Shown: one piece after another, positions 1 to 64,000 of the stretch | How the letters are laid out: every line of letters begins with the position of its first letter | Numbering within the stretch: position 1 is the first letter of the stretch | From: Chiloscyllium plagiosum | Lineage: Eukaryota | Assembly (NCBI RefSeq): GCF_004010195.1 | Contig: NC_057713.1 | Span: forward strand, 89,049,770-89,113,769 | Length of the DNA stretch: 64,000 nucleotides | Direction: 5' to 3' | Position numbers and translations under genes: made by a program | The notes under the pieces: generated by a model | What the model saw: only the letters and a program-made list of their open reading frames with translations | Told to the model about the DNA's origin: nothing | Database searches by the model: none

Positions 1-409
1 GAAAGCAGTTTTAGCAGTTTTAGTAAAGTAAAAGTTGGAAACTTTCAAGAGGTGATCACACATGAGAGCAGAAAAGAAGGTAGAAAGGAGGTAAGATGGT
101 TAGTCCTTTTTAATAAAAGGATAATTAAAGCAGATTTAGCTTGGGGACCTGTGGCAGTACTAGAAGAAAGAGAAGCTTGAGATAGCCAAAAAGGAAATTG
201 GGTGGTCAATGCTTTAGCAGTAGGCTCACTGGTGAGTCTTGTGGACAAGAAGAGCTCAGAGTGGGCATTGTGGGTGAAGGTAGTGGAGAGGTATGGAATA
301 GGGGGTTAGGTGACAAAAAGCAGCAGATAGGACGATCTCAATCTATGTGACCAACATGCCCATGGACTCCTTTCAATTGCACTTGGTGGAGACAAGGGTG
401 GAATAGACT

Positions 410-635
410 AAAGTCAAAAAGTATGGTGCTGGAAAAGCACAGCTGGTCACGCAACATCCAAGGAGCAGGAGAATTGACATTTCGAGCATAAGCTATTCAT
501 CAGGAATGTCATGCTGAAGAGCTTATGCTCAACATCAGCTCTCCTACTCCTCGGATGCTTCTTAACCGGCTGTCCTTTTCCAGCTCCACACGTTTTGACT
601 CCGATCTCCAGCATCTGCAGTCCTCACTTTCTCCC
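410..635. mobile_element. Short fold-back PLE-derived element (family A) with degenerate hammerhead motifs
   Basis: Arms gtgctggaaaagcacagc... and ...gctgtccttttccagctccac are imperfect reverse complements. One-sided tail gatctccagcatctgcagtcctcactttctcc. Flanked by tgga(a/t)tagact at 399-409 and 636-646. Confidence 0.7.
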
Positions 636-1466
636 TGGATTAGACTGGAGAAAGGTTTAAGTAGAAGATTTGCTGTTGAGAAAAGGACCTAGGTTTTTCT
701 TTATTTCAGGATCATCCTGAAGTATAATGAGCAATTTCAATGGGGTGCTGACATCTAACCTGATCTGGTAATGAATGGCTATACCCATTGTCCACCCTAT
801 CTATATCCCTGTCCTTATGGAGCACAGCAGTCAGAGTGAGAGAGAGTACAACGATTTCACTAAGAATTGGAGCATCAATTTTGAAGGTGATGGTATGTTA
901 GATGCAACAAAGTTTATTTTTGAGACTGAGGCTAGACAGTTGTATTTTTTTAAAAATAATTTTTTGTCAGGTAGATTTAATGCCATAGGCTGGAGTGGGT
1001 AGATGAGAGTGGACAATGATCTAATGGAGTGATCAGAAATTGCCTTACCTATGTTTGATATGATGACCGCATTGAGGGGGTGGTGATGAATATAGGCTGT
1101 GGTGTTTTACATGGAGGGAGAAATTAAGAAGGCAATGAACTTAGAAGAAAACATGAGTGGAGATTGAAATTGCTGAGGCTGAGAAACCACTTCAGGCAGA
1201 GGATAAAGGATGGAAGCAGTGAAAATATCTTGGTGAGAAAGCTGTAATGGTACATGGATGCTCATCCGGCAAAGTCCCAAGCTTTAAGGGAACAGATCAA
1301 GACGTGATCCGATAATGAGTGCAGAGGAGAGAAATGAGCATAGATGTGAAGACAGGAGTGATGAGGGTAAAATGCAATAATTTAAAGATATTCATGTGTA
1401 CATTAGCACAGTAAAATGAGTTTTGATAAATGTATTTACATAATGCACACTTTCTTTTCCTTGAAG

Positions 1467-1563
1467 TAAAATGGACTCACTTAAAAGACAACATAACTGG
1501 ATTCAAGCGATGACAGATGAATGTGCGAACAATCTTAATCGGGCTGAGATTCTGCTCCAAGAG
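1467..1563 (+). CDS. DSP: DSP exon 2 (KMDSLKRQHNWIQAMTDECANNLNRAEILLQE)
   Basis: ttccttgaag acceptor, GAG|gtaaat donor, phase 2 to 0. Resembles human CSDCLMRAELIVQP. Confidence 0.85.
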
Positions 1564-4500
1564 GTAAATTCTTGTTCTGATCAAAAGCTATCATTATTAA
1601 GTTATAAGAGGAACTTACATTACAACAAAAATTTATATTCACGTCCCTGTCCACTCAATTTAGCAAAAATCAAAAATAACTCACAAATGAGCTCCGTGTT
1701 TGATCTGGTGCATCACCACGAGGTTTTTTGTGTCCTTAAAACTTTCCAGAGTTATTTTTCTAGAGTTTTTTCAAATAACTGTGTATTGTTTTCATTTCAC
1801 CCTCCATAAAGTTTTGAATGTTCTTTTATTAGATCTATAATAATTCAGCCAACCTTCAACTTTACAATTGTTACTATATTCTTTAGAGGTAGAGCAGTCA
1901 AAAGCATTCTAAGATGACAGTACAAAACAACAGTACAGAAAATGTCAGCTGTTAGACATCACATCAAATTTGGCTTATCCTTCAAAATAGAAATAAAAAT
2001 AAATATCATGTATTGCGTATGATAGGTGGTCATTCAGCTATGCAACAAAATACCAAGCACCAAGACAAATATCTGTCCCCCAGCTTTTTTAAAAAAAAAG
2101 AACATGTTGATTTAATTAACATTGGCATAATTATAATTAAAGCCACCCAAATAATTTCCTGGGATGTATTCCCAGGAATATCCTCCCTAAGTACAGCTGT
2201 AGTGCTATCCCTTATCAGAAATGCCACTCCCCTTCCTCTCTTGTCTCCCCTTTGTATTCTTCCAATTGCATTTTATCAGTCTGACCTTGTTCTCTGCTTT
2301 GTTCCTGTCTTCCCTGACTGTTTGTTTGACTTGCTCCTTTTCCAAATAGACAGTCAAGCGCAATTAGGAAGGCAAATGTGTGTTGTCCTTCATTGCAAGA
2401 TGATTTGCATTCAAAAGTAGCGATGTCATACGGCAGTTATATGGGGCCATGGTGAACTGTCTGCAATTTTGGTCTCACTACTTGAGAGGATATACAACCA
2501 TATAGGGAATACAGTGGGGCTTCGAGGCTGATACTGGAAATCCTATGAGGAAAGATGGGTTCACCTAGGCCTGTATTCACTAGAGCTTACAGGATGAGAG
2601 GTAATCTCATTGAAACATAAACTTCTAACAGGGTTGGACAGATCAGACACAAGAAGGATGTTTTCCCTGGTTGGTGAGTCCAGTTTCAGGGCCCACACTT
2701 CCAGGTTACTGGGTAGACCATTTAGCAATACAGTAATAAGGAGACATATTTTTGTAGAGTAGTGAACTTGTGGAAATCTTTGTCTGTGGCAGCCATGTCA
2801 CTAAATGTATTCAAGAAATAGATTATAGCTCTTTTTTTTAGGTTTTAAAGGCATTAAATGGTATGGGCAGAAAGTGGGAATATGGTATCAAGATAAAGGA
2901 TGAGCTGTGATCATATTGAATGGTACATCATGCTTAAAGGGCCTTCTGTTCCTAGTATCTATATTTCTATGTATTCCATGAACGCAGTCACCTAGAGGAA
3001 GACCCATGAATGTAAGATCCTTCTCCACTCAGCCCGGATAAAACCCATCAACATCTTCTCTCCAAAACCCCTCTCTCACTGTATGCCATTGTAGCCATCT
3101 CCCAGTAAGTCTCATATTCCACCACTATCACTGCTGCTTGCAACTTTTCCACTCCGTCTCATACATCTCAACACCACTAATTTCTGCATGCCCTCTGCAC
3201 TTAGGACACCTCCCCACCTGCACCAGAAGTAACAACTGTGCCACCCACTTTCAACCTCTGTCTGTCTCTGATTGTTCTAATGGTGCACTGCCCATCATTC
3301 AGCTTCTCACCTGGTGACTCTGACCACATCAAGAAAGCCTGGACTGGTATCAGAATCTGCCTGGGAGCTGCTGAGCAAAGGCAATGCTCCTTGACCTAAC
3401 CAATGTCTCTGGCAACCATGACATGCTTTCTGCCTTTGTGCCTGTGCTAAATGGCAAAGCAAGGCTGTATTAATGAGTCTGGTGTATCTGGCTGAACAGG
3501 TAAAACAGAGGCAAGGCATGCAAGGAACGGATGTTGTGATCACCCCAGAGATGCAACACAGTTCAGACCACAATCTCAGTGTTCCTGAGCACAGAGTGTC
3601 CTTTTTGCAGCATTGTAACAATAGATGCCATTGCAGCATTAAAGTGCAGCAGCATCCTGTAAGTGGAATAGAGATGTACATGAGCAACATTCCCTCTCTT
3701 TCCAATATGTGGACCTCTGAAATTTATGAATGGCCATGCCTTCTGGAAGAAGAGGCAAATGGATCAGGAAATGAAGTGGAGTGTATGGAATTTTCCAGCT
3801 GTGCAGCTTAGAGGGAACGTCAGCCATGTGGGTTCTGTGAGGTTGGCATGTGTCAGATGTTCATGGTTATGGAATCCATGGAGTGGCCTGTGCTCATGGG
3901 GTTTACTGTTAGACTTTGGTGCCCAGTGTCCCAACATGGATGGTGATTGAAGCAAGCATTGAGCTGAATCCTTCAGGTGCTGTCTCTGGTTTTCACTTGT
4001 TTGACAACTTTGATACGAAGGGCGGTTGAATATTAATGAGCGATTTGTGACTCGTACGAGTGCTAATCCCTGTCAAATGGTATCTGTGCCGACCCCTTGT
4101 TGAAAGTGTAAACAATGGACTGCGATAATCTTGGCATTGAGAGGGGTCTCTCTGCAATTGTTGGCTGATTGTGCAATGTATCTTGCCATAGACCACATCA
4201 TTCAGACTCCTCTGAGATTCTGCCCATTGTGTGTGTGGAAAGCTAATCAATAAAAATGTTTATAGCCTGATTTGTGCCCTGGAAAATAAATTTCTACTTC
4301 AGTGCTATATCAAATTTTCTGCTGTGTGAAATATTGTCTTTTAGATCTGATTTCTAAACCTGAGGGATTTGTCACATTCAGTAAATATAAGTTGGACATC
4401 TTGGGCTAGAAGTTGTCATATGTCAGTGTTTGGGCATGAAATTTATTTTAGCCTGTAGTCAGTTACGCAACAGTCACATTATTGATCTTTACTGTTTAGT

Positions 4501-7500
4501 GGCATCTCTGATGGCCATCTCAAAATGGTGTTAGATCAATTTTAAAGTATAAGGAACGATTCTGCACCTGCTTCACGTATCTGTTACATAAAATGTGTAA
4601 AAACAAATAAAGATGGAGTATGTGTTGTGTTTGTTGTGACAAGTTATTCCAGTTCTGCAGTGATCATAACAGTCCTTTTATAGGGACTGCTAAAAGGTAC
4701 AGAACAAACGAAGGAAAGGACTCGCTCAACAGCATTGCTGTGAGTCCTTAACTGATGGTTTTCCCATACAAGTTCATTCCTATTCTCGGTCATATCTTAC
4801 AGAATTAGCTCATTGTCCATTCGATCCACAATGCTGGATGCATAACCACTTGAAGTGAGGTACGTTTCTCCTGGAGAATAATCATAATTCCCTCATTCTG
4901 TTTTCATTTTGCTGATAAGCAAAGCTCAGGTTGCAAACTCCGCAAAACCCCAAGTGAAGTACTGGGGGGAGGTGGTGGTGGACAGTAGCCCAGGCATTGT
5001 TTATGGGGCTTGTTATCCTTGCGAAGAACCAAGGATATGGAGGTGCTGCTGCCTGGCGTGGGCACCCGTTATTTGAAGCTTGTAATCCTTATGATCCAGT
5101 TGTTGCCATTACTGGGCAGTTCAGATCCCAGAATGAATTGTGGCTTAATAGTTTATATTTTCTTCTTCAAATAAGTGATTTCTGACTAAAGCACAAGTAC
5201 ACAATGCTGCAGATTTGGTTTTAACAACAAAACATAAGTTTATTTTGCAGAACAAAAAATCAAATAAACCAAACTACTTACATATGATATAGTTCAAAGA
5301 TCCAAACTCTGTATTATGTTATCCTAAAATGTATATGAATCTGACACTTCTGCATCCACCAAAGAACAAAAATATATCTTTGTTTTCATTATCTATTTCA
5401 GATTATCTTAACACTATTTCTATATCATATTAACGGTAGTAACATATTAAAGTGAGTTACACAGCAACCATATTTTATGTAAGTTCATGAACACCACAAC
5501 ATTTGGTTAATAGTGAATAGATTGTCCACTAAGCATTTTCTTTTCCAGGCATGTCAATGATTTTTAAATTATAGTAAATTATATTAAAATATATAAAAAT
5601 CACAAACCTTGCAATACACAGTATAAACCAGGCCAATTATTAGCCACCATGGTAGATGGAACTTAATCCTACAGTTGTTGCCTCCCACCAGGTTACTATT
5701 ACCCTTCACTTGACTAACGTTGAGAGTCACTTGAAACTGCATTTTCTTGGCTTCTACTGAGCCACCTTGCTGCAGTGAATGACTGATATCAGGGGAGTTG
5801 ATAGTAGAGAGCATAGAAATGTTGGGGTCACACAGTCAACATTTTGTTACTTTTTTTACGATGGAGGATGCTACTACAATCCCAATAGTAACAGATAATG
5901 CAGAGATTATGGAAAGAGGAACTTAGAACAACCATCATCACTAGGGAAAAAAGTACTGAGCAAATTTTTGATGTTGAACGCAGACAAGTCCGCAGGCTGA
6001 TGGCACACATCCTAGGGCCTTAAAGGAAGGGGCAGCAGAGATATTGGATCCATTGGTTATAATATTCCAAAATTCTCTGCATGCAGGAAATGTTGCAATG
6101 GATGGGGAAATAATAATCTAATGTCCTTATTCAAAAATGGATGGAGGCATAAAGCGGGAAACTATAGACCAGTTAGTTTGATGAGCCATTGGGAAATTGT
6201 TGAATGGATTATGGAAGTAATAACAGATCATTTGGATAGTCAAAACACAGTCCATCAGAGACCTTGATATTATGAAGGCTAAATCATGTTTGGCTAATTT
6301 GCTCGTTTTACAAGGTGAATTAGGGGATGTTGTAAAGGTAGTATATCTGTATTTCTGGGATGTATTTGATAAGGTGCTGCTCAAATGGTCAATATACACG
6401 TTAATATCACATTGAGTTAGGGGTAATTTATTAGCTTGGATAGAGGATTGGCTAACCAACAGAAAATAAAGTTAAGATAAATTAATCTTTTTTTGATTTG
6501 TAAAATGTAACTACAGGTAGTGGAGTACCAGATTATTCAGTCCTTTGGTTGCAACTATTTACCACCTACATTAATGACTTGGATATACAGGTAGAAAGTG
6601 GAATAACTCTACAAAGACTGGTATCCCATCACTACGTCACCCTCTTATCTACATGTGCTTAGTACTTTACACTTGACTGGCTCCCTCGGAGCTAGTTCTC
6701 GGAGTAAACAGAACCTGTAACACTCCTGTTATATTTTTTTTTCGTAACCGCGGAAGACAATTCTGTTTTGTTTTCTTTACCGCCTAACTGCGGTAGTGCT
6801 TATTTTTCCCCAGCACCCATGGTGTGTGTGTGTGTAGGTGTGAGAGACACAAGGTGCACAAATCTTTATTCAATTTCCACCACCAGGAAGATAGGAAAAC
6901 ACCCGAGTGGCCAGTGCACTCCTGTTATTTTTTTTTGGCCGGTGCCTGGACCTGTTCCAATCCCTATTTATATATTTTTTTTTTGCCCTCTTCCCCTCTT
7001 GTTTATTTTTTTTTGAGACACAGTGAAGACATTCCTGTTTTTTTTTTCTTTTTCTTTTTTTTTCTTCTTTTGCTTATTTTTTTTTTCCCCAGCACCCATG
7101 GTGTGTGTGTGTGTACAGTGAAGGGGAGGGTAGGGACTAAATCAAAATAGAGTTAGAGGGAGAAATGATGCACTCCACTCCCTGCGGCGCCCACCTCTCC
7201 CTGAACAACTCCGGGGTGTTGGTGGACACCGCGTGCTCCTTCTCCAACGTAACCGCGGAAGAGGGGCAGGCAGTCGGCCCTAATGACCCCCTCCACGGCC
7301 CGCTGCCTGGACCTGTTAATGGCCAGTTTGGTCAGGCCCAGGAGCAGACCCACGAGGAGGTCTTCACACTCCTGTTATATATTTTTTTTTATTTTATTTT
7401 ATTTTTTTTTCCTTTTCTTTTTCTTTTTCACTCCTGTTATATATCTGTCAGCCAGGGCTCCCTGATTGGTGGACTAGATTAACAGCCCTAACTAGGAAAC

Positions 7501-10500
7501 TCCTATTCTATGAGGTCCACCTGACTGACCTCATTATAACCACTACAGAAACTAATATTACCAAATTTGCATATGACACTAACATAGATGGGCAAGGAAG
7601 TTGCAATGAAGAATTAAGAAATTCATAAATAGATAAGGATAGGTTAGGTAAATGGACCATCTAGAAATGAGTCATTCTTATGAAGAGAGATTGAGCAGCT
7701 TCTGCCTATACTGTGCTGGAGTTCAGAAGAATGAGAGATCTGTTTGAGTTATAAGATGCCAAAAGGTGATTGACAAAGTAGTTACAGACAGGATGTTTCC
7801 TTATGTGGGATGTTCTAAAATGAGACATCATAGTTTTAGTATAAGGGGTAGCAGATTTAAAATGGAAATGAGAAATGACTTCTCTCAAAGGGTTGCGAAC
7901 TGTAGAATTCACTGTCCAAAAGAGTGGTGGATGCCAGGAAATTGAATACGGTTAAGGAAAATAAGACAGATTTTTAAAATTAGTAATGGGATGAAGTGTT
8001 AATGAAGGTACAGTTGAAGCTAAAATGAGGTCAGCCATGATCATATTAAATGGTGGAGCATGTTCAAGTGCCTGAATTGTCTGCTGCTGTTCCTGCTCCT
8101 AGTTCTTGTGTTCTTGTATTCCCCTAATTCAGGATACAGTCAAGAATTTGTGCAACATCTAAAAACTGCACAAAATACATCATGTGTTTAAATAACATTA
8201 GTTTGAGTTCCTAGTTTAACTGAAGCAGTAAAATGTCATCTTCAGATATTCAAATAATTATTTGCAAAATGATAACGTGTTGGCCCAGAAAATCCATTGA
8301 TCGTATTGTTGTTGCACGAGTGTGAATTGGAGTTATGCATTAGGACCACCTGGAGATCCCCACAGGGCTGACTCAGTGGAAATTGAAATTTCCTTGGGGA
8401 ATTGACATGTGTTTAGAAACCACCAAAAACGTCCCCAACTCCAGGTAGAGAGTTAGAGATTTTGGAGGGCTCTGACTGACTAGAGCTTAATAGTTATCCA
8501 CAAAACCTGCTGTTAAACTGTTAAGTTGGACTCTAATTCTCTATGTGCAAACATTACACCCACCCACACCACACATACCATATTAACAAAGGGAGATCCA
8601 ATTAAAAGATAGACTTAGAGTCATAGAGATGTACAGCACGGAAACAGACCCTTCGGTCCAACTTGTCCATGCTGACCAGAAATCCCAACCTAATCTAGTC
8701 CCATCTGCCAGCGCCCGGCCCATATCCCTCCAAACCCTTCCTATTCATACACCCACCTAGATGCCTTTTAAATGTTGCAATTGTACTAGCCTCCACCACT
8801 TTCTCTGGCAGCTCATTCCATACACACACCACCCTCTGCGTGAAAATGTTGCCCCTTAGGTCCCTTTTATATCTTTCCCCTCTTACCCTAAATCTATGAC
8901 TTCTAGTTCTGGACTCCACTACCCCAGGAATAAGACTTTGTCTGTTTACCCTATCCATGCCCCTCATGATTTTATAAACCTCTATAAGGTCACCCCTCAG
9001 CCTCCGACACTCCAGGGAAAATAGCCCTAGCCTATTCAACCTCTCCCTATAGCTCAAAGCCTCTAAAGAGAAAATGAGGTCTGCAGATGCTGGAGATCAG
9101 AGATGGAAATGTGTTGCTGGAGAAGGGTCACCCCTCAGCCTCCGACACTCCAGGGAAAACAGCCCTAGCCTATTCAACCTCTCCCTATAGTTCAAAGCCT
9201 CTAACCCTGGCAACATCCTTGTAAATTCCTTCTGAACCCTTTCAAGTTTCACAACATCTTGTCGATCGGAAGGAAACCAGAATTGCATGCAGTATTCTAC
9301 TTCACTTGGCTGATTGGAATTTCTGGGCCATGTTTTATGAACTGTTCAGAAGAATGAGAGATCTGTTTGAGTTATGTTGCAGTGGAGTAGAATTTTCCTT
9401 GGTTAAAACTTTCAGAAGTTCAATTTTCTTTCTCACGCTATTTCATTTACAGGATTTGGATGCTTTTGATGTTGGGCTGCATGGAAGACACAGAATAGAA
9501 ATTGATGAATTGTTGAAAGTGGCTGGGGAGCAACTAGCTATAATTGAAGGCTATGCTAATGATTTAAAACGCAGTGGGAAACCTTATGAATCAATCCAAA
9601 AAAGGTAAGGAAAACTGCTTTGAGTTAAAAACTGAAATATACTGGAAATCTTGTTCAGTCACACAAGGATGTGCTGTTTGCAGCCTTATGCCCTACTCCA
9701 CTATTCACTGATCATGGTGGAGCTCTTGCTCGATTATGTGTCATTCCAAACCTGTTAAAATGTTCACAAAAATCTTGTGATGTATAACAGAAAACGTTGT
9801 CTAGACAAAGCAAAATTTGGGACTTATTATGTAGAATTTTACGATCTCTCGCAGGCTGTTTTGAAGGTGATGGAAGGGGATGATAGTTTGTAAAATACAG
9901 CGTGTGTGTTAACTGCTCATTCCTGACCTGTCTCCCATTTTAAGAACGAGAAACTGGTATGACTGGGCTAACAATTATTACACCTCCAATTGGCCAGCAG
10001 CATTCTAAGGCAGGAGTTTCCCCCAAAAGGGGCATGGAAATCTAATCCTTATGCAAGTAAAGCCACATTGTCCATCCACCAACGTTTTGGGCAATGAGAC
10101 AGGAAACCCCTTTCACTATGCAAAAAATATATTGAAGACTTTAAAGTTTGAGGTTCAAAAGAAGTAATTTATTTTGCATTGATTGAAATAAAATGATCCT
10201 TTAATACACTGTCTTTAAAAAAACTGATATAGATATCCCCCGCTTTCCCAAAGCAGAACATTCCTATGAAACATTTTGTAAACCAAAATGGCGTAAAACA
10301 AAGAAGCATTAATTTATATTGGAAAAATTTTGCCATTTTTTGTAAAAGCAAAAATCCTCTTTGGATTGCTTTTGTTTAGCAAAAAAGGTACCAATGTAGG
10401 TCTTTCATAAAAGCCAAGTGGCGTAAAACAAATTTTCGAAAAGCGGGGGATACCTGTACACTGTTTCAAAATGTGACAAGTCAGAGTGTAGGTGTTTGAT

Positions 10501-13500
10501 TTAGCACAAACTTCAGTAGCCCAACACACTGTAATGAAACAAAATACTGATAGTTAAGTGAATGCCAAGCAACAGGAAGAGAAAATGTTATGCTATAACT
10601 TTAGGAAGATGACCTTTGACGTACTTCATTTTGTGAAACAAATCCTACATTATAATTAGATGATTTATTAGTATTAAAAGAAAAATTGCACTGGAAAGAT
10701 TTCAATGCATACTATGTTTTTAATAAATAAACTAGTTCCGATCTCCTTGTTGGTCCTCCTCTCTCTGTCCCTACCCTACTTTCTTTATCCCTTTTTGCCA
10801 TTACTGTTAATGGTTGTTATCCAATGGGCTATTTCTATCAATATAAGAACTAGGTGCAGCCCCTGGAGCCTGCTCTGTCATTTAACATCATCATGGTTTA
10901 TCTCATCCTGGCATCAACTCCACTTTCCTGCTCATTCCCCACAACTCTTCAAACTGTTGCTTGTGTCCCCGTGTCCACCACAGTATAGCATAGTGACTTC
11001 CACAGACTCTCGACCCTTTTGAGAGAAGTAAATTGTCCTCGTTTCTGTTTAAATCAGCCACTCTATGACCTAAAACTTTTGAGGTTTTATCCTAAATTGC
11101 CCCACAAGTGGAAACATCTTTTCTGTCTGCTTCATCAATTTCTTTTAGCATCTTTTATACCTTAAGTAACCACCTTTATTATCGTAAATAGCTCAATAAT
11201 GAATCTGAATGATAAAACTTTGAAATTTTGAAAGCTATTTCTTCATAAACCTTTTGCCCAATAATGAATGCTGTCGTGATAGAACCCAAATAGACTTTGA
11301 GGTCATAATGATTGATACACAATATCAGGACAGTTTTACAGCCCAAGACAGATTTGCTGTGGTTCTGTTTGCCGAGCTGGAAATATTTGTTGCAAACGTT
11401 TCGTCCCCTGGCTAGGCGACATCATCAGTGCTTGGGAGCCTCCTGCGAAGCGCTTCTATGATGTTTCCTCCGGTGTTTATAGTGGTCTGTCCCTGCCGCT
11501 TCCGGTTGTCAGTTTCAGCTGTCCGCTGTAGTGGTTGGTATATTGGGTCCCGGTCGATGTGTTTGTTGATGGAGTTTGTGGATGAATGCCATGCCTCTAG
11601 GAATTCCCTGGCTGTTCTGTCTGGCTTGCCCTATGATAGTAATTTTGTCCCAGTCGAATTCATGTTGCTTGTCTGCATCAACTAGCCACGAAACGACACG
11701 ACCAGCTATCCTTAGTAGCCACACACGCAGACAACAAGCAACATGAATTCGACTGGGACAACACTACTATCATAGGGCAAGCCAGGCAGAGAACAGCCAG
11801 GGAATTCCTAGAGTCATGGCATTCATCCACAAACTCCATCAACAAACACATCGACCTGGACCCAATATACCAACCACTACAGCGGACAGCTGAAACTGAC
11901 AACCGGAAGCGGCAGGGACAGACCACTATAAACACTGGAGGAAACATCAAAGAAGCGCTTCGCAGGAGGCTCCCAAGCACTGATGATGTCGCCTAGCCAG
12001 GGGACGAAACGTTTACAACAAAAACTTCAGCTCGGCGAACAGAACCACAGCAACGAGCACCCGAGCTACAAATCTTCGCACAAACTTTGAACAGATTTAA
12101 CTGTACAGAGTATAAGAAAGATCATGGACGTGAACCTTTTAAAAAGGATTCTCTTTAGCCAGGGTCCAATATTTAGTTTTGAATTAACACTAATTATCTC
12201 AGTTCTGTATCTTGTTATGCTGCTACATCATATTGTTAGAATGTTTACTGGTATTCTAACAATCTTACTCCATCCCTCTGACAGTCTGTTTAAGATAAGG
12301 CAATCATTGTAGGAGAGATCCAATCTGTCAGACTGTGATACAACTTATCAAACGTTGGTTGGTAGGACAAAGTTTAAAAATTCCAACTCAAAAAGCTGCT
12401 GGGTGGAGATTTACTTCACATTTTATTTCCATTGCATGCTCAGCTTTTTCTAATTGAACTTACTATTAAATTTAGTTGCCAGGACAGGACGATGTTGGAT
12501 GACCTCAAATTACTGACGTAATCACAAATTAGTTTCAAATCAAAGTAATTATGGAAATCCAACAATAAGCAGGGTTAACAGAAAATAAACTGGGCCACAT
12601 TGTTGTTTATTTAGTTTTTCTAGTGTTGGAAGTTGATCTGCATTGTGATAACATGACTATCTGTTGTTGCCCTGTTTGGGGCCAATTTTAACTCCCCTCA
12701 CTTAATGAGAATAGAAAACTAGTTTAGATAAAGTAAAATCTACTTATCAGCCTGAGATAATGCCTAGTGATATCTTGCATAAATTTTCAAATCAGCTGAG
12801 GCTCCTGCTACAGTTGAACAAGAGCATAATTTAAATTTATGATCTCATCTTGGTGACAGTGTAGTAACTGGACAACGTGGAGATGAGTGAGATTTAAAAG
12901 AAATATCAGTTGAGTTCTTTAGGAGGATGTGTAATTAAGTTATCCTCAATCCTCTCTTTGCTTGGCCCTGCCAGGCAATCTCTCTTATCAACATGTTATC
13001 ATCCTATACCAAAGCCCCTTTACTGCTTCATAACGTTTTACACCTAGAAAGCAAAGATGAAAATTTGAATCCACAAAATTGCTGGAATAGTTTAATCCAC
13101 ATAAGATTGATATAGATAATGCAATTTAAAAACTAAGAGTGGAGGATCAGTATGATAATTTGTTGGTGTCCTCTTCAGCTATTTACTGATTAGTATTCAC
13201 TATCTTCAAAACTCTGTGCAGTGTGAATTTCCATCGTAATCAAATGCGTGCCATTTCAAAAGCAATCACTGAACGAATGGTTGACCGCACCAGGACATTA
13301 AGGTCCCAGAGATCCAAAAGATCCTGGGATGAAGGGCTCTCAAGATCAACTAAAGAGCTGTTCAGTTGGTTACATCAGCAGAAGGTAAGTCTAATTGCAG
13401 CATTAAAACATTTTGAAATACTTACACAATAATGAAAAGGGGAATTAGCATTTTTGTATTCAAGGTTTTAAATTAGTATTTCTTTTCACAGTTTTCTGTC

Positions 13501-16500
13501 CTTGCATTATACTACTAATCCCCTAAATTGTAAGTTTATTTTTAAAAATTGCACAGAAAATAATGAATAAATCATAATAAATGTTATAGTTATGTTATAA
13601 CTATATGATATTTGTGTTTACATCAATTAGGTACAAATTGGACATTTTTTTTTTCCAAAGTGAATATAATGGGAACATCTGAAGATATGCAATTATTTAT
13701 TATAAGATGATGGGCCATATTCAAGTCCTCATCTCGATACCAAGTGGCTTGAGTGGAAGATACTCGTCTTGGTTGAAGAAGAGATAGAGTTCTCCTACCG
13801 TTATTCTCCATGTATTATGACCAATAACTGACTCATTCACTTTATCCTTTATAAGATTTCCCTCATATCATTCCTTACTCCACTTCCTCAACCCAAAGAT
13901 GGAAATGTTTGAGTGACAACTTGAGGGACTCTGGCATTGCCAAACATTATCACATTGAAATGTCTGTAGAACCTCAATTATTAATCAAATAGCACTCAAT
14001 AGATCATTGTTTACAGCTTTTGTCCTTGATTGACAGAGAGGTGTCGTTAATCATTCTTGGTCATGTTGCTATGATTATGTTTCAAGTATCGCAGGTAGTC
14101 TGAGAACAAAAGAATTGCAGCTGCTTCCTGCATAATGTGCATTGATGTGCAGAATAAAATAATTAACTTCAATGGTAATCAACACCATTGGACTTGTATT
14201 TCCAAATGAGACCTTAATTGCCACATTGACATAAGTACACTGCTCTTGTAGGATTTCACGCTAAAAAAATTATTGATTTCTCTGTTGCTCCCTTGTACCC
14301 TTTTAGTGTATTCCTGCCCACATTTTAACTGTTGCTTGTTGACTATTACCTGACCCCTCTTGAATTAACAAGTTATAGTAGTTGTCACACTTGCAGCTGT
14401 GTCCTTGTATCCAAAAGCTGCAGGTCAAGTGCCAATAGTTGACAAATCTCACTTTATGTGCTGAGGGATAGGGAACTCATACAATGCCGATAAGAAAACC
14501 CTAGATAAGGAACTCTTTGGTTTGTCAACTGTTTGGTGCCTGTACTCACAAGTTGGATGCTCCCTTTGTTCAATATGCTGTCCATTCTTGGCTTCCTTCT
14601 TCTCAAGCATGTAGCCTCATCATCCTCTTACTCCAAGTATGATTGCCATGGAATTGCAGATGATAATGTTATATGTTTCTGCAATATCAACTTTTATCAC
14701 TTTGTACTTATTATGCTAAGTCCATCTACACAATGATTCTTAAGGTGTTTTTAAAACTTTTGAAAAAACACAGTATATATTAGTCTGTTGGGCTATTTAG
14801 ATATGTTTTGCAGTGGCTATCTGGTTTAAGGACAGACATCTGTCTATGGATCCCTCTATTTAATTTAAAATGTGCACCAAAGATGATGAATAATTCGTAA
14901 TAGATATTAGAATGGATATTAGCTGATGTTGGTGTTTGGATCAGTTAGAGTTTTGGGCAACACGGTGGCTCAGTGGTTAGCACTGCTGCCTCACAGCACT
15001 AGGGATCCAGGTTCAATTCCACCCTCTGGCAACAGAGTTTGCACATTCTCTCCATGTCTGCGTGGGTTTCCTCCAGGTGCTCTGGTTTCCTCCCACAGTC
15101 CAAAAATGTGCATGTCAGGTGGGTTGGCCATGCTAAATTGCCCGTAGCATTCAGGGATTTGCATTTTGGGTAGGTTAGCCATGGAAAATGCAGGGTTACA
15201 GGGATAGGGTGGGACTGGGTGGGATGCTGTTTAGAGGGTTGATGTGGACTTGATGTGCCGAATAGACTGTTTCTACACTGTCAGGATTTTATGATTAGAT
15301 ACAAATTAGACATTTTCCCAAAGTGAATATAATGAGAATGTTATTATATGTTACCATTTACTGTGAGGTGGTGGGCCATATTCATGTTCTCATCTCAATG
15401 TAAAGTGGCTTGAGTGGAAGATTAAAGGGCAGGCATCTGTCTATAGTCCTTAGATGGTAAAGGAGAGTTTATTCAGCTCTGTGTATTACATATAGAAAAT
15501 ATCATTGGTGTTCATTTTACGCTGAATCTTGTGAACCATGTGATGGAACTGTGCCTGTTTGTTTTTAGTTTTGATGCCATTTTGATGTGTCTTATATTAA
15601 GGCAGTATATCAACCATATTTCCTTTAAAGTTAAAGCCATTTAAATCACAATAAAAAAGGGGATAAAATGTCAATATTACAAAAATGTGGTATTCCATTT
15701 TCCAAACAGAGTCTGATGGACATGCAAGATTGGGGAGTAGATGCAACCTCAGTAGAGCGTCAGATAAATGAACAACAAAATTACCATAGGAACCTCGAAG
15801 ACTTTCGCTGGAAAATAGATAAAGCTAGAATGGAACAGGTAATTAAACAAAGTAATTGTTAAGTATTTTGTATAAATAAGTAAATTGTGTTACTGTAAAT
15901 GAAAGGATAAATGTAAAAGAATGCCATTACTATACTTTGAGTAGCTGTCTTGAATTTAAAATATTCCAACATTAGAAAGGTATAGTGACTGAGGTTTTCC
16001 ACTCCTGTCATGGGCACTGGGATTTGAATTCTTTTAAAGTGAATCGATTGAAGATCTTTCTGTGGCAAGTACAGAATCAGAAATTCGTGGCCTGTGTTTT
16101 GATGGAGGAGTTTTTGTTTTGTTAGATGAACAGTACTTGAAGCTCCAATCAGTTATAATTTTCAGCGTTTGAAAAGGAGCATGATGTGTAGTTAGAAACT
16201 GTGTTTAGAAGTATTAAGCTTGTGTGGGAAGTGTGTATGAAGAACACTGAAGTGAATGAGAGGAACATGTTTTAAAATCGAGCCTAAGAAATGGTGTACT
16301 TGACAACAGCACAACGTTTTACTCCAATGTAGTTCATGTTTTGTTGAGATTTACAGGCCCAAGAAGTGCCTTGCTATGAGTCATGTGGGATTGTTCCATT
16401 AAGGACAGTGCAATTTCTTAACCAGGAGTGGAGTTGTCATGTATTTATTACCACATCACAAAGTACAGCTTTTATTTTGCATTAGAAGAGGGAAAGAAGC

Positions 16501-19500
16501 TAGACCTTGATTCTAGCAGTACCCCTAGGCTAAGACAATTCTGAGCAGACAGCAAAGATGTGCAGTTGATGGTTACAGTCAAGGAGATGACTTGCTGCAA
16601 GTGGTCTGTGTGTTAATTTCTGAAGCGCATTATGTTGTTATGAGAATCACTACCTTAGCAAAAGCAATATCTTGGAAATTTTATTTGCAGGGTTGTGAAG
16701 ACTGGAATTTTGTTATAGCCGTTACTAAAGTTTTACTGCTGGTCACCAATAGGTTTTCAAGATGACTATTCCTATAAAACTGTCTTAACTTTTCAAGGTT
16801 ATAGATGCTAAATGGCATGCTGCCCTCCGTTGGTAATTTTTACAGTTTTCTTTGAGCTTCTATTCACGCTTTGGGAGAAAATTCTTATAAATAGATATGA
16901 AAGCGGCTTATTTTCAGCAATGTATTTTACAGTAAAAAAAAATGAATGGGCACTTAGCATTAACTGGTCAATAAAAAATTGTGTGCATATCATAAATATT
17001 CTAATGTACTCCAAAATCCATTTTTATTCACATAGCTGTACTTTTGTGCTTTAAAGTGTCTCTTCCCTCAAACTACTACAAGGCAATTGATGTGCTGCTC
17101 AAATAGGATTCCTTTGCACTGGAAGTAAAATCAACATAAATTGCTGAGGTCAAGAATACATTTTGCCATTCATTTTCAAACTCAATTTACAATTCCACTG
17201 TGTCCTAATTCGCAGTCTATAAAGGGACCACTGTTTGTCAATATGTGGGCCTTCCTTATTCTTATGTGCACCAGGAATCTGTTACTCACTGCAAATATTA
17301 TAACTAGACACCATTTTTTTATTGAGCTGCTGGACTTTTGGTGCAGCCTTGAGCTGGATACATGCCATCGATTTTGCATCTTCAATCTCAAGCCTAGTTA
17401 GCATTGATTTTAAAAAAGGGAAATCATGTTCAACAAATCTAATTGAATTTATTGAGGAGTAATTAGTGGAATTGGTAAGATGGAGCTGGTTGATGTGATT
17501 TTCTTGGACTTTTGGAAGTTTTTCAAGGAGATCCCAGAAATGAAGTTAGCATGTAAAAATCAAGCATAACGGATTGGGGGTGGTGTGCAGACATGGATAG
17601 AGGACTGGTTGGCAGATGTGATAGAAAACAGGTTTCATTTAAGTTACTAATTGCTCCTGAATGGGGAATTGAGTATCACAAGAGACTTGATTGCTGCTGG
17701 AAATGCTTAACTAGAGAAGTGTTTGTTTATGCAAATTTGCTAAATTAATTGCAATATCTGGATTGCACGGCAATTGCCAATGCCTTTTTTTTCTGATAGA
17801 TGTGTAAATCAGAAACTAATTGTGCATTCAGAAATACTGATTACTTTGTCTTCCTCATGTAGCAAGGCAACTTCTCTGAAAGCAGCAGGGAACACATGCA
17901 AGCATTGCAAAATGAATACGACAGTATGTTGGTGAGCAGAAAGCCTTCACAAAGATAAAATCAGATTTTTTTTTCGAATTTGGTATTTTAGTTGAGCAAG
18001 TAATGAGTCTTAGTTTTATGTTTGTGTACCTCAATAGAAAGCTTCCACAGAGAGACTTGAACAACTGAGAAAACTCCAGAATATCATTTCAGCAACTTCA
18101 AATGAAATAATGTGGATCAATGACCGTGAAGAAGAAGAACTTGTTCATGATTGGAGTGATAAAAATACAAGAATTGCTGAAAAGCAAGAAGCTTTCTCTG
18201 TAAGTTCATATATTTCAGAATACCACAAAACTCACAAAAGCTGCACTTTACAGTTACAAGATAGAATTGCAAATTGGTTCCCTGTGTTTCATAGCCGTTG
18301 CTTCTAACCTCCCAGTAATTTAACTAATAGGATTGGGTGAGGTGAGACTATTAACAGAGTCATAGTGTAGATACAGACCCTTCAGTCCAACCAGTCCATG
18401 CCAAATTAATCCCAAATTAAACTAATCCCACCTAACTGCTCCTGGCCGATATCCCTCCAGATGTTTCCTATTAATGTACTTATCCAAATGTCTTTTAAAT
18501 GGTGTAATTGTACGGACATCCACCACTTCCTCAGGAAGTTCAGTCCATATATGAACCACCCTCAATGTTAACAAAAATTGCTCCTCGTGGCTTTTTAAAA
18601 TCTCTCTCCTGTCACCTTAAAAAATGTGTCCCCTCATCTTGAAATCCCCCATCCTAGGGAAAAGACAATTACAATTAGCCCTAACTATACCCCTCACTAT
18701 TTTATAAACTCATATCAGGTCACATCTCCAAACCTTCGAATGCTCCTGTGAAAAAAAAGTCCGAGTCAATCCGGCCTTTCTTTATAACTCAAACCTTCCA
18801 TACTCGCAACATCCTGGTAAATCTCTTCTGAACCCTCTCCAGCATAATAATATCCTTCTGATAACTGGACACAGCTGGAAAGAAATCTTCGTGTTAATTT
18901 CAGAATTATGCATGTGAGTTAATACCAAGCACTTTTAAAAGATGACTGACACTTGATAATTGGCTTGCTTTACCAAACCAAATTTGAACAAAAACAAACA
19001 CACATGACTATGCAGACCACATTACTACTTCTGTCCCTGTACTCTGTCTTCTCAGCCTCTTTCCTCAAATTTCTAAAGTGAGTGAAATTTCAAATTATTG
19101 GCAAATTTAATGCTTTCAAATTTGAAATTTTAATCCACCAAAATAGTTGGCAAAAGCTTCACATGTTCAGTCAAAATTTTCCATATTTTTGAATAATTAA
19201 TGGGTACCAATCATTATATCTTTTGGTTAACTTTGGAAACTCTGACTTCCTGCATGAAACATTGCTTGGTAAGGGAAAATTGGATGTGGAGAGGGAATAT
19301 TTCAGCTTTATTGTTTTGTTTTCTACATGGAGTTTTGTTGTGCTTGCATCCTGTATAATTAACCTTTGGTAATAAATGCATAATTATGAATATCATACAG
19401 TAAACTACTCTTAATTGTAAAAAAAGGAAATTATGGAAAGCAAATTGACTTCCTTTTTTTAAAAAAATGACTACTGAATCTCGAGCTGGAACACTGAAAG

Positions 19501-20359
19501 AAAACAGAATATGGTGGTGAAGCTAAACTGTCTTGAAATGATAACTTGATGAGCTTCAAGCATTATACACATTGTACCTGTAAATGTCCTTGTAGCCTAG
19601 ATAGTAAGAATGGTCCTCTCTATTTTAAAACATATTTGGTCAGTGAATGTATCCCTATTTTCTCTGAAAATAAAAGGGAGATATTCACGCCTTGGATCTT
19701 TGTTTTGAATTACCCAGGGGAACCTGTAGTTCTGTTGCATTCTGCAAAGCACTGCCTCAGACAGGGTTGACTTGATAACACAACTGCTCTGTTATCCTAT
19801 TGCTCTGTGTAAATTGTTGTGATCATTGAAAATTTGGCATTCTTGCGTTTGGCCTAATAAGAACCAAACGGAAAGCTTCGGCAATATTGGCGTTTTGTAC
19901 TAACAAGTGACTGCTTACTGCTTTACTTACCAGCACCTTGTGTTTAATCATTTAAATTTTACTTGCTTTTGTTAGATGATGATGAGCAAGTTGGAAGAAA
20001 AGGAAAAGCAGTTAAACAGACTCAAACAAGATGGTGACCAGCTAATAGCAAATAATCATCCCGCAGCTGACAAGATTGAGGTGGGGGTGCCTGGATAATC
20101 AATTATTTAGAAGCAGTGTGAATCTTGAATAAGTATAGTCAAGTTTACGATTAAGTTTAAAGATGGGGAAGTGACTGCTACAGCCAACCCAGCTCAAAAA
20201 TTTGAAGCATGATCACAATTTCTAAAATAATACAAAGAATTGAAGGTGCTGGAAAACTGAAACAAAAACAGGAAGTGTTGGAGAAACTCAGCACGCCTGG
20301 CAGCATATGTAGGAAGAGAAACAGTGTTAATGGTTGGAGTCCAGGTAATCTTGCCCCCT

Positions 20360-20403
<44 letters not shown>

Positions 20404-23400
20404 TCTCTCCCCCCAAATAGAACGTGCTGTTTTTCTGTCACTGTTCATTACCGAGGTATTTGTATGAGATGTTAGTGATAATTGCTCCAAACCTTTGATC
20501 AGGTATGATGCTTATATCAGACTTGTTTGCTACTTAAGAACGTGTTTAAAGTAATGCCTCATGTCACAGGAGGCAATTGATTGATGCAAAAGTGCAACGG
20601 AGATCATTGTTGTTAATTGCTGAATTCTTCATTGGTAGCATTTGTGGAATAGAAATTGCATTGTTTGATATCTAGCGAAGACTTTCCCTGTATTCATTTC
20701 CTATCTTGATCACATTTATTTTAACATATTAAAAGCCTAGAAGTTTAAAACAAAACTTGCCATCCAATTCTGCCTTAAATCCTGTTTCAATGGGGACATG
20801 ATTTTTTTTAAAGTCAGCATGTGTGGATAAAAAAAATTAATACTTAGTATTTAAAACAGTTTTAATTGCAATACTTCAGCTTGCATTTTAACAGAGTCGC
20901 TGCTATTGTCAACCCATTTTAGTATTTCCATTTGCAATACAATGGAAAAATATACTAGCATCTATAATTAATGTAATTGCATCCTTGCAAATTGTCAATT
21001 TACATTCTTACTAGACATTTCTGTTCTCTCACGCAGAAGTATTAGATTTGCATTCTGGCAGTGCCTGCATAGTTTTTTGTTTTAAAAAGTAGCCTCATTT
21101 GTTTTTGAAGAAGTAGAGTTTTGATTTTTCCATGCTTAACCCTACAGAGACAAAGCACCAAATGCTGAATATTTTAATAAAAACAAGAATTGGAATTAAA
21201 AAGGGGGATCAACTTGGGGAATGGGTTGGATAGACTAATCTTCAGTTCATACAGCTTTGGAATTTTTTTAAAGTTCTCACATCTGATCATATATACATAT
21301 GATGGATCATCTGCTAGGCTTTTTTCCAAATGACAGGGCACCAGGACCTAAAATGATATTGATAACTGAGCTTGTATAAGAATAATTTTTGTTGTCAAAA
21401 ATTACCCACGTTATTAAATAACAATCTGCTTTATATATTGATTGAAAAATCTGTGCACTTTTTATAAAATTGCAGGCCTACATTGATACTCTGCAGACAC
21501 AGTGGAGTTGGATTCTCCAGCTTACAAAGTGCATTGAAGTTCATCTCAAAGAAAATTCCAACTATTTCCAGGTATGCTATATAATTCTGCAGATCAATTG
21601 ATTTAATTTAAATATGTACCACCCTCCCGTACCTGCAGTAATCAGACAAGCCTCAAATTACTTCATTCAGATGTATGCAAGGACAAGATGTCTCAGCCAA
21701 GCTGAAACATGACCTCACTTATTCAATTGCAAGCAAAGGCTTTATGCTTCATTTGCAACGATTACAATACCTACTAATGTATTATCGCAGTCATCCAATT
21801 GAGAGCCTGCACAGACTGTTCATGCAGTAAATACATGATCCATGGCCAATTCCACTGAGATTTGTATAAAAACATCACACTGGCCAGTTGTAGTTATGCT
21901 ACGTATACGTTTTGAATTTACTGACATCACTTTTTAATTCCATATTAGGTACTAGCTACATTCTTGTTGAACCTCTTAGCCTTCTATGGGCCTTCCAGAC
22001 AGTGACAACATACTAGTCTTATATAAACTGCTTCAGAAGCTAACTATATTTTTCCTTTTCAGTATCCTATCAGTCTGGATAGTTGTAGAGATATTATAAT
22101 CCATGCTTTACGATGTGTTATGACCCCAGTTGATGCAACCAGATGGGTCATATCCCTTAATATTGGATTTTAACTATATCTAATGACAGATGTTAAATTA
22201 ACTGGTCTACTGTTTCCTATGTACTGTTGCCCTCTTTTTTGAATAAGAGCATTATATTAGTATTGTACCAATCCACTGAAACTTTTCCGCTATCCAGAGA
22301 ATTTAGATATCTTATAATCAGTGTATCCATTTTCCTGTTGCCACTTCCTTTAAGACCTGAGAATGTAGGCCATCAGGCTTTGGAACTTGTCTGCCTTCCA
22401 TCCTGATAGTTTGCTCAGTACTTTTTCCCTAGTGATGTTGATTGTTCTACGTTCCTCCTTTGACATAACCTCTGCATTACCTGTCACTGTTGCAATTGTA
22501 CCTGTGCCCTCCACTGTGAAAATATTCATTATGTCTCTGCCCTTTCTGTTTATTAACTCAGAAGCCTCACCCTCCAAAGGAAATCATTCTTTTCAGCATT
22601 TCTTTTCCTCTTACATACTTCTGCACCCTCAATCAGTCCAACTATGGCATTTAGGTGGGGGCCAAGTCGAGGATATAAATGGTTAGGTGATCAACTGCAA
22701 CAAATTAATCATGATTCTGTTCATGCTAATAGTTCAGTGACTCACATGCTACCTTCATTTTATAGTTTTTTGAGGATGCTCAAGCAACTGAAAATTCATT
22801 GAAGAAAATGCAGGATTCCCTAAGGAAGAAATTTGTTTGTGATAGATCAACATCACTGCCACAACTGGAGAAGATGATCACAGAATCCGAGGTATTCAAT
22901 ATGATTTTCAAAATGAAGACTTTTTTTTTTTTGGATGTGTAATGTTTGCCAGATTATGACATTGGTTAGGTTTCTTAAAGATCTGACAATTAAGCATTAG
23001 GCCTAACATTCCTGCAGTTTGCCTTGTGGAGTGCCTGTTCTCCAGGTATAAAGGGCTAGATACCTACTTTGCCATGTATGATCCCCACGCCCCCCCCCCC
23101 CCCCCCCCTTCTTAACTCCCCTCCACTTCAGTGTTGCACAGGCATTCCAAGGAGAATAGTGTCTTTGATCCCTGTTGTTCAAGAGCAATTATAAATAGGG
23201 AAGGTTGATGCTGAAATGTACAGCTGCAATCTCATTAGTGCCTTCCTTAACTTCTCTTTCGTGATCCAAGGATCTTGTGGCATGGTGATAATGTTCTTGG
23301 TCAGAAAGTTGGGCTCGAGTCCCATCTGCTTTGGAGGTGTTACATAACATGTTCCAACAGGTTACTATTTTTAATAAATTACCTCTGGGCACCTCTGCTA

Positions 23401-26400
23401 AGGCACTGGCCTGTATCTGATTTGTTGCATGTTATTATTAACAAACGGCAACTTTGTCATGGCTCAGTTTGAATGGTGGTGTTTGTTGGAGGAGGGAATT
23501 AGAGAAATCAAAGCACTTAACCTTGTGGGTTGTTACTTTTGTTCACGTGCTTTCTGGAATGTTCTAACATGAGACATTAGCCAGTATTCAACTATATAAC
23601 TGCTCAACACTTTGCTGTAATGCAGTGGTACGTTTTCAAGAGTATGTGATCATCTGTGACCTATTTCTTCTCTTCACTTTGCTTTTTGTTTATGATACAT
23701 GTTTTCTTTGTTTTAATTTGGCAGAAGGATAAAGAAAAAATCCATGAATATAAAAGACAGGTGTCAAACTTGGTAAACAAATCCAAGAAAATAGTACAGT
23801 TGAAACCACGCAATCCCCTGATTAGTGCTGATCAGCGAACTTCAAACCAAATCGTTCTCAAGGCTCTTTGTGACTACAAACAGGATCAGGTACAGTTTCT
23901 GCTGAGCATTTTCCTAAATGGCCCTGTCAGTTCAGTCAGTTTCGAAATCTTGAAAACAACCATTGCACAGTGGGATTTCTGTTTTTAAGTGATGAGGTAC
24001 TGACTAGTGGATTATATTTGTAATAAATTAAATGACAATGCTTTATTGTAACTTTGAGGAAATGTATTTGATTTACGCGGTTAACATAAGCCATTGGAAC
24101 AATACAGAGGAGGTGGTGCTGGACGTCTTAAAATGCATAAAGGTGGATAAATTCCTAGGACTTGATCAGATGTACCTTAGAACTCTATGGGAAGTTAGGG
24201 AAGTGATTTCTGGGCCCCTTGCTGAGATATTTGTATCATCGATAGTCACAGGTGAGGAGCCGGAAGACTGGAGGTTAGCTAGTGGTATCACTATTTAAGA
24301 AAGGTGGTAAGGAAAAACCAGGGAGCTATAGACCAGTGAGCCTGACATTGGTGGTGGACAAGTTGTTGAAGGGAAATCTGAAGGACAGGATTTACATGTA
24401 TTTGGAAAGGCAAGGACTGATAGGGATTGTCAACATGGCTTTGTGTGTGGGAAATCATGTCTCACTAACTTGATTTAAGTTTTTTTGAAGAAGTAACCAA
24501 GAGAATTGATGAGGGCAGAGTGGTGGATGTAATCTTTATGGACTTATGTAAGGCTTTCGATAAGGTTCTTCATGGTAGACTGGTTAGTAAGGTTAGATCT
24601 CATGGAATACAGGGAGAACTAGCCACTTGGATATAGAACTGGTTCAAAGGTAGAAGACTGAGCGGTGGTGGAGGGTTGCATTTTAGACTGGAGGTCTGTG
24701 ACTCGTGGGGTGCCACAAGGATTTGGTGTTGGGTCCACTGTCTTTCATCATTTATATGAATGATTTGGATGTATACATAAGAGATATGGTTAGTAAATTG
24801 ACAGATGACTCCAAAATTGGAGGTGTAGTGGACAGGTTACTTTAGAGTACAATGGGATCTTGATCAGATGGGCCAATGGGCCAAGGAGTGGCAGATAGAG
24901 TTTACTTTAGATAAATTTGAGGTGCTGCATTTGGAAAGGCAAATCAGAGCAGGACTTGTACACCTAATGATAAAGACCTGGGGTGTGTTGCTGAACAAAA
25001 ATACCATGAAGTGCAGGTTCATAGTTCCTTGAAAGTGGAGTCGCAGGTAGATGGGATAGTGAAGAAGGTGTTTGGTTTGCTTTCCTTTATTGGTCAGAAC
25101 ATTGAGTATTTGAGTTGGGAGGTCATGTTGTGGCTTTACAGGACATTGGTTAGGCCACTTTTGGAATATTGTGTGCAATTCTGGTCTCCTTCCTATGAAC
25201 AAATTTATAAGAATGTTGCCAGGGTTGGAGGTTTTGAGCTATAGGGAGAGGTTGAATAAGCTGGGGCTGTTTTCCCTAGATCATTGGAGGTTGAGGGGTG
25301 ACCTTTTGGAAGTTTATAAGATCATGAGCGGCATAGATAGGGTAAATAGAAAAGGTCTTTTCCCTCGGGTGTAGGGAGTCCAGAACTCTAGGGCATAGGT
25401 TTATGGTGAGAGGGGGAAAAGTTTAAAAGTGACCTAAGGGGCAAGTTTTTTATGCAAAGTGTGGATGAATTGGACCAATTGGACCCAATTTCTATGCTAT
25501 ACATCTTTATGACTCTGTGAGTCTAAATGGAAAATGTCCAGTCAAAATGAGAAATTCTTGTTGTGTAATTTTAAGCTTAAACTTGAAACTATTCAAATCT
25601 TTCCTCAATACCAGAAAAGTTCAATTTCGGTGTTATCTTTCAATTTACCTTGATTTCCTTTTTGAATTCTTTCCATATTTACTCACTTAAGTGTAAAATT
25701 AACCATGAAAATATGGTGACTTTGCAATAATCAAACAACATAATTAACCTTTTGGATGCGATAACTAAGTAACCAATGTGTGAACTGGACATAACTCAGG
25801 GAAGTTTTGTGGCTTTTTTTTCATGAAATTTTGAGGTCACATTTATACTGAAGTTAGTATCAGTTCAAGGCTGAAACTGCTCTAACTCAGGTTGGATCAA
25901 CTAGGAGAAAATGAGGACTGCAGATGCTGGAGATCAGAGCTTAAAAATGTGTTGCTGGAAAAGCGCAGCAGGTCAGGTAGCATCCAAGGAATCCTGAAGA
26001 AGGGCTTATGTCTAAAACATTGATTCTCCTTCTCCTTGAATGCTGCCTGACCTGCTGTACTTTTCCAGCAACACATTTTTAAGCTCCGGTTGGATCAAGT
26101 CCATTATGATGTTAGTGGCATATATGTTTGTTTGCTGTGCTATCAAATTGTCTAACAGTATCATTCATTTATAAATGCATTCTTTTAAGCTTTATGTTAT
26201 GTCTGTAGTTTTGTTTTTACTTTTTTTGATTACATTAATGGGGAGGTGGTGGCACAGTGGTGATGTCACTGGACTAGTGATCCAGAGTCCCAGACTAATG
26301 TTCGAGGGACATGGGTTCCAATCCAACCATGGCAGATGGTGAAATGTGAATTCAGTAAACATCTGGAATTAGAAAACTGGTCTAATCGCAACCATGTAGT

Positions 26401-29400
26401 CATTGTCCATGTGTTATAAATAGCCACCTGGTTCCCTGTAGGAAAGGTCATTACCAATCTTACCTGGGTCTACTTATACCAACATTTGAGTCTACACAGC
26501 AATATGGTTGACTATTAACTGCCTTCTGAAGTGGTCTAGCCAGCTACTCAACTCAAGAGCAATTATGTTAGCAATAAATGTTGGCCTTGCCAGCAATGTA
26601 CAATACCCATGTACGTATAAAACAAAAGTACTGTACAATTCAATATCTTATGGATTTTGAATTGCCCAGTAATTTGAATAAGCAATTGTAATTAAACTTA
26701 ATTGAAGACTATTTTTAATGCAATCTTAATTATCAAGTGATTGAAATTCAGCAATTTTGAATAGGTGAATAGACTGCATTAGACCTTTTTATGTTAGCGA
26801 TTGAATCATTTGAGATTCAAATTAAAAGTATCTCCCAGGAACCCTTTTACCAAATGTGTTTGGTATAGGTAAATCATAGACTCACTACAGTGCAGCAAGA
26901 GGCCATTTATCCCATTGAGACTGCACCAAACCACCGAAGAATAGCCTACCCATTTCCCATAACTCTTTATCTGCCATGGCAAATCCACCGAGCCTGCGCA
27001 TTCCTGGACACTTTGGATAATTTACCATGTCCAATCCATCTAATCTGCATATCTTTTTGACTGTGGGAGAAAAGTGGATCACACGGAGGAAACTACGCAG
27101 ACTTGAGAGAATGTGTAAACTCCACACAGAAGAGTGCCGAATAGTGGAATGGAATCCAGGTTGCTGGTGCTGTGTGGATGGTTTTTGTTTCCTGTGGTTT
27201 ATTGGAACCAATATGCTTAGGACTTATAAAATGTACTCCCTTGTGGATACTTTAAGGCAATGTAATTTTTAAAAATTAATTTTGTGATAATCCTAATATA
27301 GTAATTCTCTTTGATTCACAACTTTTAGAGGGTTGTTCATCGGGGAGATGAATGCATTTTATTAGACAACAGCCAACGCAGCAAGTGGAGGGTGATAGGA
27401 CCTGGGGGAATGGAAATGATGGTTCCATCGGTTTGTCTTCTCATCCCACCTCCAAATTCTGGTGCAATTGACCTTGCAAACAAGTAGGAAACTCCATCCT
27501 TGTTCCTTTATATGTCACGCTAAGTTTCAAATACAATTTTGGGTGCTTTGTTAATTATTAAATGGTGCTTTTTATGTCTTTTGAATTCAGAATTGATCAA
27601 TACTATGAAGCTATCCTTTCTCTGTGGAATCAATTGTACATTAACATGAAGAGCTTGGTGTCTTGGCAATACTGCATGATGGACGTTGAAAAGATACGCA
27701 GTTGGACCATGTCAGTGGTAAGAACTTCAAAATAAATTTTTATTCCTGAAAGTTTATTTATTTGGAGGAAGTTAATGAAAGTAAATAAGGTAATACATCA
27801 TACAAACATGGCAAAAGTGCATGTCACTCACTCTTGATTTAATGGGAGAGACTGAAGTTCCACATTAGTTGTGTATGGTACCCCTACTGGAGGGGGAAGC
27901 ACCTTTTTCCTAGGGGAAGGAAAGACTAGAAATAGTTATGGATTTGGCTGCGATAATAAAAGGCAAATAATGATAATAATATTAATAATAGGCATACTGT
28001 CAGCACTTGCCATCATTATTGCAGTGAAGCTGGCAGCACCTTCAGGAATCCGAATGAACACAAGGTAAATGCAGAAGTTCAGAGGTTGCAGTTGGGTCAT
28101 CCACATTTACATGGTGCACTATAAAAGTTCCTGGGGCTGCAATCATGATTTGGTGAAAACGTCCACATTTATGCGATTAATCCTACTGTAAAAGTTAGCA
28201 CATTGTGAAACGGGATGTATCTGAATTTTTAGCAATGTGCTAACTTTAAAAAAATACTGATTTGTTATAAAATCCACTTTATAAATACTAACTTTATAAA
28301 AACCACTTTTTAAATGTACTCTTACTACACTGAAAAGCTTACTCTGTTTTTGTGGGACTTTAGATTTATTATCCTGGTAGCAAAAACATATTCTTTAAAA
28401 ATTCTGTCTTTATTTAACCTGTTATCTTAATACAGTCAATTCTACAATTGAACTTTGTTCTCTGAAAATTTAGATAAATAGTAAAGTATTTTAAGTGCTT
28501 TTAACTTCCTNNNNNNNNNNNNNNNNNNNNNNNNNNNNNNNNNNNNNNNNNNNNNNNNNNNNNNNNNNNNNNNNNNNNNNNNNNNNNNNNNNNNNNNNNN
28601 NNNNNNNNNNNNNNNNNNNNNNNNNNNNNNNNNNNNNNNNNNNNNNNNNNNNNNNNNNNNNNNNNNNNNNNNNNNNNNNNNNNNNNNNNNNNNNNNNNNN
28701 NNNNNNNNNNNNNNNNNNNNNNNNNNNNNNNNNNNNNNNNNNNNNNNNNNNNNNNNNNNNNNNNNNNNNNNNNNNNNNNNNNNNNNNNNNNNNNNNNNNN
28801 NNNNNNNNNNNNNNNNNNNNNNNNNNNNNNNNNNNNNNNNNNNNNNNNNNNNNNNNNNNNNNNNNNNNNNNNNNNNNNNNNNNNNNNNNNNNNNNNNNNN
28901 NNNNNNNNNNNNNNNNNNNNNNNNNNNNNNNNNNNNNNNNNNNNNNNNNNNNNNNNNNNNNNNNNNNNNNNNNNNNNNNNNNNNNNNNNNNNNNNNNNNN
29001 NNNNNNNNNNGCCTGACTGGTGATGACGTCTCTGCTGCATGTGAAGATATACCCTTTGACTTAGCACCAGATTCCCACCACAAGAATTCCTAGATCTTTT
29101 GATGTAGCTTTCTTTTGAAGTCAGTGTACAGTACCCTTCCTTTGCCATTGACAATAAGATCCATGCTAATGATCTGTTAGGCTGCAGTGAATCACCTGCC
29201 TCTGTTAGTTTATGGATTTATCTGTAGTGTCAAAAGACCATGTATTCTCTCCATTGTGTGATTGCTCTTAAAATATTTGTGTAAGTAATTTTAAAAAATT
29301 GGAAGATGAGATGGAAATGAAAATGCACAACCTGTTTATTCAACATTTGCAGCTTATGAGAACATTTTTGATCTCATCTCGTGAAGAGCCTGCCTGTTTT

Positions 29401-32400
29401 AGGAATGCATATCAGAAATTTGAGATTATGTTACTCCTGATTTTCCAATCTTTATACCATAAATAGTGAGGAGCTCATCTACAGCTCTCCCCACCGAAAA
29501 GCTGATGTGAATTGCTAGGGTAATTAAATCAAAAAACTTTCTCTTGCAATTAATATCCCTGTTTTGTGTTTTTTCAGTTACGGACAATGTCTCGTGAGGA
29601 TTATGAGCTTGTCATTAAAAATCTGGAAAAGAACTTTCAAACTTTCCAGATGTACAGCAAAACTTCAGAATATTTCACTGATGCAGATAAGAGAAAACTA
29701 GAATCTGATTTTGGCTCAAGCAAGACGCACTACGTAAACTTGGTGACTGTTTTGGAGGAAGAAAGAAAAAATGATCGTGGTTTGTAACATTCACTGTGAT
29801 GCCTTTATATTTCTTTAATGTCCTGTATAATTTCAAAGATGAAAGATAACTCTCCACCATAATCAATTTTAAGAGTATTTTAGTTGCTTGCAAGATCAAC
29901 GAGCCATAAGCAAACAGAAATTTAAATTGCTTCAGAAACTCAGCAAGTTTGGTAGTATCTGTGGAGAGAAACTAGCATTAATGTTTCAATTCTAGTTCTG
30001 CAGAAAGGTCAGGAATTCTTTATTTTATTTTAGCCTCATATTGAAATTCAAAACATTTCTTGCCTCCCAGGTTTTCTGTCACTTTTGTCCCATGTCCCCC
30101 ACCATCTAGAGAAAGAAGAAATGTCATGTCATGACATCAAGATTAACTTATTAAAACAGTTTAGTAACTACCTGATTAAGAATGGAATTAAAAGAATTTA
30201 AGATAAGAATAGTTCAGTTAATCTATTACCATATGTAGCAGGGTGCTGCTATATTGATGGAATTGTATGAACCTCATTTAACAAAAAGAGTGGGAAAGGT
30301 TTGCACAGTTTGCAAGATTGCATTAAGTATTTCAGAATTGTTTGCATTTTGAGGGATTGGTGTGTTAAGAAAATAAATTTTGTTTTCTCTCTGGACATTT
30401 GAATTCTTTTGTGAATGGTCATTTGCTTGATGAGACTGGCTATGAGGCAATGTTTGTGTGTTCTGTGAAGATATTGGCCTTCCTAGTTATTACTTTTTCT
30501 AATACCAATCTTTTATATTGTCTTGAAATACAGGACCAGTAATAATTCAAGCTGTTGCAGCACCACCGCAATTAGCACCACCAAAGGTTGACGTGAATTT
30601 CCAACAGGAGCTCCAAAAGATACGTCGTCGTTTGGAACAGAATGAGTATAAAATGATGCAAAAAATACATCTCCTCATTGATGCTGATGCACACATGGAC
30701 TTTGCACAAAGGATGTCTGAGTTAGAGGTGAGTGTGAAGAATCAGAAACCTGTGTACTCCTTCATGATTTATGCTGTATTCACACTTTACTGTTCCTGTG
30801 CCCTCCATCCAATTATCTACCACGGGCAGATTTCAGCACCATGCTGAGATACTCATACAATATGCACCATGGCCTGACGTCTGGCCTGTTGTGAGATGAA
30901 ACAAAATGAAGTTCTTTAGCATCTTTGGTGACTTTGTTATGTTTTATTCAAAAGGCTGCATTTTGAGTTCTTCAACAATATAATGTGTGATTAAAACAAA
31001 GACTTGGATTCATAGCCCAGATTAAAGAAATTATAATCATTTGGACCTGACAGGTATCTCATTATAAGAATGACAAGGTGTAAAATCAGTGCTGGAGACA
31101 AACCCTATAATAATGCCCTTGGACTTGAGTTAAAAGACAGAAGAAACTATCAGCATTGCTTTTTTTTTTCTTGAAACTGTAGACTGTTTCCTCAAACATT
31201 TAATTGCCAAGTGTTTTAAATGCCTTGATAGCTTGACAGTTCCAAGTGTTTATCCACTTTTTAGCAGCTGTCATGTTCACTGTTAACAATCCCGGAGTTC
31301 ATCTACTCTCTTCCAAAGGGATATTATTGTTTCAAATGGTGTCCCTGTACTTATCCAAAAAGCTTCCCCTATCCCTCAAACAAATCATGCAGCTTTAATT
31401 TTTTCCTACTGAAGTGTCAAGTCCATAAGTCATGTTTAGCTTGGCATCACACCGATAAAAATTGGGTGTTTCCCAGGAACTGCACTTCAACATGTGCACG
31501 TTTAATCTCCATGAGCCATGGATGTGAAAACTAGAACAAGCCTTCCCCCAACTTGACTCTAATTTGTGCTGATGATAAATTGGCTGACAGCAGGCTCTTG
31601 GCTCTGGGCAAATGCAGCTTACTCAGAAGATTACAGTATTGAGGAGCCTTCCAATGATGCTTCAAGAGGACAAACTGTTTTCATACTGGATTCACAAAAG
31701 CTGCTGTAGAAACAGAACGTATGAGCTGAGCAACTGATTGTTTCACAAACCTTAGCCCCAATTCCAACTGAAATCCAAAATGCAAAAGCACAGTTCAATT
31801 AGTACTGCCCAAAAAAAACCCAGCTGTAAAAACAGTCAGGTGTTTTTCCTGAAGTGAGTTCAAGCAACCAAGGCAGTAATTATCTGAATGTAGGTTCTAA
31901 GAAATGTTTTGTTTAATAACGAAGTTCCAATGTATTTTTTTGATTTTTTTTTAAAGTTCCAATATGTCTGTGCAATTCTTCAAACTCAAGCTCCCCAAAA
32001 AGGATAAAGTGTGAATCCATCATAACACTGAATAGACTGCATATGGGAACGTTGGACAGTCATGAAGGCTACATGTTTTTTTCTTTCAATTAAATACCAA
32101 GAACAGAAAGCAAGCAATTCCTATGCACATGACATTTGTCCTGTCCTGCCTAATTTTCATTTGTTTGCTCTTCCCAATGTGCCATTTGTATCTGAACAGA
32201 ACAGAACATCTGCTACTCTAGCTTTTGTCATTAAGATAGTCTTTTCACCTCTCAACTCAATGCAAATTAAATAGAATGAGGCCTTCCTTTTTCTGCAAGG
32301 AGCAGAGGTCAGCAATGTTAAATGATTTTGGTCAGTCTTAAGCAAAGCCTTCTGGATGTAGGCCATCAACAATGTAAAACCATCTTTATTAAACACTAGC

Positions 32401-35400
32401 CTTCCGTCTTGAAATGAGAACTAGAAGTACAATGTTATTTCCAAAAAGGAACTAATTTTAGATTAGTCCTAAGATGTGGAGTAGCAGATTAGAGGAGCTT
32501 TGTAATTGAAATGGCTACATTCTCCCAGTAGCAGTCAATTTAAATTTTGATTATTCAATTATTGGGCTCCCTTAATGAGTTTTTTGAATCTGATTTTATT
32601 GGAGGTGTTAATTTTAAATAGGTTAAATCTTGAGGTCCTCAATATTGCTTATTATTCTAACAGCTAACTGATACTCAGCTTTAAATTTAATGAATACAAA
32701 ATCACAGGCTTGGAGTAGAGAAATTCTGATATTTAGCTACCGTTCCAAAGTGGATGATTTTCCAACTAATTTGAAGGTAGGTGTAAAATAAGAATATACT
32801 TTGTTAGACACTGTTAGCAACATTGATCATGATGGGTACAAAATTGACAAAATTAAACTTGTTCTGTGTTCCTTCTGAATAAGAAGAAACAGAATAAAAT
32901 TGGGTATTAACATAAAAATGAAGTAACAGACCTTTGCTGGTTGCTTGGTCTTTGTGCACTACCTTTTGGAAGTAGTCTAAAAGCCTGATACAATCACTAA
33001 CTTCAAAAGCTGTTCTGAATTTTTGCAGAATATGTTGCATTTAACTTCAGATTCAGATAAAATGAACATTGAATTTTTGTCTGTGTTCTAATTTTTATTT
33101 TCACTTTTGACTTGTACAGCTTGCACAAGATGAGTTGAATACAATTGATGATGACTTTGTCAGCCTACAGAAAATGTGGTATAACTCGCCCAATGCATCA
33201 AGTGAGTCAAGAGGATATTTTGAAACAGAATTTGGTCTGATAGGCCAGAGACTGAAGAATGGCAGTGATTTTTCATCTGCCTATTTAGAGAGGTGAGTGA
33301 AGGAAGTGTTAACCATGTTTTATAACATTTTAAGTAATGTGAATATAACTACAACAGACCGAGTATGTGTTCATATAATATAATAAACAAATGTATTTCA
33401 TGGTGGCATAATTGTCAAAAATACATTTCTTTCTTTTGCTTAAATCTTTTGTCTAGTGTAGGTTTCTGCGATTGGAATCATTTTCCAATCAATGGTGTCA
33501 AGCAGCTCCAAATGTAAAATCTGATAACAATCAGATAACAACCCTAAATAGGCTGCACTTCACATTCACCAGAGCAGATCTGTGTGATCACTTACTGGGA
33601 GCCCCATGGTGAGAATGTCAATTACTTTAAAGCAATGTTCCTTTCCTGTGTTGGCTGTCTTGACACCAAGCATTAGCTAACAGTCACTGGAGTGCACACT
33701 GTATAAAATAGTCACAGCAGTAAAAAGACATTAGAAAACTAGATCAAACAGATTTGCTTAAAGTTACGATATTTTTAAAATGTAACCTTTGAAACCACAT
33801 GTCTATTTTTCAAAATTACAATATTTTGATCAAGAACCTGATCAATCATGCTAAAAGCTTGGATTTAATTTAAAAACAAAATTTCAGAAACTTTCAACCT
33901 GAAGATTCAATCCATTGATTTTTTTTAACATGGCCTTTATGGATTGGCAGAGGAAGCCTCTTTTGCTCAGAAATACTGGGCTAACATTTTAAAGCATAAT
34001 AATTTCATATTTAATAGACTTTTAACCTAAAATCATTGTGGATTCTTGCTTGCTATTTGAAGAAGTGAACCCTTGGAAGTAAAGCTGGAGCTCATACACC
34101 ACAGTGTGCATCAAAAAGTTGCAAGACCCTTGCTGACATCCAACAACAGAGCACTCCATGCATCGTTGTTATTGGTAACAGAAAATCGAATCCTGCAGTT
34201 GCTTGTTTTGACCTCTTAGAAAACATCTGAGACAGTGCTTGAGTCAGTGGGGTGCATCAGTGCTCAGTAAGCAGGATCCAGAGATCTATGGTCTGCTGTG
34301 TGGGGCAGGACCCACTATGCCTATTTTGGATATTTAGGCCCCAAGCCACAGCTGCACCAGGGGTTCTGATTTTCATCTCTGATCCTGGTAAGAATAATGT
34401 TGGAATGTTTTTCTCAGTCATTGTTAATTGCTTGTTGTTATATTTTTGCATGATAGCACTAATTTATGGTGGCACGGTGGCTCAGTGGTTAGCACTGCTG
34501 CCTCACTGCACCAGGGACCGGAATTTGATTCCTGTCTCGGGCGACTGTCTGTCTGTGTGGAGTTTGCACATTCTTCCTGTGTCTGCGTAGGTTTCCTCCC
34601 ACAGTCCAAAGATGTGCAGGTTAGGTGAATTGGCCATGCTAAATTGCCCATATTGTTAGGTGCATTAGTCAGGGATAAATATAGGGACGGGGAATGGGAG
34701 TGGGTGGGTTACTCTTTGGAGGGTCAGTGTAGACTTGTTGGGCCGAAGGGTCTGTTTCCATACTGTAGGGAATCTAATCTAATTGCATTGATTTATTTTT
34801 AGAATGAAGGCCTTGAAGTTACTCTTCCAAAATATTCTTGAGGCAGAAGATGTGATAAAAGTTTATGAAGCGAGATTAACTGAGGAGGAAACCGTCCCGA
34901 TGAGTTTGGATAAAATAGAGTCATACAGAAACAATCTGAAGGTAAACCGAATCTTATCAAAACTGCTTATGTTACTTTCAGTTCTCTTCCAGAAGACATT
35001 AGAAGTAGTTTTCTGCTTCTTCAAGTGGTTGATTCATTTGCTGGAGTGAGTTGTCTAATGATTGTGGAACTTGCCTATTTTATTCACTGTGATTTCTAAA
35101 AAGACAATGTAATCTACTATGAGAAATTATCACTGAGGTACATCTCAGTAGACAAGCATATCCCCTGCAATACAAGGTGATCATTTTTGGAATGAAAGTC
35201 TTAATATTGAGTGTACAGTTTTTTTAAGCTATGCAGAGGGTTCCACCCAAGATTGAACCTATACTCACTGAACAGAGGTAAATATTCTGATAGTGGTCAG
35301 TGGATCAACAACAGGCTAATGTTTGTTAAGAATATGAATTTTGCAGTATTACATATATGGACTGCAGTTTATAACTTTACTCCAAAATGCATTTAACATA

Positions 35401-38400
35401 CAGTCAAGTCTTGAGGATTGTTGCCGAATAAAGAAACCCTGGGTTGCAGGTTCATAGTTGTTTGAAAGTGGAGTCATAGGTGGGCCGGGTAGTGAAAAAG
35501 GTGTTTGATACACTTGCCTTTATTGGTCAGGGCATTGAGTACAAGAGTTGGGATGTCATTTTGCGGTTGTACAGGTTTTTGGTTAGGCCACTTTTAAAAT
35601 ACTGCATTCAATTCTGGGCTCCCTGCTACAGGAAAGATGTTGTTAAACTTGAAAGGGTGCAGAAAAGATTTGCAAAGAATTTGCCAGGTTTAAAGGGTTT
35701 GAGCTATAGGGAGTGGATGAATAGGCGGAGGCTTTTTTCCTTGGAGCGTCAGAGGCTGAAGGGTGACCTTATGGAGGTTTATAAAATTATGAGAGTCATG
35801 GATACAGTGAATAGGCAAGGTCTTTTTCCCAAGGTAGGTGAGTCCAAAACTAGAGGGTATAGGTTAGGGTGAGAGGGAAAGATATAAAAGGGACCTAAGG
35901 GGCAACTTCTCAGGCAGAGGGTGGTGCGTGTATGGAATGACCTGCCAGAGGAAGCGATGGAGGCAGGTTCAATTACAAATCTAAAAAGCATCTGGATGGG
36001 TACATAAATAGGATGGGTTTAGAGGGATATGGGCTAAATGCTGGTGAATGGGACTAGATTATTTTAGGATATCTGGTTGGCATACATGAGTTGAACTTAA
36101 GGGTCTGTTTCTGTGCTGTGCATCTCTATGACTCTAAGTCATTGAAGGTTTAGTAAATTAACCAACATACTTGGGCTAATGATGCGATTATATAAGATGC
36201 AGTCATAGAAGATGCGCGTTTTACAGTCAACCCTCCAGATGCAGATCTGGTTGATCTCTCAATCTTTCATTACAATGATTTTGCTTTAATGCTCAGCTGA
36301 CCAGTCTCCACATAACCTCCTCCATGACATTTAGCCTTGCTCTTGCTAGGTACTGTTAATACAAATACCAAAAATCAAAGGCTCTACAGTGTAGGTTTCG
36401 ATATAAGTAACAATATAAGCTATTTTATCTATTCCTTTCCACAGAAAAGAATAAGCATATGGTTCTTAACCTGTCCAATGCTGTTTTACCCATTGCTTAC
36501 AGATTTATTGGTATCTTACAGATATTGTATGTCAGTTGCATTTGAAAGGTTTTCTCAGTTGTAAGGTTTCAAATACAGGACTAACAATGGAAGCAGTGTG
36601 GCAATCTTTTAGCATAAAATGGATTTCTTAATTGTTTATCAATATTAATCTGTAACAAATTTCAAATCCCCCTCAGTTTAATTATTTCAAGAGCTTTGCT
36701 GACCTTGGAATTCAGCATAGAACATAAATGACCCAAATATGTATTGAGACTATATCTTAACATAATAAAATATTCAGTTGGGACAGTAAAGGATTTAGTA
36801 TTTCTATTTCAAAAGAACAAATTGTTAGCTTCTGAGGTCGTTATTATATTTTCATAACATTCTCATGTTACCCAATCCTCTAAATATGCCACCTCATGCT
36901 CAATTAAAATTCCATGGATGTTGCCATCTCTGATGACTTGACACAATGGCCATTCATACACTGTCAAAATCTGTGTTGGTTGGTCATTTCATTGAGACAG
37001 CTGATGCAGCCAAGCCTAATCTTTCATGCACTTGTTCACTTGCTATAGCTTGCAATTGCAACTCATTGAAATGTCAGTTTCGTTTCCTACCTTTCTCTAG
37101 CCTGGTGATCAAGGGGTTTTCCAATGCCATTAGCATTCTGTCTCTCTCATCCAATCTCAGCACCCCTTTTTTAAGTTGGTGAGTTTCTCATTGATCTCTG
37201 ACAAAATACAATTTCCATTAAACATTTAATTCTCTTTTGTTTGGGATCTCTTTATTTAGTTGCAAATGTATGCTTTTTTTTTGGATAAAAAAGATTGTAA
37301 ACCTTCCTACCAAAGCATCCTGAAACCTAGCAGAAAGTTTTGCTATCATTGTTTTTTTTTAATACATATTTTTCTTCAGATTTTTCAACAGCCTTGAAAG
37401 AAGTGACATAGTTAACATGTATTTTTATAAGATATCAGCAGGCGGTAAACACAAGAGAAATATTCATATATTTGATATAGTAGGATCATTCTCAGGATGT
37501 TAGTTGTAAGGCATAGGATACTGCACAGATCAGTGCTGATCCATAACTATTCACAATCTATATTAATAAATTGGATGTGAATACAATTCTCATATGTCTA
37601 ACTTTGCTGATTTCAAAAAAAACTATGTGGAAGTGGAGGTTGGGAAGAAGATGCAAGGAGGCTTCAAGCAAATTTGGATATCGGCTCAGTGAATGGGCTA
37701 GAACATGGCAGGTGGAATATAATGTGAAGAAATTATCCACTTTGTCAGAAAAATTCAGACATGATATTTCATAAATACTGAGTGGCTGGAAAGTGGTGGT
37801 ACAACAGGACGTGAATGTTCTACTCCGTAAGTCACTAAAAATTAGCACGCAGGTGCAATAATCAATACGAAAGGCAAATCATTGCAAGGTGATTTGAGTA
37901 CAGAAGTAAAGATGCCTTTAGCAGTTGTATAGAGCCTTGGTGAGACCACATCTGGAGTATTGTATTTGCAGTCTTTATCTAAGAAAGGATATACTCACTA
38001 TACGTGTGCAACATATGTACAACATACTCATCCCTGGGATGATGGCATTGTTTTATGAGAAGAGATTATGGAAACTGAGCTTGTATTCTCTGGAACTTTG
38101 AAGAATAAGAGATTTAAACTTACAAAATTCTTACAAGGAATGACAAGGTAACCATTGGTAGAGCAGTTTGCCAGCAAGGGAGTCTATAACCAGGGGACAT
38201 AATCTCAGAAAGAAGGATAGGTCATTTAAAACTGAGATGGAAAGAATCTCTTCACCCAGGGGGTGGTGATTTGTTGGAATCTCCGACCTCAGAGAATGAG
38301 AGAAAACAAAAATTGATAAATTTCTGAAGAATATCGTTGCATCTTTTGATGTGTTTCGTATGGGTATGCGGCAATCTAATTGAATGTTAATGCAGGCTCG

Positions 38401-41400
38401 ATTGGTTGGATGGCTTACCTACATTTCACATCCTTCTGATTTCTTTCTGTCCAATAGAGATTTGTATTTCTTGAGCATTTGTCACAATCCAGAATATTTC
38501 AAAACTCTACTGCCACTTAAGAACCATTACAATTTTAGTAGTACTTGTAAAATAATATTCCTTCCAAGTAACGCAGACAAAACATGAGTGAGATGTTAAA
38601 CAGGTATTTCAAGCATCTTTATAAAGTTGAAAGGGTGTTGCTTGTATCCCAGCCCTGGTCCACCAGCATGTCCACAACAGAATCTGAAAACCCCAGGAGC
38701 TTGCAGATGGTCTGCCAACACATTCTTCTAGTTACAGTTCTCTAAAGTTCTGTCTCTACTTTAGACAGACCCTCGCAGCAGTGCAGCACCTGAATTCATG
38801 TCTCCCTTTTTCTATTCAATAAGCAAAAATAACCGTGCTTCCAGCTAACAAATAGGTTGTTGTTTTTAAGAACGAAAAGTCCAGAAAATCGCATAAGATT
38901 CCTCTGCTCTCGCTGGTCTACTCTCAGGCGTGCGCTGCTAGTTTCATGCTGGCTAACCTAGCTTGCGGCAATGTTTTGAACGAAAAGTCGGATCATGTAA
39001 TGTGGAAATCGGATAAATAGTACCCAGTTTTTTTTTTTAACAAAACTCATTTAATTTTTTTGCACTTTTTTTTAGAAAATGAAGAGTGAACTGGATCAGA
39101 AGAAGTACTTAATCATGTCAATGCAGCAAAATATGCAGGAATCCCTTCGGATCAATGATGACATCATGCCATCTTTCTACAAGTGTGACATAGACCTCAC
39201 TAAATACAATGAAAAAGTCACGCAGCTATCTGACCGATGGCAGAGAATTAACAAAGAAATTGACAGCAGGTTGGGTATTGCCGATCTATGAAAGAAAATA
39301 ACTTATTTGATTATATTGTTTTGGCTCCGTTTTGTGACAACATTAACCTGAATGATGAGATTGAAGGTTCAAGTCCAATGTCATCAAGGGTCCTGGAAGA
39401 CTGAATTTTCCAAAAACTATAAGAAGACTATAGAACAATAGATAAAGGGAGAGGTAGCACTGAGGAGGAGGGGAGATTGCAGAAAGATTTAGACAGATTA
39501 GGAGAGTGGGCAAAGAAGGGGCAGATGGAGTACAAGGTAGGACAGTGTGAGGTCATGCACTTTGGTAGGAAGAATAGAGGCATGGACTGTTTTCTAAATG
39601 GGGAGAAAATTCAGAAGTCTGAAGTGCAAGGGATTTGGGAGTTCTAGGCCAGGATTCTTTCAAAGTAAAATTGCAGGTTGAGTCAGTAGTCAAGAAGGCA
39701 AATGCAATGATAGCACTTATTTTGAGAGGACTTGAATATAAAAGCAGGGATGTAGTTCTGTGGCTCTATAAGGCTCCCGTCAGACCACATTTGGAGTATT
39801 GTGAGCAGTTTTGGGCTTCCTATCTTTACGAAGGATGTACTGGTCCTGGAGCGTGTTCAGAGGACGTTCATGAGAATGGTTCCAGGAGTGAAAAGCTTAA
39901 CATATGAGGCACATCTGAGGACTCTGGGTCTGTACTTGATGGAGTTTAGAAGGATAGGGGGAGATCTAATTGAAACTTAAAGAATATTGGATGGCTTGAA
40001 CAGAGTGGATGTTGGGAATATGTTTCAATTGGTAGGAGAGACTAGGATCATGGAGTACAGCCTTGTAATAAAAGGAAGACCTTTTAGAATGGAGATAAGG
40101 AGAAACTTCTTCAGCCAGAGAGTGGTGAATCTATGGCATTCACTGCCACAGAATGCTGTGGAGGCCAGGTTATTGGGTGTATTTAAGACTCAATAGATAG
40201 TTTCTTGATTTGTCAAGAGGGATCAAGGGTTCCTAGGAGAAAGCGGGAGAATGGGGATGAGAAACTTAGCCGTGATTGGATGGTGGAGCAGACTCGATGG
40301 GCTGTGTGGTCTAATTTCTGCTCCTATGTCTTATGGTGTTAAGATCTAGGTTTCAGTTCGAGATTGAGGAGACATTGAGGTATGCAATACACAACAAAGA
40401 TGTATCCCAGAGAGGAAGAAGGATTTTAGGAAGTGGATAAGCCAACCATTGTTAACCATGGTTAAGGAGTTATGGACGTGATCAAATTGAAAGAAAACTC
40501 CTATAATATGGCAACGATTAGTGGTATTTAAGAGGAATGGGACTTTTTTTAAAAACACAACAATCAAAAACATAAAATTCTTAGGGATAGGTAAACATAA
40601 TCTCAGAATAAGGAGTAGTCCATTTAAGACAGAGATGTGGGTGAATTTTCTAACAATGGTGATCCTGTGGATTTCTTTACTGCAGGTGGCTGTCGAAGTT
40701 AAGTGTATTCACAGCTGAAATAGGCAAATTGCTATTCATTAAGGGAATTGAGGATTATGGATAAAAAGCAGCAAAGTGGAGTTAAGGATTATTAATCAGC
40801 CATGATCTCATTTGGTGGGCTGAATGGCCTGCATATACTCCTATATTGTATGTTCAAACAAAAAAGATAACTACTAGATTATGTTTGCACCAAATCTACT
40901 TCATTGTATGTAGAGAGATATACTGTAACAGCACCAAATCCTGCTGGAAAATGTTTCCATGTAGGATTTGTTTCTGTGTGTCAATCTTTTGGGGCTGATA
41001 CATATATTAAAAAAAAGGTAAGAGTTCCTGCTTTAAGGAAAGTCTCCACCTTGGCATCTGGAGCCATAGTGATGAGGCTTTGGGTCACTTTTTTTTTGCA
41101 CACTAATTGTTCAGTATTAGTCTTTGATTGTATGTCCTCTTTTGACTCCTTGACTGACTTGAGGCTCAACCAACCCTAGGCTGTTCTCTTATAATAGAGC
41201 CAGCAGAGAAGGGACCTTGAGATTCAGTGATGTGAAAATATAAGCTCAGTATTTCTTAACAAAGGAATTAAATAATTAAACTCTCATCACTTGCATTCTT
41301 GCTTTGCAGGAAGAAATGCAGGTGAGGGATATGGGTGGACTCCTGAACCTTTCTCAAATTGCATTGACTATAATTATGTTATACTTGAAAAGAGGTTGAG

Positions 41401-44400
41401 AGGGTGTTTAGAACTGTGATCAATCGAAAGTCGAGGTAGCGGTGTCTGAATTTCTTGAAGCCCTCAGAACAGGGATCAAAGTCTTCAAAGTATAATACTC
41501 CCAATTTAAGTATATTGAAGAGGATCAATATTCTGAATTGACTTCAGTGCAATTGTAATTGCACTGGAAATTTGAAATATTGGAATGAACAATGCATAAT
41601 ATATATTCCAAAGCCATGCTCAAGTTAACAAATCTAAATGACCTTTCTCAGACATGCATCTCCTGTAGTTCCTTGCTAGAACCTCAACCTTCCTGAGGTT
41701 GTCATGCAAAACATTCAGAATATAACTTGGTTGCATAATAATTCACAAGAAAACTCATCACGTTAACTAATAGTTAAATCATTTTCTAAAAAAAAAGTAT
41801 TATTATTCTTGTGGAATTAGACTTTCTTTGCTTTCATTATGCAGATACTTGGACCTAGACAAGGAATATAGGCAGCTAAAAGACTATGGAGATTTGTTTC
41901 AGAATCTGAGCAAGTGGATTGATGCAACAAAACAGAAACAGGATGGGTTGCAGGTCAATAGATTTGGGGACACAAATGCAATTGTGGATCAGCTAAATGA
42001 GCAGAAGGTTGGTATGTCATTTAACGTTTTATAGCATTTGCTTTCTTATAAAATGACTGTCCGTTCATTGTATTACTTAACAAACCGATTTTGAAGGGTT
42101 AAATCCAGATAGCCCAATGTAATGAAATTTCCAGATTATATCTTGTACTAAATCACAATGTGGAAACTAATTGTAATCATGGCTGCATATTTCTGCAAAA
42201 TACTAATTACAGTATCGGACATTCAGTATTCCTTTTGCTTTGATGTTTATATTGGAGACTATGAATTATTAAATGATTCATTATACTTATGCAGAGACCT
42301 ACAGATCAGTGTGGGGGGAGGGGGGGTGGGGGCTTTTGAACTTGTATTAGACATGTGATGCAATTTGTCAAACCAATCAATTTGAAGAATCATCTCCAAG
42401 ACATGAAAAGTCCAAGCCAGGAAATCTAAACCATTTTCTGAAAGCAAAATAAAGAAGAAAGGCAGATGAGATTATATATGTGTGAGAGAGAGATAACAGA
42501 CAAAAACAATTTTTAAAATTCTGTAAAGCTGAAAACATTCTTGGTTGGCTTTCAATTTCAGTCTGTTGGTCAGATGCTGTTATGTTGATTCTAATGGAAG
42601 AGCAGCATGGCTGGAGCAGTAAATTTTAATTTTCCAGATTTAATTGCATTGGTGCAAGCTCCAGAAATTTTTGTCTGATGTATTTTAGAAAGACAGTAAA
42701 CATTCATAGCTTCACCATCTCTTTCAATCGAAAATATGGACCATGGATTGTAGACTGGCCCACATTTAAAATACATTCAGGACCTTGGGGATGAACACAC
42801 ATGATTTTGTATTCTCTTTTTCTCTCTCTCTGTCTGTGTCTCTCTCTTTCTCACACCCTCTCTTTCACGCTCTGTCTTGCTCTCACTCTCTCACACACAC
42901 TTAACATTATGTTATCCATTACACACCAGTCTAGTTTTTCATATCCCTCTACACAGCACCAGGAATGAGATAGGAAACTCATTGATATCTTTCCACTTGA
43001 AATCGACAATATGAACATTAATATTTCTCCTTCCACTTGGCTCAATTGTCTGTCAGAGTGCAGCTGAGCTCAAGGCTTTCCAAACACCAAATGCACCCCG
43101 TTACCCTGACTGGCCTATGCCTGCTGATGAGTCCTTTTAGGCCTGAAGCATTAGTAAAGATTATGAGAAAACACAAACCAGGGGGTTTTCGACAAATTGC
43201 ACTTTGTGGCATGTTTGGCATTGTTATATGTCTGACTGTGTGTTATTGAAGTATTGTCAGGCTTTGACACTTAAGACAAATGATAAAAACCTGGTTGAAG
43301 AGGAAGGTTTCAAAGTTCTCAAATAAGAAGGTTTCAGACAGTGCTTGTCATGTGGAGAGGTATAGGAAGGAATTTCTTGACCTTTAGTCAAAAGCCTGTT
43401 TGGAGGACTGAGGATTTTTCGAGAGAGGGACAGAGTTTACATTTTAAATCAAATATATGGTACCCCTCAAATATGCACCAATTCTGAAAATATATTAATT
43501 CAGTTGCCTACTGTTGAATATTATTACCGAAATGGGCTAATTTTATATCGTCTTCCAGTTTGGTGTTAATATTCTTTTATTATTGTTGAATAGAAGTTGT
43601 ATGCTGAAATAAAGGGCAAAAGAGGCAATGTCGAAGCCTACCAAAAACATGCAGACCTATGTGCAACATCAGTGAAGGTAAGAAACTCCAATATGGACTG
43701 AAAAGTATTATTTTTGTATGTGAGAGTGGGATGTCTCATATGCATAATCTTATTTGTGAAACAGGATTATGAGCTGCAATTGGCATCGTACAGTGCTGGT
43801 CTGGAAACACTGCTTAATATTCCCATCAAGAGGCAGCTGGCACAATCAATTTCCAGTAAAATTCTTCATGAGGTGTGTAAACCATTTACTTGTTCACTAT
43901 TTTTGCCTGAAGCTGCAGTATTCTGCAAGCTGCGGTATTCTGCAATCTATCTCCCTAGTTTTAAAGATCAGAAGTTTCTTTAGTTTTTATTAATAATTGA
44001 ATGTTCATACAGCATTCTTTGTTCGCGTTTTGAATGTGAGCACAAATGTCCTTCTTTATTTAAGCCATTAACCATCTGGCTACTCCTACAACCTACAGTA
44101 ATTTTCCAGCTTTATTATTTATTTGTTTTAAGGTGTAAACCTGGTTTTTCAATTTCAGTCTATATCTTAGTGGTATTATTTTAGAGAGAACTACTGGTTA
44201 AAATTCCAACCTCCATCCATCAAGCACCAACTTCCATTGTAGGGAGCAAACAGTAATGTTGAAATTACTACTGAATTTAAACAACATTTAGAGTTTGTTT
44301 GTTTTTCTTCCACTTCAGAAATGAGCACCGGCATTTTGTTTGCTTTATTTTTCGGTATTAAAATTGACCATAAATTGAGAAATTCACCAATAATTTCCAA

Positions 44401-47400
44401 AGATGTCTCCTGACTATAGCCCCTAACTTCAGTCTAAGAGCAGCCAAAATGTGGAGCCTCATAGTGTGAATGGCCTTCAATGGTGTTTCATCAGGATTTG
44501 TACCAAAGTTCTAGTGAAAGATCAGGAAAAGCCCAAAGAAATTCAATCCCACTGTTAGCATTTTCCAAGTTAAGCAGCTTATGTCAGATTTCTTTTCCAC
44601 ATTGCTCTGTTATGCTTCCATATACTTTATTTCTGTATTTGAAAGATACCATGGAATCATTTTCTATCAGCTATATGATGGTCATCAAGTAAGATATTAC
44701 GACTAGTTGTTAAGCATTTGTTTGTAGTTGTTTGTACAGCCTTCATGTTTTCTCAACTAATTCATCATTTAGATCATTAATTTTAAAGGGCGAACACCAA
44801 TTAAACCTATTGGTATTATATGTAAGTTAATATTCACCAATTCCTCATACTTTCTAGTGAGAAATTAATGAGATAAATTTTCTTCTGTATGTGCTTGTGT
44901 TTGGACAAAAAGGATCATCTGGGTGTAGTGCAGAGTTAAGTTCTGAGGTGGAATGTTTGTCCATAGTAGAACCTGTTTGATATTCTATTTACATATTTAA
45001 TAAGGTGTGAACTCAGCAATGACATCATCTCCATTCACATTTCCCAGTGTACTCTTTTTGAGTCCATGCTCAAATGCACATTGATCAGGCTGGCCTTTTG
45101 TGTCATTATTGATTTTCATTCCATTCAGTGAAATTTCCATGTGGCAATTTTCACTCTGGACACAGGTGGCAAACTGGATAATGTACACCAATAGTCTTGC
45201 ATACCTCTTCCAATTTCTAGTTCATTTGTGGAAAGGAAAATCAGACCGGGTGTATCGTATCTGAGTCGAGAGTGTGGTGCTAGAAAAACACAGCAGGCCA
45301 GGCAGCATCCAAGGAGCAGGAGAATCAACGTTTTGGGCACAAGCCCTTCAGCAGGAATCTGTATAGTATCTGTCTGCATGCAAAAGTTGGAAATTGAGTT
45401 CAGAATGGTAAAAATGTGCTGCTTTTCCATTACTTGTGGTAGTTTATGTTACAGATAAATGTCATGTCCACATAAATCAAGATTAGATCATCCAGGCCTG
45501 GTGTAACGATGGGGTGCCAGTGTTACTTGCCACTTAGGTGCCAAGCTATAACCATGTCCAACAAGAGACAATCTAACCATCTCTCTTTGATGTTGAATGG
45601 CTCTGCTATCACTGCATCCCCCATTATCAAAGTTAAAAATCACACAACACCAGGTTATAGTCCAACAACAGCATCTCCAAATCATCCCCCATTATCAGCA
45701 TCCTCATAATTGACCAGGAAACTGAAGAGAAATGTGTGTTTTTTTTTAAAATAAGTACATTCGCTAAAAATAGTAGATCAGAATCTATAAATCCTGCCGC
45801 AAGTAACTCACTTCCTAAATTCCCAAAGCCTCTCCACCATCCACAAGACCCAGGTCAGGAGCGTGATAGAATTCTCTCCAGTTGCCTGGATAAGTTCAAC
45901 TTTAGTAACACTTTGGAAGCTTGACACCATCCAGAACAAAGTTGCCCCTCTTGATTGGCACCACATTCACTTCTACTCTACCTCCAACATACAATGTGTA
46001 CTATCTAAAGATCCACTGCAGTAAATCGCCTTTGACAATAGCATCTACCACCTAGAAGGACAAGGACAGGAACATGGAAACACCACCACATGTGAGTTCC
46101 CTTTCAAATTGTTCAGATCCATTCTTGATGGAACTATATCAGCAATCCTGCACTGCCACGGAGTCATGATTCCTTTCTAGTGGCACTAAGGGTGTACCTA
46201 CCACCCCTTTCTAAATGCCAGCCATTTAAGTCACTCACACATTCTGTGACAAAATAAAGAAAACTATTGATGACTATACATGTATAAACATAATTCTTTA
46301 TTTATTTCATTAGTCCATGTGTTTAATTAAGCTAGCTTATTTTTAATCCTTCAGTTAATTTATTTCACCTTCTTTATGTTTATGTATGGGTGGCACTTTG
46401 GTTGATGTTCTGCAATCGAAGCATGTGGATGTTTGGGGGATATTGTGAGTCAATGTTTCCGTCTTGGGAAACATCATCTCAGAGGTGCAGACAATGCATG
46501 ACATTGGGGAATGAAAGCGCTTTCTGAAAACGATTCCCAGCATTCTAGGGGCATGTTTGGAGCAGAATGAGAGAGGAATATTATTTTTAAAAAGATTTAA
46601 TAGGCCAGTTTGCAGAGATATTCCTGCCTCCAGCACTTCTACTGGAGGTGACTTCTGAGTGGTGGCAGCAACTCATGCATTAGTGATGGGAAGCCAATAA
46701 GTGAATTACTACGGGACACCGGTTCAAGGTGCGAAGGGGAAGTTTAAAAGAGATGTGCAAGGCATGTTTTTGACACAAACAGTTTTGAGTGCCTGCCAAA
46801 GGAGGTGGTGGAAGCAGACACAGTAGCAGCATTCAAGAAACACCTGGATGAATACATGAATAGGAAGGGAATAGAGGGATATAGATCCTGTAAGTAAGGG
46901 TAGTTTTAATATTGAAGGTCAAAATGTGTCAGCGCAGTCTGAAGGGCCAAAGGGATTGTTCCTGTGCTGTTTTGTTCTTTGTTCTTTATTCTTATTATCA
47001 AAGTGATTAGTAGACGGAAAGCTGTGGAATGTTACCTATGGTGCATTGGACTGCATGCAGTGTTTGCAGTTGTGCAGGAAATTGGCACACCATGAGATGC
47101 ATTTGTGGTGATTAGACAAATGTTTTCGATGTTGCTTATCACTTACATCAGTGATTGTGCTGATGAAGCAGTTTCTGATCAAATCAGCAATATGGTGTCC
47201 TTGTCTTGTGTTGCCGTCTCCTTCTCCAATTCCCTCAGCAGCAGACAGCATTCATGTTCGGTTTGCTGGCTGACCTTTAACATGCGTGTTCTGATTGTCT
47301 TTCCAAATCTTCAGGCTGTCTGCTATTCCTAATTAAGGGTCAAATAAGAAGCAGGAGGATGCCATACTAACCTTCAAACCTGCTCCTTGACCAGATTCCT

Positions 47401-50400
47401 TGATTCCCTTTGTGTCCACAAATTCTACCAATCAGCCTTGAGTATACTCTGACTTGAGTATCCATGGCCCATTGAAGTGGAGAAATACAACATACACAAC
47501 TGGGTGAGTCTTTTATCCACTTGAGATGGTCTACTAGGATTTATTGCCCATCTCTAGTTGCCCTTGAGTTAATGGTGAACTGCTGAAGGCAGTGTGCTGT
47601 TGAAAGACCCACAGTGCCAGTGACATTGAAGGAGTTGATGTATATTTTCAAATCAGGATGGTATTTGGCTTGGAGGTGGTGGTCTTCCCGTGTGTTTACT
47701 GCATTTGTCCTTAGAGGTGCAAGTGGTCATGGGTTTGGAAGGTTCTGTCTCAGACGTTTTGGTGAATTACTGCAGTGCATCTTGTAGATGGTACACACAG
47801 CTGCTACTGAGAATTGGTGGAGGAGGATGTGGATATCTGCGGATGTGATGCCAGATAAGAACAGAAGAACTAGGGGCAGGAGTAAGCCATCTGTCCCTTT
47901 TGAGCCTGTTCCGCCATTCAGTAAGATCATGGCTGACCTTTTCATGGCCTCAGCTCCACTTACCCGCCTTCTCACTGTAACCCTTAATTCCTTAATTGTT
48001 CAAAAAAAATCTATCTTAGCTTTAAAAACATCTACTGAAGTAGTATTGGGGCAGGGAATTCCACAGATTCATAACTCTCTGGGTGAAGAAGTTCCTTCTC
48101 AATTTAGTCCTAAATCTGCACCCCTAATCTTGAGGCTATGTCCTAGTTTCACCGACCAGTGGAAATATCCTCTATCTTAACTATTCCCTTCATAATTTTA
48201 TATGTTTCTGTAATATGCCCCATCATTCTTCCAAATATGATCCCAGCCTACTCAGTCTTTCCTCATAAGCCAACCTCCTCAACTCCAGATCAACCTAGTG
48301 CCAGTACATCCTTTCTCAAGTAAGTGGATTGCTTTATGCTAGATGGTGTCAACTTTCTTGAGCAGTGTTAGAGCTGCACTTATCCAGGCAAATGGGAAAT
48401 ATTCCATCACACTCCTGACTTGTGCCTTGTAGATGTTTGACAGGCTTTGGGGAGTCAGGAAGTAAGCTACTTACTCTAGTATTTCTCTACCTCTGACCTC
48501 TTGTAGCTATTCTATTATATGGCAAGTCCAGTTCAGTTTCTGGTCAATGATGACCCCCCAGGATGTTGATTCAGTGATGATAATGCCTTTGAATGTTGGG
48601 TGATTGTTGCTTTGTCTCTTACTGCCAATAGATATTGCCTGGCATTTGTATGGTGTGAATGTTATTGCTTCTTTTCAGCTCAAGCCATGATATTGTGCAG
48701 ATCTTACTGCATTTGGAAATTGACTGCTTCAGTGAAGACGTTTCTGGTTGTTGCAGCCCTTATGTGTTTCCCCTGATCTGGAACCAATACCCATTGTTAT
48801 AAATTCTCTAGGCAGAACACACACAACTTCTATTCTCATGTAATGATACTGAAGAGTGAGATTAGATCACTTCCATCCCGGAGATTAAGAAAATTAAATG
48901 AGAACATTACAGATGCCTTAATTGTAATCATAAGTCATCTTGTTTTAGGAACTGTTCCTTTTAATTTAGAAATTTGTACCCATTCCTCCACTCTTTTAAG
49001 AAGGTTATAGAGCACAGTCAGGGAATTATGGGGCATTTAACCTCTCAGGACTCTATGTTTAAGGACAGGGTGACTAGCCATCTTGAAAACTTTGAACTGA
49101 TCAGAGCATCAGCATTACTTGTATAAAGTAAATCATTTGTGACAGATTAGTGAATTATTTTTGAAGAGGTGACTGAAGTCAAGGACAGGGTAATGTCTGT
49201 GGATATCTTTCGTATGGTGTTCCTGATGGCATTCACAAAAGGCCCTCAGAATCTGATAACTGAAGTGAATAAAATTGTTGGCAAGCTATTGACCCAGTTA
49301 GGAAATTGGCTGAATAGTGTAGAAGACAGAGTAGATGTAATGGGCAGTTTCTCTATTTGGCAGGATATGACCTAAGGCCTGCAGTGGGGTCTCAACTATA
49401 CATTGTATCTATTAATAACTTAAGGTAGATGACCATATATCCAAAGTGACAAAGGTTGGTAGCATAATAAACTGTGTGAATGAATGCATACAATTCCAGA
49501 GGTATTAACACTTTTTAATTGAACAGATAGAACTGTTACAAATGGGTTTCACGGTAGGAAATATGAGCTTATCCATTTTGGAGATAAGATTGGAATAAGG
49601 TACCTTCTAAATGGTGAAAAGCCAGACACCATAGAGGTCTGAACAAACTTTGGGTCTAGGTACAATTATTATTAATGTTTCATGAACAAGTGCAGAAAGT
49701 AATTAAAATAGACCATTGAAATACTTGACTTTATACCTAATGACTAAAGTACAAGAAAGGGGAAGTCTTATTTTACCTCTACTATGCTCTGAATATTGAG
49801 AGCAGTTCTGGACATCACATCTTGGAAGGAATGCAAGTCTTAAGCTAGGTAAAATAAATCTACCTCATTTTTGCTTTATTTTTCTAAGTTTCCTATTGGT
49901 GCATTTCAGTCCCTACCTCCTATGTTTTACTTGTGCATCATCCAGTGGTTGGAATTTGCGATAGCTAGTATGTGCTTCCCAGAACAAGTTTTCTGAGACT
50001 GCATGTCCCTGGTTGACAGTTATTTTCTTCTTCAGAAAGAAAACCTATGAAATGCGATACAAATAGTAGAAAGCTTTCTTTGATGGTGATATAAAGTGAA
50101 GAGAATAATCAAACAAATTGTCATTTAAAATCTGGCACTGAATCTGGCAGTTGCTACAGGTCACTGGATTTAGTAGCAATACTTATGACATTAAGCTAGT
50201 CATCCAAAGTTCATGGTTTGAGATCCTATCTCGCCGGGGTCTGAATTCAATAATCATGATCATATAGTTCCAGAAATAATCCTTAAAGTAGCCACGTTGT
50301 TATAAAATTACTCTTTGTTTTCATTTAGTCTGCAGATCTACAGTCTCGTTACATAGAACTTCTTACGAGATCTGGTGACTATTACAAGTATCTAAGTGAG

Positions 50401-53400
50401 ATGCTGAAGAATATGGAAGAAGTAAAGGTGAATTTTTATTTTTCTGTTCCGGGAAAGTTAATATTCATGTTGTAGCTGTTCTTGAAAATAATGAAATATT
50501 GATGTCTGTTTTCAAATAGGAAGTAAAAGTATTAAATTTATCCAATATATTCTCATGTCATTTTAAAAGCTGAACGTATTTATTATTTGGACAGCCTTAA
50601 CTATTTGCTCTCAAAATATATCTAAGGTTATAAATGTAAATAACTTTTTAGTTTGTTGAATTTATGTTTATATTAAAGATGTAGGATACAAAGCAAAATA
50701 TCACAGGCCACTTCCATCTAATTTTAATTATACAGATAAAAAACACAAAAATAGAACTTTTGGAAGAGGCACTTAAACATGCCCAAGATGAGAATGCTGA
50801 TAGTGTTCAGCAGAAGAGGTTTCTTGATCAACATTTGAGCCAAGTTCAAACTGAGTATGCAGACTTCAGGAAAAGAATTATGGTCCTCGAGGAGCAGAAG
50901 AGAAATGTTGAATTGGACCGTGATACCATCAAGCAGAGGGAGGACTCGTACCTTCTCCAAATAAAAGAAATCCATGAGAAGATTACAAAATTGACACTTG
51001 AAATTGATGAGGAAAGAAGGAAGAGAAAAGCAGCTGAAAATTGGTATGATCAGCAAAAGAATGAACATGACAGTGCTTTCCGAATTAAACAAAAGGAACT
51101 GGATGAAATAGTGCTGATAAAATTGGAGATTGAGAAATCAATCAAAGACAAAGAGAGAGAGCTAGAAAAGCTTAAGAATGCATTTCAGGAAGAGTCTTTA
51201 AAAAGGAGACAGTTTGAAAGTGAACTAGATGAGCTTAGGGTCAAGTATGAGCAGGAAAACAGGATCTTAAAGTCACGGGTTGAAAGAGAGGTTCATGAGA
51301 GAGAAACTATAGTTGAAAGGTTAACTATAAAAAAGGAAGATGATATTGCAACTTTGAAAATTCAATTGGAGAAAGCTCTGAATGAGAAACGGAATCTCAT
51401 GGAAGAAATAGAACGATTAAGAAGCTCTATCAGAGAAACTGAATTCAATAGAAAAAAGGCAGAAAAGGATTCTTTGCAGCAGAAGTCAGCTTGTATTGAG
51501 GAATCTAGGAGGAGAGAGGAACTTGAAAGAGAATTTCAAACACTCACAAAACTTAAAACTGACGAAACACTGAGGCTTAAATCACTTCAGCAGGATACCT
51601 CCAAGGCTATCCAAGACAAAGGAAAGGAGATTGAAAAGCTAAGAATTTTATTAGAGGAAGAAGTCAATAAACGGAAACATTTAGAAAATGAAAATGATAA
51701 ATTAAAACAACAGCAAATTGATTTTCAGAAGAAGGACACAGAAAAACTTACCAAACTTAAAACTACAGAACAAGAGATTACAGTCATAAAGGTAGAACGT
51801 GAGAAAGTATCCAGAGAAAGATCTAAGTTGCAACAAGAGGTTGAACGTTTGCAAAACAATATAAGGGAAGCAAACAATGCCAAATATAAGATTGATGAAG
51901 AACTAATACAATTAAGAAGGAACGTACTTGAAGAATCATCAAAGCGAAAGAGGGCTGAGGAAGAGGCTGAGTGCCTTGAACAAAAATGCAAGGATCATAC
52001 ATTCTCAATTACTCAGCTCACAGAACAAATTAATCATATCTCAATCATGAAGAAAAAAGTTGAAGATGATCTTTCCAAACAGCAGAAAGCTTTTGACCAG
52101 CAGCTGAAAGAGAAGAATATTAGCACAGGAGAATTGAATAGACTGTATGCTGATGTTGAAACATTGCGTCGCCAGTTGAGTCAAGAGCAAGAAAGTACAA
52201 GACAGGCTTGTCAGAGATATGAACATGTCCAAAAAACTAGTGAAGAAAAAACCAAGGCTTTGAATGAGAGTCTAAGTGAAATAGACAGACTGCGTTCGGT
52301 TGTCGAGAACCTCACAAAAGAACGACTGAAGCTGGAAGAAGAGTTGAGAAGTTTGAAGTCAAATTTTGATGATTTTAAGAGATTCAGAGATGATGCAGAA
52401 GGTGATAAATCAAGAACCATCTCTGAATTGAGGCAGCAACTTGAACTAACATACAAAAGAACCACTGACCTTCAAGGGCTAATTAATGAGTTAAAGAATG
52501 AAAGGGAAAAATTGAGACTGGAAGTTGAAACATTCCAAAAGCAGGCTCTAGAGGTACATGCAAGTTTTACTGTTTTATCATGTGAAGTATTTTCTATTAG
52601 TCTTATTAACAGTGTTTACTGTGTTTTTAAAGAAAATGTCAAAGCTAATGTCATTCACTTCTTTGCAGTATTTCAGATATTCTTAGTTGGGTATTCTTAA
52701 TTGTGGGAGAAAGTGAGGACTGCAGATGCTGGAGATCAGAGCTGAAAATGTGTTGCTGGAAAAGCGCAGCAGGTCAGGCAGCATCCAAGGAGCAGGTGAA
52801 TCGACGTTTCGAAGAAGGGCTCATGCCCAAAACCTCGATTCTCCTGCTCCTTGGATGCTGTCTGACCTGCTGCGCTTTTCCAGCAACATATTTTCTACCC
52901 ATAATTGTGGACATGAATTGAAGCAGAATTTCTGAAGTTCCCTAATCTAACATGAGTGATTGATAAAATGGCTGCATATATAATTCCCCCGTGGTTTCCA
53001 TTAAAATTACTAGAGACAATGACTGACTTTCTACAGTAGTTATTGCTACTTACTTCCAAGCTTAGAGGATAATGGAAAATACAGAGGTTAACATTTTGTT
53101 TCAGATCTTAAAAATTGCATTAAGGCAATTGCGAATTAACTTCAACATTATGTGTAGGGATTTGTTATAAATTTGATTATTTCACAAATGTTGATCCATA
53201 TGTCAGCAAAATGCAATTTTAAAACCAGTCAAGTGAATTTAAATGCTATATCTGAACAAATGCTGTTATTTGGGCAGAAAATCATCAAAACCTTCAGGGA
53301 ATTAGCACAACTAATGCTGTTCAATTCAGTTGGATTCAGATGATCTATTTCCAAGGTTTCAATGAGATTGGAGACTCCCACCAAAATGATCAGATTCCAG

Positions 53401-56400
53401 GAATAACTACATTTATATAAATAAAACATTTACGTCATATCTTCTGAGAATATTTTGAGCACGAGTGACATTGTGATATAAGTCCTATGATTCTATCTGT
53501 CTCAAAAACAAACAAAGCTGTTAGCTTCATGTAGAAGAGTAAGAGTTCCCTTCCACCACCTTGATTTGTAAAAAATATTGATGTTTGATTGTTGGTGGTG
53601 GGCCAAAAATAGAATTCTAACAGCTCAGCAATATGTAACAAGAGTAAGACCTTCTTGAGGGTAGCCATTGTCTTTTCTAATGGTGCCCGTGAATAAAAAG
53701 AAAATCTTTGCAAATTTACACTTCCCTTGCCAATGTCGTGAATAGAATTAACTATGAATGTTTCTTACCAAGAAGTGAGTTCTTATCCGTGCTGTGGCCA
53801 ACAGATACCCTTTAATTGAAGTTACTTTTCAAACTCTGATGTCAGGTCAGTACCTCTGTGCTGTTTGTTCTGTGAAAATTGACTGCAGCTCTTTGTGTTG
53901 TAGCGGTGACCACACTTCAAAAGCAGTTTTAATGTCTGCAAAATGATTTGAAACATGTTGAGATCATGAAAGATGCTATAACAAATGGAAATGTTTTATT
54001 TCTTTACAATTTGAAGGTTGATCCTCTTGTTCTTTAAATTGCTCATTTTCTGCTACTAAAACCACTTTTTATCATTTTGAGATAGAGAAATGTTAAGGAC
54101 TTCTATTATTTGCTCCTTGTCCTGATCCTTTACTGACCTAACTGTGTGCAAGATTGTTTGTTCTTAAGATTATTACATATTCTAATTGTTTCATGTCATG
54201 TACTGGCTTTTTTTCTTACCCTTTATCCTTGTGGCTTAATGTTTTTAAAACTTTCTCATGAAAGAAGTCTATGACCTGCATAAATGAAGCCTTCTCTGTG
54301 TCCACTACAAAGCTTCTTCCTTGATACTCAAGGATAAATTTATATATTCAGTAGATGTATTCAATAATATATTCAATATATTTTATTTAATTTAGACTTT
54401 TCAGTTTTGGCTAACTTCTGTAATCCTAAGTATTATTGTAGTTGGTGGAAGTTTCAAAACACTGTTTTCAAGTTGCTACCTTTGCAGTCCACCCTTAATG
54501 AATCACCACTCTCCCATCCCATCTGATCTTAAGGTACTTTGTAGCAACATTATACAACAGGATGTAATACTGAGTTTGGGTAAATTACAAAACCTTGGCC
54601 AGTGTAGTAGGCTTCAATAAATTCTTTAGAGAGGGAAACTAGGGTAGAGTGGAAAAGAAGTTTAGGGAATGCAGTTCTCGAGGTTAGGCCTTAAGCAGTT
54701 ATTGACTTGGCCACCAATAGTGGAGTGACCAACATCAGCGATGCTCAGGAGGTTAGAGGTAGAGAAGTACTGATAGTTTGAAAAATTGTAGGGTTGGAAC
54801 AATTTATAAAGGTGGAAAGGGGCAAGTCCATGGAGGTGTTTGAAAGCAAGGATAAGAATTTTAAAAGCTAAGCATTTTGTGATCGCAAGCCAGGAGTCAA
54901 TGTTAAGTTAGTCGATACACAGGTAATAGGGGAACTTGTTGCTAGTTAGGACACAAGTAGAACACAGGAGTTTTGAATCACCATGTTTACAGAGGGTGGA
55001 ACATTGAAGTCCAGCCACAAAGACATTACCATAGTAATGTCTCAAGATACTGAAAGGCATTGATGAGGGTTTTGCCAGAAACATGAACTGTGGGATGGCT
55101 GAAATTAGTTAATATTGCAGAAGTGAAAATATTCTCATTGGCATACTATACTATAGAATGGATCAGTTGAGATGGTTGCATACATTTAAAGGGATGTTTC
55201 AGAATAAAGTATGGGCCCCTGAACCCATTCTAGCAATAATACTGACAACTTGTGCTCCATGCTCTGAGCCAAGTTCAGTACAGCACTGGCATCTACCTGA
55301 CAATGAGGAGCTTTTCCCAGGTACATCCTGTACACTAAAAGCAAGACAAATCCAATCCAATTACCATCCCACACTCTCAGTTATCAGTAAGGTGAGGGAA
55401 GATGGTCATCAACAATGTTATCAAGCAGCACTTGCTTTCCAAAAACTGCTTATTGATGTTCAGTTTGGGTTGGATTCTGCCAAGGGCATTTGGCTCTAGA
55501 CCTCATTATAACCTCTGTTCAAACATGGACAAAAGCTGAACTGAATACAGCATTTGACCAAGTGTGGCATCAAGGAGCCCGAGCAAATCTGGAGTCAGTG
55601 GGAATCCAGGGGGAAACTCTCCGCTGATTGGAATTATGCAAGCACAAAGGAAGATGTTTGTGGTTGTTGGAAGCCACTCATCTCAGCTTCAGGATATCTC
55701 TGCATGAATTGCTCAGAACAGTGGCCTAGGGTCAATAATCTTCAGTTGCTTCATCAATGACCTTCCGTCCTTCATTAGGTCAGAAGTGAGGATGTTTGCT
55801 GATGCTTACACAGGGTTCAGCAACATTCACGATTTTTCTTTTACCCAAGCTGTCCAAGTCTATATTCAGAAAGATCTGGACAACATCCAGATTTAGCAGG
55901 TAACATTTGTGCCACGTAAGTGCCAACAAGATAAAACCTAGACCATTGCCATTTGACATTCATTGGAATTACCATTGCTGAATCCCAAAATCAACGTCTT
56001 GGGCATTACCATTGATCATAAACTGAACTGGACTATCATATAAATACTGTGGCTACAAGAGCAGGTGAAAGGCTCAGGATCCTGTAGCGAATAACTCCCC
56101 TCCTGAATCCCAAAGCCTGTCTACCATGTGGCATGGTGGCACAGTGGTTAGCACTGCTGCCTCACAGCACTAGAGACCTGGGTTCATTTCCCGCCTCAGG
56201 CACCTGTGTGGAGTTTGCACATTCTCCCCGTGTCTGCGTGGGTTTCCTCTGGGTGCTCCGGTTTCCTCCCACAGTCCAAAATGTGCCGGTTAGGTGAATT
56301 GGCCATGCTAAATTGCCCGTAGTGCTAGGTGAAGGGGTAAATGTAGGGAAATGGGTCTGGGTGGGTTGTTCTTCGGAGGGTCGGTGTGGACTTGTTGGGC

Positions 56401-59400
56401 CGAAGGGCCTGTTTCCATACTGTAAGTAATCTAATCTAAAACGCACAAGTCAAGTGTGCGATGGACTATTTCCTATTTGTTTAGATGGTTGCAGCTCCAG
56501 CAACACTCAGGAAATTTGACACCACAAAGCATCCCTTTTGATTGGCACTATGCCCAAAAGCAATTACTCCTTCAGCCACCGATACACATTAACAACAGTG
56601 TGTACCATCTATAAAATGCATTAGAACAATTCACCAAGCGTCCTTTGACAGTACGCACAAACCTGCAATCAGCACCACCTAAAAGGACAAGAACAACAGA
56701 TACATGGGAATACCATTCCCTATAAGTTCTGCTCCAAGACACTTACCATCTAGACTTGGAAATATATTTAGTTCAAAATCACACAATGCCAGGCAATAGT
56801 CCAACAGATTTATTTGGAAGCACTAGCTTTCAGAGCGATGCTCCTTCATCAGGTAAGTTGTGGAACAGGACTATAAGACACAGACTTTATAGCAAAAGAT
56901 TACACTATCATGCAGTTAAAATATATTAAACAGACTTAGATTAAGTCTTTCACCTTTTAGAATGGTTTTGTTAGTTTCGGTCCGAAAAGGTTAATTAAGA
57001 GGAAGAAATTAAAGTATGAGATGAAGCTTGCTGGAGTTGTAAAAACAGCAAGAGTTTCTACGGGCCTTTTTAAAATGGAAAAGAGTAAATAAAGTGAGTT
57101 TAGCTCCTTTTGTAGACTATAAGGAAATGAAACAAACAAATATCTTGATCCTATCTTCACAATAGAGGATAGGAAAAACATTCCAACATGTGGAAGGGAG
57201 AGAGGAACTTGGTGAAACTGCAATCAAAAGGGAAGTGATATGAAGCAAGCTGAAAGAGTTGTGAGCTGACTAGTCTCCAAGTCTGAATAGACTTCACCCT
57301 AGAATCTCAGAGATTGCTAATGAACTAGATGCATTGCTGTAAATTTTCAAAAAGTTCCCTCTTTTCATGAATGGTTCCTTTAGATTGGAAATTAGCAAAT
57401 ACAATCCCTTTATTCAAGAATAAACAATGGCAGCAACCAGGAAACTAAAGATAAGTTAGATTGCCATCTGTCATGCGGAATGTATAAAATTGATCATTAA
57501 AATATTTGTAGCTGCGCATTTAGAAAATCTCAAGGTAAGTGGGAGGAGTCTGCATGCTTTCATCCAAAGGAAATCCTGTCTAACCAAATTTTTTGAATAA
57601 GTAACAACATGCTGTAGATAAAACGAAACCTGGAAACATACTTTACTTGGATTTCCAGAAGGAATTGTAGTAAGATATCACATCAAAGATCATTGCAGAA
57701 AATGAAAGCTCATAGTACAGGAGTTAACTTATTGATATGTATTGAATATTGGCTGGCAGGAAATACAGTATGCACAACTGGGCTGTTAGTAAGATCATAG
57801 TGAGAGAAGTATCACAAGGCTCTGTGCTCGAGGCCAAATTACTTATAATTAACTCTGACTGTTCTTAGCTTGCTATCTATAATTGTACATAGATATCAAG
57901 ATAGGTAGGAAAGTAGGTTGTGAAGAAGAGATAAGATGGTTGTCAGAGGATACAAATAAGGTTTAGTGAGTAGGCAAAAATCGGGCAGATAATGTATAAT
58001 TTTGAAAAATGTAAAATTATTCACTCTGATAGTAGCAATGAAGAAGCAGATTATTACTGGAGAAATGGAAAGCAACTATGGAATTCTGAATTGCGGAGGG
58101 ATCGAAGTGTTCTAGAGTCACTAAAAGTTAATATGCAGGTACAGGTCAGAAGAAGACTCGTGGGATACTATCCTTTTATTATAAAACCAGTTGAACTTAA
58201 AAGTGAGGATGTCATGCTTTGTTTATATTGCTCATTGATGAGACCACACTTTGAATGCTCTTATGTGGTTTTGGTAACAAAATTGAGAGCTGTAAATGCA
58301 TTGAAGGTAATTCAGAGGAGATTCACTGGATTGATACCTCAAATGAAACTTAAAAGGATAGGTTCAACAGGCAAGGCTTGTTTCCACTGGGGTTTAGAGT
58401 GAGGACTGGCTTGATTGAGACACAAGATCCTGAATGTTCTTAACAAAGTGGACATAGAATGAAGTTTCTTCTTGTGGTAGCCCAGAACTAGGCGTCACTA
58501 TTTTCAAATGAAGGGTTGCTCCTTCAAAACAGATGAAGGGAATTTTCTTCAGAGTAGTGTTATTTTTAAAGCAGAGACAGATTTGGTTTAGGAAAGGAAA
58601 TGCTAGATTTTTGGGGGTAGATGGGAATGTAGATGTTGAAACACACACATTGCAATGAAAGAGTTTTCTTTATCATTTCGTGGAGCATGTCCTTAATTTA
58701 CTACCCCACTTGTCCCATCCAATTCTTGTTATCATTAAGGATGAAAAGGAGACACTAACAGTCATTAATGCAATTTATATATCCTGTAAGTGTATGGTGA
58801 TGTGTTTCTCTTATTGTAGAATGGGGGAACAGCAATGAAAATGACAGCTTAATAAAGTGTAGGAGGCAGTGTAAGAGAATTGATGCTATAATTGATGCTG
58901 AAAGCATTTAAAAGAGATATCCCTTGTTTCATTCTCTGCAGTATTCTTAGGCTTAATCCAATGATATGTATAACTTGTTTTCAAATCAAGTATTCACCAG
59001 GTGAATGATCATAGCTCTCTTCCTGGCCTTTTCATAAAATGTGAATTTCTCATCTTAACTTCCTTTGAGTATTGCCAAGATATATCTTTCCAAAATCCTT
59101 TCTAGCCCTTAGTTGAGTATTAGCAAGCAAACAGACCAGACTGCAAATAGACTAAATCTTTCATATGTGTGTATCATACAGCAGAAAATCACAGATTCCT
59201 AAACTGCAAAAACATGGAGTATCATATTGAATTTGATTGCCTATCTTGGAGGCAGGAAGGAATTGTCCCTGGGATTTTCATTCAACTGTCCAGTTGCATT
59301 TGAGTGATCTGTGGTGTTTGCAGGGGTGGGGGGAAGAGTTGTGTGCTTGAAATGGTGTTTCACTGCCTTCCAGATGCAGTAAGACATAGCAACAAACTCA

Positions 59401-62400
59401 GAAGGGTGGTCACATATGAAAAGACAATAGCAGTCAGCCTTGCAATGGCCCTACTTGAGTTAGTTTGTCTAAAATGGGCCCAAGTATCTCCTCTGCTTAC
59501 AATTGTTATTGAGGAAATGATGACTTAAAGATTTTTTGGAGAATTTAAATAAGAATACTCCAAGGCCTCTCTTCCCCATTCAATACAGGCTCCAGTTCTT
59601 TACAGTCTTTAAATTTGCTTAGCAATTGTTCTGATGAAGAGCTCATAATGTTGCATGTTAAAACATTTCTACTTCACTACGAAAAGTCAAGAAATTATAA
59701 TGTTAAAAATGGATAATTAAACCACAAGAGAAATATTTTTGAGATTGGTAACATAGAATAACTTAGTTTTTCATTTGAAAGATTAATCTCTGTAGCACAA
59801 ACTTTAAATTAAACAACTAGTTGGAAGAATAATATTGATATTGAGCAAACATATATATTTGGTTTAAAGTAATCATTTTAAAAATCTGTATTTTGATGAT
59901 TTCACTTTTGAAATGTGGAAAGAAATAATTATTTATCTTTTACCTTAACATTTAGGCGACTAATATGATTCAGCAGACACATTCTGCTCAAAAAGAGATT
60001 TTGCAAGAAAAGGAGTCTCTCCTACTAAAAATCAAGCTCTTAGAGCAGGATAAATCGAGACTTCAACGGTATGAAGATGATCTAAGTCGAATAAAGGCAC
60101 AACTAGAAGCTGAATCCCGCTTGAAGCAACGACTTCAGGATGAAATTGATGCAGTTAAATCTGATCTAAGTTATTGGAAGAATCAAGCAGAAATACGACA
60201 ATTAGAGAAGGGGAAAACCAGCAATGAATTTGAGCAGTTAAAAGCTGAAATTGACAGATTGAAATTGGAACTGCGAATGACCGAAGAAAGGTATAGACAG
60301 AAACTGGAGGAAAGTGAAAGAACGAAGAGATCAGAACTGGAAGCACTGCATATTAAAACTAAATTAGAAATAGAAAAACTCAGTCGAGAAGTGCCAACCT
60401 TCAACAAACAGACTCAGACAGAGAATATAGTTACAGTTGATTCATCAAAACTTCTATTTGATGGAGTCCGTAAAAAGGTCACAGCAAACCAGTTGTATGA
60501 TTGCCAACTTATTGATAAATCAACTTTAGATCAGCTGTTAAGAGGCCAGAAAACAACAATGGATGTTTCAGATGAAATTAAATTGAATCTACGTGGTTTG
60601 GAGAACATAGCTGGAGTCTACTCACAGAAAAATGGAGAAAAACTTTCAATGTCAGAAGCAACGAAAAGGAATATTCTTACTCCTGATGTGGCCTTGTCAC
60701 TTTTAGAAGCACAGGCAGCTACTGGGCATATCATTGATCCAAACAAAAACAAGAAGATGACAGTGGATGAAGCTGTGGCTGTGGGCCTTGTCGACTATAA
60801 AGACCGAGACAAACTTCTGGCAGCAGAGAAGGCTGCAACTGGGTTTAAAGACCCATTTACAGGAAAAGCTATCTCCCTGTATGAAGCAATGAAGAAAGAT
60901 ATTGTTGACCGAGAGACTGGTCTTCGTTTGTTTGCAGCACAGATTGCAGCAGGAGGGATAATTGATTCGGTGAACAGTGTATATCTGCCAAAAGAGCTTG
61001 CTTATAAAAGGGGACTGATTGATGCAGAAATGTATCAAACACTTGCCTCTCCTTTTGATGACTCAAAAATTTTTGTTGATCCAAATACAAAGACAAAAGT
61101 GTCCTATCAACAACTGAAGTTGGCCTGTAGAACAGATCCTGGAACAGACTTGCTTCTTTTGCCAGTGGAAAAGCATGAAATAATGATACCAGGGATTAGA
61201 GCAGATGTGTCAGTAGACCATCTTGTGGAAGCCAAGGTTATAGATAAAAATACAGCTGCTGCTCTTGCGCATGGAACAGTAACAGTAGAGCAAATCAGTG
61301 ACAAGTATAGGGGCTACCTGCAAGGCAGCAATAGCATTTCAGGAGTATATGTTGAAGCCACAAAGGAGAAGCTTCCAATCTACCATGCCATGAGGAAAGG
61401 CTTGCTTAGACAGGGCACAGCCCTCGAGCTTCTGGAAGCTCAGGCAGCCACAGGCTTTGTAGTTGATCCTGTCAATAACCAAAAGCTGACAGTTGAGGAT
61501 GCCGCTGCAAAAGGAATTATAGGTCAAGAATTCAAAAGCAAACTACTTTCAGCAGAAAGGGCTGTTACTGGTTATAAAGATCCAGAAACTGGGAACACCA
61601 TCTCATTGTTTCAGGCAATGAGGAAAGGCCTGATCGAGCATAGTCATGGTATTCGCTTGCTGGAAGCTCAAATTGCAACCGGAGGAATTATTGATCCAAA
61701 GCATAGCCATCGTTTGCCAGTTGATGTTGCTTACAAACGTAATTATTTTGATGAAGAATTGAATGAAATTTTGATGGATCCAGATGATGATACTAAAGGC
61801 TTCTTTGATCCCAACACAGAAGAAAATCTGACCTATCTTCAGTTAGTTGACCGGTGCATAACTGATAAATCCACAGGTCTTTGTTTGTTGCCACTGAGAG
61901 AAAAGAAAAAAGAATCCAAAACCACTAGGTCATCTGCAGTGAGAAAACGTAGAGTTGTAATTGTAGATCCTGATACAAATCAAGAAATGACAGTACGTGA
62001 AGCCTACCATAAGGATTTGATTGATTATGAGACTTTTCTAGAGCTTTCTGAACAGGAAGCAGAGTGGGAAGAAATAACAATAACGGGTTCGGATGGAACC
62101 ACAAGGACAGTTATTGTTGACAGAAAAACTGGTAATCAGTATGACATTGAAGAGTCTTTAAAGAAAGGTTTAATTGATAATAAGAGTCTTGACGCCTACC
62201 GCTCTGGAAGTATGACACTTACGCAGTTTGCAGACATGTTCACTGATAAGATTAATATCAGCACATATAATGGAAGTGCACCAAACAGTTTGACAAACCT
62301 TAATCCATGCCTATCCCCAACTATTAAAATAACATCTTTTGAATCTTTAGATGATGCCAGTCCGATTGCAGCTATATTTGATATTGAAACATTAGAAAAG

Positions 62401-63108
62401 ATAACAATTTCTGAAGCCATACGTCGTAGCATTGTTGATGCTATTACAGGGCAGAGGTTGTTGGAAGCCCAGGCCTGTACAGGAGGTATAATAAATCCTG
62501 GAAATGGTCAAAAACTGCTCATTCACGATGCTGTATCTCAGGCTATTATTGATGAAGACATGGGAAAGAGATTAAAGCCAGCACAGAAAGCATATGTTGG
62601 GTTTGAAGATGTGAAGAGCAAAAAAAGGCTGTCTGCGGTAGAAGCAATGCAAGAAAATTGGTTACCGTATGAAGCCGGACAACGATTCCTTGAGTATCAG
62701 ATGGCGACAGGTGGACTCGTTGTACCAAATGTTTCAGGACGAATTACTGTTGATGAAGCAGTAAGAAAAGGTTTCATGGGTGCCAAAACAGCAGAGAAAC
62801 TGAAAGATACCAGTAGCCATTCAAAAAGCCTAACCTGTCCTAAAACAAAATTGAAGATTTCATATAAAGAGGCAGTAGATCGATCTATGGTTGAAGATAA
62901 AACTGGCCTACGGATGTTGGAAGCTGCATCATTTTCTACAAAAGGAATTAACAGTGCTTATAATACAGGTGGATTCTCTGGACCAAATTCGCGTTCAGGT
63001 TCTCGTTCAGGTTCACGAAGCGGGTCACGAAGAGGAAGTTTTGACGCCACCTCCTACAATGTGTCTGTCAGTACACACACAACCCATTTGAGCACTTCCA
63101 TGCGCTAA
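1467..63108 (+). CDS. DSP: Desmoplakin (DSP or DSP-like paralogue), multi-exon and 5'-partial; exons 2-24 by human numbering
   Basis: 23 GT-AG exons with compatible phases give one 7873-nt open frame. It encodes a plakin/spectrin-repeat head with SH3, a coiled-coil rod, three plakin repeat domains (A, B, C) and a GSRS-repeat tail. Many exon lengths match human DSP as recalled (129, 162, 105, 96, 126, 155, 127, 202, 139, 194, 163, 84, 108, 99). Confidence 0.95.
2400..2975 (+). mobile_element. Degenerate CR1-type LINE 3' fragment
   Basis: Decayed similarity to the better-preserved CR1 RT C-terminus copies in this window; ends in (tctatg)-like repeats. Boundaries approximate. Confidence 0.6.
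6591..7547. mobile_element. Possible solo-LTR-like element (about 250 bp) hosting a scrambled Tx1/L1 insertion
   Basis: Interrupts the CR1; ends gtag...ctaca; tacag at 6586-6590 and 7544-7548. The LTR identity is tentative. Confidence 0.35.
6735..7428 (-). mobile_element. Rearranged 3' end of a Tx1/L1-type LINE with multiple poly(A) tracts
   Basis: Minus-strand peptide LLLGLTKLAINRSRQRAVEGVIRADCLPLFRGYV resembles the Tx1-clade ORF2 C-terminus. GC-rich and CpG-rich, so probably young. Poly-T tracts on + strand; flanked by cactcctgttatat repeats. Confidence 0.65.
8613..9300 (-). mobile_element. CR1/HER1 LINE 3' fragment
   Basis: ORFs 8695-9057 and 9097-9288 encode YRERLNRLGLFSLECRRLRGDLIEVYKIM, the CR1 RT C-terminus; tail ctctatgactct. 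Confidence 0.9.
9453..9604 (+). CDS. DSP: DSP exon 3 (DLDAFDVG...KPYESIQK)
   Basis: tttacag acceptor, AG|gtaagg donor, 152 nt, phase 0 to 2. Confidence 0.88.
10230..10456. mobile_element. MITE / non-autonomous Tc1-mariner (Tigger-like) DNA transposon
   Basis: Terminal inverted repeats tagatatcccccgcttt and aaagcgggggatacctg, with TA on both sides (10228-29, 10457-58). Confidence 0.75.
11392..11431 (-). ncRNA. Minimal type I hammerhead ribozyme motif in PLE (antisense copy)
   Basis: Reverse complement gca CTGATGA t gtcgcctagccaggggac GAAAC GTT tgc, with stem I gca/tgc intact. Confidence 0.72.
11977..12016 (+). ncRNA. Minimal type I hammerhead ribozyme motif in PLE (sense copy)
   Basis: gca CTGATGA t gtc-g-cct agcc agg-g-gac GAAAC GTT tac: intact core, stem II and ACGU palindrome in place of stem III; one mismatch in stem I. 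Confidence 0.7.
13222..13384 (+). CDS. DSP: DSP exon 4 (VNFHRNQMRAISKAI...ELFSWLHQQK)
   Basis: gtgcag acceptor, AAG|gtaagt donor, 163 nt. Matches human QMRALYKAI...WDE...GWMRQQR. Confidence 0.9.
14956..15296 (+). mobile_element. HE1-like tRNA-derived SINE
   Basis: Pol III A box (tggctcagtgg) and B box (ggttcaattcc); body gccatgctaaattgccc shared with the 34470 and 56130 copies; CR1-like tail. Confidence 0.85.
15710..15838 (+). CDS. DSP: DSP exon 5 (SLMDMQDWGVD...KARMEQ)
   Basis: aaacag acceptor, CAG|gtaatt donor, 129 nt, WGVD motif. Confidence 0.93.
17863..17931 (+). CDS. DSP: DSP exon 6 (QGNFSESSREHMQALQNEYDSML)
   Basis: ttcctcatgtag acceptor, TTG|gtgagc donor, 69 nt in frame. Ends like human LEEEYENLL. 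Confidence 0.82.
18038..18199 (+). CDS. DSP: DSP exon 7 (KASTERLEQL...EIMWINDREEEELVHDWSDKN...EAFS)
   Basis: caatag acceptor, TCT|gtaagt donor, 162 nt, strong plakin motif. Confidence 0.96.
18355..18870 (-). mobile_element. CR1/HER1 LINE 3' fragment
   Basis: Diverged copy of the 8613-9300 sequence (agagtcatag...acagacccttcagtccaac...caacatcctggtaaatctcttctgaaccctctcc). Confidence 0.8.
19976..20080 (+). CDS. DSP: DSP exon 8 (MMMSKLEEKEKQLN...HPAADKIE)
   Basis: tgttag acceptor, GAG|gtgggg donor, 105 nt. Confidence 0.95.
20240..20345. mobile_element. Degenerate fragment related to the 63730-63826 hammerhead element family
   Basis: gtgttggagaaactcagcacgcctggcagcatatgtagg resembles gctggaaaatctcagcaggtctggcagcatctgaagg at about 63740. 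Confidence 0.5.
20364..20410. repeat. (CT)n microsatellite
   Basis: Seen directly in the sequence. Confidence 0.95.
21476..21571 (+). CDS. DSP: DSP exon 9 ([32 protein letters not shown])
   Basis: ttgcag acceptor, CAG|gtatgc donor, 96 nt. Confidence 0.96.
22185..22615 (-). mobile_element. Degenerate CR1 LINE internal fragment
   Basis: Minus ORF ITREKVLSKLSGWKADK; reverse complement of the 5870-6200 type sequence. Confidence 0.65.
22766..22891 (+). CDS. DSP: DSP exon 10 (FFEDAQATE...MITESE)
   Basis: ttatag acceptor, GAG|gtattc donor, 126 nt. Confidence 0.94.
23725..23889 (+). CDS. DSP: DSP exon 11 (KDKEKIHEYKRQV...ALCDYKQDQ; start of SH3)
   Basis: tggcag acceptor, CAG|gtacag donor, 165 nt. 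Confidence 0.95.
24100..25520 (+). mobile_element. CR1/HER1 LINE RT region and 3' end (frameshifted)
   Basis: Peptides FKKGGKEKPGSYRPVSLT, LYRTLVRPLLEYCVQFWSP and YRERLNKLGLFSL. Confidence 0.92.
25901..26087. mobile_element. Short fold-back PLE-derived element (family A) with mutated hammerhead
   Basis: Arms aaaaatgtgttgctggaaaagcgcagcaggtcagg and cctgacctgctgtacttttccagcaacacatttt. Core ggaatc CTGAAGA a gggcttatgtct AAAAC att gattc. TSD ggttggatcaa at 25890-25900 and 26088-26098. Confidence 0.8.
26241..26610 (+). mobile_element. tRNA-derived SINE (second family)
   Basis: A-box-like tggcacagtgg, B-box-like gggttccaatcc, A-rich end. Boundaries approximate. Confidence 0.6.
26872..27173 (-). 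mobile_element. HE1-like SINE, diverged
   Basis: Reverse complement of the HE1 body (catctaatctgcatatctttttgactgtgggag...aaactccacacag). Confidence 0.7.
27329..27483 (+). CDS. DSP: DSP exon 12 (RVVHRGDECILLDNSQRSKW...VPSVCLLIPPPN; SH3)
   Basis: ttttag acceptor, AA|gtagga donor, 155 nt. Confidence 0.95.
27591..27717 (+). CDS. DSP: DSP exon 13 (IDQYYEAILSLWNQLYINMKSLVSWQYC...)
   Basis: attcag acceptor, GTG|gtaaga donor, 127 nt. Confidence 0.96.
28511..29010. other. Assembly gap (500 N) in DSP intron 13
   Basis: Run of N. Exon phases on either side are compatible, so no exon needs to be missing. Confidence 0.99.
29578..29779 (+). CDS. DSP: DSP exon 14 (LRTMSREDY...EEERKNDR)
   Basis: tttcag acceptor, G|gtttgt donor, 202 nt, phase 1. 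Confidence 0.9.
30534..30727 (+). CDS. DSP: DSP exon 15 (PVIIQAVAAPP...ELQKIRRRLE...SELE)
   Basis: atacag acceptor, GAG|gtgagt donor, 194 nt, phase 1 to 0. Confidence 0.88.
33120..33292 (+). CDS. DSP: DSP exon 16 (LAQDELNTIDDD...FSSAYLE)
   Basis: gtacag acceptor, AG|gtgagt donor, 173 nt, phase 0 to 2. Confidence 0.88.
34470..34782 (+). mobile_element. HE1-like tRNA-derived SINE ending in (aatct)n next to the exon 17 acceptor
   Basis: A box, HE1 body and tail tactgtagggaatctaatct. Confidence 0.88.
34803..34941 (+). CDS. DSP: DSP exon 17 (MKALKLLFQNILEAEDVIKVYEARLTEEET...NLK)
   Basis: ttttag acceptor, AAG|gtaaac donor, 139 nt. Confidence 0.95.
35400..36137 (+). mobile_element. CR1/HER1 LINE 3' fragment
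   Basis: ORF 35480-35872 encodes [31 protein letters not shown]; tail ctctatgactct. Confidence 0.92.
37520..38330 (+). mobile_element. Degenerate CR1 LINE fragment
   Basis: RLSEWARTWQVEYNVKK; gagccttggtgagaccacatctggagtattgt. Confidence 0.75.
39076..39269 (+). CDS. DSP: DSP exon 18 (KMKSELDQKK...DRWQRINKEIDS)
   Basis: poly-T tag acceptor, AG|gttggg donor, 194 nt. Confidence 0.93.
39455..40855 (+). mobile_element. CR1 LINE 3' fragments (two adjacent pieces)
   Basis: LYKAPVRPHLEYCEQFW and EIRRNFFSQRVVNLWHSLP; tails cctatgtcttatg (about 40330) and cctatattgtatg (about 40850). Confidence 0.8.
41845..42007 (+). CDS. DSP: DSP exon 19 (YLDLDKEYRQLKDY...QLNEQK)
   Basis: atgcag acceptor, AAG|gttggt donor, 163 nt. 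Confidence 0.93.
43594..43677 (+). CDS. DSP: DSP exon 20 (KLYAEIKGKRGNVEAYQKHADLCATSVK)
   Basis: gaatag acceptor, AAG|gtaaga donor, 84 nt. Confidence 0.93.
43765..43872 (+). CDS. DSP: DSP exon 21 (DYELQLASYSAGLETLLNIPIKR...ILHE)
   Basis: aaacag acceptor, GAG|gtgtgt donor, 108 nt. Confidence 0.96.
45264..45359 (-). mobile_element. Single-arm family A PLE-derived insert with degenerate hammerhead
   Basis: Reverse complement gattc CTGCTGA a gggcttgtgccc AAAAC gtt gattctcc; TSD tgtat(c/a)gtatctg at 45251-45263 and 45360-45372. Confidence 0.72.
45500..46230 (+). mobile_element. Old CR1/L2-type LINE 3' fragment with small nested insert
   Basis: Similar to 55900-56760 (gaagcttgacaccatccagaacaaag...ccacctagaaggacaagg). 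Confidence 0.6.
46715..46995 (+). mobile_element. CR1/HER1 3' end
   Basis: ggttcaaggtgcgaaggggaagtttaaaagagatgtg...; (gttcttt)n tail. Confidence 0.7.
47505..48730 (-). mobile_element. Old LINE 3' fragment with a nested CR1 3' end (about 47857-48320)
   Basis: Reverse complement of the 45500-46230 and 55900-56760 type sequence, interrupted by taagaacagaagaactagg...cattcagtaagatcatggctga. Confidence 0.6.
48860..49840 (+). mobile_element. Highly degenerate CR1 LINE RT fragment
   Basis: Decayed RT motifs (gaattatttttgaagaggtgac; ttaggaaattggctgaat). Confidence 0.55.
50329..50427 (+). CDS. DSP: DSP exon 22 (SADLQSRYIELLTRSGDYYKYLSEMLKNMEEVK)
   Basis: atttag acceptor, AAG|gtgaat donor, 99 nt. Confidence 0.96.
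50736..52553 (+). CDS. DSP: DSP exon 23, coiled-coil rod (IKNTKIELLEE...FQKQALE), 606 codons
   Basis: atacag acceptor, GAG|gtacat donor. E/K/R/L/Q-rich heptad sequence whose termini match human LKNTKIEVLEE and FQKQALE. Confidence 0.95.
52707..52901. mobile_element. Short fold-back PLE-derived element (family A) with truncated hammerhead
   Basis: Arms aatgtgttgctggaaaagcgcagcaggtcaggcagcatccaaggagcagg and cctgctccttggatgctgtctgacctgctgcgcttttccagcaacata; TSD taattgtgg at 52698-52706 and 52902-52910. Confidence 0.8.
55170..56770 (+). mobile_element. Old CR1/L2-type LINE RT-to-3' fragment with nested HE1 SINE
   Basis: gcatttgaccaagtgtggcat (AFDxVWH) and ttcatcaatgaccttcc...atgtttgctgatg (FINDLP..MFAD). 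Confidence 0.7.
56130..56437 (+). mobile_element. HE1-like tRNA-derived SINE
   Basis: A/B boxes, HE1 body and (aatct)n tail. Confidence 0.88.
56771..56980 (-). mobile_element. PLE-derived 3' fragment (family B) with hammerhead motif at 56821-56855
   Basis: Reverse complement tac CTGATGA a ggagc atc gctct GAAA GCTA gtg; end sequence aaaatcacacaa...gtccaaca shared with 45630-45670. Confidence 0.65.
56985..58660 (+). mobile_element. Degenerate CR1 LINE (RT to 3' end)
   Basis: ORF 57992 encodes YNFEKCKIIH...LYCSLMRPHFEC...VIQRRFTGLIP. Confidence 0.75.
59956..63108 (+). CDS. DSP: DSP exon 24 coding part: end of rod, plakin repeat domains A/B/C, linker and GSRS tail; TAA stop
   Basis: tttag acceptor then ATNMIQQ. 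Repeated LLEAQAATGxIIDP plectin repeats; C-terminal SRSGSRSGSRSGSRRGSFDA. Confidence 0.97.
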   Translation, partial: ATNMIQQTHSAQKEILQEKESLLLKIKLLEQDKSRLQRYEDDLSRIKAQLEAESRLKQRLQDEIDAVKSDLSYWKNQAEIRQLEKGKTSNEFEQLKAEIDRLKLELRMTEERYRQKLEESERTKRSELEALHIKTKLEIEKLSREVPTFNKQTQTENIVTVDSSKLLFDGVRKKVTANQLYDCQLIDKSTLDQLLRGQKTTMDVSDEIKLNLRGLENIAGVYSQKNGEKLSMSEATKRNILTPDVALSLLEAQAATGHIIDPNKNKKMTVDEAVAVGLVDYKDRDKLLAAEKAATGFKDPFTGKAISLYEAMKKDIVDRETGLRLFAAQIAAGGIIDSVNSVYLPKELAYKRGLIDAEMYQTLASPFDDSKIFVDPNTKTKVSYQQLKLACRTDPGTDLLLLPVEKHEIMIPGIRADVSVDHLVEAKVIDKNTAAALAHGTVTVEQISDKYRGYLQGSNSISGVYVEATKEKLPIYHAMRKGLLRQGTALELLEAQAATGFVVDPVNNQKLTVEDAAAKGIIGQEFKSKLLSAERAVTGYKDPETGNTISLFQAMRKGLIEHSHGIRLLEAQIATGGIIDPKHSHRLPVDVAYKRNYFDEELNEILMDPDDDTKGFFDPNTEENLTYLQLVDRCITDKSTGLCLLPLREKKKESKTTRSSAVRKRRVVIVDPDTNQEMTVREAYHKDLIDYETFLELSEQEAEWEEITITGSDGTTRTVIVDRKTGNQYDIEESLKKGLIDNKSLDAYRSGSMTLTQFADMFTDKINISTYNGSAPNSLTNLNPCLSPTIKITSFESLDDASPIAAIFDIETLEKITISEAIRRSIVDAITGQRLLEAQACTGGIINPGNGQKLLIHDAVSQAIIDEDMGKRLKPAQKAYVGFEDVKSKKRLSAVEAMQENWLPYEAGQRFLEYQMATGGLVVPNVSGRITVDEAVRKGFMGAKTAEKLKDTSSHSKSLTCPKTKLKISYKEAVDRSMVEDKTGLRMLEAASFSTKGINSAYNTGGFSGPNSRSGSRSGSRSGSRRGSFDATSYNVSVSTHTTHLSTSMR

Positions 63109-63273
63109 CCGTTTGCTACAAATATCAAAGCAATGTGGATTTTCGAAATTTGTTGAAGATCCAAATCTTTACTTTTATTTTCAGATTGTTTTATTCCACA
63201 CCTGTGCCCTGTCAAAATCAGTACCTGTTTAATTTGTGCTATGTTTATTAATCAATATCCCAAGATTTCAAAT

Positions 63274-63279
63274 AATAAA
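63274..63279 (+). promoter_or_regulatory. Candidate polyadenylation signal AATAAA for DSP
   Basis: First AATAAA after the stop codon, about 165 nt downstream; not confirmed by transcript data. Confidence 0.5.
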
Positions 63280-63562
63280 CGATTCACTTAGGTTAGCTTG
63301 TCAGCTGAGGTGAGGTATTAAGAGATTGCCCACTTGTGTGCATTATCAGCCACATGGTACCATTAGAGAGCTGGGATGCTATGGAAGACTGATGGCCCAA
63401 CCCACATTCAAAATTGAAGACTGCAGCTGACACACACATCCCCAAATGCCACAATAACTCTCATAGCCAGTGATATTTATATGGGAATTATGAGGTTATG
63501 GGAGATTACCTAATACTTTACCATGCAATTGCTAAGCATCTGGCTCCTTTGATAGATAATAC

Positions 63563-63826
63563 CTGAAGCAAAACAAAAACAAAATATTGACGCTGGAAAT
63601 CTAAAATGAAAGTATAGTATTGAAAATGATGAGAGACTGGGAGGCAGGGTTCAGGTTTCAAGTCAAGAATAACACCGCTCCAAAATAGATTGTGTGCTCT
63701 ATTCTGAAGAAGGGTCACCATTCACCTCCAAAAGAGAAAATGCTGGAAAATCTCAGCAGGTCTGGCAGCATCTGAAGGAGAGAAAAGAGCTGACGTTTCG
63801 AGTTTAACTAACCCTTTGTCAAAGCT
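63563..63826 (-). mobile_element. PLE-derived fragments (family C) with hammerhead motif
   Basis: gctggaaaatctcagcaggtctggcagcatc arm similar to family A; ctgaagaagggtc remnant at about 63704; minus-strand hammerhead at 63788-63826. Confidence 0.6.
63788..63826 (-). ncRNA. Minimal hammerhead ribozyme motif, U3-A8 core variant
   Basis: Reverse complement agct TTGACAA a gggt tagttaa actc GAAAC GTC agct: perfect 4-bp stem I, 4-bp stem II, GUC cleavage triplet. Confidence 0.65.
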
Positions 63827-64000
63827 GTGTGCAAGTACCTGTAATCCTGGAGGCTGCATGCAGGGTGGAATTTGAATTAAAATCCATGTGGAGTAAGTCG
63901 GAGGTGAAGACAGTCACCGAGGAAGGAAATATGGCTGTGGAAGCGAGTCTTAGTAAGTACCTTGTCTAACACTCAGAGAAAAGGAAAGCAGTGAAGGTGG

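Follow-up and report, generated by a model that had tools for sequence, protein, structure and literature searches.

Short hammerhead-bearing inserts in and beside a shark plakin gene are probably pseudo-LTR ends of several Penelope-type elements

Nine short inserts in the window, the whole 64,000-nt stretch of DNA analysed here, are the ribozyme-bearing pseudo-LTR ends of several Penelope-type elements, abundant debris of an already-described kind and not a new ribozyme-driven system. They are very probably heavily 5′-truncated insertions of at least four endonuclease-bearing (EN+) Penelope-like element (PLE) families, reduced to the pseudo-LTR end and the minimal hammerhead ribozyme (min-HHR) that it carries. 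A preliminary description of this DNA had proposed at least nine inserts from at least four sequence families, made by PLE reverse transcription and forming a retrozyme-like, non-autonomous, ribozyme-based system. The inventory stood and the origin by PLE reverse transcription, with minimal hammerheads of PLE type, was supported; the retrozyme-like system was not.

All nine inserts were confirmed, the longest with bounds corrected to 11356-12090, and four families (A, B, C and P) were distinguished among them. Family A comprises 410-635, 9067-9125, 25901-26087, 45264-45359 and 52707-52901; family B comprises 63725-63826 and decayed relatives; family C comprises 45630-45682 and 56771-56980; and family P is a single insert of 735 bp. 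Downstream of the motif, family B shares 57-67% identity with the arms of family A other than the 9067 stub, for which the figure is 37%. Most inserts retain just the last 53-230 bp. Two extra decayed copies, near 20240-20345 and 29915-30010, had been overlooked, and the 11 pieces in total occupy 3.5% of the window. By eye, 63563-63826 looks like a compound of an older decayed copy and a younger one, whose arm ends ~4 nt upstream of the core. In the stub at 45630-45682, 37 nt match 56770-56806 and the remaining 16 nt, of different sequence, may be an inverted tail end; the upstream extent of ~128 nt given to 56771-56980 is the bound set by the preliminary description. Eight inserts lie upstream among the exons of the host plakin gene, which is probably desmoplakin to judge from its GSRS tail, and 63563-63826 lies ~450 nt beyond the stop codon. 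Families A and C may be Neptune-type.

Table 1. Inserts, direct repeats (TSDs) and host exon in the window.
Feature	Position	Strand	Remarks
TSD of insert 410-635	399-409 and 636-646	+	11 bp, 1 mismatch
Family A inverted arm, no tail	410-508	-	decayed min-HHR, C3 at 503
Family A primary arm	509-635	+	decayed HHR box at 514; tail ~602-635
Duplication of LINE fragment, interrupted by insert 9067-9125	8988-9066 and 9126-9204	+	79 bp, 97% identical
Family A stub	9067-9125	-	tail plus ~25 nt; no hammerhead
TSD of insert 11356-12090	11348-11355 and 12091-12098	+	8 bp, exact
Family P inverted, 5′-truncated copy	11356-11677	-	intact min-HHR core, C3 at 11428; no tail
C-terminal ~106 codons of Penelope/Poseidon RT + GIY-YIG ORF	11676-11996	+	
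Family P min-HHR	11976-12017	+	intact core, C3 at 11980
Family P one-sided tail	12052-12090	+	39 nt
Decayed family B-like copy	20240-20345	-	approximate bounds
Family A fold-back	25901-26087	both	TSD 25890-25900 / 26088-26098, 11 bp
Strongly decayed family B-like copy	29915-30010	unassigned	possibly fold-back; approximate bounds
Family A single arm, no tail	45264-45359	-	HHR C3 at 45354; ends 4 nt upstream of core
TSD of 45264-45359	45251-45263 and 45360-45372		13 bp, 1 mismatch
Family C stub	45630-45682		no hammerhead; TSD 45615-45629 / 45683-45697, 15 bp, exact
Family A fold-back	52707-52901	both	TSD 52698-52706 / 52902-52910, 9 bp
Family C arm	56771-56980	-	intact min-HHR, C3 at 56852, AGCU palindrome
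Host plakin gene, last coding exon	59956-63108	+	8 plectin repeats
Older decayed family B-like sequence	63563-63724		plus-strand HHR box 1 at 63704 (by eye)
Family B arm	63725-63826	-	min-HHR of U3:A8 type, U3 at 63822

The shared motif has the layout of a minimal type I hammerhead with no helix III and with an ACGU or AGCU palindrome. The layout first described was borne out except at one point: the third A of its "GAAA" already belongs to the palindrome, whose first base it forms, so that the order is GAA followed by ACGU or AGCU. A hammerhead parse scored at least 4 in 5 of 12 arms and at least 3 in 7 of 12, compared with none and one, respectively, of 398 random 140-nt stretches. The helices covary, families P, C, B and A using different letters in helices I and II, and of the 5 positions in each helix the best arms pair 3-5 in helix I, which is weak in family A, and 4-5 in helix II. 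Of the 12 arms, however, just 4 have an intact core: the two of family P, that of family C, and that of family B, which is a U3:A8 variant. Every family A copy has 1-4 changes in the core, chiefly at CpG-type sites, and the majority letters among reads restore it (at 52829, G in 335 of 529 reads; at 52834, G in 356 of 542). Of the general searches that had been suggested, Rfam at E≤5 returned three unrelated matches and no hammerhead, and a relaxed descriptor gave two real matches in the whole window against 0-4 in 12 simulated windows, which is not above chance. Single-strand folding of six motifs gave z-scores of −0.8 to +0.4, no better than shuffles, and co-folding two copies of three motifs did not produce the dimer hammerhead, a result uninformative as a test.

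As previously described, four inserts are fold-backs with a one-sided tail; their arms are head to head, and the tails measure 34-39 nt. The three fold-backs of family A have three different junctions, and many further junction points were present in contigs of two organisms (among the joints listed, 15 of 245); no empty site was found among these listed joints. Within 25901-26087 the minus arm (25901-25990) is tailed and stops before the hammerhead, and the plus arm (25991-26087) has the hammerhead (C3 at 25994) and no tail. The minus arm of 52707-52901 (52707-52811) is likewise tailed, its plus arm (52811-52895) begins inside hammerhead box 1, and the insert also occurs in organism B, where one contig bridges the right junction. 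Direct repeats adjoin seven of the nine inserts and measure 8, 9, 11, 11, 13, 15 and 79 bp, matching the six of 8-15 bp and the one of 79 bp reported before; their length is variable rather than fixed at 2 or 8 bp. The LINE fragment duplicated in the longest was read from ORFs 8695-9096 and 9097-9345. No direct repeat was found for 56771-56980 and none that was convincing for the whole of 63563-63826; when the same loose search was applied to 59 random sites, 4 of them reached the score of the weakest real repeat.

Insert 11356-12090 contains protein-coding sequence that the preliminary description had missed. Translation of a family P arm (the two arms are 96% identical) gave 102 stop-free residues with 86% identity to the C-terminus of the bamboo-shark protein P0001, and the stop codon of the ORF falls inside helix II of the hammerhead. 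P0001 carries a reverse transcriptase (Pfam RVT_1, E 3e-6, 27.4 bits, under the cut-off of 29.6) and a GIY-YIG-type C-terminus with YIG/CxxC motifs, but no Pfam GIY-YIG match; the Pfam GIY-YIG match on P0003 (E 0.027) was below the cut-off. P0001, P0003 and P0006 terminate at residues encoded within the hammerhead, and P0002 continues on through the same sequence downstream. No extra Cys motif was seen, by eye, between the RT and endonuclease of P0001, which fits Penelope/Poseidon rather than Neptune. With P0001 as query, no related loci were found in metagenome or viral contigs, nor was a solved structural relative. The family P insert is thereby identified as the truncated 3′ end of an autonomous-type RT/GIY-YIG PLE ORF.

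An autonomous partner was shown for one of the four families: the proposal that an autonomous PLE shares the terminal sequence held for P, but for family A protein searches gave exonised fragments. What is present of families A, B and C has no coding capacity. HMMER over 1.84 billion representatives returned one match, a 96-residue protein ending in an exonised motif, and a word search found two isoforms of a host protein among 22 candidates, both exonised fragments and not an ORF parent. Protein searches covered family A only, and the queries were 31-65 residues from non-coding sequence, so the searches were weak. DNA patterns had no matches in viral contigs or metagenomes and 38 in prokaryotes, where the best alignments spanned at most 44 bp and were taken as chance. 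Families A, B and C would have coding parents of their own.

Truncation, inverted copies, the tail, variable TSDs and solo minimal hammerheads have all been published as features of PLEs. The portions available of the account of min-HHRs in metazoan PLE pseudo-LTRs (Cervera and de la Peña 2014, PMC4209133) describe, as here, motifs with no helix III, a palindrome at 15.2-16.2, an extra nucleotide before helix II, G10.1-C11.1, a short helix I and a U3-A8 variant, with several families per genome and mostly solo copies; opposite-strand min-HHR pairs 100-700 bp apart and solo copies are ascribed to truncated PLEs. The taxa named in these portions are fishes, coelacanth, Xenopus and reptiles, with no shark among them, though the supplements may list shark motifs. 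Work on EN+ PLEs (Arkhipova 2013, PMC3846280; Craig 2021, PMC8557442) describes, in the parts available, truncation at the 5′ end, a neighbouring inverted copy that is itself truncated, a tail of 30-40 bp on one side, TSDs of 8-10 bp, and palindromes and microhomology where the inverted copy joins; the inserts studied here differ in the shortness of most, in their high density and in the one 79-bp duplication. The Poseidon element PAc of Anolis carolinensis (Frangieh 2024, PMC11167929, from the available text) resembles family P in its RT with C-terminal GIY-YIG, its min-HHR in the pseudo-LTR, its tail between two RT start sites and its use of uncut RNA as template; for PAc, the paper shows two internal RT start sites and the cleavage and extension of both strands. 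The ORF of PAc starts in helix II, whereas in family P the upstream ORF stops there.

On this basis, an RT/GIY-YIG protein would cut target DNA with variable stagger, giving the TSDs of 8-15 bp and once 79 bp. Reverse transcription would begin internally on the RNA, from either of two adjacent sites, yielding tailed and tail-less 3′ ends, and would usually stop early; a second, inverted cDNA would often be joined head to head via a few bases of microhomology. Since this joining would occur during insertion, the palindrome would be built then and would not itself be a transposing unit. The template copied would have been uncut at the hammerhead. This account joins the anatomy, the ORF link of family P, the variable junctions and the intact majority core of family A, all directly observed, to double-strand cleavage and two internal start sites, which are taken from the papers on other PLEs.

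The 5′ ends are not random. Six of nine well-preserved arms reaching hammerhead box 1 (all five of family A and the one of family B that reach it) end within ~6 nt of it, a pattern not expected from plain random truncation; the arm at 410-508 terminates 5 nt short of the core on its upstream side. In both organisms the loose ends of contigs give way to dissimilar flanks 6-8 nt upstream of the core, with the caveat that contig counts favour unique flanks. Such clustering was not found described in the literature searched, nor is it mentioned in the available portions of PMC4209133. Since PLE reverse transcription starts inside the RNA, the protein could prime at the 5′-most pseudo-LTR of its own transcript and run off the RNA's 5′ end just before the hammerhead. 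It is possible, though on balance doubtful, that the short copies are complete run-off cDNAs, a "strong-stop" product of ~130 nt inserted singly or as a head-to-head pair, a reading not found stated in the literature searched. The same clustering would be expected if families A and B were short, SINE-like non-autonomous elements, with a ~130-nt master RNA starting at the hammerhead 5′ edge and a PLE protein acting in trans. Their very high abundance (83,923 and 91,020 contigs aligned to one copy) also speaks for such a master, as do the non-autonomous PLE derivatives described in the available parts of Craig 2021 and of Li, Clavereau and Pollet 2026 (bioRxiv 10.64898/2026.07.22.740005), and the failure of the family A searches to turn up an ORF partner. 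Nevertheless, the partner searches were weak, family P is coding with the same anatomy, and RNA reads of family A, the commonest (410 and 197 reads, agreement 0.68 and 0.63), have a stretch of 25-30 nt in common that lies upstream of the window copies, leaving a short master unlikely.

Non-LTR retrozymes, in which the hammerhead cuts tandem units into monomers that are circularised and reverse-transcribed, are a considerably poorer fit and highly improbable here. The available text on animal retrozymes (Cervera and de la Peña 2020, PMC7229834; Li, Clavereau and Pollet 2026) gives them the short size, type I hammerhead, link to PLE pseudo-LTRs and long TSDs (>4 bp in PMC7229834) that the inserts share, and the bioRxiv paper reports them in one chondrichthyan; the dimer-type palindrome would also suit them. 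Those retrozymes, however, are head-to-tail tandem units without coding capacity, expressed as circles, whereas the inserts stand singly or as head-to-head pairs, and one of them contains coding sequence. No tandem unit was found at any insert among 17 TRF rows for this window, head-to-head arms are unable to form a tandem dimer, and the motif is minimal rather than canonical. The copies run through the uncut ribozyme, the cleavage site not being their boundary, their junctions differ from copy to copy, and the RNA reads had no start or end pile-up, an insensitive test. Short palindromes with direct repeats could also be MITEs of a cut-and-paste DNA transposon, which the preliminary description had already argued against. 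That reading was rejected and has a negligible probability: TSD length ranges from 8 to 79 bp, the terminal 15 nt match at only 2-6 positions, tails are one-sided, junctions vary, single-arm copies have TSDs, and family P retains a coding RT-family remnant.

The reading as truncated PLE insertions gives a correct annotation to abundant shark repeats that are easily mislabelled as MITEs. It also makes the window a natural collection of PLE insertion products at high density, with two 3′ end classes, variable inverted junctions and TSDs up to 79 bp. The making of inverted ends and solo pseudo-LTRs by PLEs is called unresolved in the available parts of the cited papers; if the RNA begins where the 5′ ends cluster, the many genomic copies would allow tests of how PLEs make both. 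Should the run-off reading be true, the stubs would preserve, as a fossil map, the positions of the transcription start and both RT start sites, and an autonomous element would have a way to spawn SINE-like progeny without a separate master.

The nine inserts proposed in the preliminary description were all located in the window and, on self-BLAST of the window, they grouped into families A, B, C and P. The host gene is a plakin, which we take to be desmoplakin, with eight plectin repeats in its last exon.

Inserts and other features of the window (window-relative coordinates)
Feature	Positions	Basis or remark
Family A inserts	410-635, 9067-9125, 25901-26087, 45264-45359, 52707-52901	self-BLAST
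Family B	63725-63826; decayed relatives near 20240-20345, 29915-30010, 63563-63724	self-BLAST
Family C inserts	45630-45682, 56771-56980	self-BLAST
Family P insert	11356-12090	self-BLAST
tRNA-like SINE	14957-15297, 34469-34782, 56128-56439	three copies; presumably HE1
LINE 3′ fragments	e.g. 8612-9299, 24973-25464, 35406-36140	numerous; presumably CR1
Assembly gap	28511-29010	500 N
Short duplicated segment	6708-7430	T-rich tracts; motif near 6800 repeated near 7100

The family P insert is coding: positions 11688-11996 translate into 102 residues without a stop, and a protein search with this translation identified nine proteins among 204 candidates (best 86% identity), the nearest from bamboo and epaulette sharks. 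The bamboo-shark protein P0001 combines a reverse transcriptase (RT) domain with a YIG/CxxC endonuclease region at its C-terminus; the Pfam matches, RVT_1 on P0001 (E 3e-6) and GIY-YIG on a second database protein, P0003 (E 0.027), were both below cut-off. Residues encoded by the hammerhead form the protein end in three of four aligned relatives, the fourth continuing through the same downstream sequence. The coding match and these protein ends indicate that the insert comprises the final ∼415 bp of an element of Penelope/Poseidon type together with an inverted copy, the inverted arm being ∼320 bp long and 96% identical, with an 8-bp abutting direct repeat (TSD). Endonuclease pieces of family P are annotated as alternative C-termini of MAP3K7 and NT5DC1 isoforms, and family A pieces as those of FUBP3-like isoforms (all among database proteins P0014, P0015, P0013, P0004 and P0007); these may be exonisations or annotation artefacts.

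Hammerheads were parsed in 12 arms with a single score, using 398 random 140-nt stretches as control. Scores of at least 4 were reached by five arms versus no random stretch, and of at least 3 by seven versus one. An intact core was retained by the two arms of P, by the C arm and by the B arm, the last as a U3:A8 variant, a covariation known from hammerheads of Penelope-like elements (PLEs) in the available part of PMC4209133. In family B (63770-63826, minus strand) U3 and A8 replace C3 and G8, a compensated core variant of Schistosoma PLEs that hints at selection for catalysis. Window copies of family A carry one to four core changes each, but the core is recovered in reads that stem from other copies (G at 52829 in 335/529, G at 52834 in 356/542), and the family's loose-end consensus contains the first core box (box 1) and helix II. 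The helices pair in each family with different letters, helix I of family A being weak. An Rfam search returned no hammerhead, a relaxed descriptor matched twice in the whole window versus 0-4 times in 12 simulations, and folding energies of the motifs were ordinary; the motif is credible by position and family conservation, not by blind scan.

Direct repeats flank seven of the nine inserts (11, 79, 8, 11, 13, 15 and 9 bp); with the same loose search, 4 of 59 random sites equalled the weakest real repeat's score. At 8988-9204, a 59-bp family A stub lies between two 79-bp copies of a LINE fragment (97% identical); as a TSD this would far exceed the 8-10 bp reported for PLEs in excerpts of PMC8557442 and PMC3846280, and local duplication is an alternative. 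A 7-bp repeat lies on either side of 63698-63825 (63691-63697/63826-63832) and may be a TSD belonging to the younger part of the compound insert 63563-63826; its score was equalled at 11 of 59 random sites. The fold-backs previously described were borne out, four inserts being head-to-head with a one-sided tail of 34-39 nt in each.

Four sequencing runs, with contigs from two organisms, were mapped on 52420-53220. The 52707-52901 insert drew 83,923 and 91,020 contigs against depths of mostly 8-50 in its flanks, showing that family A is highly abundant, although these figures are not copy numbers. At the tail end (52706), at least 1,889 and 2,183 contigs exit into dissimilar AT-rich flanks. In the 15 joints displayed, of 245, varied points of one arm are joined to the other, and in several of them the intervening letters are the hammerhead's 5′ helix strand. 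Since the three family A fold-backs of the window also have three distinct junctions, this indicates that the palindrome is formed during insertion. RNA reads have a further 25-30 nt in common beyond the upstream ends of the window copies (agreement 0.63-0.68), so longer family A members exist; they showed no pile-up of molecule starts or ends, although a single-cell poly(A) library is ill suited to showing this. Protein searches found no family A ORF. On its sense strand (52823-52895 and 26006-26076, plus; 45260-45361, minus) a frame of ∼30 codons runs open through the hammerhead, with a loop II ATG in two of the three copies; this resembles PAc, the Poseidon element of Anolis carolinensis (PMC11167929), whose ORF begins in helix II, and may be a parent ORF start or chance.

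These inserts are probably products of truncated PLE insertion. Target cleavage would be staggered and priming internal, at one of two sites, leaving a tail or none; synthesis would stop early, and a second, inverted cDNA would optionally be joined via microhomology. The anatomy is that seen here, the enzymology that of PAc as given in the available text of PMC11167929. PLE truncation, inverted copies, 30-40 bp tails and 8-10 bp TSDs are likewise described in the excerpts of PMC8557442 and PMC3846280, as are solo minimal hammerheads without helix III, by thousands, and opposite-strand pairs in that of PMC4209133; the part of PMC5753468 available adds nothing further on palindromes. We infer coding parents for families A, B and C. 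Downstream of the motif, the B arm and the longer A arms share 57-67% identity, so these two families are related lineages; that both are SINE-like elements from a short master is unlikely. The preliminary description was right in its observations and partly right in its interpretation; that the inserts are retrozymes is very improbable: animal retrozymes do derive from PLE pseudo-LTRs, one chondrichthyan included (bioRxiv 10.64898/2026.07.22.740005, in excerpt), but tandem units are absent in the window. An origin as MITEs is scarcely conceivable. A literature search for shark or elasmobranch hammerheads found no report beyond a review using sharks for name only, and Penelope is listed for whale shark in the available part of PMC8455134; the shark families may be undescribed, such elements as a kind being already known.

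The 5′ ends of the arms cluster: six of nine well-preserved arms reaching box 1 end within ∼6 nt of it (A 5/5, B 1/1; two decayed B-like arms omitted), and the other three, two of P and one of C (the latter as bounded in the preliminary description), continue upstream. In either organism, the loose ends of the contigs fade out 6-8 nt ahead of the core, in counts that favour unique flanks. The cleavage site starts no family A or B copy, so the ribozyme was uncut when copied, and uncut ribozyme RNA also serves as template in the available text of PMC11167929. Any of four explanations would account for the clustering: that RNA starts at this point, that the RT stalls, that a splice boundary lies here, or that there is a short master. 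In D. virilis, according to excerpts, helix I coincides with an intron end (PMC4209133) and a 75-bp intron follows the start site at a distance of 46 bp (PMC2377424). The point of interest is the reason why so many copies stop at the hammerhead's 5′ margin.

Follow-up and report, generated by a model that had tools for sequence, protein, structure and literature searches.

For Penelope-like elements (PLEs), published work already describes a layout that joins a forward 3' end and its tail to an inverted, 5'-truncated copy and places minimal hammerheads on the two opposite strands. In the available portions of the papers cited here, an inverted 5'-truncated copy near the 5' end and a tail of 30-40 bp at one end are given as typical of PLEs (PMC8557442), the inverted pLTRs of rotifers carry TSDs of 8-10 bp (PMC3846280), and minimal hammerheads occur in pairs on opposite strands, 100-700 bp apart (PMC4209133). 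The minimal hammerhead type of PLEs combines the core with an extra base between positions 9 and 10.1, G10.1-C11.1, a long helix II and a palindromic 15.2-16.2; helix I measures 4-5 bp in the Schistosoma families, and no cleavage was observed for a single minimal hammerhead (PMC4209133). In the anole, the Poseidon protein cuts and extends both strands with a preference for ATT, and RT starts at two sites bounding the tail; the Poseidon ORF starts at stem II with the cut site 26 bp from that start, and the hammerhead requires its protein (PMC11167929).

The insertion analysed here follows this layout and lies within a window of 64,000 nt, the whole stretch of DNA examined, from the bamboo shark Chiloscyllium plagiosum (Table 1). 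It is a genuine, TSD-bounded event in the shark genome. The best explanation, in which as a whole we have high confidence, is a dead-on-arrival, 5'-truncated PLE insertion in a desmoplakin intron that is neutral or nearly so and whose parent family is an abundant Penelope/Poseidon-type retrotransposon of bamboo sharks. The insertion spans 11348-12098 and is bounded by two 8-bp direct repeats (ACAGATTT), an 8-mer whose chance of occurring at a given site is 3.5e-5. This TSD includes ATT, and the flanks of the insert have 35-36% GC. The two inverted arms are identical in 311 of 328 alignment columns, differ at 14 places (11 substitutions and indels of 3, 2 and 1 nt) and share a longest perfect run of 78 nt, with a 50-nt spacer between them. 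A one-sided tail of 37 nt is carried by the forward copy and absent from the inverted copy; both outer ends of the insert are element 3' ends, one tailed and one tail-less, inside the 8-bp duplication. CpG o/e is 0.69 in the element and 0.25 in the window. The arms, spacer, TSD and abundant CpGs recorded in an earlier note on this DNA are thus all borne out, as is its TATAAA near 11927, present by motif scan and mirrored at 11481 on the minus strand. In the available text of the respective sources, the Drosophila virilis Penelope promoter is TATA-less (PMC2377424) and a putative TATA is present in a rotifer pLTR (PMC3846280).

Table 1. Features of the insertion and its flanking exons (positions within the window)
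Feature	Position	Strand	Remarks
Upstream desmoplakin exon	9453..9604	+	P0028 mapping
TSD, left copy	11348..11355	+	ACAGATTT, 8 bp; last 2 bases overlap inverted arm
Inverted, 5'-truncated, tail-less PLE 3' end	11354..11676	-	2-nt deletion causing frameshift, plus 3-nt deletion
Antisense minimal type I hammerhead	11392..11431	-	core and 3-bp helix I both intact; cut predicted after 11395
Mirror TATAAA	11476..11481	-	motif match only
Inversion junction	11676-11679		at most 1-3 ambiguous bases; loose contig ends before 11679
C-terminal half of PLE GIY-YIG endonuclease and ORF end	11676..11996	+	106 aa + stop
Spacer / hairpin loop	11677..11726	+	50 nt; plain forward-element sequence
Right arm, within forward copy	11727..12053	+	private or minor bases 11786, 11814, 11936, 12015
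TATAAA within coding frame	11927..11932	+	candidate promoter motif
Sense minimal type I hammerhead	11977..12016	+	helix I mismatch at 12015; predicted cut after 12013
Two ATGs, start of stem II	11983..11988	+	putative next-ORF start in tandem, by analogy with Poseidon_Ac
PLE tail, one end only	12054..12090	+	37 nt
TSD, right copy	12091..12098	+	ACAGATTT; unique contig of organism B begins exact match here
Downstream desmoplakin exon	13222..13384	+	P0028 mapping

The coding remnant ties the insertion to its family. The open frame comprises 107 codons including the stop, within a stop-to-stop frame (11643-11996) without Met, and its TAG (11994-11996) straddles the last stem II pair and the loop of the sense hammerhead, in agreement with the earlier description of a 107-codon frame ending by its TAG in stem II. 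The encoded 106-aa peptide has 10 relatives among 134 candidates. The best, 87% identical, is a bamboo-shark ORF bearing RT, and nine of the ten come from Chiloscyllium, Hemiscyllium or Stegostoma. The tenth, P0009, is a protein of 705 aa with an RVT_1 match above the Pfam cut-off (34.1 bits) and a GIY-YIG match below it (16.9 vs 22.6 bits, E 0.008). RT lies upstream of the segment matching the window peptide in P0001, P0003 and P0009, and by alignment the peptide begins past both halves of the GIY-YIG motif and covers the second half of the nuclease only. The suggestion that the frame encodes part of a PLE endonuclease has therefore held up in the similarity check, which matched it to RT-bearing ORFs and to the second half of a GIY-YIG nuclease, and a derivation of the insert from an EN+ Penelope-like element is supported at the level of sequence. 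By inspection, the RT-EN linker of the same three proteins has no extra Zn-finger cysteines, which would fit Penelope/Poseidon rather than Neptune or Nematis, of which an extra linker Zn-finger motif is described as a feature in the available text (PMC8557442). Pfam returned no match for the 106-aa peptide and one weak, unrelated match for the other of two window peptides searched, and a PDB search with P0009 gave two chance matches and no relative.

A tblastn search with three PLE proteins found no other ORF parts in the window, its matches being confined to the nuclease end and to the two arms, so the copy is non-autonomous. The remnant is 735 nt long, with no RT and half a nuclease, and a full ORF and a tandem pLTR are absent from the locus. 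A MITE or other TIR DNA transposon was considered and rejected on the one-sided 37-nt tail and on arms consisting of PLE coding sequence; a non-LTR retrozyme was likewise rejected, there being a single hammerhead per strand and not at least two same-strand tandem units. No account of this PLE family or locus was found in the literature covered, repeat databases and most subscription papers falling outside its scope.

The host gene is desmoplakin on the plus strand; the insert sits in its intron at 9605-13221, with 1.7 kb separating it from the donor and 1.1 kb from the acceptor. A long ORF at 59956 has plectin repeats; among its relatives, P0028 (84%) is the closest with full coverage. The top PDB matches of P0028 are human desmoplakin structures, and P0028 maps onto the plus strand exon by exon, its residues 1-106 having no match within the window. 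The placement in DSP intron 3 proposed earlier accordingly stands as far as a desmoplakin intron is concerned, through the P0028 mapping and the PDB matches, while its number depends on an assumed exon: we take one exon to lie upstream of the window, as in human DSP, and the two flanking exons are then presumably exon 3 and exon 4 by human numbering. Searched by regular expressions, the element proved free of donor-like sites, strong acceptors and poly(A) hexamers. The single AG of the loop (11684-11685) has 13 of 21 pyrimidines, against 10-17 at 20 candidate exon acceptors that were picked automatically, at least two of them wrongly; as a cryptic acceptor it was rejected, 28 of 110 intronic YAGs scoring as well. 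Desmoplakin output is very probably unaffected by the insert.

As to how the inversion arose, we lean slightly towards priming from both staggered nicks (8-nt stagger). The element nuclease would make a staggered cut in the AT-rich site, each nick would prime cDNA from one of two internal start sites, and both cDNAs (about 320 and 410 nt) would stop early and be joined head to head. In the family, copies terminate at 12089-12093 and 11 RNA reads stop near 12049, positions that correspond to the tailed and tail-less ends of the insert. The 2 bases shared by its left end and the TSD are consistent with a primed end. A tentative alternative is that one cDNA folded back, or an antisense template primed itself, with the arm then copied and nuclease resolution producing the tail-less end. 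Head-to-head PLE junctions have been interpreted as products of self-priming (PMC3846280) and the tail has been ascribed to nuclease resolution (PMC8557442), in the available text of both, and a strand running antisense and then sense round a 50-nt loop suits the layout, as does the shared source lineage of the arms. Against this, the junction shows no palindrome or priming stem, about one base being shared relative to the family majority; the tail-less end recurs in the family, in the 11 RNA reads, at what is an RT start site in vitro in the portion of the anole study available (PMC11167929); and the 2-base overlap with the TSD is what a primed end would leave. Priming from both nicks may reach beyond this locus. 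That head-to-head shark PLE inserts record two-ended priming on RNA of one lineage, with arms born nearly identical, is a proposition to which we give somewhat less than an even chance; if true, the many bamboo shark copies would serve as an in vivo test of the PLE inversion mechanism and would provide an LTR-like clock by which insertions could be dated in a lineage that mutates slowly.

The age and source of the insertion were approached by comparing four of 24 listed runs over 11677-12800 only, that is, over one arm and the right flank, with organism A being the species of the window and organism B a related organism (run X10). Contigs on this region number 9,832 in X3, 17,417 in X5 and 15,906 in X10, summed contig depths not being equivalent to copy numbers; they show many unrelated AT-rich continuations after 12091, and in each of the four runs family sequence extends past 11679 in the upstream direction. 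In organism B, the match of a 1726-nt contig starts exactly at 12091 and is preceded by 434 unlike bases. This is the pattern that an empty site in organism B would give, the 434 bases being the putative left flank; the contig carries no insert beside this flank, although organism B holds many family copies. In X3 and X5, which come from two studies, contigs start within the tail, by 20 and 25 bases respectively, and continue through the flank, which fits a filled site in organism A at overlaps below the 31-base bridging rule and, in X3, at a depth of 3.8; either run could itself be the source of the assembly.

Of the 18 variant rows listed inside the arms, 12 show an identical base in the two arms (among them the minor G at 12050), 5 show different bases, and at the remaining one the left arm is deleted; because of the 12 shared bases, the arms are taken to derive from a single source lineage. 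At four of the five differing rows among those listed, the left arm has the base of the family majority, and the right-arm bases at 11786, 11814 and 12015 are absent from 97.6-99.97% of family depth. Subfamily bases are rare in organism B, with the G at 12050 at about 1% and the C at 11933 at under 1% of depth. Arm divergence is 11/322 or 3.4% (95% CI 1.7-6.1) and that of the flank between the two organisms is 23/710 or 3.2% (Fisher p=0.85). The arms also differ at 12027, a site polymorphic in the family (an extra C in 43 of 85 RNA reads), so that copying from two templates, or errors of the RT, may account for some of their divergence. If the arms were born identical, the insert would be about as old as the split between organisms A and B and far older than standing diversity, which is 0.002 in the epaulette shark, where the mutation rate is 7e-10 per generation in the available text (PMC10587355). 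At that rate, 1.7% per arm corresponds to about 2e7 generations, a figure to be read as "not recent" given a tenfold-wide rate interval and CpG effects.

The insertion is therefore only moderately young. The earlier description of it as young survives insofar as it postdates the split from organism B, which is partly supported by the contig of organism B without the insert, and is weakened by an arm divergence close to that of the flank. It is unlikely that the insertion is very recent and still polymorphic, with arms that were unlike from the start as products of two RNAs or of error-prone RT. A perfect TSD, a CpG o/e of 0.69, the absence of the insert beside this flank in organism B and the rarity there of its subfamily bases are what such an insertion would show, but the right-arm bases at 11786, 11814 and 12015 are missing from nearly all family depth, the left arm carries additional changes together with two deletions, and neither X3 nor X5 data show an empty allele.

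The long dsRNA anticipated in the earlier note, a candidate ADAR or Dicer substrate, is strongly predicted by the fold of the pre-mRNA, at -632.6 kcal/mol against -206.2 +/- 5.3 for 15 shuffles. During transcription the arms would pair over about 320 bp, with uninterrupted stretches of up to 78 bp; ADAR would probably edit the resulting duplex, and the intron would then be spliced out and degraded. By analogy, editing of the hairpin is likely because pre-mRNA inverted repeats are the main ADAR substrate in animals: in the available text, they are the chief editing substrate across animals, the elephant shark included, and palindromic repeats are heavily edited in the frog (PMC5625713). In RNA run X21, of which 2% was read, 427 of 12,955,460 reads fall on 11677-12800, none of them beyond about 12130 and none on the locus-unique flank, and they carry the family bases at the private sites of this copy. 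Their changes (A>G 12, T>C 8, G>A 23, C>T 19) follow the same pattern as is seen in DNA.

It is very unlikely that the hairpin has been recruited to regulate desmoplakin in a lineage-specific way, whether by editing, by small RNAs or by a slowing of splicing. The predicted duplex is very stable, the insert is apparently present in both same-species datasets, and the heavily edited palindromic repeats of the frog offer a parallel in the text available (PMC5625713). Yet the arms have diverged as much as the intron flank has between organisms (Fisher p=0.85), each arm difference breaks or weakens a pair, the splice sites are 1.7 kb and 1.1 kb away, and the lone AG of the loop is unremarkable, being equalled by 28 of 110 intronic YAGs. 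Were the hairpin to regulate desmoplakin, that would be of greater weight than the insertion itself; nothing in the data points there.

The hammerheads share the architecture of the minimal PLE type. In both, the core, an extra base after position 9 and G10.1-C11.1 are present, stem II has seven pairs with one mismatch, and helix III is a loopless 2-bp palindrome (15.2-16.2). C3 is at 11980 (+) in the sense hammerhead, whose extra U is at 11987, stem II at 11988-12005 and G12 at 12006, and at 11428 (-) in the antisense one; desmoplakin being on the plus strand, the observation that one hammerhead is sense to the DSP pre-mRNA proved correct. That both are intact did not: helix I has 3 of 3 pairs in the antisense copy, where its 3 bp are shorter than the 4-5 bp of the Schistosoma families, and only 2 of 3 in the sense copy, which has a private A at 12015; across the family, G stands there in 98.8-99.9% of contig depth (three DNA runs) and in 94 of 98 RNA reads. 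Rfam gave no match in the window at gathering score, and at E up to 10 the region 11300-12150 gave six weak matches, none to a hammerhead; these microRNA and lncRNA matches were set aside as far below the cut-offs and accounted for by the hairpin. The free MFE of the hammerhead fragments is no better than that of shuffles (z -0.59 to 0.69), a motif scan of the window found no second same-strand copy of this hammerhead family, and RNA ends pile up nowhere on 11677-12800 among the 427 family reads, a small sample. Two ATGs are found at 11983 and 11986, the cut site lying 28 nt from the second.

The probability of the sense stem II is 6e-28 in the full pre-mRNA fold and 0.95 in a 59-nt fragment. 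In context, 42 sense-hammerhead bases pair with the left arm at a mean probability of 0.97, and without the left arm the probability is 0.01 for the sense stem II and about 1e-6 for helix I. The masking of the sense ribozyme proposed earlier is therefore predicted, but of a ribozyme that is broken and is predicted to remain unfolded even when the arm is removed. With helix I broken and lone minimal hammerheads inactive or protein-dependent, there would be little activity to mask, and the sense ribozyme, as modelled, almost certainly does not cut. A protective role of the inverted arm, which would mask an active sense ribozyme and so keep it from cutting the desmoplakin pre-mRNA, is in our view highly improbable. 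In its favour, the core nucleotides are intact and the pairing of 42 bases with the left arm is strongly predicted, but the private base at 12015 breaks helix I, a loopless 2-bp helix III needs a second same-strand copy of which the window holds none, monomers are inactive (PMC4209133) and the anole hammerhead protein-dependent (PMC11167929) in the available text, and the hammerhead fold is not predicted even after removal of the arm. The locus is thus an example of a hammerhead core match that is not equivalent to an active ribozyme.

An assembly or chimeric-read artefact is barely credible: such structures do trouble assemblies in the available text (PMC8557442) and both the left junction and the inversion junction lie outside the region covered by reads (11677-12800), where no strand-change joint is among the 15 joints listed. 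From a fold-back chimera one would expect arms without differences and no TSD. Here the arms differ at 14 places, each has private changes at sites where its counterpart retains the base of the family, and the whole is enclosed by an 8-bp duplication.

The window also contains three palindromes of family A (near 404-646, 25890-26098 and 52698-52909), which the earlier note had linked through this insertion to coding PLEs. A tail at one end only is found in all three aligned palindromic copies, a relaxed hammerhead core match in two of the three, and their direct repeats are clear in two cases (11 and 8 bp) and weak in one (6 bp). The likeness of layout was thus upheld, while blastn detected no sequence similarity between the insert and family A beyond two 19-nt chance matches (E 0.48), and the tie of family A to coding PLEs would be an analogy of layout, already supplied by the literature.

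By itself this copy matters little: its layout is known and exists in very many copies, and inverted repeats are frequent in introns. It serves well for teaching, as one locus combines the two termini, the tail, the TSD and, in a relative, a likely empty site. Shark copies examined genome-wide could separate two-ended priming from fold-back. In LINE-1 twin priming, both target nicks prime and an inversion within one TSD results, a different part of one RNA being inverted; here, the same 3' segment has been copied twice.

Compared with the available descriptions of other systems, the insertion resembles the inverted PLEs of Drosophila virilis, Adineta vaga and Schistosoma mansoni in its truncated inverted copy, its one-sided tail, a TSD within their 8-10 bp and an opposite-strand hammerhead pair, and differs from them in the lack of a palindrome at the inner junction and in its setting, a desmoplakin intron of a shark (PMC2377424, PMC3846280, PMC4209133, PMC8557442). 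With the frog Harbinger repeat it shares a long self-contained duplex, a short loop and the expectation of being an ADAR substrate, but its origin is a retroelement and not a DNA transposon (PMC5625713). Like the non-LTR retrozymes, whose repeats are intronic in about 42-44% of copies in two Xenopus species, it is PLE-derived and non-coding with a type I hammerhead; theirs are same-strand tandem units that can form an active dimer, whereas here the pair is head to head (bioRxiv 10.64898/2026.07.22.740005). Relative to Poseidon_Ac of Anolis carolinensis, as far as the available text describes it, the shark copy lacks RT, half of the nuclease and a direct pLTR or tandem, and its sense hammerhead is damaged, while the distance from the cut site to the second ATG is 28 nt here and the corresponding distance 26 bp in the anole (PMC11167929).

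The bases that the studied Penelope (PLE) copy has at 12050 and 11933 are common enough in organism A, which belongs to the same species, and make up approximately 1% or less of the depth in the related organism B. This distribution suggests a subfamily whose expansion followed the split of A and B. Variation within the family is also seen at 12027, where an extra C, shared by the left arm of the insertion, occurs in about half of the PLE family RNA reads and alters the frame that begins at the two ATGs (11983 and 11986) opening stem II of the sense hammerhead.

Over 12071-12800, the flank contigs from DNA run X5 of organism A are identical to the window, and the contig from its run X3 differs at 11 of 730 letters. 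The depth of the X3 contig is 3.8, and its mismatches are therefore either errors or the mark of a divergent haplotype.

Other features of the window (positions in the window)
Feature	Position	Strand	Remark
Desmoplakin coiled-coil ORF	50685-52700		671 aa
Assembly gap	about 28510-29010		500 N run, within desmoplakin intron
Third hammerhead-core match	near 56852	minus	5-bp stem II
Decayed repeat fragment	8612-9067		LINE-like reading frames
Decayed repeat fragment	24973-25464		LINE-like reading frames
Decayed repeat fragment	35406-36140		LINE-like reading frames
Family A element	404-646		palindromic
Family A element	25890-26098		palindromic
Family A element	52698-52909		palindromic
Family A fragment	near 9068-9125
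Family A fragment	near 45259-45359

The small family A palindromes carry a tail on one side and have degenerate hammerhead cores, with direct repeats 6-11 bp long. They probably represent 3' ends from another PLE-like family, older than that of the studied copy. The third hammerhead-core match is unrelated to the studied insertion, and the three LINE-like fragments are 72-82% alike. The coiled-coil ORF is missing from the desmoplakin relative P0028, whose alignment skips from 50430 to 59956, as expected of a short splice form.

Four shark gene models end in the PLE nuclease segment, and are named as a 5'-nucleotidase domain protein, MAP3K7, CUEDC2 and an uncharacterized protein (P0004, P0007, P0008 and P0010). 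These shared endings point either to exonisation of the PLE family or to artefacts of annotation.
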